NCBI GenBank assembly: GCA_038087875.1
Contig: CM075996.1
Location: 2,544,001 to 2,608,000 of the forward strand
Direction of reading: 5' to 3'
Length of the DNA stretch: 64,000 nt
DNA from: Malacoraja senta
Taxonomy: Eukaryota
Shown here: one piece after another, positions 1 through 64,000 of the stretch
Numbering within the stretch: position 1 is the stretch's first letter
Layout of the letters: each line of letters starts with the position of its first letter
Translations under genes and position numbers: made by a program
Notes under the pieces: model-generated
Databases searched by the model: none
What the model was told of the DNA's origin: nothing
The model's input: the letters and a program-made list of their open reading frames with translations, nothing else

Positions 1-1632
1 GATGGCAGGAACGGGGTACTAATTGTGGATGATCAGCCATTTTCACATTGAATGGCGTTGCTGGCTCGAAGGGCCGAATGGCCTACTCCTGCACCTATTG
101 TCTATTGATGTGCCAAATAGCCTAATTCTGCTCCTAGAAGTTATGAACATGTCTACAGTTTAATTCATTGTCACGTGTACCGAGGTACAGTGAAAAGCTC
201 TTGTTGCGTGCTATCCAGTCAGCGGAGAGCCAATGCATGATTACAATCGAGCCATTTACGGTGTACAGATACATGTTAAGGGAATAACGTTTAGTGCAAG
301 GTAAAGCCAGTAAAGTCTGATCAAGGATAGTCTGAGGGTCACCAGTGAGGTAGATAGTAGTTCAGCACTGCTCTCTGGTTGTGGTAGAATGGTTCAGCTG
401 CTTGATAACATGATAGAAGGAATAACGTTGGGTGCAAGGTAACGTCCACACTGATCAATGCAAGGGTATATTTCCTCAGCTGCATCGTAGGCCCTCCCCC
501 TCCCCCTAACCCTCCCCTTGGTCATGACTGACCATGGGTGATGCATCCTAGTTGTTGGCTGCTTGCTCCAAACCTCGGCTGGAGCAGCCTCGCTTGTGGC
601 TGAAGAGACCAATGCAGTTGCTTGTGGCAGAAGAGACTCAGCTGCAAGTGCTTTGTAAATGATCACTGCATGACTGCAAGCCCTGGATGATGAAAGGCTT
701 CAGGTCGTTCAACCACAGAGGCTTTCGTTAAGCTTTGATGATGTCTCCATAGCAATCAAGAGGATCAAAGTCATTTGTCTCCTATCCTCATTAACCAAGA
801 AGTAGTTTTCAATTTAGTTCCAGCATCTACATTGAAACTGCAGCAGAAGCTTAATTAGTTACTGGGGGCAGGTTGGTGCGTTGATTCATCAGCGAGGGTG
901 ATGTGGTCTGAAATCAATTAGCAAGTGTTAGCGTTTATCCAAGTAATAAACAGCAGCCTCACTGCTTCATTAAAAGACTTTTGCAAAGTAATACTGGAGT
1001 GCAGGAACGATCTGCTTTACAACAGAGCACAAAGTGCTGGAGTAACTAAACGGGCCAGGCAGCATCTCTGGCCAATCTGAAACATCACCTATCCATGTTC
1101 TCCAGAGATGCTGCCTGACCCGCTGAGTTTACAGAGTTTCGTTGAGAGACACAGTGTGGAAACAGGCCCTTCGGCCCACCGAGTCCACGCCTAACATCGT
1201 TCACCCATACACAAGTTGTTTGTTACCCCATCCTACCCGCTAGGGCCAATTAACCTACTCTGAGTTACTCCAGCACTTTGTGTCTCAACTAATTAAGATA
1301 ATCCATTCACTCAATATTACCTTTATTTTGCATATTATAACTGGAATTTGCCAGCCAATGCGACAAGTTCCGAATCCCTCCCCCACTTTTTTCCTCTTGC
1401 TGTCGCTGAAAACCTATTCCCAACAGTCGCCCATCCACGTTCTCCAGAGATGCTGCCTGACCCGCTGATTTACTCTGAGACCCTCTTGATGTCAGGGATT
1501 GATGGGTGTCAGGGGTTACGGGGAGAAGGCAGGAGAATGGGGTTTGGGAGGGAGAGATAGATCAGATCATGATTGAATGGCGGAGTAGACTTGATGGGCC
1601 GAGTGGCCCAATTCTACTCCTATTCCTTATGA

Positions 1633-1930
1633 CAATAGACAATAGGTGCAGGAGTAGGCCATTTGGCCCTTCGAGCCAGCACCGCCATTCAATGTGATCA
1701 TGGCTGATCATCCCCAATCAGTACCCCGTTCCTGCCTTCTCCCCATATCCCCTGACTCCGCTATCTTTAAGAGCCCTATCTAGCTCTCTCTTGAAAGTAT
1801 CCAGAGAACCGGCCTCCACCGCCCTCTGAGGCAGAGAATTCCACAGACTCACCACTCTCTGTGAGAAAAAGTGTTTCCTCGTCTCCATTCTAAATGGCTT
1901 ACTCCTTATTCTTAAACTGTGGCCCCTGTG
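1633..1930 (-). mobile_element. CR1 3' fragment
   Basis: Reverse complement of the CR1 3' UTR and (ctattgt)n tail. Confidence 0.85.
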
Positions 1931-2019
1931 CTCCTATGAACTCTTTTGTGTCCTTCCGTGTGTTAACTAGCATCTGCAGTTGCTTTTTTTTCAACGGTTT
2001 TCTCCGTTTTGCTTCTCAG

Positions 2020-2153
2020 CCAAACACCAGTCTGTTTGAGGAGTGTTGGAAGGAGCGGATAAGGCCGTTCAATGACGACGAAGGCTCCGACGAGGATGAA
2101 GTGTGGCAGGAAAAGGACCTGCACTTCGCCGCAGATGCCCAGCGCGTTCCCAG
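2020..2153 (+). CDS. PPP6R3: PPP6R/SAPS-family (PPP6R3-like) internal coding exon A
   Basis: ttctcag| acceptor, |gtatgg donor. Encodes PNTSLFEECWKERIRPFNDDEGSDEDEVWQEKDLHFAADAQRVPR, resembling PPP6R3 [32 protein letters not shown]. Paralog assignment uncertain. Confidence 0.85.
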
Positions 2154-3354
2154 GTATGGTGGGGGAGTTTGTCAGCCCGAGCTAGAGTCGTCCAGCGTGG
2201 AAACTTCGCCCCAATTTGCCCAAGCCGACCAACATGCCCCATCTACACTTGTCCCACCTGTCTGCTTCTGGCCCAGATCCCACTAAACCTACCTTATCTA
2301 TGTACCTGTAAAGAAGTTGGGATAGTACCTGCCTCAACTACCTCCTCTGGAAGCTCGTTCCATACACCCACCTCCCTCAGTTTTCCCATTAAATCTCTTC
2401 CCCCCTCCCCCCCTCACCTTAAACCTATGTGCTCTGGTTCTTTATCCCTAGCTCTCTCACCTTCCTTTTCTGAGCCATTCTATGAGCTCCAACGACCATT
2501 CTGTAAACACACAAAGCCGCCTGTACAAGCTTAGGCTCAGAGGTTGTCCATTTGACAAGCCTGATATTCCCTCATTCACAGTCTGTTGGGGCATCGAGTG
2601 TAAGAGTCAGCAAGTCGTGATGCGGCTGTGTAAGACTTTTGGTTGAACACATACAACAACACAGCACAGGAACGGGCCCTTCGACCCACAATGTTTGTAC
2701 CAAACCTGATTTAACTCTACATCCCCTTCCCAGTTCTCCCACTAGTCTTACTGTCTCTGATTACATTCTATCTCTGTACCGCCCCCTCCCCTGACATCAG
2801 TCTGAAGAAGGGCCTCGACCCGAAACATCGGCCATTCCTTCTCTCCAGAGATGCTGCCTGACCCGCTGAGAAAGGGGCAAAGTTTTTAACACAGTCCTGG
2901 AAAGCTCTGAAGTACAGGTCAAGATGGATACAGTAGTGGCATTTACTGTTTTACTGTTCTTTTTTTATAAATCATGTTTCTCGGGGTATCTAAATTTTAG
3001 TTGTTTAAGTTATTACATCGGATGGAAGCTGCGTACCAAATCTCGTTGCACCTATGTGCAATGACAATAAAATATATTATTATTATTATTATTTGAGAGA
3101 CTTTTAGAAGAGACATGGATATGGAGGGATATGGATCACGTGCAGGCAGAGGGAATTGGTTTAATTTAGCAACGTGTTTGGCACAGACATTGTGGGCTGA
3201 GAGGCCTGTCCCTGTGCTGTGCTGTTCAATCATGGCAGGTGACGACCGGGCAAGTGACATCTTAGCTGAGACCACCGTCGCTGGTTGAAGCACTGACCTG
3301 TCCAGCATTTCATTTTACTTCTGCCAGAATCAGAGAAACATAATGTTGTTGCAG

Positions 3355-3473
3355 GAGTTCAGGGAGTACGGACAGTGAAGGAAGCAGAGACTCCGAAGAG
3401 GACGAAGATGAAGAAGGGGTACAGACTGCTATAAAGCCCACGGACTCCAGGATGGAAATAGACCCAAACAAAG
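3355..3473 (+). CDS. PPP6R3: PPP6R3-like coding exon B
   Basis: ttgcag| ... |gtacat, phase 2->1. Encodes SSGSTDSEGSRDSEEDEDEE...SRMEIDPNK (cf. SSGSTDSEESTDSEEED...KMEVD). Confidence 0.85.
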
Positions 3474-4112
3474 GTACATGAATAATGGGGCTTGTGGCCG
3501 ATTTACAATACATTACATTTTATACAATACGATTTACAATACAATACTTTTGCGCTGGTATTTTATTTCATTCATGTTTAAACTATAATGTTTTATTATT
3601 AATGTTTTATGTGTCATTCTTAATTGTTACTGTATATCGTGTTGTTACCTGCGAGCGGAGCACCAAGGCAAATTCCTTGTATGTGAACATACTTGGCCAA
3701 TAAACCATTTCATTCATCCATTCAATCATACTTTATTAGCCAAGTATGTTTTGCAACATACGAGGAATTTCATTTGCCAAGTCAGTCATACTAATAGAAA
3801 GCAACAGATCACCCAAAATACATTTGAACATAAACATCCACTACAGTGACTCCTCACTGTGATGGAAGGCGGAAAAAAAAGTTCAATCTCTTCCCTTTGT
3901 TCTCCCGCAGTCAGAGGTCTCGAGCCTTCCGTTGACGGGGCGATCTTACTCCCGTAGCCGGCGGTTGGGCCCACCGCGTCGGGGGGGGGGGGGGGGGATC
4001 TCAGCTCCCTCACGCCTGGTCAGGGCTGGTCAAACCTTCTGCGTCGCTGGAGCTCCCGACTTGGTCTCTCCCGAGACTGAGCCCTTGATGTTATACTGGA
4101 GCATGACATTGG

Positions 4113-4612
4113 CTATAGATACATAGAAAATAGGTGCAGGAGTAGGCCATTCGGCCCTTCGAGCCAGCACCACCATTCAATATGATCATGGCTGATCATC
4201 CAACTCAGTATCCTGTACCTGCCTTCTCCCCATATCCCCTGATCCCCTTTAGCCACAAGGGCCACATCTAACTCCCTCTTAAATATAGCCAATGAACTGG
4301 CCTCAACTACTTTCTGTGGCAGATAATTCCACAGATTCACCACTCTCTGTGTGAAAAATGTTTTTCTCATCTCGGTCCTAAAAGACATCCCCCTTATCCT
4401 TAAACTGTGACCCCGTGTTCTGGACTTCCCCAACATTGGAAATAATCTTCCTGCATCTAGCCTGTCCAACACCTTAAGAATTTTGTACGTTTCTATAAGA
4501 TCCCCCGTCAATCTTCTAAATTCCAGCGAGTACAAGCTGAGTCTATCCAGTCTTTCTTCATATGAAAGTCCTGCCATCCCAGGAATCAGTCTGGTGAACC
4601 TTCTCTGTACTC
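4113..4612 (-). mobile_element. CR1 3' fragment
   Basis: [25 protein letters not shown]...VVNLWN plus tail. Confidence 0.9.
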
Positions 4613-4957
4613 TGTTCTCTGTCATGGAACCAAGCTTGGGATATTCTAAAGATAGATACAACAAGCTGGAGTACCTCAGCAGCTCAGACTGCATCTCTGC
4701 AGAGAAGGAATAGCTGATGTTTCAGGTCGAAACCAAACATCCCCTATCCCTTTTCTCCAGAGATGCTGTCTGTCCCGTTGATTTGATCCAGCTTCTTGTG
4801 TCTACGGCTGAAACCAGCGTCTGGAGTTCCTTCCTACACTGGGAGTTCCTTCCTACACTGGGCACTGCTTATAATTCGGGGATTCCTATCTAATGTTACC
4901 AGTGTTACCAAATACCTATCTAATGTGTTACCAGTAACGTGTTGGTTTGATCTTCAG

Positions 4958-5120
4958 AAGCTGGGTGGACAGCCAACTTCGATGCACCTTTGACTAACAG
5001 TGGTGGGAGCCAGGGAGCAGTGGACGGTGGCTTCAGTGCGTGGGACAGCCCGGAACCCACAACCTCCCTGCCTCCCATAGAAGGATGGGCGGTGTTTGCC
5101 AGTTTTGCCTCTCAGGCCGG
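4958..5120 (+). CDS. PPP6R3: PPP6R3-like coding exon C
   Basis: cttcag| ... |gtaagt, phase 1->2. Encodes AGWTANFDAP...SAWDSPEP...EGWAVFASF, containing the family WxAxFD and GWAxF motifs. Confidence 0.85.
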
Positions 5121-6599
5121 GTAAGTGTTGCAACTCCACAAGGAAAGCATTTCCCCCCCCCCCCCCCCCTTCTCTTCTCCATTCCTTCCCCCAGTGGTTT
5201 TGTTTCATGTGTCTGCTCAGACCGCAGCATTGTTCCGATTGACCGAGAAGGTTCTTCCAGGAATGATTGGGTTAACATGCGATGAGCATTTGACGGCACT
5301 GGGCCTGTCTGTACTCGCTGGTGTTCCGAAGGATGGGGTGGGGGGGGGGGCCTCATTGAATCCTGCCAAATAGTGAAAGGCCTGGATAGAATGAATGTGG
5401 AGAGGATGTTTCCCCTGGTGGGAGAGTCTAAAACCAAAGGCCATAGCCTCTTAATTAAAGGACGTGCCTTTGGAAAGGAGATGAGGAGTTTCTTTCGCCA
5501 GAGGTTGGTGAATCTGTGGAATTCATTGCCACAGCACTGTGGAGTGTTAATGGATGTTCTTTAAGGCAGAGACTGAAACATTCTTAATTAGTTCGGGTGT
5601 CAGGGGTTACGGGGAGAATGGGGTTGAGAGGGGAAAATAGATCAGCCATGATTGAATGGTGGAGTAGACTTGATGGGCCGAATGGCCTAATTGTGCTCCT
5701 ATCACTTATGAAGGTTATTACAACAGTGGCAACTCCTGTCCTGTGTTTGTGTTTTAGTGGGGTTAAATTTATGCGCAACTATTGATTCTTTCATCAGCTG
5801 CAAATATTAGTACACCCGGCACTGACTAAAAACACATTCCAATGTCGTCACACTTTAAACTTGTAGCTATGCTTCCAGGAAGAACATATTCCTGTGTGAG
5901 CATGAGATGGCACATTTCATCGTACAGTTTAAAGTGACTGGGTTGAACTCCTGACCTAAGCTCCAACACAAACACTATCTGCTTCCACTCCTAACATGAC
6001 TGCCATACATTCACCACAGCTGTTTTACAATAATCCACCAGTTTTGATTTCACACTGGCACTGCCCCTTAAGGGCCTGTCCCACTTACCCGATTTTTTTC
6101 GGCGACTTGCCGGCACCCGTCATAGTCGCAGCAGGTTGCCGAAAATTTTCAACATGTTGAAAATCCAGCGGCGAATAGGAAAAGGTACGATTCTCTGGGC
6201 GACTACTCACCACCAAACAGGCGTCACCACGCGACTGCTCCAGTCTCCTCTCGTACAGGTTTGTTGGCTAATTGGCTCGGTGAAATTGTTCTTACTGTGT
6301 GTGTGTTGGATAGAACTAGTCTGGTCGGCGCGGACTCGGTGGGCCGAAGGGCCTGTTTCCGCGCTGTTTCTCTAAACTAAAGTAAAAGATTGTGGTTCGA
6401 CCTTGATAGTCTAAAGCCCGCCAGAATGACTATCCATTTTCATTTACAACATCTGCCGCTTTTTGTATTTTTGGGAATGTTTATACAGACAAACAGAGGC
6501 AGAACAGAGTAGCAGCGGGAGTGTCTATTGGTTCTGCTGGGAAGAAGCGCGAGTGGAACCCATCCAAGCTTCAGTTAATTGGAATTAAATTTCTTCCAG

Positions 6600-6709
6600 C
6601 CCCTCTGGACGTTTGCGAACAAACTCTCCTGTGTCTATGGAAACAAACTCCGCTCCAGCCGATGAGCTCCAGAGTAGTGGTGACGGACATAGCAAAGCGT
6701 CAGAAGAAA
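6600..6709 (+). CDS. PPP6R3: PPP6R3-like coding exon D
   Basis: ttccag| ... |gtgagt, phase 2->1. Encodes PSGRLRTNSPVSMETNSAPADE (cf. LRSNSPVEMETSTEPMD). Confidence 0.85.
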
Positions 6710-6781
6710 GTGAGTATCAACAGGACATCTTCATCATTTCGGGATTACCGAGAGTTTTCATGCTGGTTTCTTGTTCCGAAA

Positions 6782-7098
6782 GGGCCTGTCCCACTTACGC
6801 GATTTTTTTTTGGCGCCTGCCGGCACCCGTCACAGTCGCGGCAGGTCTCCGAAAATGTTCAACGTGTTGAAAATCCAGCACCGACCAGAAAAATGTACGA
6901 CAATTTGGGCGGCTACTCACGACCATACAGGCATCACGTGTGGATATGTCGCCTGTATGGTCGTGAGTAGTCGCCCAAAGAGTCGTACATTTTTCTGGTC
7001 GCTAATGGGTTTTCAACACGTCGAAGATTTTCAGAGACCTGCCGCGACTATGTCAGGTGCCGGCAGTCGCCGAAAAAATCGCGTAAATGGGACGGGCC
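6782..7098. mobile_element. Same MITE family, full copy (partial copies at 6071-6240 and about 31150-31379)
   Basis: gggcctgtcccacttacgcgattttt ... aaaaatcgcgtaaatgggacgggccc. Confidence 0.85.
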
Positions 7099-8035
7099 CT
7101 CTAATATTCCAAGGAATTAGCGATGTGCCTCAACTGGAGTTTTTCTTCCTTTCTGATTAAATTGAATTTTAAATTGGGTTACTCAAAGGTGAACGATTGA
7201 CACTGATTTATTTTTGTGCCTGAAGCCTATTTTTAGCAGCTTGAATAAAATGTACTATTTTTAAATGAGAATTTATTACCTAATTCAATGGTGCTTTCAT
7301 TGTCACGCGTGCAAACGCACAGTGAAATTCTTTTCCTACACACAGTCTTGTACAGTATTCCCATACATTAGCACATCCTTGATTAGCAAGTGTACAGAAA
7401 TAGTCCGCTGAGCCCGCGTGCAAGAGGCGCCATGTTATTGGGATTGATGTAACCAGAAGCTTGGAACTAACATACCTGTCAGTGGAAAAGGCCCCACCAT
7501 CCAGAACTTTGAGATGAATCACCATGTTCGTGTCCTTGTGTACTTCCTTATGGGCAGAGGCGTCACCTTGGACTATGAGTCCTTTGTGTGACTAATGCGT
7601 GATGCAAAACTACGACCAGGTGGATTGTGCTGACGAGTTCAGTAACTCCCCCTTTGCTGTTGCTCAATCAACCCGCAACTGACAGTTCCCTGGGTCGTAT
7701 CGTCAGAGGTTCAGACCCGGATGCTGAGTCATTTATTGGTTTGAAAGGGGAGTAGGAGGGTACTTGGAGCAGATGCAAAGCTCCGTCCATTCAGTATTGA
7801 AGCTGTGTGTTTACCTCCGGCAATGCTTGTTGCAAAAACAATGAACATTGGTAATCATTGCAAGGTCATTGAACCCACCTTTCCCCCTCCCCTCTGTCTG
7901 AAGAAGGGTCTCGAGCCGAAATGTCACCTCTTCCTTTACTCCAGAGATGCTGTCTGGCCCGCTGAGTTACTCCAGCTTTTTGTGTCCATTTGCACCTAGT
8001 ACCTGCCATTTTGTCCAGCCTCTCCTCTCTTCTAT

Positions 8036-8068
8036 CCACGCACGCACGCACACACTCCCAGAGAGAGA

Positions 8069-8109
<41 letters not shown>

Positions 8110-8340
8110 AGAGAGAGACACACACGCACGCACGCGCGCGCACACACACACACACACACGCGCACACACACACACACCCAGAGAGAGACACACGCACGCA
8201 CAAACGCGCACACACACACACAGACACACACACACAGACACACACACACACACACACACACACCCAGAGAGAGACACACACACACACACACATACAGACA
8301 CACCCAGGCACACACACACCCAGGCACACACACACACACG

Positions 8341-8375
<35 letters not shown>
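8036..8375. repeat. Compound (CA)/(GA)/(CG) microsatellite
   Basis: Seen directly. Confidence 0.95.
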
Positions 8376-8377
<2 letters not shown>

Positions 8378-9606
8378 TGGGTTGTTGATGATTGAGTTTG
8401 ATCTCTCAGCCCCCTCACTGCCCTCTCGCACGTGTGCAGGTGCTGATGCCAAGACCTGGTATCTGTCACTGTCCACAACACTGCGCCATCTGTGACATAG
8501 TAACTCTTTGATTGAGGGAGACAGATATATCTATAACCTTATAACCATGAAGATAATGGACACTAATAATTGAAGCTGGGGCAAGAGTATTATGGCAAAG
8601 GAATAAACAAATGCATCACCTGACTAATTTAAGCCGAGCTGTCTTGGCTCAGGAGATTAAGAGCTTGCCGACACTAACCCAGGAAAATCTACATTTGATT
8701 CACAGTCTGTGCCCAATTATATAATGGTGGTTAGAATAATAAGAGCATGCAAAGATTGCTGTAGACCCGACTGGGCCTGAGAGATGATAAATCGGGCATT
8801 ATTCATAAATGTAATGAGTATACAACGTGCTCTCCCGGGGACATTTCCAAAAGAAGCGCAGTAAAGCTGTGATGCAGTCTGTTCTTGTACAGAGCTGCCA
8901 ACACTCGCTATTCGAGGTACCGACGCCATCCAATGATTCTGGTATCTGACCCCCTCAAGGTGGTGGAGGTTCAGGTGGTGGCGCAGCGGGTAGAGCTGCT
9001 GCCTCACAGCGCCAGAGACCTAGGTTTGATCCTGACTGCGGGTGCTGTCTGTGTGAAGATTGTACCTTCTCCCTGTGTCCGTGTGGGTTTTCTCCGGGTG
9101 GTCCAGATTCAATCGACAATAGGTGCAGGAGTAGGCCATTCGGCCCTTCGAGCCAGCACCGCCATTCAATGTGATCATGGCTGATCATCCCCAATCAGTA
9201 CCCCGTTCCTGCCTTCTCCCCATATCCCCTGACTCCGCTATTTTTAAGAGCCCTATCTAGCTCTCTCTTGAAAGCATCCAGAGAACCTGCCTCCACCGCC
9301 CTCTGAGACAGAGAATTCCACAGACTCACCACTCTTTGTGAGAAAAAGTGTTTCCTCGTCTCTGTTCCTCACGCACACCAAAGATCGTAGGTTAATTGAC
9401 TACAGTAAAATTTAAAAAAAAGATTGTCATTTGTCCCTAGTGTGTGGAATAGTGCTGGGGTACGGGGCGATCGCTGGACGGCGCGGACTCGCTGGGCCGG
9501 AGGGCCTGTTTCCACGCTGTATGTCTCAAGGCGAAAGGGAAGAGTGTTCAAAAGCAAGAGGGCAGCACTGATGTTGTTCAAACTTGTCCCCACATTGACT
9601 GTGCAG

Positions 9607-9790
9607 AGTCTATGGGCGGGCTGAGCAGCGGAGAAGACGCAAAAGTGACAGACGCCACAAAAACGGGTATGACGTCACACACCGACACGGAGAAACCTGC
9701 AGCGGAAAACACGGCGATTCTCAACGGCTCGGTGCCGGAAGCAGTCTTGCCCCCTGAGGTGAACAATGCAGAAACTAAACCACGCACAAG
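9607..9790 (+). CDS. PPP6R3: PPP6R3-like coding exon E
   Basis: gtgcag| ... |gtaatt, phase 1->2. Encodes SMGGLSSGEDAKVTD...AILNGSVPEAV (cf. SSDGEEDA...TVMNGGMKE). Confidence 0.75.
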
Positions 9791-10586
9791 GTAATTGTGA
9801 AATGTTATATTGGGCTAATTGCATTAAACAATGCGAGTTACTGAAATCCATGCATCATAGCTTTAAGGTAGTTATGGACCAAGAAAGTTGAATTCCAAAT
9901 TAGGGCAAGGGCAACTTTAGTGAGTGCAAAAAGTTGAACAAAGGATAGACTTGGAAGAAAAGAGAAAACTACTGGGAAGAAGTTTTGACTATTTGAAAGG
10001 GAATTCTGTGGAATTCATTGGGTATTTTTAAGGCAGATATTGACAGATTCTTGATTAGAAACATAGAACATAGGTGCAGGAATAGGCCATTCGGCCCTTC
10101 GAGCTGGTACCACCATTCAAGATGATCATGGCTGATCATCCAAAATCAGTACCCCGTTCCTGCTTTCTCCCCATATCTCCTCATTCCGTTAGCCCTAAGA
10201 GCTAAATGTAACTCTCTTGAATACATCTTGAGTGCGGGTGTCAGGGGTTATGGGGAGAAGGCAGGAGAATGGGGTTGAGAGGGAGAGATAGATCAGCCAT
10301 GATTTGAATGGCGGAGTGGACTTGATGGGGCGAATGGCCTAATTCTGCTCCGAGAACCCGTGGACCTATGGAAGAGGCAGGTTCCACTGGAACACTTCCA
10401 ATTGAAACATTCACCGTGCAATGTTGTTTTGCTTTTAGCTGTTCAAGCACTTACTCTGCACTTGTTATATTTTATTATTAATCACTATTGAACAAATGTC
10501 ACAATTATTTGGTTTCCGAAAAAGGGATTAGGAAGATGACATTCCCGTTCCTTAGTGAAGCTCACTTGTCTAAATCTCTTGTGCAG

Positions 10587-10712
10587 TGAGGAAGAACTCT
10601 TAACTACCTCCGAAGATGGACCTACTGCAGGAAATGTACGGGACAGCTGTGAGGCCTCCAAAGCTAATCCAGTTGCCCCCCAAGCTTCAGAATGTGAACG
10701 GCACGAACAGAG
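10587..10712 (+). CDS. PPP6R3: PPP6R3-like coding exon F
   Basis: gtgcag| ... |gtatga, phase 2->2. Encodes SEEELLTTSEDG...ERHEQ (cf. SEEGKLSTSQD...SPEQR). Confidence 0.75.
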
Positions 10713-10950
10713 GTATGAACTTAGTACATCAGGGGGAAAGAACTCGGGAGAAGTCAGCAAGCTTGTATTAGAGGCGGGCGTTATCTACTCGATTATTACT
10801 TATTATGCACACTGAGTCCCGGGACTGTTGAGTTGAGGTTTTCACAGTGGCGCAGCGGTAGAGTTGCTGCCGTACAGCACCAGAGACCTGGGTTCGATCC
10901 TGACCACGGGTGCTGCTTGTGTGGATTTTGTACATTCTCCCCGTGACCAA

Positions 10951-11320
10951 AGATTGTTAAGGGCTTGGACACGCTAGAGGCAGGAAACATGTTCCCGATG
11001 TTGGGGGAGTCCAGAACCAGGGGCCACAGTTTAAGAATAAGGAGTAAGCTATTTAGAACGGAGACGAGGAAACACTTTTTCTCACAGAGAGGGGTGAGTC
11101 TGTGGAATTCTCTGCCTCAGAGGGCGGTGGAGGCAGGTTCTCTGGATGCTTTCAAGAGAGAGCTAGATAGGGCTCTTAAAAATAACGGAGTCAGGGGATA
11201 TGGGGAGAAGGCAGGAACGGGGTACTGATTGGGGATGATCAGCCGTGATCACATTGAATGGCGGTGCTGACTCGAAAGGCCAAATGGTCTACTCCTGCAC
11301 CTATTGTCTATTGTCTATTG
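10951..11320 (+). mobile_element. CR1 3' fragment inserted into an HE1-like SINE (SINE about 10845-11506)
   Basis: ESRTRGHSLRI...LWNSLPQRAVEA plus tail; the SINE is split at ...ccgtgacca / gaccacgt... Confidence 0.85.
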
Positions 11321-12614
11321 ACCACGTAGATTTTCACCGGGTGCTCCGGTTTCTTCCCGCCACACTCCGAAGATGTGCAGGTTTGTAGGTTAATTGGCTT
11401 CTTCAAATTGTCCCTAGTGTGTAGGATAGTATTCATGTAGTATTCATGTACGCTGGTCGGCGCGGACTTGGTGGGCCAAATGCCTGTTTCCGCGCTGTAA
11501 TCTAAATGAGTTACTAACAATCTTCTATTAGGATACGAGTAAAAGTTTTTGAATATTTGGTTGTGGGGAAGTTCTGGGAATCCATTTGTTCCGAATGCGG
11601 TTTGCAATTGTCCAGCAATGCATAGGTTAATCAGGTTGATGCCAACACTGATTAAGGTCATGTTTAATTCATTTTAAAACTTCTTTCTGGAGAGGTAATT
11701 GGATGTCAGACTATTACAGAGGATGTATACAAGATTTCCTGATGGTATTTGATACAGTGTCACGTGAGAGTTAGAAAAATTCAGCCATGGTGTGATACAA
11801 TGCAGCGGCACTAATAGAAAGTGACCCTGACTTCCTAACGCAGAAATATGTCTGGTAATGCCGTTCATAACTGGAGAAAGGTTAGACCAGGTACACTGTT
11901 GGTGTAAGTATTAGGTCAGTTTGAATGTCTTGTATGTAAGAATCATTTGGAACTGGGCTAAGAAACTATAAATGAACTCACAATAAGAAAAATGGTAGGA
12001 AAGGCCTGAAATTCTGTAGCTAAGTTGACTGGAAAGTTTAAAATGCATTAGTTCACTGTTTTGGTTAAATCTAAGTATTTTCTTCTGTTGGAGAATCAGT
12101 GGCAAAAGATTTGTACGGTAATGTCAACACAGAGCAAGGAGTTCAGTTATACTTCGCACGTGGCATTGGGGGATGTTTTATCAAAGGAAGTGGCTGAGGT
12201 AGTTATTTGGAGAAAATTGGATAAATGAGTTTGAGCCCCACCTAAGAGATTTGTGCACAAAATCTACGCTTACATTTCAGTGTTGCACTGGGAGACACCA
12301 AGGTCCCATCTAATTATGTAGGAGTCAACTGCAGATGCTGGTTCAAACCGAAGATAGGCACAAATAAGGTGTCAGTAACTCAGCATCTCTGGACAAAAGG
12401 AAAATGTGACGTTTTGGTTCAATAGACGATAGGTGCAGGAGTAGACCATTCGAGCCAGCACCGCCATTCAATGTGATCATGGCTGATCATCGCGTACACG
12501 AATACTATCCTACACACTAGGGACAATTTGCAGAAGCCAATTAACCTACAAACCTGCACGTCTTCGGAGTGTGGCGGGAGGAAACCGGAGCACCCGGTGA
12601 AAATCTACGTGGTC

Positions 12615-13015
12615 AATAGACAATAGGTGCAGGAGTAGACCATTTGGCCCTTCGAGCCAGCACCGCCATGCAATGTCATCATGGCTGATCATCCCCAATC
12701 AGTACCCCGTTCCTGCCTTCTCCCCATATCCCCTGACTCTGTTATCTTTAAGAGCCCTATCTAGCTCTCTCTTGAAAGTATCCAGAGAACCGCCCTCTGA
12801 GGCAGAGAATTCCACAGACTCACAACGCTCTGCGTGAAAAAGCGTTTCCTCGTCTCCGTTCTAAATGGCTTACCCCTTATTCTTAAACTATGGCCCCTGG
12901 TTCAGGACTCCCCCAACATCGGGAACATGTTTCCTGCCTCTAGCGTGTCCAAACCCTTAATAATCTTATATGTTTCAATAAGATCCCCTCTCATTCTTCT
13001 AAACTCCAGAGTATA
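12615..13015 (-). mobile_element. CR1 3' fragment
   Basis: LYTLEFRRMRGDLIETYKII... plus 3' UTR. Confidence 0.85.
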
Positions 13016-14078
13016 CAGGGTCGGAGATAGGTCTCGACCCGAAATGTCACTTATTCCTTTTCTCCAGAGATGCTGCCTGACCCGCTGAGTTTCTGCAGCT
13101 TTTTGTGTCCGACCCAATAATTGGCATGGTGGAGTTCTTCCACTCTCCCTACTAACATTTAATCTTCAAACAGCATCACTGTGACACTTCAACTGAGAGT
13201 GGTTATTTACTTTGTTTCGGGCACTTGGACTGTTGAATTTTCTTGTGTTTTAAATCTTATCGAATAGTGAAAGTCTTGGACAACTTACCGAATAGTGAAA
13301 GGCTTGGACAGAGTGGATGTGGAGAGGATGTTTCCACTAGTGGGAAGAGTCTAGGACCACAGGTCATAGCCTCAGAATTAAAGGATGTTCCTTTAGGAAG
13401 GAAATGAGGAGGAATTTCTTTAGCCAGAGGGTGGTGAATCTGTGGAATTCATTGCCACAGAAGGCTGTGGAGGCCAAGTCAGTGGATATTTTTAAGGCGG
13501 AGATAGATACATTCTTGATTAGTACGGGTGTCAGGGGTTATGGGGAGAAGGCAGGAGAATGGGGTTAGGAAAGAGAGATAGATCAGCCACGATTGAATGG
13601 CGGCGTAGACTCGACGGGCCGAATGGTCTCGCCCTACTCTTTCCTTATGACCTTACTCCTATCACTTCTGAGTATCATTAACACTGGACTGACTTACTGT
13701 GGAGGGTGACGTTGGAAATTGAGACAGATTTACAGTACTCTGCTGCCAACTTCTGGCTTGTTCTAAGATTAAACACTTCTAATACAATTTTTAGATCTGC
13801 AATCTGTGTAGAAGTTAAAATCTTTATTCTGCGTCTAGTTGTGAAAATGGATTAGTTTGATGCATAGGAATCTGAGAAGATCTTTCAGTCCCTGAGCCTG
13901 TCAGTGGATATTTTTACGGCAGAGATAGATAGATTCTTGATTAGTGCGGGTGTCGGGGGTTACGGGGAGAAGGCAGGAGAATGGGGTTAGGAGGGAGAGA
14001 TGGATCAGCCATGATTGAATGGCAGAGTGGACCTGATGGGCCGAATGGCCTAATTCTTCAGTCTGAAGAAGGGTCTCG

Positions 14079-14278
14079 NNNNNNNNNNNNNNNNNNNNNN
14101 NNNNNNNNNNNNNNNNNNNNNNNNNNNNNNNNNNNNNNNNNNNNNNNNNNNNNNNNNNNNNNNNNNNNNNNNNNNNNNNNNNNNNNNNNNNNNNNNNNNN
14201 NNNNNNNNNNNNNNNNNNNNNNNNNNNNNNNNNNNNNNNNNNNNNNNNNNNNNNNNNNNNNNNNNNNNNNNNNNNNNN
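14079..14278. other. Assembly gap (200 N)
   Basis: Run of N. Confidence 1.
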
Positions 14279-14654
14279 AACATCGGAACAATCTTCCTGC
14301 ATCTAGCCTGTCCAACCCCATAAGAATTTTGTACGTTTCTAAATTGATCTGCCAACAGTCATAAAAAACACAAGATACATGAAACATGAAATTAAAGTGA
14401 CGTGTACAGATTGAGGGTAGGAGAGGGGGTGGGGGGGGGAGTCAGTCTCAGTCTACCCCACGACAGAAGGGGGAGGAGTTGTACCGTTTGATAGCCACAG
14501 GAAGAAGGATCTCCTGTGGCGTTCTGTGCTGCATCTTGGTGGGACCAGTCTGTGTGTGTTACCTAATCCTACACAAATCCATTCTATTCTCCCTTTCCCA
14601 TTGAGACATGAAAGGCGTCATATAAATGCATTCCTTTTATTCTTTATTCTTCAG

Positions 14655-14802
14655 TCCATTCTGGAGAAATGCAAAGATCTTTGGAGATGCAGAATGATCG
14701 AGGCCAAGAGTCTTGAACGGCTATGCTTTACGGAAATCTCGACAGCGCGTTGAATGATGACTCTAATGGTGGAAAGGAGGACACTCACATAATTCATCTT
14801 TG
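14655..14802 (+). CDS. Candidate downstream exon of the PPP6R3-like gene (stop at 14695-14697 if joined to exon F)
   Basis: Non-repetitive island with a strong polypyrimidine tract plus cag| and a ttg|gtaaga donor. Reads SPFWRNAKIFGDAE* in the phase of exon F. No homology support. Confidence 0.35.
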
Positions 14803-15239
14803 GTAAGAGTAAGCACACCTTCAGCCGAGTTACTTTGAATGGTTGATGTACAGAACATAATGTACTCTATCTTAAATTGCATCATCGAACATTCCGTTCT
14901 AAGTATAGCATTGGGTTAGGTTCATGTGCACCTCCTCCCACCTCATCTACTGTATCTGCTGTTCCGGGCGTGGACTCCTGTACATCGGCGAGACCTCCGC
15001 TCAGTCCGCTTAAACCCACCTGCTCAGCCCTTTAACTCCCCCTCCCATTCCCACACTGACCTTTCTGTCCTGGGCCTCCTCCACTGTCAGAGTGAGGAAC
15101 AGTACCTCATGTTTCACTTGGGCAGCTTACACCCCAGCGGTATGAATACTGACTTCTCTAACTTCAAGTAACCCTTGCTTTCCCTCTCTCTCCGTCCTGT
15201 TTCTCCAACCAGTCGGGCTGCCCCCGATCTCTGTTTTAT

Positions 15240-15622
15240 CATATGGGATTGTTAAGGGCTTGGACACGCTAGAGGCAGGAAACATGTTCCCGATGTTGGG
15301 GGAGTCCAGAACCAAGGGCCACAGTTTAAGAATGAGGAGTAAGCCATTTGGAATGGAGACGAGGAAACACTTTTTCTCACAGAGAGTGCTGAGTCTGTGG
15401 AATTCTCTGCCTCAGAGGGCGGTGGAGGCAGGTTCTCTGGATGCTTTCAAGAGAGAGCTAGATAGGGCTCTTAAAATAGTGGAGTCAGGGGATATGGGAG
15501 AAAGCAGGAACGGGGTACTGATTGGGGATGATCAGCATGATCACTTGAATGGCGGTGCTGGCTCGAAGGGCCAAATGGCCTACTCCTGCACCTATTGTCT
15601 ATTGTCTATTGTCTATTGTCTA
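15240..15622 (+). mobile_element. CR1 3' fragment nested in a Penelope-like fragment (about 14920-15870)
   Basis: CR1 C-terminus plus (ctattgt)n tail; the flanks resemble the GIY-YIG C-terminus and terminal repeat seen at 39.3-39.95 kb. Confidence 0.8.
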
Positions 15623-17311
15623 TCTCTGTTTGCTTTGTTGTCTCCTTCTCCTAGCTAACAATGGTGAATTTTTTCTTGAATTTCATCTTTTGATGTCTCA
15701 TTCTCACACCTTACCCTTCCTTATCTCTGTGTCTCCCTCTCCCCCTGACTCACCCCATAACATCACCCCCTCCTTCTCTCCAGAGATGCTGCCTGTCCTG
15801 CTTAGTTACTCCAGCATTTTGAGTCTACCTTCTGTGTAAACCAGCATCTGCAGTTCCTTCCTGCACATTGGGCCAGGATTAGCTCACTCCATTGCTGCTA
15901 GTGTTGAGTGGTGAAGTTCTTTCAATACCATTCCATCCATTGGACAGGGGTTGTGGTGTTATGGGGAGAAGGCAGGAGAAGTGGGGTTAGGAGGGAGAGA
16001 TAGATCAGCCATGACTGAAAGGCAGAGTAGACTTGATGGGCCGAATGTTTGCGAACTTATGAAGTTATGACACTGAAAGGCTTGATGGAGTGAATATGAA
16101 TAATGAAAGGCCTGGATAGAGTGGATGTGGAGAGGATGTTTCCACTAGTGGGAGAGTCCAGGACCCGAGGTCATCGCTTCAGAATAAAAGGACGGGCCTT
16201 TAGAAAGAAGAGGAGGAATTTATTTAGTCACAGGGTGGTGAATCTGTGGAATTCATTGCCGCAGATGGCTGCGGAGGCCAAGTCAATGGGTATTTTTAAG
16301 GTGGAGATTGATAGATTCTTGATTAGTACGGGTATCAGGGGTTATGGGGAGAAGGCAGGAGAATAGGGTTGAGAGAGAAAGATGATTGAATGGTAGAGCA
16401 GCCGTGATTGTATGGTGAGTAGACTTTATGGGCTGAATGCCTTAGTTCTGCTCCTCGAACTTATAAACATACTGACTAGCAACAGTGGAGCGAAGTGGAT
16501 CAAAAATACACTGTGGGAACAATGCGATAACACTGGAGAGGGTGCAGAGGAGATGCACCAGGTTGAGGCTTTGAGTAGACAGTTACGGCGAGGAAACAGG
16601 GCCTTCGGCCCACCCAGTCCATGCCGCCATTCACACTAGTTCTATGTTATCCACTTTCTCACCCACTCCCAACACACTAGGTGAAATTTAACGAGGTCCA
16701 TTTAAACCTACAGACCCGCACGTCTTTGCGATGTGGGAGAAACCGGAGCACCCGGAGAAAACCCACGCAGTCCCAGGGAGTCATAGCCTGGGATGGAGTG
16801 TTTCAGTTGTTAGAAGACACTGGAAAGACTGGGCATTGGTTTTCTTTGAAGCAGAGGAGGGTTGAGCAGGTCTTGATGGATTCTGAGGTGGAACAGTAGT
16901 CAAACAGGTACACGGGGGATGAATACGTTTGGGTTCAGAGCTGCAAGGAGTGGCGTTGAATGATTAAAAGATTATGGTACAGTGTTTCAATTCACATTCT
17001 CTGCCCAAAACCAAATCATTGCTCACAAATCTAGTGATAAGTGTTGTCAGGAATGTATGTTTGTGATAAATGTATAGTAGGATTGTCACTGAAGTGTATG
17101 CCAATAAAGAATTTCACCATACTTAGGTACTTAGTAAATTTAAGTTAATTTAATTTCATGTTCCATGTATCTTGTTGTGTGTTTATGACTGTAGGCAGAC
17201 CAATTTCCCTCCTGGGATAAATAAAGTTCTATCGTATAGTATCATATCGCATCGTATCGTATCGTAGTACTAAGTATACGTGACAATAAACTACAATTGG
17301 ACCATTGAATG

Positions 17312-17625
17312 TTTAGTTTCATTCAGAGATACAGCGCGGAAACAGACCCTTCGGCCCACCGAGTCCGCGCCGACCAGCGATCCCGGCACACTAACACTAT
17401 CCTGCACCCACTAGGGACAATTTACAGTTTTGGTCGAAGCCGATTAACCTACAAACCTGCACGTCTTTGGAGTGTGGGAGGAAACCGGAGCACCCGGAGA
17501 AAACCCACGCAGTTCATGGGGAGAACATACAAACTCCGTACAGACAGCACCCGTAGTCAGGATGGAACCTGGGTCTCTCACGCTTTAAGATAGCAACTCT
17601 ACCACTGCGCCACCGTGCTGCCCCA
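17312..17625 (-). mobile_element. HE1-like V-SINE
   Basis: Reverse complement of the same consensus. Further copies at about 8975-9530, 35970-36258, 44992-45432, 48487-48872, 49126-49325, 58300-58603 and 63300-63590. Confidence 0.85.
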
Positions 17626-18348
17626 TGCTGCCAATGTTAGAAGAAACTGTGTAAGAAATCGTTCTGGATTTATAAATTTGGCGATGTTTAGATATTTGCA
17701 CTGTTTTCGATTGCATTACAATCTTTTAGTTTAGGGCAATGTTAGGTCATTTTTTTTCAGATTAGGGTGGCACGGTGGCACAGTGGTGCTGTCTGTACAG
17801 AGTTTGCACATTCTTCCCGTGACCTGCGTGGGTTTTCTCCGGGTGCTCTAATATCCTCCCACACTCCAAGACGTACAGGTTTGTAGGTTAATTGGCTTCG
17901 ACCAAAACTGTAAATTGTCCCGAGTGGGTGTAGGGTGTAGGGTATAATTCTTACACATGATCCAAATAAAAATCACAAAACCACATGCCACATGTCCTAG
18001 TTCAGCTTCTGTAACCTTTGGAAATTCCCAGTATAAACAAAACTGGTCACAAAGGCCACAGCTGACAATGGCCTGTTTCCTTCAACAGCGTAACTTTTTT
18101 TGCATACTTTCATTTATTTGTCCTATATCTCTCTACACCTGTCTGTATCTCTTGTTTCCCTTTCCCCTGACACTCAATCTGAAGAAGGGTCTGGACCCGA
18201 AACGTCACCTATTCCTTTTCTCCAGAGATGCAGCCTGACCCAGGGAGTTAATCTAATTTTCTGTGTCTATCTTCGGTCAAAGTCTATCTATCACCACTCT
18301 TGGCTCTATGCACATGTACTGTTTTCACCGCATGACCCTGCCTTTTAG

Positions 18349-18950
18349 TTTTGACCTGGCGAATCTGCAGTGAATTAGAAGCTGTACCTAAGCAATACTT
18401 TGCCGTAAACTTACAGCCCAACAATCTAGTTGGGAATGTTATCTGATTGGGCTGACAAGGGTAATAGATCTGTTTTTTTACACGTGAATGTAAAATTGCT
18501 CAAATGAACATTGAATGGAATGTCCCGGTACTGAGCAATAAATAACTTTTATTCCTTGATTGCTTTGTTAAGGTGAAAGTAACAATTGCCCTTTGCATAC
18601 CTCAGAGTTACTAAATAGCTTTCTGTTGTAGTAATGAGTGAATTATTAGAATTTTAAATGAGTAATCATGATTAGTTTTTAGTTGCATTTTTGCACTAAG
18701 TAGAATAATTTCTCTTTTTTTTGCACTAACTTTTGCACAACTAACTTTTTTTGCGCTAACTTTGCACCAACATTTTTGCACTAACTAGAATGATTTCTTT
18801 TGGTAAAGTAACTTGTGATTTTTAGACTGAGGTGCAAAAGGCAAATCAGTTTATTCAGGGGGTAACCGACACAGTTTCCACTCTTGGTAAGTATGATGGG
18901 AGCTGGATTGAAAAAGTGCATTGTGTCATCATTGAATGAGGACATCTGGT
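18349..18950 (+). other. Putative terminal exon / 3' UTR of the PPP6R3-like gene
   Basis: ccttttag| acceptor, then about 600 bp of unique AT-rich sequence with clustered TTTGCAC motifs. Gives SFDLANLQ* if spliced from exon F. No clear AATAAA seen, so the 3' limit is approximate. Confidence 0.45.
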
Positions 18951-19413
18951 CAAGAGGCTTTGAGTCATGAGTCAATAGTCACAAGAGTCAATAGTATTTT
19001 ATTGTCACAAGTCCGAAATGGAACCATGGAATTCTTACTTTCAGCGGCACGACAGATACACAGTTATATTGACATAGTGGAGTGGATGGTCGTAGAGTCG
19101 GAGGGAAGGAGGAATCACAGAGGGGGATTACTGCCTCCGACTACATTCTATCTTTGGTCCCACCACTCCGCTGACAACAGTCTGAAGAAGAAGGGTCTCG
19201 ACCCAAAACGTCACTCAATCCTTCTCTCCAGAGATGCTGCCTGACCCGCTGAGTTACTCCAGCATTTTGTGTCTATCTTCGATTTAAACCAGCGTCTGCA
19301 TTTCTTTCCTACACGTAGATCATTGTTAGCTGGGGAAGTTCACAACAAAGAAAACAGAGATCAAATGTAGTCGGAGACAGTAAGACTGTTGGAGAACTGG
19401 GAAGGGGAGGGAT

Positions 19414-19797
<384 letters not shown>

Positions 19798-19899
19798 AAG
19801 GGTTACTTGAAGTTAGAGAAGTCAATGTGTGTCCTATCTGGGGCCACATGACCATAAAACACTCTTGACCAAAGTTCATAGAGCTCTTGACTATTGACT

Positions 19900-20335
19900 C
19901 ATTGTGTCTCCCTGCCCGCATCAAAGATGGCGCCGGCCATACTGGCACCGCCACGTGACGCCGACCCCCCCCCCGCTCCAGGACAGTCACGTGCCGTAGT
20001 CCCGCCTCCCGCGCCGCCGCCATTGGTCGGAGCGCCGGCTGTCCGGGCTCTGAGTGGGCGAGGCGGCTGTCCGTCTGGCGGAGGGGGGAGGGGCTGGGGT
20101 TGGGACGGGGACGCGGACGCGGGCGGGAGGAGCCGGGCTGCAGGTAAATGGGGAGTGGGTGAAGGTGAACGGTGGTGGTGCAGGTGAGGAGGGGCGCTGT
20201 TGTTGTGGCGGCGGCGGCCGGGGGGAGGGGGAGGGAGGAGATGATGGAGCTGTTGCTATGGCAGTGGGGGCCTGGCCCTGCGGCGTCGGCAGCATCATCA
20301 TCCCCTCCATATCATCCTCATCCCGGGGCCGGGGT
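19900..20335 (+). promoter_or_regulatory. PLA2G6: CpG-island promoter of PLA2G6
   Basis: GC/CpG-rich island with YY1 AAGATGGCG (19924-19932), E-boxes CACGTGAC (19952-19959) and GTCACGTG (19986-19993), an inverted CCAAT (~20022) and GC boxes. Confidence 0.8.
20040..20143 (+). other. PLA2G6: PLA2G6 putative non-coding exon 1 (5' limit approximate)
   Basis: Strong donor ctgcag|gtaaat inside the CpG island. The ATG-containing exon at 27721 has an acceptor, so an upstream exon is required. Confidence 0.6.
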
Positions 20336-20359
20336 TGTGGCCCACACCTGAGACTCAGG

Positions 20360-21935
20360 CTTGGGCCTTGTTGCTTGGGGTCAACCGTCAAGGGGCTTGT
20401 ACCTAGTACATTGTACCTTGGGACCCCTGGGTCTGTGGCTTAGGCTTGTGGTTTGGGGCATCTGCTTGGGGACGGGACTTCTGTCTTGGTACCCAGGTTT
20501 GGGGCAAGTTGTAGTACATTGTGCTTTGGTGCTTCTACCTTGGGGCTTGTAATACATTGTACCTTGGGGATTGTAATACATTGTACCTTGGGGATTGTAA
20601 TACATTGTGCTTTGGTGCTTCTACCTTGGGCTTGTAATACATTGTACCTTGGGGCTTGTAATACATTGTACCTTGGGGATTGTAATACATTGTGCTTTGG
20701 TGCTTCTACCTTGGGGCTTGTAATACATTGTACCTTGGGGATTGTAATACATTGTGCTTTGGTGCTTCTACCTTGGGGCTTGTACCTAGTACATTGTAGC
20801 TTGGGGCTTGTAATACATTCCTTGGGGCTTGTAGTACATTGTGCTTTGGGGCTTGTACCTTGGGGCTTGTAATACATTGTAGCTTGGGGCTTGTAATACA
20901 TTGTGCTTTGGGGCTTGTACCTTGGGGCTTGTAATACATTGTAGCTTGGGGCTTGTAATACATTGTGCTTTGGGGCTAGTACCTTGGGGCTTGTAATACA
21001 CTGTACCTTGGGGCTTGTAATACATTCCTTGGGGCTTGTAATACATTCCTTGGGGCTTGTAATACATTCCTTGGGGCTTGTAATACATTCCTTGGGGCTT
21101 GTAGTACATTGTGGGTTGGGGCTTGTACCTTGGGGCTTGTAGTACATTGTGGCTTGGGGCTTGTACCTTGGGGCTTGTAGTACATTGTGCTTTGATGCTT
21201 GTAGCATGGGGCTTGTACCTAGTACATTGTGGGTTGGGGTTTGTAGCTTGGGGCTTGTACTTAGTACATTGTACCTTGGGGCTTGTAATACATTGTGCTT
21301 TGGTCCTTGTAGCTTGGGGCTTGCACATAGTACATTGCACTTTGGGGCCCCTGGGTCTGTGGCTTAGGCTTGTGGTTTGGGGCATTTGCTTGGGACGGGA
21401 CTTCTGTCTCAGGTTCGGGGCTTGTAGTACATTGTGCTTGTAGCTTGGGGCTTGTACCTAGTACATTGTACCTTGGGGCCCCTGGGTCTGTGGCTTTGCT
21501 TTGGCTTGTGGTTTGGGGCATCCACTTGGGACGGGACTTCTGTCTTGGTACCCAGGTTCGGGGCTTGCAGCCCAAGCTTGGGGCCCTTGGGTCTGTGGAT
21601 TGGACCTTTGCTTGTGATTTGGGGCTCTAGGTTGGGACTTGTGAGCCAAGCGTGGGGCCCCTGAGTTTTGCGGCTTGGAGCCCAAGCTCGTGGCAATGGG
21701 GCTTGGGGCCAGAGTTTGCGGCCCAGGCATGAGTATCAAGGTTGTGGCTTGGCAACCCTGGGCTTGGGAACGAGGCTTGGGGCCAAGGCTAGTGGCTTGG
21801 AGTTCAAGCTTGGGGCTGCGGGCTATGGGTCCCTGGGTTTGTGGCTAAAGCTTGCGGGCCTCGGGGTTAGTCTGGGGGTTAGGGGCCCCTGGGCTTGTGG
21901 CTCCAACTTGGGACGGTTCCCAAGCTTGGGAGTCT
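20360..21935. repeat. Complex minisatellite in PLA2G6 intron 1 (core ggggcttgtaatacattgtacctt; 13-37-bp modules)
   Basis: Seen directly; decays into ggggct-rich sequence after about 21560. Confidence 0.95.
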
Positions 21936-22110
21936 AGCTAGAGACAAAATGCTGCAGTAACTCAGCGGGACAGGCAGTATCTCTGGAGAGAAGGATTGGG
22001 TGACGTTTCGGGGTCAAGACCCTTCAGACCGCAGGTCAGTGGAGAGGGAGTCTAGAGATTTGGAAGGGTTAGTTCTGGAAACGACAGAAGAAGCAGACTG
22101 TGTGTGTGTG

Positions 22111-22178
<68 letters not shown>

Positions 22179-23275
22179 AATAAATAAACCGATAAAGTGC
22201 AAATAAACAGATAATGGGCTATTAATGTTCAGAGTTTTGTCCGAGCCGAGTTTAATAGCCTGATGGCTGTGGGGAAGTAGCTATTCCTGAACCTGGTCGT
22301 TGCAGTCTTCAGGAAAGGAAATGTAGAATGGTTCAGTGTTGGCTGAGGGGAAGGCGACAAGGAGGCATACTCAGTAAAATTAATCAGGATAGTGAAGCTA
22401 GTCGGAGAAGTAGGGTGGGGGGAGGGACGGTGGCAGTCCTTCATTGGCAGACCCCTGGCCATCTTCCAGGTGAATTGCAGTTGTTAGTGTCAAGGCCATG
22501 TGAGTGGTTCCACATACAGATTGTCTTTAGGAATATCACTCCTATAAAACATGCATTCAGGGAACCATAAAAATCCAATTTGATATGGTACAATGCGAAG
22601 ATAGACACAAAAAGCTGGAGTAACTCCGCAGGTCAGACAGCATCTCTGGAGAAAAGGAACAGGTGACGTTTCGGATCAAGACCTTTTTTCAGTCCATGGT
22701 TAGGGTGGTTAGGTCTCGACCCGAAACGTCACCCATTCCTTCTCTCCAGAGATGCTGCCTGTCCCGCTGAGTTACTCCAGCATTTTGTGTCTGTCTTTGG
22801 TTTAAACCGGCATCTGCAGTTCCTTCCGACACAGGGTACATTGCGACATGCACCCTCTTTAGTCCCTCTGGGAAGCGCGATTCTCTCTCCCTTCTGCAAT
22901 CTTTGCAAACATGCTGATGCTAGGCCAATACTCGAACGCCCAGTTATTGCCTGCCTGCAAGCCTAACTGAAGTCAGTTGCGTGGGAATCAAGGGCAAGGT
23001 TGTTGGGCTGGAAGAACATTCAGTGCCATGTTGGCATGCAGTGGGTTAAAATATGTTGCGGACCTGAAATTAATCAACCAAACTTTTGTTGTTGTTGTGC
23101 ATGGCTGTATGGTACTTCGCGTATCACTGTACCTTAATTGGTACACGTGACAATAAAAGACCTTTGAAAGCTTTGATCCTGGGTCACTGGCGCTGTGAGG
23201 CAGCAACTCTACCGCTGTGCATCTGTGCTGTCCCTTTCATTTTGTACACTTGTCAAGTGAGAGTTATGGTTGAAA

Positions 23276-23970
23276 CTTCTGGGTAAATATTTTCAGTATA
23301 ATATCTAAAGTAACCAGCACACAATTGGACCCAGATCCAAAATTAATAATACTCGGAATATTAGAATTAAATCAAACATTTAGAACAACACAAAGAAACT
23401 TTATTGATTATAGTTTAATAACAGGAAAAAAATTAATTCTAAAATTTTGGAAAGGCCCTACGACCCCCACAATCAAAATGTGGATTATAGAAATGACGGA
23501 GACCTTAAACGTGGAAAGAATCAGATTCTCCCTGTTGGACAAACATGAATTATTCGTTGGAACATGGTCTCCTTTTATTGATTACTTAAAGGGTCAGAAT
23601 AGTTCAGCACAGGAACCTGACTAGCACTCGGGCTAAAGAATGGATGAAATGCTATACTTAGAAATGTACGAATATATCTCGAATGAAGTTTTTTATTTTA
23701 ATAAATTTTTCCATTCTTCTTTAACTATCTTTTTCTTTTTTTGTTGTTGTTGTTGTTGTTGTTTTTTGTTGTTGTTTTTCTTCTCTTTCTTTTCTTTCTT
23801 TACTTCATCTATCTCTTTAGTTCTATTTAGTTTTAAAAAAAAAGGCAAAAGGTATTGGAGACAATGTAATAATAATTGACAATATTATCAATTTAAAAAT
23901 GTAAGACTGTAATGATGTAAATAGGTTGTGTACTTATCTCCAATAAAAAATATTTTCAAAAAAAAAAAAA
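23276..23970 (+). mobile_element. 5'-truncated L1-clade LINE with poly(A) tail and TSD
   Basis: KKLILKFWK...WSPFIDYL is an ORF2 C-terminus. AATAAA and A-tail present; 15-bp TSD gagttatggttgaaa at 23261-23275 and 23971-23985. Confidence 0.85.
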
Positions 23971-24869
23971 GAGTTATGGTTGAAATGAGATTTGCATATA
24001 CTCCATTATGTTATCAGCCAATATCTTTCCAATCAAAGGCTTATTATTATTATCGGTGAGTGCATCAATTTGTATTCATTGACTGCCTGCATTTGCCTAG
24101 AAAGCCTCCATCTGCTCTTTCGAGAAGTATCAGCAAACAAACTAGTTGATTAAGAAAGAACTGCAGATGCTGGAAAAATCGAAGGTGGACAAAAATGCTG
24201 GAGAAACTCAGCGGGTGAGGCAGCATCTATGGAGAGAAGGAATGGGTGACGTTTCGGGTAGGGACCCTTCTTCAGACTTCAAACAAACTAGTTTACATAA
24301 TTAAATATTCAGGTGTATGTAGGCTTATAAAGGAGGAGATGAAGGAGGCAGACAGGTTTAAGGAGGGAATTCCAGGCCTTGTATATCTTTGTTTAGCAGA
24401 GAAACAGTCTTGACGCCTGTTCTTCCAAACTAGATGTCGCAACAACAAATGCTAAATGTTGCAACTTACCGTGGCACAATTTGACAGCTGAAAGATTGCT
24501 TCTAACTTCTAATCGTATGTAATCTTGTGATTATAATTGGATTAAAATTATATTAATTCTTTAGCATTGCTGGTGTGCGACTTTGCGACAAATTGGATTT
24601 CACTAAATCTGTTTGCTGCTCGTAAGTGTTAATTCATTGCCTGGCACTTTGATTCTAATTCTGGAATAAGTAATGAATATTGGAGAACAAAAGGTAGATA
24701 CTGCTGAGGTGGGAGATCTGAAATCGGAACTGAGAACACTGGAAGGATTCACCAGGTCAGGAAGAAAGACACAGCGATGATGGAGGGGGGAAATGTTTAG
24801 TTTAGTTTAGGAAGGAATTGCAGATGCTGGTTTACACCGAAGATAGAGATAAATGCTGGAGTTTCTCTG

Positions 24870-25276
24870 GGGTAGATCTCAACTGAAGGAAGGTCGGCGA
24901 GCCCCCCGGCGGGTCAAAGAAATGCTTCAAGGACAACATCAAGAACAGTTCGAAGAAATTCCACATCACATCGAGCAACTGGGAGCAAATTGCACTGGAC
25001 AGGCGCTCCTGGGGGAAATCTGTGCAGGAAGGAGCTGCACGTCACGAAACGGAACTACGCCGTGTCGCAGAGACAAAGCGACAGCACCGTAAGGAGCGAG
25101 AGAGAGAAGGGGGCTCGACGGCTACCAACCACCGCCAGTCTCCACTGCCCACGTTGCACCAAGGTGCGTGGATCGCGGATCGGCCTCTACTTACATCTGC
25201 AGACCCACAAGTAGACGACCCTATGGAGAGGAGAGGACAGTCATACTCGTCTCGAGTGACTGCCGATGATGATGAG
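24870..25276 (+). mobile_element. RTE (BovB-like) LINE 3' fragment
   Basis: Frameshifted LKEGRRAP..FKDNIK..WEQIALDR..CPRCTK..SRIGLYLHLQTH (C-terminal Zn finger) and a (gat)n tail. Confidence 0.75.
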
Positions 25277-27261
25277 ACGTACAGAGTCTTTTACCCTATC
25301 TATTATAGACACAAATTGCTGAGTCTATCTTTAGTTTGGTATACTTTATTGTCCCATGTACCGAGGTGCAGTGAAATGCTTCTTGTTGCCTGCTATCCAG
25401 TCAGCAGAAAGACTATGCATGATTACAATCAAGCCGTCCACAGCGTACAGATACGGGATAAAGGGAATAACATTTAGTGTAAAGTAAAGTCTGATTACTG
25501 ATAGTCCAAGAGTCTCCACTGAGGTGGATGGTAGGTCAGGACCACACTCCAGTTGGTGACAGGATGGTTCAGTTGCTTGACAATGTCTTGGTGGCTGATG
25601 CTATTGCTTGTGAGAATACTGTTCTCTGCAAGTTTGCACATTCCAATGGTATTCGGGGAATGAGAACAAGATTACACACAGTCCTAGAACACAAATGCTG
25701 CCTAACTGGTTACCAAGTCAGCAAGTTTAGTTTAGAGATACAGTGCAGAAACGGGCACTGAGTCCATGCCGACCAGCGATCACCCCGTACACTAGCACTA
25801 TCCTACACACTAGGCCCAATAAAATTTTACCAAAGCCAATAAACCTACAAATCTGCACGTTTAGTTTGGAGATACAGCGCGGAAACAGGCCCTTCGGCCC
25901 ACCAGGTTCGTGCCGACCAGCGATCCCCGCACACTAACACTATCTTACACCCGTGCCACAGTATGCTGAGCTGAGCAAGCTAAGGAATGAGGACTAAATT
26001 ACATGAGGTGCAGGTTAAGACTTGATGCACTCAAGTTTACAGAGCGTAAAATCACATTTAGATGTCCCCCTATGAGTTGTTGGTAATCCTAAAGCCTGTG
26101 ATACCTTCGACCCATTCACCCTCTGAACATCCAAATGCGTGAATATCCATAAATCAGAATGGGGGATATAAAGTAGAAGGCAATAGTCCTTTAGTTTTTA
26201 ATTACAATTACATTTGGTTTTGATAATATGAAAAAAAAACGTGAAGCAGAATTTAAAAACTGCCTGGAATGCAGAGGAGAAAAATTGCATGGTTTGGGTG
26301 TGACATCTTTCACAGAAATGAAAACTGATACTTGCGTCAGCATTTTTGTGAAATTTCTGGTAGTTAGAAGTATAGCAACAATAAATCTCTGTAATGCACG
26401 AGTCATGGGTTCAGTGAGCTACCAATTAGAAAAGCAGGTAATTGTGGGATGATGCAAACTTGCCTCAAGGATGCTACAGAAAGGAATTGAAGTCAAGGTT
26501 AAATATTCAGTGCCCCACTCAAAGTAAACATGAGAACGTGGGATAGAGTTATTAGTGTCATAAGGCACGGAAACAGCCCCTTCAACCCAACTTTCCCAAG
26601 CTGACCAATGTGTCCCATCTATCCTAGTCTCACCTGCCTGCGTTTGGGCTATAACCCTCTAAACCTTCCCTATCTATATACCTGCCAAAATGTTTTTTAA
26701 ATGTTCTTCAAGTATCTGTCTCAACTGCGTCCTCTGGCCGCACATTCCGTATACCCACCAGCCCCTGTGTGGAAAGAGTTGCCACACTTCACACGCTGTG
26801 GGCAATTTGTAGAGGCCAATTAACCTACATACTTCTTTGGGACGTGGGAGGAAGCCGGAGCACCTGGGGGAAACCTCACCGGGTCACCCAAAACGTGCAA
26901 ACTCCACACAGACAACACCCGAGGTCTCTGGCGCTGCGAGGCAGCAGCTCTGCCAGCTGCGCCACTGTGCCACCCCTCATAGTGCCAACCCCTCAGGAAT
27001 GCTTCAATGCTAATATGGCACTTTGGGACTGTGAAAGATGGTCTAGAAATAAGATTGACCTCTGTGTTGTAACCAGTGACAATCATTTTTATCAAAAATA
27101 AGTTGATAACCAAAGTTGAGAAGCTTTTCACTGCATCTCAAGAGTCAAGAGTGTTTTATTGTCATATGTTCAAGACAGAACAATGAAATTCTTACTTGCT
27201 GCAGCATAGCAGAATATGTAAACATAGTACACTATAAACAATACAATAAATGAGAAAAAAG

Positions 27262-27367
27262 GTGTGTGTGTATGTGTGTATATATATATATATGTGTGTG
27301 TGTGTATATATATGTGTGTGTATATGTGTGTGTGTGTATATACAGAGTATGTGTTTGTATGTATATA

Positions 27368-27466
<99 letters not shown>

Positions 27467-27478
27467 GCACACGCACGC
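27262..27478. repeat. (TG)/(TA)n microsatellite
   Basis: Seen directly. Confidence 0.97.
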
Positions 27479-27747
27479 AAACTGCTCGCACTCACACATG
27501 CTCTAATAGTGTAAAAAGAAAACCAATATGGCACTTTGTAATTCATAGCTTATTTGGAGGTTGTCGTCTTTAACAGTCTGATGACTGCAGGGAAGAAGTT
27601 GTTCCTGAAGCTGAATGTTACAGTACACATGACAATAATAAACTAAACTAGCATGTTTTTTCCCTCTCATTCCTCCTGTGCCCCTCCTCCGTGCCCATTC
27701 CCTGTCCTAACTCATCCCAGGTCCCATTGCCGAGGGTCGCCGCAGAG

Positions 27748-27950
27748 ATGCAGTTCTTTGGTCGCCTGGTGGAGAAGCTGAACACCGTGACCAACCTCTT
27801 CGCCAATCCTTACCGGGTGCGGGAGGTGCCGTTTGCTGCGTATGCGCCTCACGACAGGGTCATGGACGACGGACAAGTGGTGCTCTACAGAACCGCCCAG
27901 TCCTGGGACTGCTTGCTCATCAATCCAAGCGCACCTCACAATGCTTTGAG
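27748..27950 (+). CDS. PLA2G6: PLA2G6 (85/88 kDa Ca-independent phospholipase A2) exon 2, start codon
   Basis: Acceptor at 27720|27721, ATG at 27748, donor |gtgagg. MQFFGRLV...VTNLFANPYRVREV matches the iPLA2-beta N-terminus. Confidence 0.96.
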
Positions 27951-30768
27951 GTGAGGACCTTTTGTAGGCAATCTATCAGCCATTCGTAAACACCCTGAAA
28001 TGCAGAGCCACACTTTGCAAGGATGTATTTGTGCCGTGACACGAATCTAGAATGGGTCTCGACCCGAAACGTCACCCATTCCTTCTCTCGCAGATGCTGC
28101 CTGTCCCGCTGAGCTACTCCAGCATTTTGTGTCTATCTTCAGTGAGGTGCCTTTACAGGATAGCCAAGCTGTCACAGCCAACTCGAGATTCTCCTGGTCT
28201 GGTTTATTGACACCTTGCTTTCACCAGGGTCAAGTTGTGAGGCAGGATGAGACAAAACTGGAGATGGATTTCCAAGAATTTAGGGTCCGGGCTGAATTGG
28301 CCGAGGTTTTCGGGGAACTGAATGGAAAGTTAGAGGAAGGCAAATTCCAGTGGTTGGGGAATCCAGAGTTTGTGTCAGAGGCTGGAAATCGGAAACAGCG
28401 CTTTGCGGAGTGGTTAGGAAACATTTCTTTCCACACAGATGGTGGTAGGAATTTACAATACTCTGTGTAAATGTCAACTCATGCTAAATCGGCTGTTTTG
28501 GTTTTGTTGAGCTGTAGTGGGCTGCACAGCGGTGCAGCTTGTGGAACTGCTGCCTCACAGTTCCAGTAAACCCGACCTCCAGTGCCGTCTTTGTGGAGTT
28601 TGCATCTATTTTTGGTGTAAACCACCATCTGCAGCTCTTTCCTACACATTTTGTCCTGGTTATATCCCTAACAAGGTTGGTACACCTTTCTCAGGGCATC
28701 GGGTCCTAAATAGATTTAACTGGAAAAGAATATAGCCCTTTATCTTAGGAAGACAAAAATGCTGGAGAAACTCAGCGGGTGAGGCAGCATCTATGGAACA
28801 AAGGAATAGGTGACGTTTCGGGTCGAGACCTAAAAAAATGAAGAACGTATTCTTCAAATGAAAACTAGTTCTTCACTAAGAGAAGGGGCTGTATTCATTT
28901 TGCCTTTTTTTGATTTTTTTTGTTTAACGTGCATGACAAAAGTTAATTTTGGATCTATGAGCATGCCTTAAGTCTGGAACGGGATTGCAACCTTCACGTG
29001 GTCCGCCCTGTTTTGACGAATGCAAAAAAACCTGGCGTGCACAATCAAGTAAGATCAAATAGAACAAGTTGTCCTACAACTTTAGGCTGTGCACGCCATA
29101 CACAAGAAGAAGAAGAAGAAGTCTGGAACTATCTTCCCTTGCTTTCCCCTACCTCTCACCCACTTATTGACCCATGTCCCAACAGAGCAACTATGCTTCT
29201 CCACTGAGCAACTCTCTTTTCACCCAGAGAGTTGTGATTCTGTGGAATTCTCTGCCACAGAAGGCAGTGGAGGCCAATTCACTGGACATATTCAAGAGAG
29301 AGTTAGATATAGCTCTCAGGGCTAACGGAATCAAGGGATATGGGGAGAAAGCAGGAATGGGGTACTGATTTTGGATGATCATCCGTGATCATATTGAATG
29401 GTGGTGCTGGCTGGAAGGGCCGAATGGCCTACTCCTGAACCCATTTTATCGCTATATTTTGATGTTTCTGTTTATATGGAGCATTTAACATAGCAAAAAC
29501 ATCCAAGAGTTATTTGCAGGGCTATCCAGAAAATAAAAAAAACAGGCTAGGCCATGTAAGGAAGTGTTGGGGTTGGTGAACAAAACGTTTGTTGTTTCTA
29601 GGAAGGAAAGCGAGGTGGAGAGGTTTAGGAAGGGAGCTAGGAGCACTGGTAGCTAACGGGACGTTTGCCAAAACCGGAGCAATTATATTCAGGAAATAAG
29701 AGGAGCTCATGGAACACGATTATTTTGGTGGATTACTGGGAGAGAGGAGATTGCAGCGTTAGTGAGGGGTGAAGTCAATAGAGGAGTTTGGAAACAAGGT
29801 TGGGGCTTTGTTAAAGCTGTGGGTGTTGCTTCAGCAGGGCACCACTGCTGGCAGGCGCAAAGGTGGCTCGGAATGCTCCCAGTACTTTCTCCCCCTTTAG
29901 TAATCCCAGTCGATGTATGTAAAAGCAACTTCGGTTGTGGGACAAAGCCCAGAGGCAGTTGGGTTGGCAGCAACAAAGTTGTTTTGGCTGCAGTCTTCTC
30001 CTTTCCTTGGGTGCGTGTGTTCTGCGGTGCAGACAAGACAATTATAACGGCAGGAGATGGAAGTATCACAGCATAAAGTTGTTTTCAAACATGTTTTTTG
30101 CTACCAGGATGTTATAAATGAGTATTCAGAACATATTTCTAGTTTAGAAAATGGTGATTGAAGTGATGAACCGTATCTTCAAAGGTAGACATAAATGCTG
30201 GAGCAGCTCAGTGGGCAAGACAGCATCTACGGAGCGAAGGAATAGGTGCCTCACCCACTATTCTTCGCTCCATAGATGCTGCCTCACCCGCTGAGTTTCT
30301 CCAGCATTTTTGGTCTACCTTCGATTTTTCCAGCATCTGCAGTTCCTTCTTAAACAAATGTATCTTCAAAATCACCGCCAGTTGAAGCTCGAAGGAAAGA
30401 TTGAAGCATAAATGGTATTAGAATTTTTTTATGTTCATATGTTTTAGGAGCAGAATTAGGCCATTCGGCCCAACAAGTCTACGCCGCCATTTAATAATGG
30501 CTGATCTATCTTTCCCTCACAACCCCATTCTCTTGCCATCTCCCCACAACCCTTGACACTGGTACTAATCAAGAATCTATCAACCTTCACTAATGGGGTT
30601 AGGAGGGAGGGATAGATCAGCCATGAGTGAATGGCGGAGTAGACTTGATGGGCCTAATTCTGCTCCTTTCACTTATGACCTTGAGTGAATTAGTACCCGA
30701 AGTTTATGGAAGGGGCCATTCTGAATCCTTTTCTAGTTTATTCCCCTGTTGTTTCCTTGTGCTCGCAG

Positions 30769-30984
30769 GTTGTTCCAGCTGAGCTCTGAAATAGAGGCAA
30801 GAACCGTCTTTGTGCAGTTTGCAGAGAAGATGAGGCCATTCTACGAGATCTCGTCGGAGTCGCTGAAACTCGACACGGTGCAGCAGCTGACGGACTGCTT
30901 GCGAAGCCACCCGACCTGGCCCCTGGCCCACGTGGCTGTGGAGATGGGAATGAAGGACAGCTTCCGCCACAATCACATCATGCG
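30769..30984 (+). CDS. PLA2G6: PLA2G6 exon 3
   Basis: cgcag| ... |gtaatg, 216 nt. RLFQL...LTDCLRSHPTWPLAHVAVEMG. Confidence 0.95.
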
Positions 30985-31594
30985 GTAATGGATTTGTGTT
31001 GGGCGGGGTCGGGCAGTAAGAGCCCAGTGATACGAATATTGATTTGTTGTGAAGATAGATGCAAAAAGCTGGGGAGAAGGAATGGGTGGCATTTCGGCTC
31101 GTCTTTTTCAGACTGATTCGGCTAATGGATTTGTGTTGGACAGTGTATGTGACCAGAAAAAGATACGACTCTTTGGGCGACTACTCACGAGCATACAGGC
31201 GGCACGTGTCGATATGTCGCGGGGTTACGCCTGTATGGTCATGAGTAGTCGCCCAAACAGTCGTACCTTTTTCTGGTCGCCGCTGGATTTTCAACATGCT
31301 GAAAATTTTCGGTGACCTGCTGCGACCATGACGGGTGCCGGCAAGTCGCCGAAAAAAATCGCATAAGTGGGACAGGCCCTTTACACTATCCTACACACAC
31401 AAGGGACAGTTAACAATTTCACCGAAGCCAATTAGCCTACAAACCTGCATGTCTTTAGAGTGTGGGAGGAGAGCGGAGAAAGGTCTCAGGAAGAAAGTAG
31501 AAACTCCGTACAGACAGCACCCGTAGTCGGGATCGAACCCGGGTCTCTGGCGCTGATAGGCAGCAACTCTACTGCTGTACAGTGCAATCTGCAA

Positions 31595-31850
31595 CAATCA
31601 GGTTCAGGAACAGCTCCTTCCCCACAGCCATCAGACTATTAAACACAAGTTCAAACAAACTGAACTATGACAACTTATTGCACTTTATCTGTTTATTTAT
31701 GTGTATATATATATATATATGTTCTATGGTATATAGACACACTGATCTGATCTGTATTTATGACTACAATATCCTGTTGTGCTGCAGCAATGCAAGAATT
31801 TCATTGTCCTATCTGGGATACATGACAATAAACTCTCTTGACTCTTGCAT
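31595..31850 (+). mobile_element. Rex1/Babar-type LINE 3' end
   Basis: RFRNSSFPTAIRLLN, then ...gacaataaa and a (ctcttga)n tail. Relatives at about 165-410 (-), 22090-22312 (-), 27140-27625 (-) and 63700-63992 (+). Confidence 0.65.
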
Positions 31851-31903
31851 GTTTTTTGCTGGACCGTGTTCATAATGAGAATAACGTGCAATTCTGCGTG
31901 CAG

Positions 31904-32087
31904 CTGCATCAACGACACGGAGAGTGAGGAGGGCATCACCCCTATCCACCTGGCCTGCAAGAAGGGGGACGTTGACTGCGTCCGTGAGCTTGTGGAAGGC
32001 TGTGGCGTTCGCTTGGACGTAGCGGATAAGAACAGTGAGACGGTCTATCACTACGCTGCCAAGCAGTCGAATTGTCAGATCATTGAG
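31904..32087 (+). CDS. PLA2G6: PLA2G6 exon 4 (ankyrin repeats)
   Basis: tgcag| ... |gtacgc, 184 nt. EEGITPIHLACKKGD...DVADKNSETVYHYAA. Confidence 0.95.
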
Positions 32088-34105
32088 GTACGCACCAAAT
32101 TCATCAAAACCATTCTTGGGGCCTGCAATGGTGTCAAAAGGTACGGGGAGAAGGCAGGAGAGTGAGGTTGAGAAGGAATAAATAACTCGGCCATGATCGA
32201 CTGGCTGGGCAGACTCGATGGGCGATATGGACAAATTCTGCTCCTGTGTCTTATGGTCATGAAATGTTAGCTCTTTTTTTCCCCTCTCTCTGCAGATGCT
32301 GTCAGACCTGCTTCTTTCCAGCATTTTATTTCTTTTTTGCCTAATGACTCGTATGATAAATTCGGACACTTGGAGCCAATTCCTGAAAGCTTTTTCGGTA
32401 GAACACAAAGATGAAGCACTTGATTTTTTTCCTTGAGACCTTCACAAGGAGATAGGAAGGAATGAAATGCCTGGATGGACACAAAATGCTGGAGTAACTC
32501 AGCGGGACAGGCAGCATCTCTGGATAGAAGGAATGAGTGATGTTTCGGATCGAGATTCTTCTTCAGACCCGAAACGTCACCCATTCCTGTTCCCCAGAGA
32601 TGCTGCCTGCCCCGCTGAGTTACTCCAGCATTTTGTGCCTATCTTCGATTTAAACCAGCATCTGCAGTTCCTACCCAAACTAAACACAATGAAATGCCTG
32701 GACTTTGCTGAGATCAGAGGCTGTAAAGATTGCTACATTTTGGCCAAACGTCTAGCATCGTGAGGCAAAGATTTGCGACGTATTGGATGGGACAAGTGTT
32801 TAGTCTGCTGTAAGATTGACTTCATTATTTGAGCTTCCCCAGCCAATATTTTGTACGACAGAACCTGGAGTGGGATTTCATGTCTCGTGATCTGTGCATT
32901 CCTGCCCAAGCTGAAAACATGACGTTTGTCTGGGATAATTTCTGCAATGATGGTTGTGTAATTAATAAACTTGTCTCTGCATTTGATGAAAGAAGCAATT
33001 AATGCCTTTGTCTCCAGAGATGTTGCCTGTCTCGCTGAGTTACGCCAGCACTTTGTGTTAAGCTCTAAAGGAGATGAGGAGGAATTTCTTTAGTCGAAGG
33101 GTTGTGAATCTGTGGAATTCATTGCCACAGAAGGCGGAATTTGACAGATTCTTGATTAGTACGGGTGTTGGGGATCAGGAGATATGGGTTAGTGCATGAA
33201 AGTGGCAATGCAGTAAAATACCAGCCTAGTCTGAAGAAGGGTCTCGACCCGAACTGTAACCCATTCCTTCCCTCCGGAGATGCTGCCTGTCCCGCTGAGT
33301 TACTCCAGCATTTTGTGTCTATCTTCGGTTTAAACCAGCATCTGCCGTTCCTTCCGACACAAAAGACCAGCCATTTTCTAAATGTTTAAGAGGAAACTGC
33401 AGATGCTGGGAAAAATGGAAAGTAGACAAAAAATGCTGGAGAAACTCAGCGGGTGAGGCAGCATCTATGGAGCGAAGGAATAGGCGACGTTTCGGGTCTC
33501 CAGCGCATCCATCATCAATGATGACCTGGCAGGTCATGAATCATTCCTGGGACCCGCAACGGTGTCAAATGTTACGGGGAGAAGGCAGGAGAAAGATGTT
33601 GAGAAGGAATAAATAACTCGGCCATGATCGACTGGCTGGGCAGACTCGATGGGCGATATGGACTAATTCTGCTCCTATACGATAAACATGCTCTGTCTGC
33701 TGCATTGAAAAGGATGTCTGAAATTAACTAGTTTGACTTGAAGTCATTATCGAGATGTTAACTAGGTCCATGTGTTTTCTCTAAACCACCAGCCTTTTAC
33801 TTGGCACACAGTGATCTGTGAATCTTGCCATGTCTCCCACTAGTCCATTATTGTTAGGCTGTGGGGTGCGAGTTCCAGTGTTCTGATGCTCATTGGAAAC
33901 GGACTTGAGGCCTTTTCTGTGACCCCTTTAGTTAAGACCATTTAGCTTGCATGCTGTTGTATGTATTGGGTCTGGACGTCAGCCCGGGAGCTGAGTGGTT
34001 CAGCGACATTGACTATGCCCGCAGTCACCTACTAAAGCGCATGGGGGGGGAAAACAAAGCCCTGATCTTATTTGCACTTATTTCATGTCTGCTTTTAATT
34101 TGCAG

Positions 34106-34293
34106 TTGTTGAGTAAACAGCATTCTATCGGAGTGAATCACTTGAGCAACAATGGCGAGACGCCACTTCACATCGCTTGTCGGTTGGGAAAATCTGATGT
34201 CGCCAAATCCTTGCTCCTCTGCCAAGCCAGGTGCAACATTGCTGGATCACAGGGGTATCCCATTCACACGTCCATGAAGTTCAATCAGGTCGG
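34106..34293 (+). CDS. PLA2G6: PLA2G6 exon 5 (ankyrin repeats)
   Basis: tgcag| ... |gtaagg, 188 nt. GETPLHIACRLGK...GYPIHTSMKF. Confidence 0.95.
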
Positions 34294-34385
34294 GTAAGGA
34301 CTGTTTCATGTGCAGGTGTCTCACTGGCTATATCTCCAGAATAGGGCAGCACGGTGGCACAGCGCAGCATAGGCAGTTGCTGCCT

Positions 34386-34800
34386 TCTACACTCTGAAAT
34401 TTAGAAGGATGAGAGAGGATCTTATTGAAACATAAAATTATTAAGTGTTTGGACACGCAAGAGGCAGGAAACATGTTCCCGAAGTTGGGGGAAGTCCAGA
34501 TCCAGGGGCCAAGTTTAAGAATAAGGGGTAAGCCATTTAGAACGGAGATGAGGAAACACTTTTTCACCCAGAGAGTTGTGAGTCTGTGGAATTCTCTGCC
34601 TCAGAGGGCGGTGGAGGCCGGTTCTCTGGATACCTTCAAGAGAGAGCTAGATAGGGTTCTTAAAGATAGCGGAGTCAGGGGATATGGGGAGAAGGCAGGA
34701 ACAGGGTTCTGATTGGGGATGATCAGCCATGATCACATTGAATGGCGGTGCTGGCTCGAAGGGCTGAATGGCCTACTCCTGCACCTATTGTCTATTGTCT
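34386..34800 (+). mobile_element. CR1 3' fragment
   Basis: ORF 34425-34712 plus 3' UTR and tail. Confidence 0.88.
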
Positions 34801-34863
34801 GTAAATTAGTAGTCTGGACAATGCCAACACGTGTGACTTTCCCCATTGTGTTTTCTTGTCTAG

Positions 34864-34960
34864 ATGTGCCGAGGCGATTCTTGAAGCCGATCCGAAGCAG
34901 GCCCATAGTGAGGACGCTCGTCATGGGGGAACTCCTCTTCATTGGGTCAAAAAAGCCGAG
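34864..34960 (+). CDS. PLA2G6: PLA2G6 exon 6
   Basis: gtctag| ... |gttatt, 97 nt. CAEAILEADPKQAHSEDARHGGTPLHWVKKAE. Confidence 0.93.
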
Positions 34961-34996
34961 GTTATTTTTCTTTTTAAAGCCCTTGCTAACTATCTC

Positions 34997-35217
34997 TTTA
35001 AGAAAGAACTGCAGATGCTGGAAAAATGGAAGGTAGACAAAAATGCTGGAGAAACTCAGCGGGTGAGGCAGCATCCATGGAGCGAAGGAATAGGTGATGT
35101 TTCGGGTCGAGACCCTTCTTCAGACTGATGAAGGGTCTCGACCCGAAACGTCACCTATTCCTTCGCTCCATAGATGCAGCCTCGGCCGCTGAGTTTCTCC
35201 AGCATTTTTGTCTACCT
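34997..35217. mobile_element. Palindromic Penelope-terminus mini-element with 14-bp target duplication
   Basis: About 94-bp arms (35030-35123 / 35125-35218); ttgctaactatctc at 34983-34996 and 35218-35231. Confidence 0.8.
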
Positions 35218-35480
35218 TTGCTAACTATCTCACTCATATAAGCTTGGATAGGACCAAGTGTATTAGCTTTAACTCAATGCTGTTTTAAAGCAGTGTGTTG
35301 CCTTTCAACAATACTTCATTTATTGTGCCCAGGTTTATTTTGCTCTGGGGTTCAATAGTTCTTTATTATCACAGTAATACAGGGACATTCTTTTTTTGCA
35401 TATAGTGCAGTAACTTATTTCTATACACAAGTACAATCCCAGATTATGTACAAAGTGTATAGAAACGCTGGCATAGTGGG

Positions 35481-35778
35481 AGTGGCGCAGTGGTCGAGTT
35501 GCTGCCTCACAGCGCCAGAGACCCCGGTTCAATCCTGACTACGTCTGCTATCTGCACGGAGTTTGTACGTTCTCCCTGTGACCGCATGGGTTTTCTCCGG
35601 GTGCTCCGGTTTCCTCCCACACTCCAAAGACGTGCAGGTTGGTAGGTTAATTGGCTTCAGTAAAATTGTAACTTGTCCCTGGTGTGTAGGATAGTGCTAG
35701 TGTACGGGGGTGATCGCTGGCTGGCGCGGACTCGGTGGGCTGAACGGCCTGTTTCTGCGCTGTATCTCTAAAGTCTAA
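35481..35778 (+). mobile_element. HE1-like tRNA-derived V-SINE, near full length
   Basis: A box gtggcgcagtgg, B box ggttcaatcc, V-domain ggttttctccgggtgctccggtttcctcccacactccaaagac, LINE-like tail. Confidence 0.85.
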
Positions 35779-36479
35779 ATAGTCGACTGAGACCATATAC
35801 AAGAGTCACTGTGTTTGGTGCCATTTTGAAAGTGCAAGCTGCAGCTGACCCTAGTTGCAGGCGTTGCCTCCATATGATTCATCCGCCGAACCGTCATCCC
35901 TCTCCTCGCCCGGCCACCTTCATTCAGCCTCTGTGCCCCAGGGATACCTCCGTTTATCATCCCTTTGTGTAGTTTAGAGACACAGCGTGGAAACAGGCCC
36001 TCCGGCCCACCGAGTCCACAACGACCAGCGATCCCCGCACGCTAACGCTATCCTACTACACACACTAGGGACAATTTTTCCATTTATAACCAAACCAATT
36101 AATCTACTAACGTGTACGTCTTTGGAGTGTGGGAGGAAACCGAAGATCTCGGAGAAAACCCACGGGGAGAAGGTACAAACTCCGTGCAGACAAGCACGGG
36201 ATCGAACCCGGGGTTTTTGGCATTGTACGCACTGTAAGACAGCAACTCTACCGCTGTGTTCTGGCGCCCGGCATCGTCAACTACCTCCACCTTCCTCTCC
36301 GATACTCCGGTCTCCGGGGATAAGCAAGGGTCGGGCTCAGCGGCTTCCTTCTACGGCGGGTTTTCCCGTTCCGCGGTGGGCGAGCCTGGCCCTGCACGAC
36401 GGTTTTTTGAGAGGTGCCCGCGTGACTGCAAACTGTTCCATCGTGGAATAACGGCGTCGTGTCGATGGGACTATTTCAG

Positions 36480-36662
36480 ATGATTCCGCTGCTGATGGAC
36501 CACGGATGTAGCTTGAACTACCTGAGTAAGACTGGGGAGACGCCCTTGCACATCATGGTGAAACGCGAGCGTTTCGAGTGCGCTTTGGCACTGCTGGTGC
36601 AAAGGGTGAACACAAACGTAAAGGGCGAGAGTGGGAATACTCCTCTTCATCTTGCCATGAAG
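36480..36662 (+). CDS. PLA2G6: PLA2G6 exon 7
   Basis: tttcag| ... |gtcagt, 183 nt. GETPLHIMV...GNTPLHLAMK. Confidence 0.95.
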
Positions 36663-38014
36663 GTCAGTGTTTTCCAGTATTTTACTGAATTATCCATCAG
36701 TCAGCAGTCAATGTCAATTTTATTTGTCACATGCACATTACATGCAGTGAAGTGAATTTGCCAGCAGCGATACACTTAAAAAGAACACACAATACACAAT
36801 AAAATTTAACAGAAACATGCAAGTGCGCATTCGTTTATTGTCACGTGTACTGAGAATGGATTTCCTCTCTATCTTTTGTATTTGTTGTTTTCTTCAACTA
36901 GCCATCCCATTAAAATGTACCGGGAAGAATCATAGTGAGGAACTGTAGGGAACGTTAGGCTGAGTTAGTGTGAGGATCCCAATATATGGAAAAGCTTACA
37001 GAAGAACTGTCCAGTTAGATTGCCTTTATTTATAAATTGTCCTGAATTCATTTACTCACTGATGACCTTTTCCATTCTTAACGGCATATGGTCAGAGAGA
37101 GATCAACACGGGAACAGGCCATTCAGCCCATGGAGTCCGTGTTGACCATCAGCCACCCATTTACACTAATACTAAGGTACACAAAAATGCTGGAGAAACT
37201 CAGCGGGTGCAGCAGCATCTATGGAGCGAAGGAAATAGGTAACGTTTCGGGCCGAAATCCTTCTTCAGCCTACTTACACTAATACTATGTTGATCCCACT
37301 TTATTCTTTCCATCAGTGTCTTTCACCCCCCCCAGGATACGTTACTCACCTACACACAGTGGCCAATTAACCTACCAAGCCTTTGGGATGTGGGAGGAAA
37401 CAGGAGCACCCAGAAAACTCGCACAGTTCACAGGGAAAATAGACCATACTGGCCGTCAGGACTGAACCCAGCTGTGCAGAAACCTTTCAAATTGCTGCCT
37501 TGGTCTTCGTCATAGAGCATTGGAAACAAGCCCTTCAGCCCAACTTGCCCACGCCAACCAACATCCTCCATCTACACCAGTCCCACCTGGCTCACATCCT
37601 TCTGAACCTATCCTATCCATATACCTGTCCAAACATTGAGATGGTACCTGCCTCAACTGCCCCCTCCGGCAGTTGGTTCCATAAACCTACTGTCCTTTGT
37701 TTAAAGAAAGTTGCCCATCAGGTTCCTATTAAATGTTTCTCCCCTCACCTTAAACCTATAACCTCTGGTTCTTGATTCCCCTACGCTAGGGAAACACTAG
37801 ATTTATCCTATCTATTCCTCTTCGTGATCTTATACACCTCTAAAAGATAACCCCTCATCCTCCTGTGCTCCAAGGAGTAAAGTCCTTCTCTGCTCAACCT
37901 CTCTTATAGCTCAGGGCCTTGAATGCTTTCAACACCCTCGTAAATCTTCCCTGCACCCATTCCAGCTTAACAACATCTTTCCCCTACGGGGTGACCAAAC
38001 CTGCACACAGTTCG

Positions 38015-38432
38015 CATTAACCAACCTGATCTCCCAGTGGTTCAGCACTTCAACTCCCCTTCCATTCCAAATCCGGCCTTTCTGTCCTGGGCCTCCACCA
38101 TGGCCAGAGTGAGGCCCAGCGCAAATTGGAGGAGCAGCACCTCATATTTCACTTGGGTAGTTTACACCCCAGTGGTATGAATATTGACCTCTAATTTCAG
38201 GTAGTTCTTGCTTTCTCCCTCCCTCCCCTCCCCTTCCCAGCTCTCTCACAGCCTACTGTCTCCACCTCTTCCTTTCTTTCCCCCCCCGCCCCCCCGACAT
38301 CAGTCTGAAGAAAGGTCTCGACCCGAAACGTCGCCTATTCCTTCGCTCCATAGACGCTGCCTCACCCGCTGAGTTCCTCCAGCATTTTTTGTCTACCTTC
38401 GATTTTTCCAGCATCTGCAGTTCTTTCTTCAA
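38015..38432 (+). mobile_element. Penelope-like 3' fragment with terminal repeat
   Basis: Homologous to 39545-39950. Confidence 0.8.
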
Positions 38433-38944
38433 CACAATACTCTCAATGTCTCTTCACCAATGTCTTGTACGACGGTAATGTGACCTCCCAAATTTATACT
38501 AACTTCGAGTAATTGAAATGGAACAGGTTTTATTTGTCTCTCCAAGAATGTGCCGTAATTGTAACTTGGTTCGCTGAGTTTATAAAGATCTGAGAAAGAT
38601 AATTGCAATGTTTGCAATTTCTGTAAGAATTCCAATCTGTTATGTAATGCTGCTTGGAATGCATTATAACCTCGAGGTACATCAGATAAATGAGACCATC
38701 TAGAGTCAATTAGCACAGAAACAGTCCCAGTCTGCCCACTAAGTCTTTGCTAACTATCCCACATTTATTAAAACCAACCCTACACTAATCAAATGCTATT
38801 CTCCCCACATTACCATCAGCCCTTCTCAGTTTCAGTCACTCACCTACACCCTGGAACAATTTACATTGGCTAATTAAATGAATAACCTGCACGCCTTTGG
38901 GATGTGGGAGGAAACCAGAGTGTCCGGAGAGAAGACATACACAG

Positions 38945-39950
38945 TCCTCACCTTTCACCCCACCAGCCCGTCACATACAACAAGTGATCCTCCGTCAGTT
39001 TCGCCACCTCCGACGTGACCCCACCACTCGCCACATCTTCCCATCTCCCCCCTTGTCTGCCTTCCGCAAAGACCGCTCCCTCCGTAACTCCCTTGTCAAT
39101 TCTTCCCTTCCCTCCCATACCACCCCCTCCCCTGGTACTTTCCCTTGCAACCGCAAGAGATGCAACACTTGACTTGCCATTTGCAGCCTGTACGTCTTTG
39201 GAGTGTGGCAGGAAAGTGAAGATCTCGGAGGAAACCCACGGGGAGAACGTACAGACAAGTACCCCGTAGTCAGGATCAAACCCGGGTCTCTGGCGCCGTA
39301 AGGCAATAGCTACGCCACCATCTTGAGGTTCCCAACCGCAAGAGATGCAACACTTGTCCCTTCCACCTCCCCCCTCCACTCCATTCAAGGACCCAAGCAG
39401 TCGTTCCAGGTGCGACAGAGGTTCACCTGCATCTCCTCCAACCTCATCTATTGCATCCGCTGCTCTAGATGCCAGCTGATCTACATCGGTGAGACCAAGC
39501 GGAGGCTTGGCGATCGTTTCGCCGAACACCTCCGGTCGGTCCGCAATAACCAACCTGAACTCCGGTGGCTCAGCACTTCAACTCCCCCTCCCATTCCGTA
39601 TCTGACCTCTCTGTCCTGGGTCTCCTCCATGGCCACAGCGAGCAACACCGTAAATTGGAGGAAATGCACCTCATATTCCGCTTGGGCAGTCTACATCCTG
39701 GGGGCTTGAACATTGAATTCTCCAATTCTGCTAGCCCTTGCTGTCCCCTCCCCATTCATCAGCCCTCTGGTTGTCTCCTCCCCTCCCCCAGCCCTCGGGC
39801 TCCTCCTCCGCCTTTTTCCTTTTTTCCTTTCTTCTCCCCACCCCCTATCAGTCTGAAGAAGGGTTTCGGCCCGAAACGTTGCCTATTTCCTTTGCTCCAT
39901 AGATGCTGCTGCACCCGCTGAGTTTCTCCAGCATTTTTGTGTACCTTCCA
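38945..39950 (+). mobile_element. Penelope-like element 3' part (GIY-YIG endonuclease plus terminal repeat), interrupted at 39169-39332
   Basis: FTCISSNLIYCIRCSRCQLIYIGETKRRLGDRFAEH...QHFN...GLN, followed by the ctgaagaaggg...cgaaacg terminal motif. Confidence 0.9.
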
Positions 39951-40912
39951 CTTAGATGCTGCCTGACCTGCTGAGTTATTCCAGCATTCTGTGCTGCATT
40001 CTGTGTTGAGGGGTCCTGCTGGCTTTTCCCACTTAGGCATCAGAGGTACTATGAGTTCATGCCCTGATTCCATCATCTTGATTTAATATCTGTCAGCTCG
40101 TGCAGCAGGATGTGACCCAACTGAATGGTAAGTTGGATAAAAAAAGAAGGAATATGTATGATTTTCCAAAGACTGGTTAGGTTTAGTTTGGAGATATAGC
40201 GTGGAAGCAGGCCCTTCGGCCCACTGAGTCCGCACCGACCAGCGATCACTACCCTACACACACGGGGGACAATTTTTTAACATTTATACCAAGCCAATTA
40301 ACCTACAAAGAAGGACAAAGGATATTTATTAGCACATGCACCAATTGGTGTAGTGAAATTTGACTTGCCATTTGCAGCCTGTACGTCTTTGGAGTGTGGC
40401 AGGAAAGTGAAGATCTCGGAGGAAACCCACGGGGAGAACGTACAGACAAGTACCCCGTAGTCAGGATCAAACCCGGGTCTCTGGCGCCGTAAGGCAATAG
40501 CTACGCCACCATGCCGCCCGTTCTGAATGGTTGGGCTAAATAGTTGTGAGAATGGGTTTCTCAGTTCGGTTGGCCACCTTAATAACATTTACTTTGGAGG
40601 GCAGGACTAACCTCCAGCAGCTTTGCGGTAAAGAAACCTTACTTCCTGCCACAGGATAGCAATTACTGTTGGAATTGCTGAGACAAAATACGCTTTTGTT
40701 TCATTCAGCAGGGAGGAGCCCGTGGTGATGGGAGATTTTATCCCCATTTCCCAAAAATTCACTTAGTCATGCTGTTTTTGAAACATTTTTGGATTGTGGG
40801 CATTTCTGACGAGGTCAGCATTTTTGTCTATTTTTAGAGTCATCGAGTCATACAGCCCAACCTTCCCACCCTTTGGCCCAACTTGCCCACACTGGCCAAC
40901 ATGTCCCATCTA

Positions 40913-41352
40913 CAGAATGGAGCAGCTGGGCTTGTACACTCTGGAGTTTAGAAAGATGAGAGGGAATCTCACCGAAACATATAAGATTGTTAAGGGCTTG
41001 GACTCCCTAGAGGCAGGAAACATGTTCCCCATGTTTGGGGGAGTCCAGAACCAGGGGCCACACAGTTTAAGAATAAGGAGTAAGCCATTTAGAACGGAGA
41101 CGAGGAAACACTTTTTCTCGCAGAGAGTGTTGAGTCTGTGGAATTCTCTGCCTCAGAGGGCGGTGGAGGCAGGTTTTCTGGATGCTTTTCAAGAGAGAGC
41201 TAGATAGGGCTCTTAAAAATGCAGAGTCAGGGGATATGGGGAGAAGGCAGGAATGGGTACTGATTGGGGATGATCAGCCATGACCACATTGAATGGCGGT
41301 GCTGGCTCGAAGGGCCAAATGGCCTACTCCTGCACCTATTGCCTATTGTCTA
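40913..41352 (+). mobile_element. CR1 3' fragment
   Basis: MEQLGLYTLEFRKMRGNL... plus 3' UTR. Confidence 0.88.
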
Positions 41353-42076
41353 CTTGAGTCCCATCTGCGCCTGCATTTGGCCCATATCCCTCTAAACCTG
41401 CCCTATCCATGTGCCTGTCTAAATGCTTCTTAAACATTGCCTCAACTACCTCCTCCGGCAGTTCGTTCCGTACACCCACCCACCACCCTTTGTATGAAAG
41501 AGTTACCCCTCAAGTTTCTTTTGAATCTTCCCTCCACCCCCCCCCCCACCTTAAACCTTTGGTCTTAAACTTGTTTAAGAAGGAACTGCAGATGCTGGAA
41601 AATCGAAGGTAGACAAAAATGCTGGAGAATCTCAGCGGGTGAGGCAGCAGCTATGGAGCGAAGGAAATAGGCAACGTTTCGGGTCGAAACCTTTCTTCAG
41701 ACCCTTAAACTTGTGGTCACCTTAAATTAATGTTTTAATGTTTTATGTTTTATTCTCAATTATCTACTGTATGTCGTGTTGTTACTTGCGAGCGGAGCAC
41801 CAAGGCAAATTTCTTGTATGTGAACATACTTGGCCAATAAACTTTTTCATTCATTCACGAATTAGTTCACCTAGATCTTCTATCGGTATCTCACACCTTT
41901 TTATCTCACACCTCCAGTCTTTCCATCTGTGGACTTTGTTTTATTTGGGAGTATTTTTATTGGGAGACACTGAGCTAGAATTCCTTTTTAAACCTTCCAG
42001 ACCGACCAATACACAAAGCTTCAACTTTTGAAACGTACATTTTAAAAATGACTGAAATAGCTTTCTGTTGTTGCAG

Positions 42077-42185
42077 CTTGACAACTTGGATCTCATCAAG
42101 GCTCTGATTGTCTTTGGTGCTGACGTGAAATCCCCCAATGACTTTGGAGAGACGCCTGGTTTAATCGCTGCACGGCACAGTAAAG
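42077..42185 (+). CDS. PLA2G6: PLA2G6 exon 8
   Basis: ttgcag| ... |gtggga, 109 nt. Manual translation [36 protein letters not shown] (absent from the ORF track). Confidence 0.95.
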
Positions 42186-44117
42186 GTGGGAATGTCCATT
42201 GTGTAGGAAGAATTGTGCAGATGCTGGTTTAAACCGAAGAGCGACACAAAATGCTGGAGTAACTCGGCGGGACAGGCAGCATCTCTGGAGAGAAGCGATG
42301 GGTAACGTTTCGGGTCGAGACCCTTCTTCAGTCTGAGCCCTGTCTCAGTCTGAAGATGCGTCTCGACCAGAAATGTCACCCATTCCCACGATCCAGAGAT
42401 GCTACCTGTCCCGCTGAGTTACTCCAGCATTTAATGTCCATCTTTGGGAATATCCATTCAATGTCAAGGCTTACCTGGGGAAGAAAAAGTGGTATCAGCG
42501 AATGTAAAGCATTGCGTCATTGAATATAAAGGCACGTGTTAATTGAAGGTAAAAGGACATGTATATTTGGTTTAAAGTCACATATTTAATGAATGTAAAG
42601 ACGTATGATCATTGAATCATTACTCGACTGTTTAAAGACTTTGATGAAACATTGTTCCTCTCCAAACTGATAGATCTGAAAATAACACCGAACAGGGACC
42701 TAAGACAATATAAACCTAACAAAGAGGTGAAGGCGGGAACGGGGTACTGATTTTGGATGATCAGCCATGATCATATGGAATGGCGGTGCCGGCTCGAAGG
42801 GCTGAATGGCCTACTCCTGCACCTATTGTCTATGTTTCTGTCTTAACTCGCAGTTTCCACATAAAAGAAGTACAGAATTCACTTCTTCAGCAAACATTGT
42901 TAATAGCCTTGGTATTAATGTTGGTACGCTGCTTTCCAGCTTCAGGAATAAACATTGGAGCCTCTTTTGGAACATATGTGTATCGTCCCAGTTATTCCCA
43001 GCTTTTTCCAATCCCCATCACCTGTCCATGTAATCAGCGGATTTTTTATTTGTTGGGATACAGCGAGTGAAGCCGGCTCCTTTGCCCAGCGAGTCCGTGC
43101 CGACCAGCGATCGCCCCGTACACTAGCACTATCCGACGCACCAGGGACAATGTACAATTTACAGAAGGCAATTAACCAACAAACCGGGAACAAAGGAGGA
43201 CCTGGCGTGGGGGGACTGCCGTGGGGGCGATGGGGGGGGAGAATACAAAGATGAACCTGGCGCAGAATGCTTTGTGACTTTGTTGGTGCCCTTTATGTGG
43301 CGACTATTGGTATACCTTGGGTATGCAAGCAAAGAATTTCACTGTGACAATGAAGCATTCATTCATTCAAACCTGTATGTGCAGGTTTGTGGATTAATTG
43401 GCTTCTGTAAATTGTCCCTGGTGTGTGTAGGATAGTGCTAGTGTACGGGGTGATCGCTGGTCGGCGCGGACTCGGTGGGCCGAAAGGCCTGTTTCCACGG
43501 TCTATCTCTAAAGTCTAAAGAGTGGATTCCTAGGCCACTCCTCCTGTACTTATAGCGCATGTTTGTTCTAAACAAATCTAGTGCATGTGCATGAATGGCC
43601 CATTCTGATTGATACCAAAGTTGTAAATGTTTCACAGGCAGCGAATGTAGTGAGAATGTAGAACGTGTCCTAATGTACATTAAATTGATCCAACAAATCT
43701 GCTCAAAGATTCAGGCAGCATCTTTAGAAAAACGTGGATAGGTGACGTTTTTGGACAGGAGCCTTTCTTCCAACAGCCTGCAATTGCCCAGGTATCAGTA
43801 TGAAGAAGGATCCTTAACCCGAAAACACAAAACGCATGTCTGTCCGATTTGCAATAAATGATTATCTCAAACTGAATCGGTTTAGCCTTTATAGTTTTTA
43901 CATGTATTGGTCAGCACGCAACAAAAAGCTTTTCACCTCGGTACCTCGGTACATGTGACAATAAACTGAACTGAACTATGTAGTGCATAAAGATGCATTA
44001 ATAACAAATAACCTTTAACAGTTCAACCTGTGTTTTATGTGTTTTATTTTTGGATTGGATTAATGATAATGCCTTGTGTATTACTTGCCTGGTACTAACT
44101 GTTTGATGCCCTCAAAG

Positions 44118-44252
44118 GCAATAACCGGAAGGTGATGCTGAACCTACTGTATAGTATAGGTGTTGAATGCTGTTACCCGCCTTCTGATTCCCCCACCTCG
44201 CCATCTAGACAGCCAGCAAGACCAGCCCCTGTGAGAGGCTACACTGGATTAG
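44118..44252 (+). CDS. PLA2G6: PLA2G6 exon 9 (proline-rich, phase-symmetric)
   Basis: ctcaaag| ... |gtaacc, 135 nt, phase 1-1. NNRKVMLNLLYSIGVECCYPPSDSPTSPSRQPARPAP (cf. human RKAILTLLRTVGAEYCFPP). Confidence 0.88.
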
Positions 44253-44303
44253 GTAACCCCGGCTATTGACTTCGTTCTGTTGCGACTTTCCTATTTGTCT
44301 TTA

Positions 44304-44700
44304 GGGCCTGTCCCACTTACGCAATTTCTTTTCGGCGACCTGTCGGCACCGTCACAGTCGCAGCAGGTCGCCGAAAAATGTTGAAAATCCAGCGCCGACC
44401 GGAAAAAGGGTACGACTCTTTGGGTGACTACTCACGGCCGAAAATTTTCAAAATGTTTTAAAATCCAGCGGCAACCAGAAGAAGGTACGACTCTTTGGGC
44501 GACTACTCACGACCATACAGGCGTCACGTGCCGACATTTCGCGGGGTGACGCCTGTATGGCCGTGAGTGGTCGCCCAAAGAGTCATACCTTTTTCTGGTC
44601 GCCGTTGGATTTTCAACATGTTGAACATTTTCACCGACCTGCTGCGACCATGACGTGTGCCGGCAGGTCGCCGAAAAAATGGCGTAAGTGGGACAGGCCC
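44304..44700. mobile_element. Palindromic MITE (TIR GGGCCTGTCCCACTTACG), probably PIF/Harbinger-like
   Basis: Perfect terminal inverted repeats with TTA on both flanks (44301-44303, 44701-44703). Confidence 0.85.
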
Positions 44701-47003
44701 TTACACCTGAATCTCTCCTGCTTTGCGGTGGTGGAGCCAGGGGAAGGGTTGTGAGAGGCGCAAAATCTTGCCCTTTCTGCAATGCTTTCCTATCCAGCCG
44801 AAAAAAAATTCACAGAACCAGATCCTCTGCAACTTTGTCTTTCCACTTTCTCGTTCCCAAGTCTGCTTTTAATTTGTTTTAGAATCGCTTTGATGTTTAT
44901 TTAAAAAAAGTCAGATAGAATACATATGGAAGGTAAACCTCAAGTCAATGCAGCATTGGTGGTGAAAGGGGCTATCAGGAGGTGAAGATCGGGCGGCACG
45001 ATGGCGCAGCGGTAGAGTTGCTGCCTTACAGCGCCAGAGACCCGGGTTCCATCCTGACTACGGGTGCTTGTCTGTATGGAGTTCATAAGATAAGATTCGT
45101 CGATAAGATTCGTGATTAGTACAGGTGTCAGGGGTTACGGGGAGAAAGCAGGAGAATGGGGTTCAGAGTGGAAACATCCTTTCCACATCCATTTTTGGTC
45201 CTTAAACCAAACCAGAAGAAAGTGCATGGAGAGGTCTGGCCGTGACCTGTGTGGGTTTTCTCCGGTTTCCTCACATACTCCAAAGACATACAGGGTTTGT
45301 AGGTTAATTGGCTTGGTATAATTGTAAATTGTCCCTCGTGTGTGTAGGGTAGTGCAAGTGTACGGGGATCGCTGGCCGGCGCGGACTAGGTGGGCCGAAG
45401 GGCCCGTTTCCGCGCTGTATCTCTAAACTAAACTATAAGGCATGGCTCTAACGTGAGTGGGTGATGTGCGAGGTAAGTTTTTGTCTTTGCACAGAGAGTG
45501 GTAGGGGGGCAGTTTGGTAGTAGATGTTGAGTAGATCTACTACCCTTTGTCCGCCTGCCCTTAAACACAAATAGAACAGCTGTCACAGGCACTGCAAAGT
45601 CATCGTTTATGAAACCATCTGTTTTACCAAGTGCCGGATGCCAGTATGGTTTCCACATATTTGTCTGAAATGCCAGCTACAATTGGCATGTTCTGCATTG
45701 TCCTCTTAGTCAAGGGTGGAGCACAGCTACGCACAAACAAAATGCCTTCACTATTACACCAAGATAATTGTCCTGGAGAAACATCAAATGACAGGGAACT
45801 ATTTGTTTTAGCCAGACCTCTCCATGCGCTTTCTTCTGGCTTGGTTTATGGGCCAAAGATGGATGTGGAAAGGATGTGGTTCTGGACTCCCCCAACATTG
45901 GGAACATTTTTCCTGCATCTAGCTTGTCCAGCCCTTTTATAATTTTATACGTTTCTATAAGATTCCCACTCACCCTTCTAAATTCCAGTGAATACAAGCC
46001 CACTCTTTCCAATATTTCCTCATATGACAGTCCCGCCATCCCGGGGATTATCCTTGTAAACCTACGCTGCACTGCCTCAGTAGCCAATAGACACAAAGTG
46101 CTGGAATAACTCGTGCTAGTGTAGGGGGTGATCGCAGATCTTCCGGTCTCGGGCCGAAGGGCCTGTTTCCAAGCTGACTCCAAAGTCTAGAATAAACTGG
46201 TGATAGTATCTTAATAAACTTGGCTTGTTGAGTGCCAGCCATGTTGTGTGGGGTGGAGTTGCATTAACATGTTACCTGCAATGACTTATTTTTCCCCCCA
46301 AGAGTCATTTGTGAACTTGAGCCATTACAGTATGAAAGGAAGCCATTCAATCCATTGAGTCTGTGTTAACTCTGCAAATGCAGCCTGCTCATTTCTGTTC
46401 TGTAGTTTGTCTTTTCTGACTGTCTTCATGCTCACTGGAGATGGACACAAAATGCTGGAGTAGCCCAGTGCGCCAGGCAGCATGTCTGGAGAATAGGAAC
46501 AGGTGGCGTTTCGGGTCTGATGAAGGGTCTCGACCCGAAACGTCACCTATTTTTGCTCGGTGATGCTGCCTGACCCGCTGCGTTACTCCAGCATTTTGTA
46601 TCTATCTTCGGTGTAAGCCGGCGTCTGCAGTTCCTTCTTACACATTTCACGCTCACTGGGATATGTTCTCAGTTTTCCAAATTTCCAATTCCAATTCCAA
46701 TTCAGGAACTGGAGATTGAAGGAATTGCAGATGCTGGAATCTTCCGCAGAGCACAAAGTGCTGGAGTAACTCGGCAAGTTGGCCCACTGAGTTATCCCAG
46801 CACTCTGTGTTCTACATTCAGATTGGAACTTGTTTTCATTTGGTCTCTCAACTACTAACCCAATAACAAACTTCTCTCTGGTTCTCTTTCCTGCTAATCA
46901 AATAACACAATTCTAAAACTGGAAAGTGGTGAAGGAGTTTTTTCCCCCCCAGTGAACAAGGTGAAGGAGCCGAATGGAACTAAAGAGTACTTTCTGCTTT
47001 CAG

Positions 47004-47094
47004 GATATGATGACGTTGTAGGGATTGCCACTGTGCTTGGGTCTTTAACCAAGGGCTTGGACTTTCCAGATGCTGTTGGCGACAGACATCGAAG
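47004..47094 (+). CDS. PLA2G6: PLA2G6 exon 10 (linker)
   Basis: ctttcag| ... |gtgaga, 91 nt. Phase 1->2 is what is needed to join exons 9 and 11. YDDVVGIATVLGSLTKGLDFPDAVGDRHR; low similarity to human. Confidence 0.8.
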
Positions 47095-47520
47095 GTGAGA
47101 AAGCAAAACATGCGTCGAATCAAACCCCACTGTTATAGAGTCATAGAGTCATAGAGTGATGCAGAAACAGGCCCTTCGGCCCAACTTGCCCACACCAACC
47201 AACATGCCCCAGCTACACTAGTCCCACCTGCCCGCGTTTGGCCCATATCCCTCCAAACCTGTCCTATCCAGGGACCTGTCTATCTGTTTCTTAAACGTTC
47301 CGGTAGTACCTGCCTCAACTACCTCCTCTGGCAGCTCGTTCCATACACCCGCCACCTACATGGATAGGACAGGTTTGGAGGGATATGGGCCAAACGCGGG
47401 CAGGTGGGACTAGCGTAGTTGGGACATGTTGGCCGGTGTGGGCAGGTTGGGCCGAAAGAAAGCATATAAAGTGTGATAACAAAGAACTGCAGATGCCGGC
47501 TTTATATGCCTAATAAATGC

Positions 47521-47914
47521 ACAGAGTGCTGGAGTAACTCAGCGGGACAGGCAGCATCTGTGGAGAACATGGATAGGTGACGTTTCACAGAGTGCTGGAG
47601 TAACTCAGCGGGACAGGCAGCATCTGTGGAGAACATGGATAGGTGACGTTTCACCGAGTGCTGGAGTAACTCAGCGGGTCAGGCAGCATCTGTGGAGAAC
47701 ATGGATAGGTGACGTTTCACAGAGTGCTGGAGTAACTCAGCGGGTCAGGCAGCATCTGTGGAGAACATGGATAGGTGACGTTTCACAGAGTGCTGGAGTA
47801 ACTCAGCGGGTCAGGCAGCATCTGTGGAGAACATGGACGGGACGTTTCACAGAGTGCTGGAGTAACTCAGCGGGTCAGGCAGCATCTGTGGAGAACATGG
47901 ACAGGGGACGTTTC
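47521..47914. repeat. Tandem array, 6 x ~66 bp, of Penelope-terminus sequence
   Basis: Units start at 47521, 47587, 47653, 47719, 47785 and 47849; each ends in gacgtttc. Confidence 0.95.
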
Positions 47915-48936
47915 AAGTCAGAACCTTTTTTTCAGTTTTTTTTTTGCATTTTCCCAAGGAAGGTGAATGGATTTCAAACTGGGCGGGGTGGGGGTTGTTG
48001 GAGCTGGAGCGATGGGGGTGATGGGGACACTGTATCACTCTGTGACTCTATAACTTTATGGCCCATTGTGTTGTAAAAGAAAACATTTACCCCTCAGGTT
48101 GGGATAGTCCCAGCCGCAACTACCTCCTCTGGCAGCTTGATCCATACACCCACCACCCTTTGTGTATAAAAAGTTACCCCTCAGATTCCTATTAAATCTT
48201 CTCCCCCTCACCTTAAACCTATGTCTTCTGATTCTCGATTACCCTACTCTGGGCAAAAGACTCCGGGCAAAAGACCCGATCTCCTCTCGTGATTAATGCT
48301 GATAAGTGATGCTTAATCAGCATGTCGGACACAAAGAGTAACTCAGCGGGTCAGGCAGCATCTCTGGAGAACATGGATAGGTGACGTCTCGGGTCGAGTC
48401 GGAAGAAAGGTCTCGACCCGAAACGTCACCTAACAATGTTCTCTCGAGATGTTGCTCACTTATTCCAACACATTGTGACCTATTTCAGTTTAGTTTAGTT
48501 TAGTTTAGAGATACAGTGCGGAAACAGGCCCTTCGGCCCACCGAGTCCACACCGACCAGCGCTCCCCGCGCACTAACACTATCCTACACACAAACACTAG
48601 GGACAATTTACATTTACACCAAGCCCATTATCCTACAAACCTGTACGTCTTTGGAGTGTGCGAGGAAACCGATGATCTCGGAGAAAACCCACGCAGGTCA
48701 CGGGGAGAACATGCAAACTCCGTACAGACAGCACCCGCAGTCAGGATCGAACCTGGTATTCTGGTGCTGGCTCGAAGGGCCGAATGGTCTACTCCTGCAC
48801 CTATTGTCTACTGTCTATAACCCGGGTCTCTGGCTCTGTGAGGCAGCAACTCTACCGCTGCATTGCCGTGCCTTGTGTAAACCAGCATCTGCTGTTCCTG
48901 GCTTCTACACTTAGTGGGGATTGTGTTTATTTCCAG

Positions 48937-49100
48937 ATACGATCGCTTGCTGTGCCTGGACGGAGGTGGGATCCGAGGTCTGGTCCTGATTCAGCTGCTG
49001 ATCGCCATTGAGCAGATGGCGGGGCAGCCCATTCGCGAGCTCTTCGACTGGGTATCAGGCACCAGCACTGGGGGGATTCTGGCTCTCGCTATTGTACACG
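48937..49100 (+). CDS. PLA2G6: PLA2G6 exon 11 (patatin domain; Gly loop and catalytic Ser)
   Basis: ttccag| ... |gtgagt, 164 nt. [11 protein letters not shown] and GTSTG motifs. Confidence 0.97.
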
Positions 49101-50252
49101 GTGAGTGACCTGTGGAACCCTGGCAGGGACAATTTCACAACTCACCGAAGCCAATTAACCGTCAAACCTGCACGTCTTTGGAGTGGGGGAGGAAACCGGG
49201 GCACCCGGAGAAAACCCACGCAGGTCACGGGGAGAATGTGCAAACTCCACACAGACAGCACCCGTAGTCTGGCTCGAACCTGGGTCTCTGGCGCTGTGAG
49301 GCAGCAACTCTACCGCTACGCCACCCGCACTCATAGTACATAGTCTGTGGAATTCTCTGCCTCTGAGGGCGGTGGAGGCAGGTTCTCTGGATGCTTTCAA
49401 GAGAGAGCTAGAATTTAGAATGCCATTTATTGTCATTTAACACCAAGGTTCAACGAAATTTCGTTCCTGCAGTCATAACAGCAAAAAAACAAACCACACA
49501 ATTAACACAATTCCACACAAACATCCATCACAGTGAATCTCCAAACACCTCCTCACTGTGATGGAAGGCAAAAGTCTTATTTCTTCCCTGTTCTCTGTTC
49601 TTTATTCTAGATAGGGCTCTTAAAAATAGCGGAGTCAGGGGATATGGGGAGAAGGCAGGAACGGGGTACTGATTGGGGATGATCAGCCATGATCACATTG
49701 AATGGCGGTGCTGGCTCGAAGGGCCAAATGGCCTACTCCTGCACCTATTGTCTATTGTCTCCTCATTAAAAAGAAGAGTCAGTTTAAGTTGTATTCACGC
49801 TGTCTATTTCCTAATCCTTTAGGCTTTATTTTGATTTTTTAATTTAAATAAATACTAATAATAAATGCAGTGTCAGCAGATTCCTAGCTTTAGGTTTAAG
49901 CTTATTATTATCAAGACGCTTCTTCAGACTGAGAGTCGGGGAGAGGGAGACACAGAGATGTGAAAATGAGACATCAAAAGAGATCTTCTTATTATCGAGT
50001 CCACACACAAGATTAGAAGTTGTTCAGCCAGAGCTGAACACAGTTCTCAGCATCTGCATACAATGGTGTCTGTCTTGTCGCTTCTTGTGCCTGGTGGTGG
50101 AAAGATTGGTGGAAACAAGGCCGCGACGTGAACGCCCTTTCCTTGACCCCATCAAAAGAGATGAGGTTCAAGGAAACTGTAAGCTAAACTAAGATTGCTT
50201 GCTGTTGTGATGTGGCTTTCATCGTGGAATAAACCTTTCCTCCCTCTTGTAG

Positions 50253-50403
50253 GAAAATCCATGCAATATTTGCGCTGTCTTTACTTCCGTATGAAAGACA
50301 AGGTCTTTAAAGGATCCAGACCATTCTCGTCCGTTCCACTCGAGGAGTTTTTAAAGAAGGAATTTGGGGAAAATACCAGGATGACGGATGTGTTAAAACC
50401 CAA
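50253..50403 (+). CDS. PLA2G6: PLA2G6 exon 12
   Basis: ttgtag| ... |gtaagt, 151 nt. [24 protein letters not shown]...[11 protein letters not shown]. Confidence 0.96.
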
Positions 50404-50636
50404 GTAAGTTAATAGATTTCTCTGTTGAGACGGTAAATAACCCTTGCTCTCTCTTTGTGGAAAAAGTGAACCGCAGATGCTGGTTTACGCTGAAGGACAC
50501 AGAGTGCTGGAGTAACTCAACGGGTCAGGCAGCTTCTCTGGAGAACATGGATAGGTGACGTTTCGGGGTCAGGATCCTGAAGAAGGACCCTCACTCTTCC
50601 ATTTCTCCAGAGATGCTGCCTAACCCGCTGAGTTAA

Positions 50637-50871
50637 TGGCCTGTCCCACTTGCACGACCTAATTCACGACATCTGCCGAGTTTGCCCTTGACTCGTACTC
50701 ACAGCATGCTCGTCACGAGGTCGTAGGAGGTCATAGGTAGGTCGTAGCAGGCCGTGATGCTAGTCGTAGGTACTCGTGGCATCAAGTAGGTCGGTGCGTT
50801 TTTTCAACATGATAAAAATTGTCCACGAGTAAAAAAGGTCGTGAATTAGGTCGTGAAAGTGGGACGGGCCC
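50637..50871. mobile_element. Related MITE with the same TIR tips and a different interior
   Basis: ggcctgtcccactt..cacgacctaattcacgac ... gtcgtgaattaggtcgtg..aagtgggacgggcc, flanked by ttaa. Confidence 0.8.
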
Positions 50872-52283
50872 TTAACTCATAACGTCAAAAGTGACTGGAG
50901 TAGAATTAGGCCATTCGGCCCATCAAGTCTACTCCGCCATTCAATCATGGCTGATCTATCTTTCCCTCCTAACCCCATTCTCCTGCCTTCTTCCCATAAC
51001 TCCTGACACCTGTACTTATCAATAATATATCTATCTCTGCCTTAAAATATCCACTGACTTGGCCGTCTGTGGCAAAGAATTCCACAGATTCAACACTCTC
51101 TGATTAAAGAAATTCCTCCTCATCTCCTTCCTAAAAGAACGTCCAGCAAACTACTCCAGCACTTTGTGTCAGACAATCTGACTAAGCATCACTTATCATC
51201 TGGCTCAACATTCATCGTGAAAGGAATATATCTAGTAAAACAGCACTTGAATATTTGAAACAGGATTATGAATATTGACTTCTCTAACTTCAAGTAGTCC
51301 TTGCTTTCCCTCCCTCTCCATCCCTCCCCCTTCCCAGTTCTCCGACCAGTCCTACTGTCCTCCTGATTACATTTTATCTCTGTTTGCTTTGTTGTTACCT
51401 TCTCCGATCTACTCTACATTTTCCTTGCCTTCATCTCTTTTGATGTCTTGTTCACACCTGACTCTCAGTCTGAAGAAGGGTCTCGACCCGAAACGTCACC
51501 CATTCCTTCTATCCAGAGATGCTGCCTGCCTGTCCCGCTGAGTTACTCCAGCATTTGTGTCTATTTTATTTACTTCGACACAAAAATCTCTTCTTCAGAC
51601 TCGATTATTTATTATTCTTCAGACTTATTTATTTACATGTTTGTTGGGGTGGGACGTTGCAACCTTCACGTGGTTCGCCCTGTTTCGACGAATGCAATCA
51701 ACCCGGCGTGCACAATCAAATAAGATCAAATAGAACAAGTTGTCCTACAACTTTAGGCTGTGCAAATGGACAAACAAGAACTTTTTGTTAAAATATGGGC
51801 TCCATTCATTAACTATTTGAAGGGATAGATGGGCCCAGCACGAAAACCCAACTGAAGCTTGAACTCAGGATCAGATGTAAAATTATATTTCATAACCTAC
51901 GAACTTATCTCCAATGACGTATTATAAGTAACTCATTCCACCTCTTTTTTTTGTGTGATATTTGTAATGCTTTTTCTTTCTACCTCTCTTTTTCTATCTA
52001 TATAAAAAAAAACACTAGAAGCAGAATTAATCGACAGTTGACAATTTTAATAATGTATGAGTGATTGATGTATATGAAAAGTTTTTTTTTCTATTATAAT
52101 ATGTTACTATACTTTATAATATGTTTGCTTCTAATAAAAATATTAATCAAAAAAACCCCAACTTATGCAAGAAGAAGACTTGTTTGTTCGTTTTTCCCTG
52201 CAGCCGTCAGGCCATTAAACACTATAACCTCCATTAACTTCTGAACTACATAGACAATTGCTGTTATTATTGCACTATTATTC

Positions 52284-52982
52284 TGTGTGTGCGCGGGTGT
52301 GTGTGCGCGGGTGTGTGTGCGCGGGTGTGTGCGCGGGTGTGTGCGTACGGGTGTGCGCGCGCGGGCGCGGGCGGGTGCGCGCGGGCGAGTGTGGGTGCGG
52401 GGGCGCACGTGCGGGTGTGCGGGTGCGTGCGCGGGTGTGTGCGCGTGTGTGCGGGACTTGTGTGGGTGCTCGTGTGGGTGCGCGGGACTTGTGTGCACGG
52501 GACTTGTGTATGCGTGTGTGTGCGTGTGTGTGTGCGTGTGTGTGTGTATGCGTGTGCGTGTGTGCGTGTGTGTGCGTGTGTGTGCGGGACTTGTGTGCGG
52601 GACTTGTGTGCGGGACTTGTGTGCGGGACTTGTGTGCGGGACTTGTGTGCGGGACTTGTGTGTGCGGGTGGGTGTGTGCGGGACATGTGTGTGCGGGACA
52701 TGTGTGTGCGGGACATGTGTGTGCGGGACATGTGTGTGCGGGACATGTGTGTGCGGGACATGTGTGTGCGGGACATGTGTGTGCGGGACATGTGTGTGCG
52801 GGACATGTGTGTGCGGGACATGTGTGTGCGGGACATGTGTGTGCGGGACATGTGTGTGCGGGACATGTGTGTGCGGGACTTGTGTGTGCGGGACTTGTGT
52901 GTGCGGGACTTGTGTGTGCGGGACTTGTGGGCGTGTGTGTGCGCGGGACTTGTGTGCGCGGGCGTGTGTATGTGTGTACACA
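52284..52982. repeat. TG/CG-rich minisatellite (13-bp gggacttgtgtgc and 15-bp gggacatgtgtgtgc units)
   Basis: Seen directly; lies within a Rex1-like 3' UTR upstream of exon 13. Confidence 0.95.
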
Positions 52983-53148
52983 CACTGGGCCTTTTCCTCG
53001 TTTATTATAGTGTTTACAGTGCACCATGTTTACATATTCTGTTGTGTGGCTGCAAGTAAGAATATCTTTGTTCCATCTGGGACACGTGTCAATGAAACAC
53101 TGGTGACTCTTGTCTCTGTGTGTTCCTTGCCTCTTCCACCACTGACAG

Positions 53149-53285
53149 GGTGATGGTGACCGGAACCCTGGCCGACCGGCATCCTGGAGAGCTTCACCTC
53201 TTCCGTAACTACGACCCTCCGGAGTTGAAGCACGACCCGCCCTTCATGCCCACTGCAGAGTTCCAGGCCTGCACCCAACCTAAAG
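53149..53285 (+). CDS. PLA2G6: PLA2G6 exon 13
   Basis: tgacag| ... |gtacgg, 137 nt. VMVTGTLADRHPGELHLFRNYDPP. Confidence 0.96.
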
Positions 53286-54027
53286 GTACGGCTCGAAGGG
53301 CCGAATGGCCTACTCCTGCACCTATTTTCTATGTTTCTATGGGCACCTGCTTCACTGCCTGTCTACATTTAATTTGCTGATCAAAAGAAGATTCTCTAAC
53401 CTCAAGTAACCCTTGCTTTCCCTCTCTCTCTCTCTCTCTCTCCATCCCTCCCCCTTCCCAGTCCTCCCACCAGTCTGACTGTTCCCCTTCTTCTTCTTCT
53501 TTTCGTGCCCATCTTGTTACAAATGTTGCCCTCGCTGTCATCGACCGTCCTGAAAAGGACGCAAGCTTCCGGCGACAATCAGTGGGGCCATCGCTTGTCG
53601 CAATAGTTGATGGTGGTAGCGGAATTAGCTCTAAATACTCTCAGTTTCCAGCCCCGCGACGTGGGCGCTTCTGCTATAGGGACACTGTTCCCCTGATTAC
53701 ATTTTATTATATTCTGTCTGAAGAAGGGTCTGAACCTGAAACGTCACCCATTCCTTCTCTCCAGAGATGCTGCATGTCCTGCTGAGTTACTCCAGCTTTC
53801 TGTGTCTATTTAACATTTTATCTCTGTTTGTTGTCGCCTTCTGTTTAATAATGATCTGTTTTATATTTTCCTTCAACCTCATCTCTTTTGATGTCTCGTT
53901 TACCCTTCCTTATCTCTGTGTCTCCCTCTCCACTGACTCTCAGTCTGAAGAAGGGTCTCGACCTGAAACGTCACCCATTCCTTCTCTCCTGAGATGCTGC
54001 CTGTCCCAGAGATCAAAGTTTTCAAAT

Positions 54028-54268
54028 GACAGCATTCATAGCAAAAAGATTTGAGTATAGGAGCAGGGAGGTTCTACTGCAGTTGTACAGGGTCTTGGTG
54101 AGACCACACCTGGAGTATTGCGTACAGTTTTGGCCTCCTAATCTGAGGAAGGACATTCCTGCCATGGAGGGAGTACAGAGAAGGTTCACCAGACTGATTC
54201 CTGGGATGTCAGGACATTGAAGAAAGACTGGATAGACTTGACTTGTACTCGCTAGAATTTTGAAGATT
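54028..54268 (+). mobile_element. CR1 fragment, 5' part of a + strand copy split by the minus-strand CR1
   Basis: [28 protein letters not shown]...; the consensus resumes at about 57437. Confidence 0.85.
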
Positions 54269-54269
54269 A

Positions 54270-57200
54270 GATACATAGATACATAGAAAATAGGTGCAGG
54301 AGTAGGCCATTCGGCCCTTCGAGCCTGCACCGCCATTCAATATGATCATGGCTGATCATCCAACTCAGTATCCCGTACCTGCCTTCTCTCCATACCCCCT
54401 GATCCCTTTAGCCACAAAGGCCACATCTAACTCCCTCTTAAATATAGCCAATGAACTGGCCTCAACTACCCTCTGTGGCAGAGAGTTCCAGAGATTCACC
54501 ACTCTCTGTGTGAAAAATGTTCTTCTCATCTCGGTCTTCAAGGATTTCCCCCTTATCCTTAAGCTGTGACCCCTTGTCCTGGACTTCCCCAACATCGGGA
54601 ACAATCTCCCTGCATCTAGCCTGACCAACCCCATAAGAATTTTGTAAGTTTCTATAAGATCCCCTCTCAATCTCCTAAATTCTAGCGAGTATAAGCCGAG
54701 TCTATCCAGTCTTTCTTCATATGAAAGTCCTGACATCCCAGGAATCAGTCTGGTGAACCTTCTCTGCACTCCCTCTATGGCAATAATGTCCTTCCTCAGA
54801 TTTGGAGACCAAAACTATATGCAATACTCCAGATATGGTCTCACCAAGACCCTGTACATCTGCAGTAGAACCTCCCTGCTCCTATACTTAAATCCTTTTG
54901 CTATGAAAGCTAACATACCATTCGCTTTCTTCACTGCCTGCTGCACCTGCATGCCTACTTTCAATGACTGGTGTACCATGACACTCAGGTCTCGCTGCAT
55001 CTCCCCTTTTCCTAATCGGCCACCATTTAGATAAGTCTGCTTTCCTGTTTTTGTCACCAAAGTGGATAACCTCACATTTATCCACATTATACTGCATCTG
55101 CCAAACATTTGCCCACTCACCCAGCCTATCCAAGTCACCTTGCAGTCTCCTAGCATCCTCCTCACAGCTAACACTGCCCCCCAGCTTCGTGTCATCTGCA
55201 AACTTGGAGATGTTGCATTCGATTCCCTCATCCAGATCATTAATATATATTGTAAATAGCTGGGGTCCCAGCACTGAGCCTTGCGGTACCCCACTAGTCA
55301 CTGCCTGCCATTGTGAAAAGGACCCGTTTACTCCTATTCTTTGCTTCCTGTTTGCCAGCCAGTTCTCTATCCACATCAATACTGAACCCCCAATACTGTG
55401 TGCTTTAAGTTTGTATACTAATCTCTTATGTGGGACCTTGTCAAAAGCCTTCTGAAAGTCCAGATACAACACATCCACTGGTTCTCCCCTATCCACTCTA
55501 CTAGTTACATCCTCGAAAAATTCTATAAGATTCGTCAGACATGATTTACTTTCGTAAATTCATGCTGACTTTGTCCAATGATTTCACCACTTCCAAATGT
55601 GCTGCTATCCCATCTTTAATAACTGACTCTAGCAGTTTCCCCACTACCGATGTTAGACTAACTGGTCTGTAATTCCCCGTTTTCTCTCTCCCTCCCTTCT
55701 TAAAAAGTGGGGTTACGTTTGCTACCCGCCAATCCTCAGGAACTACTCCAGAATCTAAAGAGTTTTGAAAAATGATCACTAATGCATCCACTATTTCTGG
55801 AGCTACTTCCTTAAGTACTCTGGGATGCAGCCTATCTGGCCCTGGTGATTTATCGGCCTTTAATCCATTCAATTACCCAACACCAGTTCCCCGACTAACC
55901 TGGATTTCACTCAGTTCCTCCATCTCCTCAGTCCCCTGCTATTTCCGGCAGATTATTTATGTCTTCCTTAGTGAAGACGGAACCAAAGTAGTTATTCAAT
56001 TGGTCCACCTTGTTCCCCATGATCAATTCACCTGTTTCTGACTGCAAGGGACCTACATTTGTTTTAACTAATCTCTTTCTCTTCACATATCTATAAAAAC
56101 TTTTGCAGTCAGTTTTTATGTTCCCTGCCAGTTTTCTTTCATAATCTATTTTCCCTTTCCTAATTAAGCCCTTTGTCCTCCTCTGCTGGTCTCTGAATTT
56201 CTCCCAGTCCTCTGGTATGCTGCTTTTTCTGGCTAATTTGTACGCATCATCTTTTGCTTTGATACTATCCCTGATTTCCCTTGTTATCCACGGATGCACT
56301 ACCTTGCCTGATTTATTCTTTTGCCAAACTGGGATGAACAATTTTTGTATTTCATCCATGCAGTCTTTAAATGCCTTCCATTGCATATCCACCGTCAACC
56401 CTTTTAGAACTAATTGCCAGTCAATCTTGGCCAATTCACGTCTCATACCCTCAAAGTTACCTTTCTTTAAGTTCAGAACTGTTGTTTCTGAATTAACAAT
56501 GTCACTCTCCATCCTAATGAAGAACTCAACCATATTATGGTCACTCTTGCCCAAGGGGCCACGCACAACAAGACTGCTAACTAACCCTTCCTCATTACTC
56601 AATACCCAGTCTAGAATAGCCTGCTCTCTCGTTGGTTCCTCTACATGTTGGTTTAGATAACTATCCCGCATAAATTCCAAGAAATCCTCTTCTTCAGCAC
56701 CCCTGCCAATTTGATTCACCCAATCTATATGTAGATTGAAGTCACCCATTATAACTGTTTTGCCTTTGTTGCACGCATTTCTAATTTCCTGTTTGATGCC
56801 ATCCCCAACTTCACTACTACTGTTAGGTGGCCTGTACACAACACCCACCAGCGTTTTCTGCCCCTTAGTGTTTCGCAGCTCTAACCCATACCGATTCCAC
56901 ATCCTCCAAGCTAATGTCCTTCCTTTCCACTGCGTTAATCTCTCTAACCAGCAACGCTACCCCACCTCCTTTTCCTTTCTCTCTATCCCTCCTGAATATT
57001 GAATATCCCTGGATGTTCAGCTCCCAGCCTTGGTCACCCTGGAGCCATGTCTCCGTGATCCCAACTATATCATAATCATTAATAGCTATCTGCACGTTCA
57101 ACTCATCCACCTTATTACGAATGCTCCTTGCATTGACACACAAAGCCTTCAGGCTTGTTTTTACAACGCTCTTACCCCTTTTACAATTATGTTGAAAAGT

Positions 57201-57420
57201 GGCCCTTTTTGATTTTTGCCCTGGATTTGTCTGCCTGCCACTTTTACTTTTCACCTTGCTACCTATTGCTTCCGCCCCCATTTTACACCCCTCTGTTTCT
57301 CTGCTCACCCATTTAAGAACCCCACCACCTCTTATTCTCTGTTTATTATTGTTTTCTTCTTTCCCCCCTACATGTTGGGTCTGAGTGCTTCCCTTCTCAG
57401 CCTCTGCCTCACACACTGTC
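54270..57420 (-). mobile_element. CR1-clade LINE, near-complete ORF2 (APE endonuclease + RT) split by several frameshifts
   Basis: Successive minus ORFs contain [64 protein letters not shown]. The 3' UTR ends in an 8-bp repeat tail near 54270-54290. Confidence 0.95.
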
Positions 57421-57436
57421 TAAAAGCTTTCTCTAT

Positions 57437-57832
57437 GATTGAGGGGGGATCTTATAGAACTTACAAAATTCTTAAGGGGTTGGACAGGCTAGATGCAGGA
57501 AGATTGTTCCCGATGTTGGGGAAGTCCAGAACAAGGGGTCACAGTTTAAGGATAAGGGGGAAATCTTTTAGGACCGAGATGAGAAAAAACATTTTTCACA
57601 CAGAGAGTGGTGAATCTGTGGAATTCTCTGCCACAGAAGGTACTTGAGGCCAGTTCATTGGCTATATTTAAGAGGGAGTTAGATGTGGCTAAAGGTATCA
57701 GGGGGTATGGAGAAAAGGCAGGTACAGGATACTGAGTTGGATGATCAGCCATGATCATATTGAATGGCGGTGCAGGCTCGAAGGGCCGAATGGCCTACTC
57801 CTGCACCTATTTTCTATGTTTCTATGTTTCTA
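57437..57832 (+). mobile_element. CR1 3' end (continuation of 54028-54268)
   Basis: YKILKGLDRLDAGRLFPMLGKSRTRGH followed by the 3' UTR and (ttctatgt)n tail. Confidence 0.9.
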
Positions 57833-57833
57833 T

Positions 57834-57869
<36 letters not shown>

Positions 57870-60515
57870 AATTCATATTTCAGTTGTGTTTCAAAGTTGT
57901 GTTTAGGCAGAATATCATTTCGCAATGGAAAGATAAACACCGAAACTTAGTTTAGTTTGCTTAATATTATGTCTCGTGTACTGAGGTACAGTGAAAAGCT
58001 TTAGTTGCTTGCTAACCAGTCATCGGAAAGACTGTACTTAGAGCCACCTCATGTAAAAAAAAAAGAGTTAAAAAAAATATATAGTTATATGCTGTTTATG
58101 GAGTTTGTACTTTTTCCCTGGGAATGCGTGGGTTTTCTCCAGATGCTCTGGTTTCTTCCTACACTCCAAAGACATACAGGTTTATAGGCTAATTGCCTTC
58201 AGTAAAATTGTAAATTGTCCCTAGTGTGTGTAGGATAGTATTAGTGTATGAGTCGGTGAAGGGCCTGTTTCCACGCTGTATCTCTAAAGTCTATAGATTA
58301 AGTTTAGTTTAGAGATAGTGCGGAAACAGGCCCTTCGGCCCACCGAGTTCGTGCCGACCAGAGATCCCTGCACATTAACATTATCCTACACACACCAGGG
58401 ACAATTTACATTTGCACCAAGCCAATTAACCTACAAACCCGTACGTCTTTGGAGTGCGGGGTGGAAACCGAAGATCTCGGAGAAAACCCACGCAGATCAC
58501 TGGGAGAACGTACAAACTCCGTACGGGACAGCACCCGCAGTCGGGATGGAACCCGGGTCTCTGACGCTGTGAGGCAGCAACTCTACCGCAGCGCCACCGT
58601 GCCGGCTTCTATTCTACCATAAACAGTGGCAAAAGCCGGCGGGCTTCCCAGATGCTGGAATATTGTTCCCTGAGCTTCAACAATTAAAATTGCGGTCAGT
58701 GCCACAGATAGTTTTTTTTAACGTATGAAGAAAAATATAGTGTGCGTGTGGTTTATTTTTAAATGCACAAACCCAGATGTAAGACTGTCTAAGAATGTGT
58801 GCTGCAATGGAGATGGAATTTCCTTCGGCTTTGGCTTAGGAATGTACAACATGTTGGAAATGTTGTCAGCAGAAATATCCAAGACTGACTCTTTTCTTAT
58901 TGATTTTATAAGACAAGAGACAAAGTTTAAAGGAGACACATGCACAGTGAATAGTCGGTGTCTTGACCAAGGTGCCAGGGTGGTGGTGGTGGAGACAGAC
59001 AGGATAGTTGCATTTAAGAGCCTCTTAGATAGGCACATGGACATGCATAGAATGGACAAGGCACAAACTCCGTACAGACACCACCTGTAGTCAGGATCGA
59101 TCCAGGGTCTCTGGCGATGTAGCGATACGATAGAACTTTATTTATCCCAGGAGGGAAATTGGTCTGCCAACAGTCAAAAAACACAAATATATGAAACATG
59201 AAATTAAAGTGACAATAGACAATAGGTGCAGGAGTAGGCCATTCGGCCCTTCGAGCCAGCACCGCCGTTCAATGTGATCATGGCTGATCATCCCCAATCA
59301 GTACCCCGTTCCTGCCTTCTCCCCATATCCCCTGACTCCGCTATTTTTAAAAGCCCTATCTAGCTCTCTCTTGAAAGCATCCTGAGAACCCGCCTCCACC
59401 GCCCTCTGAGGCAGAGAATTCCACAGACTCACCACTCTCTGTGAGAAAAGTGTTTCCTCGTCTCCGTTCTAAATGGCTTCGAGGATGTGTGGAAAGGATT
59501 GGGGACGTGCAAAGATTGGGGATGGAGGCGGGAGGGGGGGGGGGGGGTTGGGCAGGTGGGCTGGGGGTGGCGTTAGATCCAGGTCTGATCCTGACTTCGG
59601 GCGCTGTCTGTACGGAGTTTGCACGTTCTCCCTGTGACCACACTGTGGGGTTTTCTCCGGTTGCTCCGGTTTCCTCCCAAATCCCAAAGACGTGCGGGTT
59701 TGAAGGTTAATCGGCCCTCTGTAAATTGCCCCCAGTGTGTCGGGAGTGGGGGTGAAAGGGGCGCCCCAACCTGTCGGTGAAAGGTTGGAGACTTTAGAAT
59801 GAGTAAGTTTATAAACTTAGAGAGGCGTATAAGATCATGAGAGGATTAGATCGGGTAGATGCACAGTCTCTTGCCCAGTGTAGGTGAATCGAGGACCAGA
59901 GGACATAGGTTTAAGGTGAAGGGGAAAAGATTTAATAGGAATCTGAGGGGTAACTTTTTCACACAGAGGGTGGTGGGTGTATGGAATGAGCTGCCAGAGG
60001 AGGTAGTTGAGGCTGGGACTATCCCAATGTTTAAGAAACAGTTAGACAGGTCCATGGATAGGACAGTTTGGAGGGATATGGCCCAAGCGCGGGCAGGTGG
60101 GACTAGTGTTGCTGGGACAATAGACGATAGGTGCAGGAGTAGGCCATTCGGCCCTTCGAGCCAGCACCGCCATTCACTGTGATCATGGCTGATCATCCAC
60201 AATCAGTACCCCGTTCCTGCCTTCTCTCCATATCCTCTGACTCCTCTATCTTTAAGAGCTCGATCTAACTCTCTCTTGAAAATGGACATGTTGTCCGGTG
60301 TGGGCAAGTTGGGCTGGAGGGCCACGCTGTATCATTCTATGACTCTCTCTAAACGTCTCTTTGATACCACGATAGACACAAAAAGCTGGAGTAACTCAGC
60401 GGGACAGGCAGCTTGTCTGGAGAGAAGGAATAGGTGACGTTTCGGGTGGAGACCCTTCTTCACACTGATGTTGGATGTGATTTGAAGCCTTTGTCGTTGT
60501 CTTTCTTCCAAACAG

Positions 60516-60670
60516 ACCAGCTGGTTTGGCGAGCTGCCCGTTGTAGTGGCGCAGCCCCGACGTACTTCCGACCCATGGGCAGATTTCTGGATGGGGGGCT
60601 TCTCGCAAATAACCCAACACTGGATGCAATGACTGAAATACACGAGTACAATCTGAACCTGAAGAGAAAG
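60516..60670 (+). CDS. PLA2G6: PLA2G6 exon 14 (catalytic Asp, DGG); later exons not visible in window
   Basis: aaacag| ... |gtatac, 155 nt. [45 protein letters not shown]. Confidence 0.97.
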
Positions 60671-61029
60671 GTATACATCATGCTTGTCGTCTCATTTAGC
60701 TTTTAATTCCCTTCTGCTAAAGCCGCTGTCTCAAAGCGCCGGCTTTGATCCTTTTGGTTCTGCTTGTTGTCACGTGTACCGAGGTACAGTGAAAAGCTTT
60801 TGTTTGCAACCCCCACAATTAAAATGTGGATTACGGAAATGTCTGAGACCTTACACTTGGAAAAAATTAGACTTGTTTTAATTGACAAATCAGAACTATT
60901 TGCTAGAATATGGTCTCCATTTATTTATTTTCTAAAGAGATAAATTGGTTCACATTTTAATTGTGGGGGTTGCAAACAAAAGCTTTTCAACTGTACCTTG
61001 GTTCAACACGGAAGCTGGACAAACTTGAA

Positions 61030-61497
61030 TCCAGGGATGGCAGGACTTTCATATGAAGAAAGACTGGATAGACTCGGCCTGACTCGCTGGAATTTTGAAG
61101 ATTGAGGGGGGGATCTTATAGAAACGTACAAAATTCTTAAGGGGTTGGACAGGCTAGATGCAGGAAGATTGTTCCCGATGTTGGGGAAGTCCAGGACAAG
61201 GGGTCACAGTTTAAGGATAAGGGGGAAGTCTTTTAGGACCGAGATGAGAAAAACATTTTTCACACAGAGAGTGGTGAATCTGTGGAATTCCCTGCCACAG
61301 AAGGTAGTTGAGGCCAGTTCATTGGCTATATTTAAGAGGGAGTTAGATGTGGCTAAAGGGATCAGTGGGTATGGAGAGAAGGCAGGTACGGGATACTGAG
61401 TTGGATGATCAGCCATGATCATATTGAATGGCGGTGCAGGCTCGAAGGGCCGAATGGCCTACTCCTGCACCTATTGTCTATGTTTCTATGTTTCTAG
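61030..61497 (+). mobile_element. CR1 3' fragment
   Basis: ORF 61145-61399 plus tail; shares the 'agatgtggctaaagg' deletion variant with 57437-57832. Confidence 0.88.
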
Positions 61498-61811
61498 GAC
61501 TGGATGAATAATTACACCTTATAATCTACGGACCTATCTCCAAAACCGTGTTATTGGTAATCACCTCTGTATTTACCCTTCCCTCTCTATTAGTTTATAG
61601 TTTTTTCCCTCTTATTTCTTTCTTTCTCTATAGCTCTATCTTTCAAAAAAATTTAATAAAAAATAGAAGCTTTGTATGTATGTAATTGGTAAACAAATTG
61701 TGTTTTGCTATTATATGTATATGCTTCTAATAAAAATATTTTTAAAAAAATGCTTTTGTTGCGTGCTAACCAGTCAGCAGATAGACTATGCAATAGTCAG
61801 TCAGCAGATAG

Positions 61812-62011
61812 NNNNNNNNNNNNNNNNNNNNNNNNNNNNNNNNNNNNNNNNNNNNNNNNNNNNNNNNNNNNNNNNNNNNNNNNNNNNNNNNNNNNNNNNN
61901 NNNNNNNNNNNNNNNNNNNNNNNNNNNNNNNNNNNNNNNNNNNNNNNNNNNNNNNNNNNNNNNNNNNNNNNNNNNNNNNNNNNNNNNNNNNNNNNNNNNN
62001 NNNNNNNNNNN
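61812..62011. other. Assembly gap (200 N)
   Basis: Run of N. Confidence 1.
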
Positions 62012-62368
62012 GTCCCACCATCCCGGAATTAAGGTCGTGAACCTACGTTGCACTCCCTCAATAGCAAGAGTGTCCTTCCTCAATTTAGGAGACCAAAACT
62101 GCACACAATACTCCAGGTGTAGTCTCACCAGGTCCCTGTACAGCTGCAGATGGACCGCTTTGCTCCTATACTCAAATCCTCTCATTATGAAGGCCAACAT
62201 GCCATTCGCATTCTTCACTGCCTGCTGTCCCTGCATGCTTACTTTCATTGACTGATAGGACACCCAGGTCTCGTTGTACTTCCCCTTTTCCTAATCTGAC
62301 ACCATTCAGATAACAATCTGCCATCTTGTTCTTGCCTCCAAAGTGGATAACCCCACATTTATCCACAT
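62012..62368 (-). mobile_element. CR1 RT fragment next to a gap
   Basis: [16 protein letters not shown]...[10 protein letters not shown]. Confidence 0.85.
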
Positions 62369-64000
62369 GGTGTAGGCAGCCAGTGAAAGGCAGTTGAAGA
62401 TAAACATTTGTTTAACTACACGTTCGGTTGTGCTTCCCCACACAGGCAGCCCATTCCACGATGAAGAAGGTGAGAGGGGTTTGAAGTATTGGATACATGG
62501 ATAGGAAAGGATGAGAGAGAGAGGCAGAGGGATAAGAGTCAAGCATGGGCAAGTGAAACTAGCTTCAATGGGGCTAGTCAGTGTGGATGAGTTGGGCCGA
62601 AGGGTCTGTTTTCATGCTGCACGACTGTGACAAGACATTTGCCTGGGGTAGTGGTTCGGTACAGAGGATGCAACAACATGACTTAGACTCACCTTCTGTG
62701 GGTTTGCTAGCAGCAAGACCTGTGTAATTGCGGAAGGTGGAACGATAGGATTGAATGCTGGCAGCTCGGTGCCAGAGGGAGGCTGTAGTTTCACCTTCAT
62801 GACCTGAAACACAGCAATTGAGAATATTTCTTGTGTAGGGAGGAACTGCAGATGCTGGTGGAAACCAAAGACAGGCACAAAAAGCTGGAGCAACTCAGCG
62901 GGTCACGCTGCATCTCAGGAGAGAAGGAACAGGTGACGTTTCGGGTCTGAAGAAGGGTCTCGACCCGAAAACGTCACCTATTCCTTCGCTCCATAGATGC
63001 TGCCTCACCCGCTGAGTTTCTCCAGCATTTTTGTCTACTAACGTTATTGAATCAGTCTTAAGAATATTTCTTATTTCCCTGCACAAGAAACTCAGCGGGC
63101 AGAGAATTCTCCAGCTGAGTTTCTCCAGCATTTGTGTACCTTCGATTTTCCAGCATCTGCAGTTCCTTCTTTAACACAACTATTTATATCCCCCACTGGT
63201 TCTCCTACCACCCACCTAAACTGGGAGCAATTTAGATTAACCAAAGTGGATAACCCCACATTTATCCACATGGTGTAGGCAGCCAGTTAATCTATCGGCA
63301 GCTCAGTGGTACTGCTGCTGCATCACCGTGCCAGAGACCCGGGTCAGATCCTGACCCCAGCTGCTGTGTGTGTGGTTTGCATGTTCTCCCTGTGTGTGAC
63401 CGCGTGGTTTTCCTCTGGTTTCCTGCCACATCCCAAAGTTGTGCAGGTTTGTAGGTTAATAATTGGCCCTCTGTAAAACTGAAGAGAGGGAGAATGTGCA
63501 AACTTCACACGGACAGCACCCGAGGTCAGGATCGAATCCGGGTCTCTGGCGCCGTGAGGCAGCAGCTCCACCCGCTGCGCCACAGTGATGCCGCTTCTCC
63601 TGTGGGATAATCCACAAGGGAACTTGGGAGAAGTGTTAACGAGCTGCTATTTTGGCTGAAATAACTCGTACAATGATTCAACAATGTCAAATAATAAAAC
63701 CTGCTCCAGATTCAGGGACAGTTTCTTCCCAGCTGTTGTCAGGCAACTGAACCATCCTACCACAACCAGAGAGCAGTGCTGAACTACTATCTACCTCTTT
63801 GGAGACCCTCTGACTATGTTTGATCGGAATTTACTGGACTTGCACTAAACCCAATTCACATTATTCCCTTTATCATGTATCTATACACTGTGGACGGCTC
63901 GACTGTAATCATGCATTGATTTCTGCTGACTGGATAGCATGCAAAAGCTTTTCACTGTACCTCGGTACACATGACAATAAACTAAACTCAAATGTATATT

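Follow-up and report, generated by a model that had tools for sequence, protein, structure and literature searches.

Hammerhead-like motifs of a Penelope-like retrotransposon family in and around the PLA2G6 gene of Malacoraja senta

A stretch of 64,000 nucleotides from Malacoraja senta (GenBank assembly GCA_038087875.1, contig CM075996.1, positions 2,544,001 to 2,608,000 of the forward strand), hereafter called the window, contains many copies of a short motif resembling the hammerhead ribozyme, inserted in both orientations, and this raises the question of whether the copies located in introns are able to cut the pre-mRNA of their host gene, as a first-pass annotation had proposed. The motifs probably represent the minimal type I hammerhead of an EN+ Penelope-like retrotransposon family, which has spread as short terminal fragments now decaying neutrally and likely not cutting host pre-mRNA.

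The motif, its copies and the parent element

The motif was found on the expected strand at all of the 17 positions previously cited, the copy assigned to 62946 having its C3 at 62947, although the list was incomplete, since the window yields 57 BLAST matches or 55 profile matches (28 plus and 27 minus). The window motifs display the core order CUGANGA - helix II - GAAA - NUH in a type I topology, with a palindromic ACGU helix III devoid of loop III in all intact copies. Helix II, formerly drawn as 5 bp with a 2-nt loop, actually consists of 4 bp closed by a 4-nt loop (GGGU-CUCG-ACCC or GGGU-UUCG-GCCC); the 10.1/11.1 pair is G-C in 261 and G.U in 48 of 362 copies. Helix I is short, in most copies 2 bp beyond which A.C and C.Y mismatches set in, and an unpaired A stands between positions 9 and 10.1 (94% of aligned copies); both features had already been noted. 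An Rfam scan of the window (E up to 1) gave 25 matches, none of them to a hammerhead family.

Depending on the copy, the motif (given here from C3 to H17) is more or less well preserved. The fully intact plus-strand copy at 51470..51497 is preceded by a pyrimidine tract and TCAGT, and the core is similarly intact at 18179..18206 (plus; helix I of 1 bp), at 24248..24275 (minus; a short solo copy beginning at AGT) and at 39853..39880 (plus; U.G pairs in helix II and helix I), where the predicted cut site follows GUU instead of the anticipated GUC. Another GUU copy, from the young subfamily, occurs at 37241..37268 (minus) and was absent from the earlier list. Other copies once considered intact or nearly so are altered, with A replacing G10.1 at 38305 and a G10.1.U11.1 wobble in the plus-strand copies at 53718..53745 and 53945..53972. 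Degenerate plus-strand motifs are located at 2802..2829 (G16.2 to A), 7898..7925 (C15.2 to T and a helix II mismatch) and 33231..33258 (GAAAC..GUC altered). On the minus strand, the copies at 41673..41700 (G10.1 to A, GUU triplet) and 60436..60463 (C3 to G, core broken) carry changes.

Eleven head-to-head pairs, most of them carrying the tail on one arm, take up 22 of the 55 profile matches and are predicted to fold into long hairpins. Each pair corresponds to a single insertion with its inverted partner, e.g., 35098/35125 in the insertion 35002..35222 (predicted hairpin of -89.5 kcal/mol; minus C3 at 35123 with G16.2 lost, plus C3 at 35125 with an intact core), the pair 42216..42447 cited as 42304 (minus C3 at 42331, intact core; degenerate plus copy at 42350), 46433..46638 (plus C3 at 46517, core intact, predicted to be sequestered in a -53.9 kcal/mol hairpin) and 62841..63047 (plus C3 at 62947, extra A in GAAA). 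Both CUGAUGA copies sit in such predicted hairpins with inverted partners; an origin of this variant by fold-back is unsupported, T at N7 occurring in 2/95 fold-back, 5/125 short and 1/76 long copies. In the window, copies occur either alone and dispersed or as head-to-head pairs; its only tandem array, at 47527-47930, lacks CUGANGA. A separate short repeat at 53488-53683 begins with a CPEB3/HDV-like ribozyme and may merit its own study.

The host gene is a PLA2G6/iPLA2-beta orthologue on the plus strand, extending from about 27.7 kb to beyond 60.7 kb (27652..60706), whose first and last exons match PDB 6aun (E 7e-20 and 1e-25) and whose assignment is supported by Pfam ankyrin (exon 36426-36755) and patatin matches. 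The motifs had been attributed to two pre-mRNAs; PLA2G6 accounts for one, whereas 54 unique-region open reading frames and three others upstream gave no convincing Pfam match and no Atlas match.

Two plus-strand fragments connect the motif to its parent element. The first, at 38010..38398, is the 3' end of an older subfamily (74% identical to positions 6874-7280 of L032, a full-length natural copy) and comprises an endonuclease tail, a pyrimidine-rich 3' UTR and the motif at 38305. The second, at 38943..39946, belongs to the young subfamily (97.6-97.8% identical to L032), is split by another repeat at about 39172-39332, and comprises the CX4CX2C linker, GIY-YIG, the 3' UTR and the motif at 39853. 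The GIY-YIG remnant reported ahead of both motifs is thus confirmed for 39853 (39302-39706; Pfam PF01541, E 8e-5), the sequence before 38305 being the endonuclease tail of another subfamily. In L032, motifs at 3315 and 7187 flank a single 1,200-aa open reading frame with RVT_1 (RT), a Zn-finger-like linker CNRKRCNTC and, at the C terminus, a GIY-YIG endonuclease, and the element forms a partial tandem (1,732 bp, 99%). Some 160 nt separate C3 from the first ATG downstream, and in many subfamilies the motif lies about 130-260 nt past the end of the endonuclease, behind 3' UTRs that vary in length and sequence. Changes between subfamilies spare the core and preserve base pairing: U-A becomes U.G at 10.4/11.4 and 2.1/1.1, and the other changes are H17 C to U and loop CUCG to UUCG.

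Among divergent relatives, a sense motif was found 241-692 nt downstream at 9 of 48 loci (antisense 0; shuffles 0/9,600), the strict descriptor giving no match in the other 39. In all nine, helix I measures 3-5 bp and the extra nucleotide is present, although the descriptor demands neither, and the palindromic 15.2/16.2 is CG, GC or UA. Covariation over six sequences, including four relatives picked for equal spacing, amounts to 12 two-sided changes with 92.9% paired (shuffles 0/500). Judged from these sequences, divergent relatives retain the core as well as the two helices, the invariance of the core columns being partly by construction. The identification as a minimal type I hammerhead located at Penelope termini, its helix III formed by a palindromic ACGU, therefore holds, on the evidence of L032, the relatives, the covariation and the minimal hammerheads (min-HHRs) reported by Cervera and de la Pena (2014, PMC4209133).

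One exact 30-mer of the motif occurs 14,357 times in the 1.94-Gb genome, and the locus is accordingly not special; its supposedly remarkable density lies between the extremes seen in 17 other gene spans (1.6-13.3 matches per 10 kb). A 1.51-Mb sample contains 422 anchors (up to 8 mismatches), the reversed pattern being absent from both sample and genome, which puts the motif well outside what chance would give, and of 107 descriptor matches in the sample 102 belong to the family and 5 to its indel variants, leaving no second, unrelated hammerhead family there.

Where the copies begin and end

Among 716 copies, 466 begin at -8..+24, within the motif or just 5' of it, with a peak at an initiator-like TCAGT, and only 7 start (+26..+30) and 2 end (+25..+29) around the cut site. 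Two groups of 3' ends are located about 84-101 and 117-123 nt past C3, which places the cut site inside the copied stretch. Because 5' extents taken from BLAST reach too far, by 8 nt in the median, base-by-base frequencies and exact counts were used, and profile-based hazards upstream of -16 were set aside because subfamily divergence inflates them. In 125 short copies, the element-derived share falls from 0.63 at -3 to 0.31 at -4. Genome-wide, 1,828 of the 7,878 AGT-led exact copies lack C at -4, and the rest keep T at -5 in 4,716 of 6,050 cases (0.78), the same as long copies. Assembled contigs from four runs, aligned to L032, show presence and loose ends only; the same three positions recur as loose contig ends in the runs from three related organisms.

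Selection would act only on rare master elements. In these, folding of the motif would require either a dimer or help from the protein that the element encodes, such help being shown for PAc, the hammerhead-bearing Poseidon element of Anolis carolinensis (Frangione et al. 2024, PMC11167929). Copying by reverse transcriptase would begin in the tail stem-loop, with uncleaved RNA as template, and in most cases halt at the motif, producing solo copies of 90-125 bp or, through fold-back at the palindromic TCAG-T-CTGA and GTC/GAC stretches, head-to-head pairs; the density and the occurrence in both orientations would thereby be explained.

A more speculative proposal, to which we give rather little weight, is that the element RNA has its 5' end at the A of TCAGT, three bases ahead of the core, so that the hundreds of thousands of 90-125-bp solos would be complete run-off cDNAs reaching from the tail stem-loop as far as that 5' end (strong-stop-like) and the 30-nt hammerhead would be a terminal repeat common to the 5' end and the ribozyme-cut 3' end, for template jumping. 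Equally good accounts of the 5'-end data are stalling at helix II and termination driven by microhomology. If the proposal were true, the genome would offer a natural high-depth map of the reverse-transcription cycle of Penelope-like elements (PLEs). The pile-up at the 5' edge of the motif and its absence at the cut site constrain PLE transcription and copying.

Decay, predicted folding and the competing explanations

The earlier suggestion, in which sense copies with intact cores pair up through ACGU, inside a single host transcript or in trans, and cleave introns often enough to matter biologically, gains some plausibility from the six intact-core sense copies within the PLA2G6 span, from the motifs at 53718 and 53945 lying only 227 nt apart, from the very many potential partners in the genome and from the low cleavage of minimal PLE hammerheads as dimers (PMC4209133). 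However, the depletion of sense copies that was to be checked is not apparent in introns, with intact cores numbering 53 sense against 51 antisense (95% interval 0.41-0.61, over 17 gene spans inferred from Pfam exon matches, one of them of 230 kb from two such matches), or 36 against 34 without fold-back copies, and all copies 267 against 286. The core of scattered copies erodes at the neutral rate: across 362 spanning copies, change at non-CpG positions amounts to 6.2% in the core and 7.1% in the tail, and G12, lost in 26%, decays like any CpG (17-24% at the other CpG positions). Predicted folding is unfavourable, in terms of nearest-neighbour energies that leave out tertiary contacts and proteins. 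The pair probability of helix I is at most 0.03 at 18 of 18 sites, the dimer fold of six copies lies 17.7-27.6 kcal/mol above the free fold, against 8.5-19.1 kcal/mol in the nine relatives, the closest natural tandem pair (53718/53945) reaches 29.8 kcal/mol with a helix III probability of at most 1e-4, and two of the six PLA2G6 sense copies are predicted to be locked in hairpins. Slow intronic cleavage could be tolerated without strand depletion. With some 50 intact sense cores spread over 1.37 Mb of gene spans and no depletion, the answer on host-intron cleavage is negative, and cleavage at a relevant rate is in our view very improbable.

A better, though still unlikely, candidate is a vestigial hammerhead which, with a helix I of 2 bp, would no longer cut even in master elements and would be retained for a role as promoter or protein-binding site, made up of the initiator-like TCAGT and a downstream element. 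The 2-bp helix I with mismatches in most copies, compared to 3-5 bp in the nine relatives, the predicted competing fold in which GAAGAAGGGU pairs with the sequence past the cut, and insertion ends lacking a cleavage footprint all point this way, as does a tail which, across subfamilies within the genome, is as invariant as the core. Owing to this equality, local conservation alone is no proof of ribozyme function. Against a vestigial state stand the subfamily changes that respect core and pairing, the 2-bp helix I of the D. virilis Penelope (PMC4209133) and PAc, which cuts only with its protein. A further proposal, improbable in our view, holds that the pyrimidine tract and CAG before UCUGA form a 3' splice site, splicing supplying a new 5' strand for helix I as proposed for the D. 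virilis Penelope, in which an intron ends at helix I (PMC4209133). All long copies inspected have a long pyrimidine tract and YAG, and several subfamilies carry a donor-like CAG|GTAG that overlaps their ORF stop. The predicted spliced junction, however, has no copy in the sample or genome-wide (PLEs retain introns, though), the young intact subfamily lacks the CAG|GTAG donor, none of the joints listed (15 of 166) is GT..AG into this AG, and the divergent relatives lack the acceptor context. Decaying terminal fragments of a PLE family with a minimal hammerhead thus remain the preferred reading.

Relation to known hammerhead-bearing elements

The literature search returned nothing on Penelope hammerheads in skates, Penelope in elasmobranch repeat landscapes or chondrichthyan hammerheads, nor, within the excerpted sources, a description of a PLE 5'-end pile-up at the motif. 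Dimers are treated by Lunse et al. (RNA Biol), as cited in PMC6765202.

Non-LTR retrozymes, which the preprint of Li et al. (2026, 10.64898/2026.07.22.740005) reports in one chondrichthyan, are likewise short non-coding PLE-derived units with a type I hammerhead, but they form tandem arrays with a complete ribozyme per unit. The window copies, unlike retrozymes, are dispersed or head-to-head, and the 47527-47930 array is without CUGANGA.

With respect to the Neptune/Nematis-clade PLEs (Craig et al. 2021, PMC8557442), the likeness includes the C-terminal GIY-YIG, a Zn-finger-like linker (CX2-5CxxC) that separates RT from endonuclease, partial tandems, an inverted 5'-truncated partner and a tail at one end, the clade assignment resting on the linker motif only, which is common to both clades. 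The same authors regard the function of PLE hammerheads as an open question.

In PAc, cleavage does not occur without protein, insertion does not need cleavage, RT starts 111-118 nt into the ORF and the ORF begins at stem II (PMC11167929). Similarly, insertions end here at their 3' side about 90-125 nt downstream of the motif, and two 3'-end clusters define a 30-40-nt tail, with no ends accumulating at the cut site. Unlike PAc, the first ATG is not at stem II, and the protein has a CX4CX2C linker of the Neptune/Nematis type.

The closest resemblance is to the min-HHRs in the pLTRs of metazoan PLEs (PMC4209133), with which the motifs share the type I topology, the CUGANGA/GAAA core, G10.1-C11.1, the palindromic 15.2-16.2 without loop III, both repeats flanking an RT + GIY-YIG ORF, and mostly solo copies, some of them nearby on opposite strands; the extra A corresponds to the published unpaired nucleotide between 9 and 10.1. 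In contrast to the usual min-HHR, with its helix I of 4-5 bp, helix II has 4 bp and helix I only 2 bp, resembling the D. virilis exception. The 14,357 exact 30-mers exceed the 4,000 copies of coelacanth and the 9,000 of Xenopus, search methods being different, and the min-HHR class of 2014 is thereby extended to a very high-copy family.

Scattered copies in the window and in host genes

The Penelope-terminal hammerhead motif is present, on the strand given, at all 17 positions cited by the first-pass annotation, and the window contains 57 matches by BLAST with one copy as query. A profile derived from 11 natural copies finds 55 (28 plus, 27 minus), i.e., 8.6 matches per 10 kb. An exact 30-mer occurs 14,357 times (7,100 + 7,257) in the 1.94-Gb genome, where the exact count of the reversed pattern is zero. 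Among 17 other gene spans, inferred and oriented via Pfam exon matches (one from only two such matches), 578 matches in 1,369 kb give a mean of 4.2 per 10 kb with a range of 1.6-13.3, and the window is thus denser than the mean, yet inside the range. A retrozyme array was ruled out within the window: the tandem array at 47527-47930 (minus), made of six 66-nt units of the tail of the Penelope-like element (PLE) from GAAACGUC onward, is devoid of CUGANGA.

With respect to the two pre-mRNAs initially proposed to harbor these copies, one host gene is a PLA2G6 orthologue on the plus strand. Probable exons of an upstream gene, together with a GC-rich island before PLA2G6, lie at 6410-10815 and 19891-20443 and gave no identification in Pfam or Atlas. 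At G000:C1:154.69-155.08 Mb, exons of LDL-receptor class A form a large array, in which several duplications on the 50-kb scale are identical; it may correspond to a tandem gene expansion or an assembly duplication.

The idea that dimerising sense copies cleave host introns finds no support in decay, strand ratio or predicted folding, and on these three lines the genomic copies are likely not to act. Among 362 copies that extend over both motif and tail, divergence is 6.2% at non-CpG positions of the core, versus 7.1% at tail positions selected for being invariant across subfamilies. G12, C15.2 and G16.2, each of them in a CpG, diverge in 26%, 22% and 24% of copies, and the remaining CpG positions in 17-22%. 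The gene spans hold 267 sense and 286 antisense copies (553 matches), and a depletion of intact sense cores is not observed (53 sense versus 51 antisense in the 17 spans; p 0.92, interval 0.41-0.61), nor after removal of the fold-back copies, head-to-head pairs with an inverted partner (36 and 34). Slow intronic cuts may be tolerated despite this even ratio. According to folding energies that leave out tertiary contacts and proteins, adopting the predicted hammerhead dimer would cost six copies 17.7-27.6 kcal/mol relative to the free fold, versus 8.5-19.1 for nine relatives; helix I has a predicted pair probability of at most 0.03 at all 18 sites examined in two contexts, helix III of the natural pair 53718/53945 at most 1e-4, and predicted hairpins hold the copies at 35125 (-89.5 kcal/mol) and 46517 (-53.9 kcal/mol).

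Neighbouring repeats

A SINE-like insert of 196 bp, which has a target-site duplication of 10 bp and carries a (GAA)n tail, occurs at 53488-53683 (minus) and at five other sampled loci (L272-L276); an HDV/CPEB3-like ribozyme is predicted to cut at its first base. On the Rfam CPEB3_ribozyme model, with its cut-off of 35 bits, the window copy reaches 27.4 and all five other tested copies 37.5-41.8; a 34-mer of the insert has 179 exact copies, and all 40 candidates scored, out of 1,921 first-look candidates, match. The papers listed by a literature search are reviews or deal with trypanosomatid and R2 examples, and this repeat deserves its own study for its closeness to the CPEB3 ribozyme of mammals. 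At 53390-54003, this repeat and a short solo copy (53713-53811) apparently split a PLE 3' UTR that terminates in the motif at 53945. A long LINE remnant with RVT_1 (E 3e-23), probably of CR1/L2 type, occupies 54365-57419 (minus), and numerous short 3' pieces of that kind are spread across the window. The ORF fragment 24876-25477 (plus), without a Pfam match, presumably resembles the C-terminus of an RTE-type LINE, and RTE elements are candidate partners of the HDV-ribozyme repeat.

Parent element and ends of its copies

Long natural PLE copies were reached via a genome search with the GIY-YIG ORF remnant 39302-39706 of the window. In the full-length copy L032, one open frame of 1,200 codons encodes RT, GIY-YIG and a CX4CX2C linker; the motif is found at 3315 and again at 7187, and a partial tandem of 1,732 bp lies upstream. 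This is the standard layout of an endonuclease-positive (EN+) element. Such a linker between RT and endonuclease is a Neptune or Nematis feature in the available text of PMC8557442, and would place the element in one of these clades. The best named relative of the protein is found in a shark, Chiloscyllium (68%), which suggests a cartilaginous fish as the host. Many subfamilies in the 1.51 Mb of sampled DNA carry the motif after the end of the endonuclease; their 3' UTRs vary in length and sequence but all finish with (T)CAGT before CUGA.

Counted from C3, 300 of the 716 profile matches have their 3' end at +84..+101 and another 250 at +117..+123, where +123 is the last position of the profile. 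These clusters agree with the tail and the pair of reverse-transcription starts that were mapped for PAc, the Poseidon element of Anolis carolinensis, whose ribozyme requires the element's own protein for cutting and is not needed for insertion in vitro (PMC11167929). Since only 7/716 copies start, and 2/716 end, close to the cut site, no trace of cleaved RNA is visible among copy ends. An inverted partner lies directly upstream in 95 of 343 anchored copies (both arms of some pairs being counted), and 11 head-to-head pairs account for 22 of the 55 window matches; PLEs are already known to self-prime at palindromic junctions (PMC3846280). Two near-identical PLE copies of ~2 kb with long open frames, head to head at L036:2555-6841 (another sampled locus), show the fold-back structure on a larger scale.

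At the other extremity, 466/716 copies have 5' ends at -8..+24, and 215 of the 404 reaching that far end at -8..-1, versus 0.002-0.009 per base upstream of -30. The mode is the A of TCAGT (base frequencies in 125 short copies: 0.63 reach -3, 0.31 reach -4), in agreement with exact genome-wide counts of 13,276 cores, 7,878 with AGT, of which 1,828 without C, and 4,716 with TCAGT; loose contig ends fall at the same three positions in three related organisms (18, 11 and 8 contigs). TCAGT before the core fits the initiator consensus. Internal promoters and Inr-like sequences are known from PLE pLTRs (PMC2377424 and PMC3846280). A transcription start at this A is one, rather unlikely, reading. The same pile-up could reflect stalling of the RT or microhomology at the palindrome. 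The AG before CUGA might also be read as a splice acceptor, a quite improbable explanation: no spliced copy was found in the sample or genome-wide.

Hammerhead identity

An independent test relied on 80 metagenome loci encoding PLE relatives, 56 of which reach the endonuclease end, 48 of these with at least 350 nt downstream. A strict descriptor finds the sense motif downstream of the endonuclease in 9/48, no match in the other 39, no antisense motif in any of the 48, and none in 9,600 shuffles. All nine possess the extra nucleotide and a helix I of 3-5 bp, neither of which the descriptor required. Four equal-spacing relatives aligned with two window copies, an alignment in which core invariance is partly by construction, show 12 two-sided changes, with 92.9% of cells paired (0/500 shuffles). 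The hammerhead fold is thus conserved across PLE lineages. Equal conservation of core and adjacent sequence, earlier named as an argument against a ribozyme, is found within the skate genome, where the tail is just as invariant as the core across subfamilies, but not across lineages. The subfamily variants common to genome copies concern loop II, H17 (C/U) and two U-A to U.G changes, none in the core.

PLE-derived hammerhead repeats are already reported from one chondrichthyan in the available text of a 2026 preprint (10.64898/2026.07.22.740005), and literature searches, at the level of the papers themselves, found none on this lineage. The minimal form defined by Cervera and de la Pena, in the available text of PMC4209133, comprises a nucleotide between 9 and 10.1, a G10.1-C11.1 pair and a palindromic 15.2/16.2, is inactive as a monomer with low activity as a dimer, and has a 2-bp helix I in D. 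virilis. In its sequence the skate motif has exactly this form, and it belongs to the class on every sequence feature tested except helix I, which represents the short extreme of PLE minimal hammerheads.
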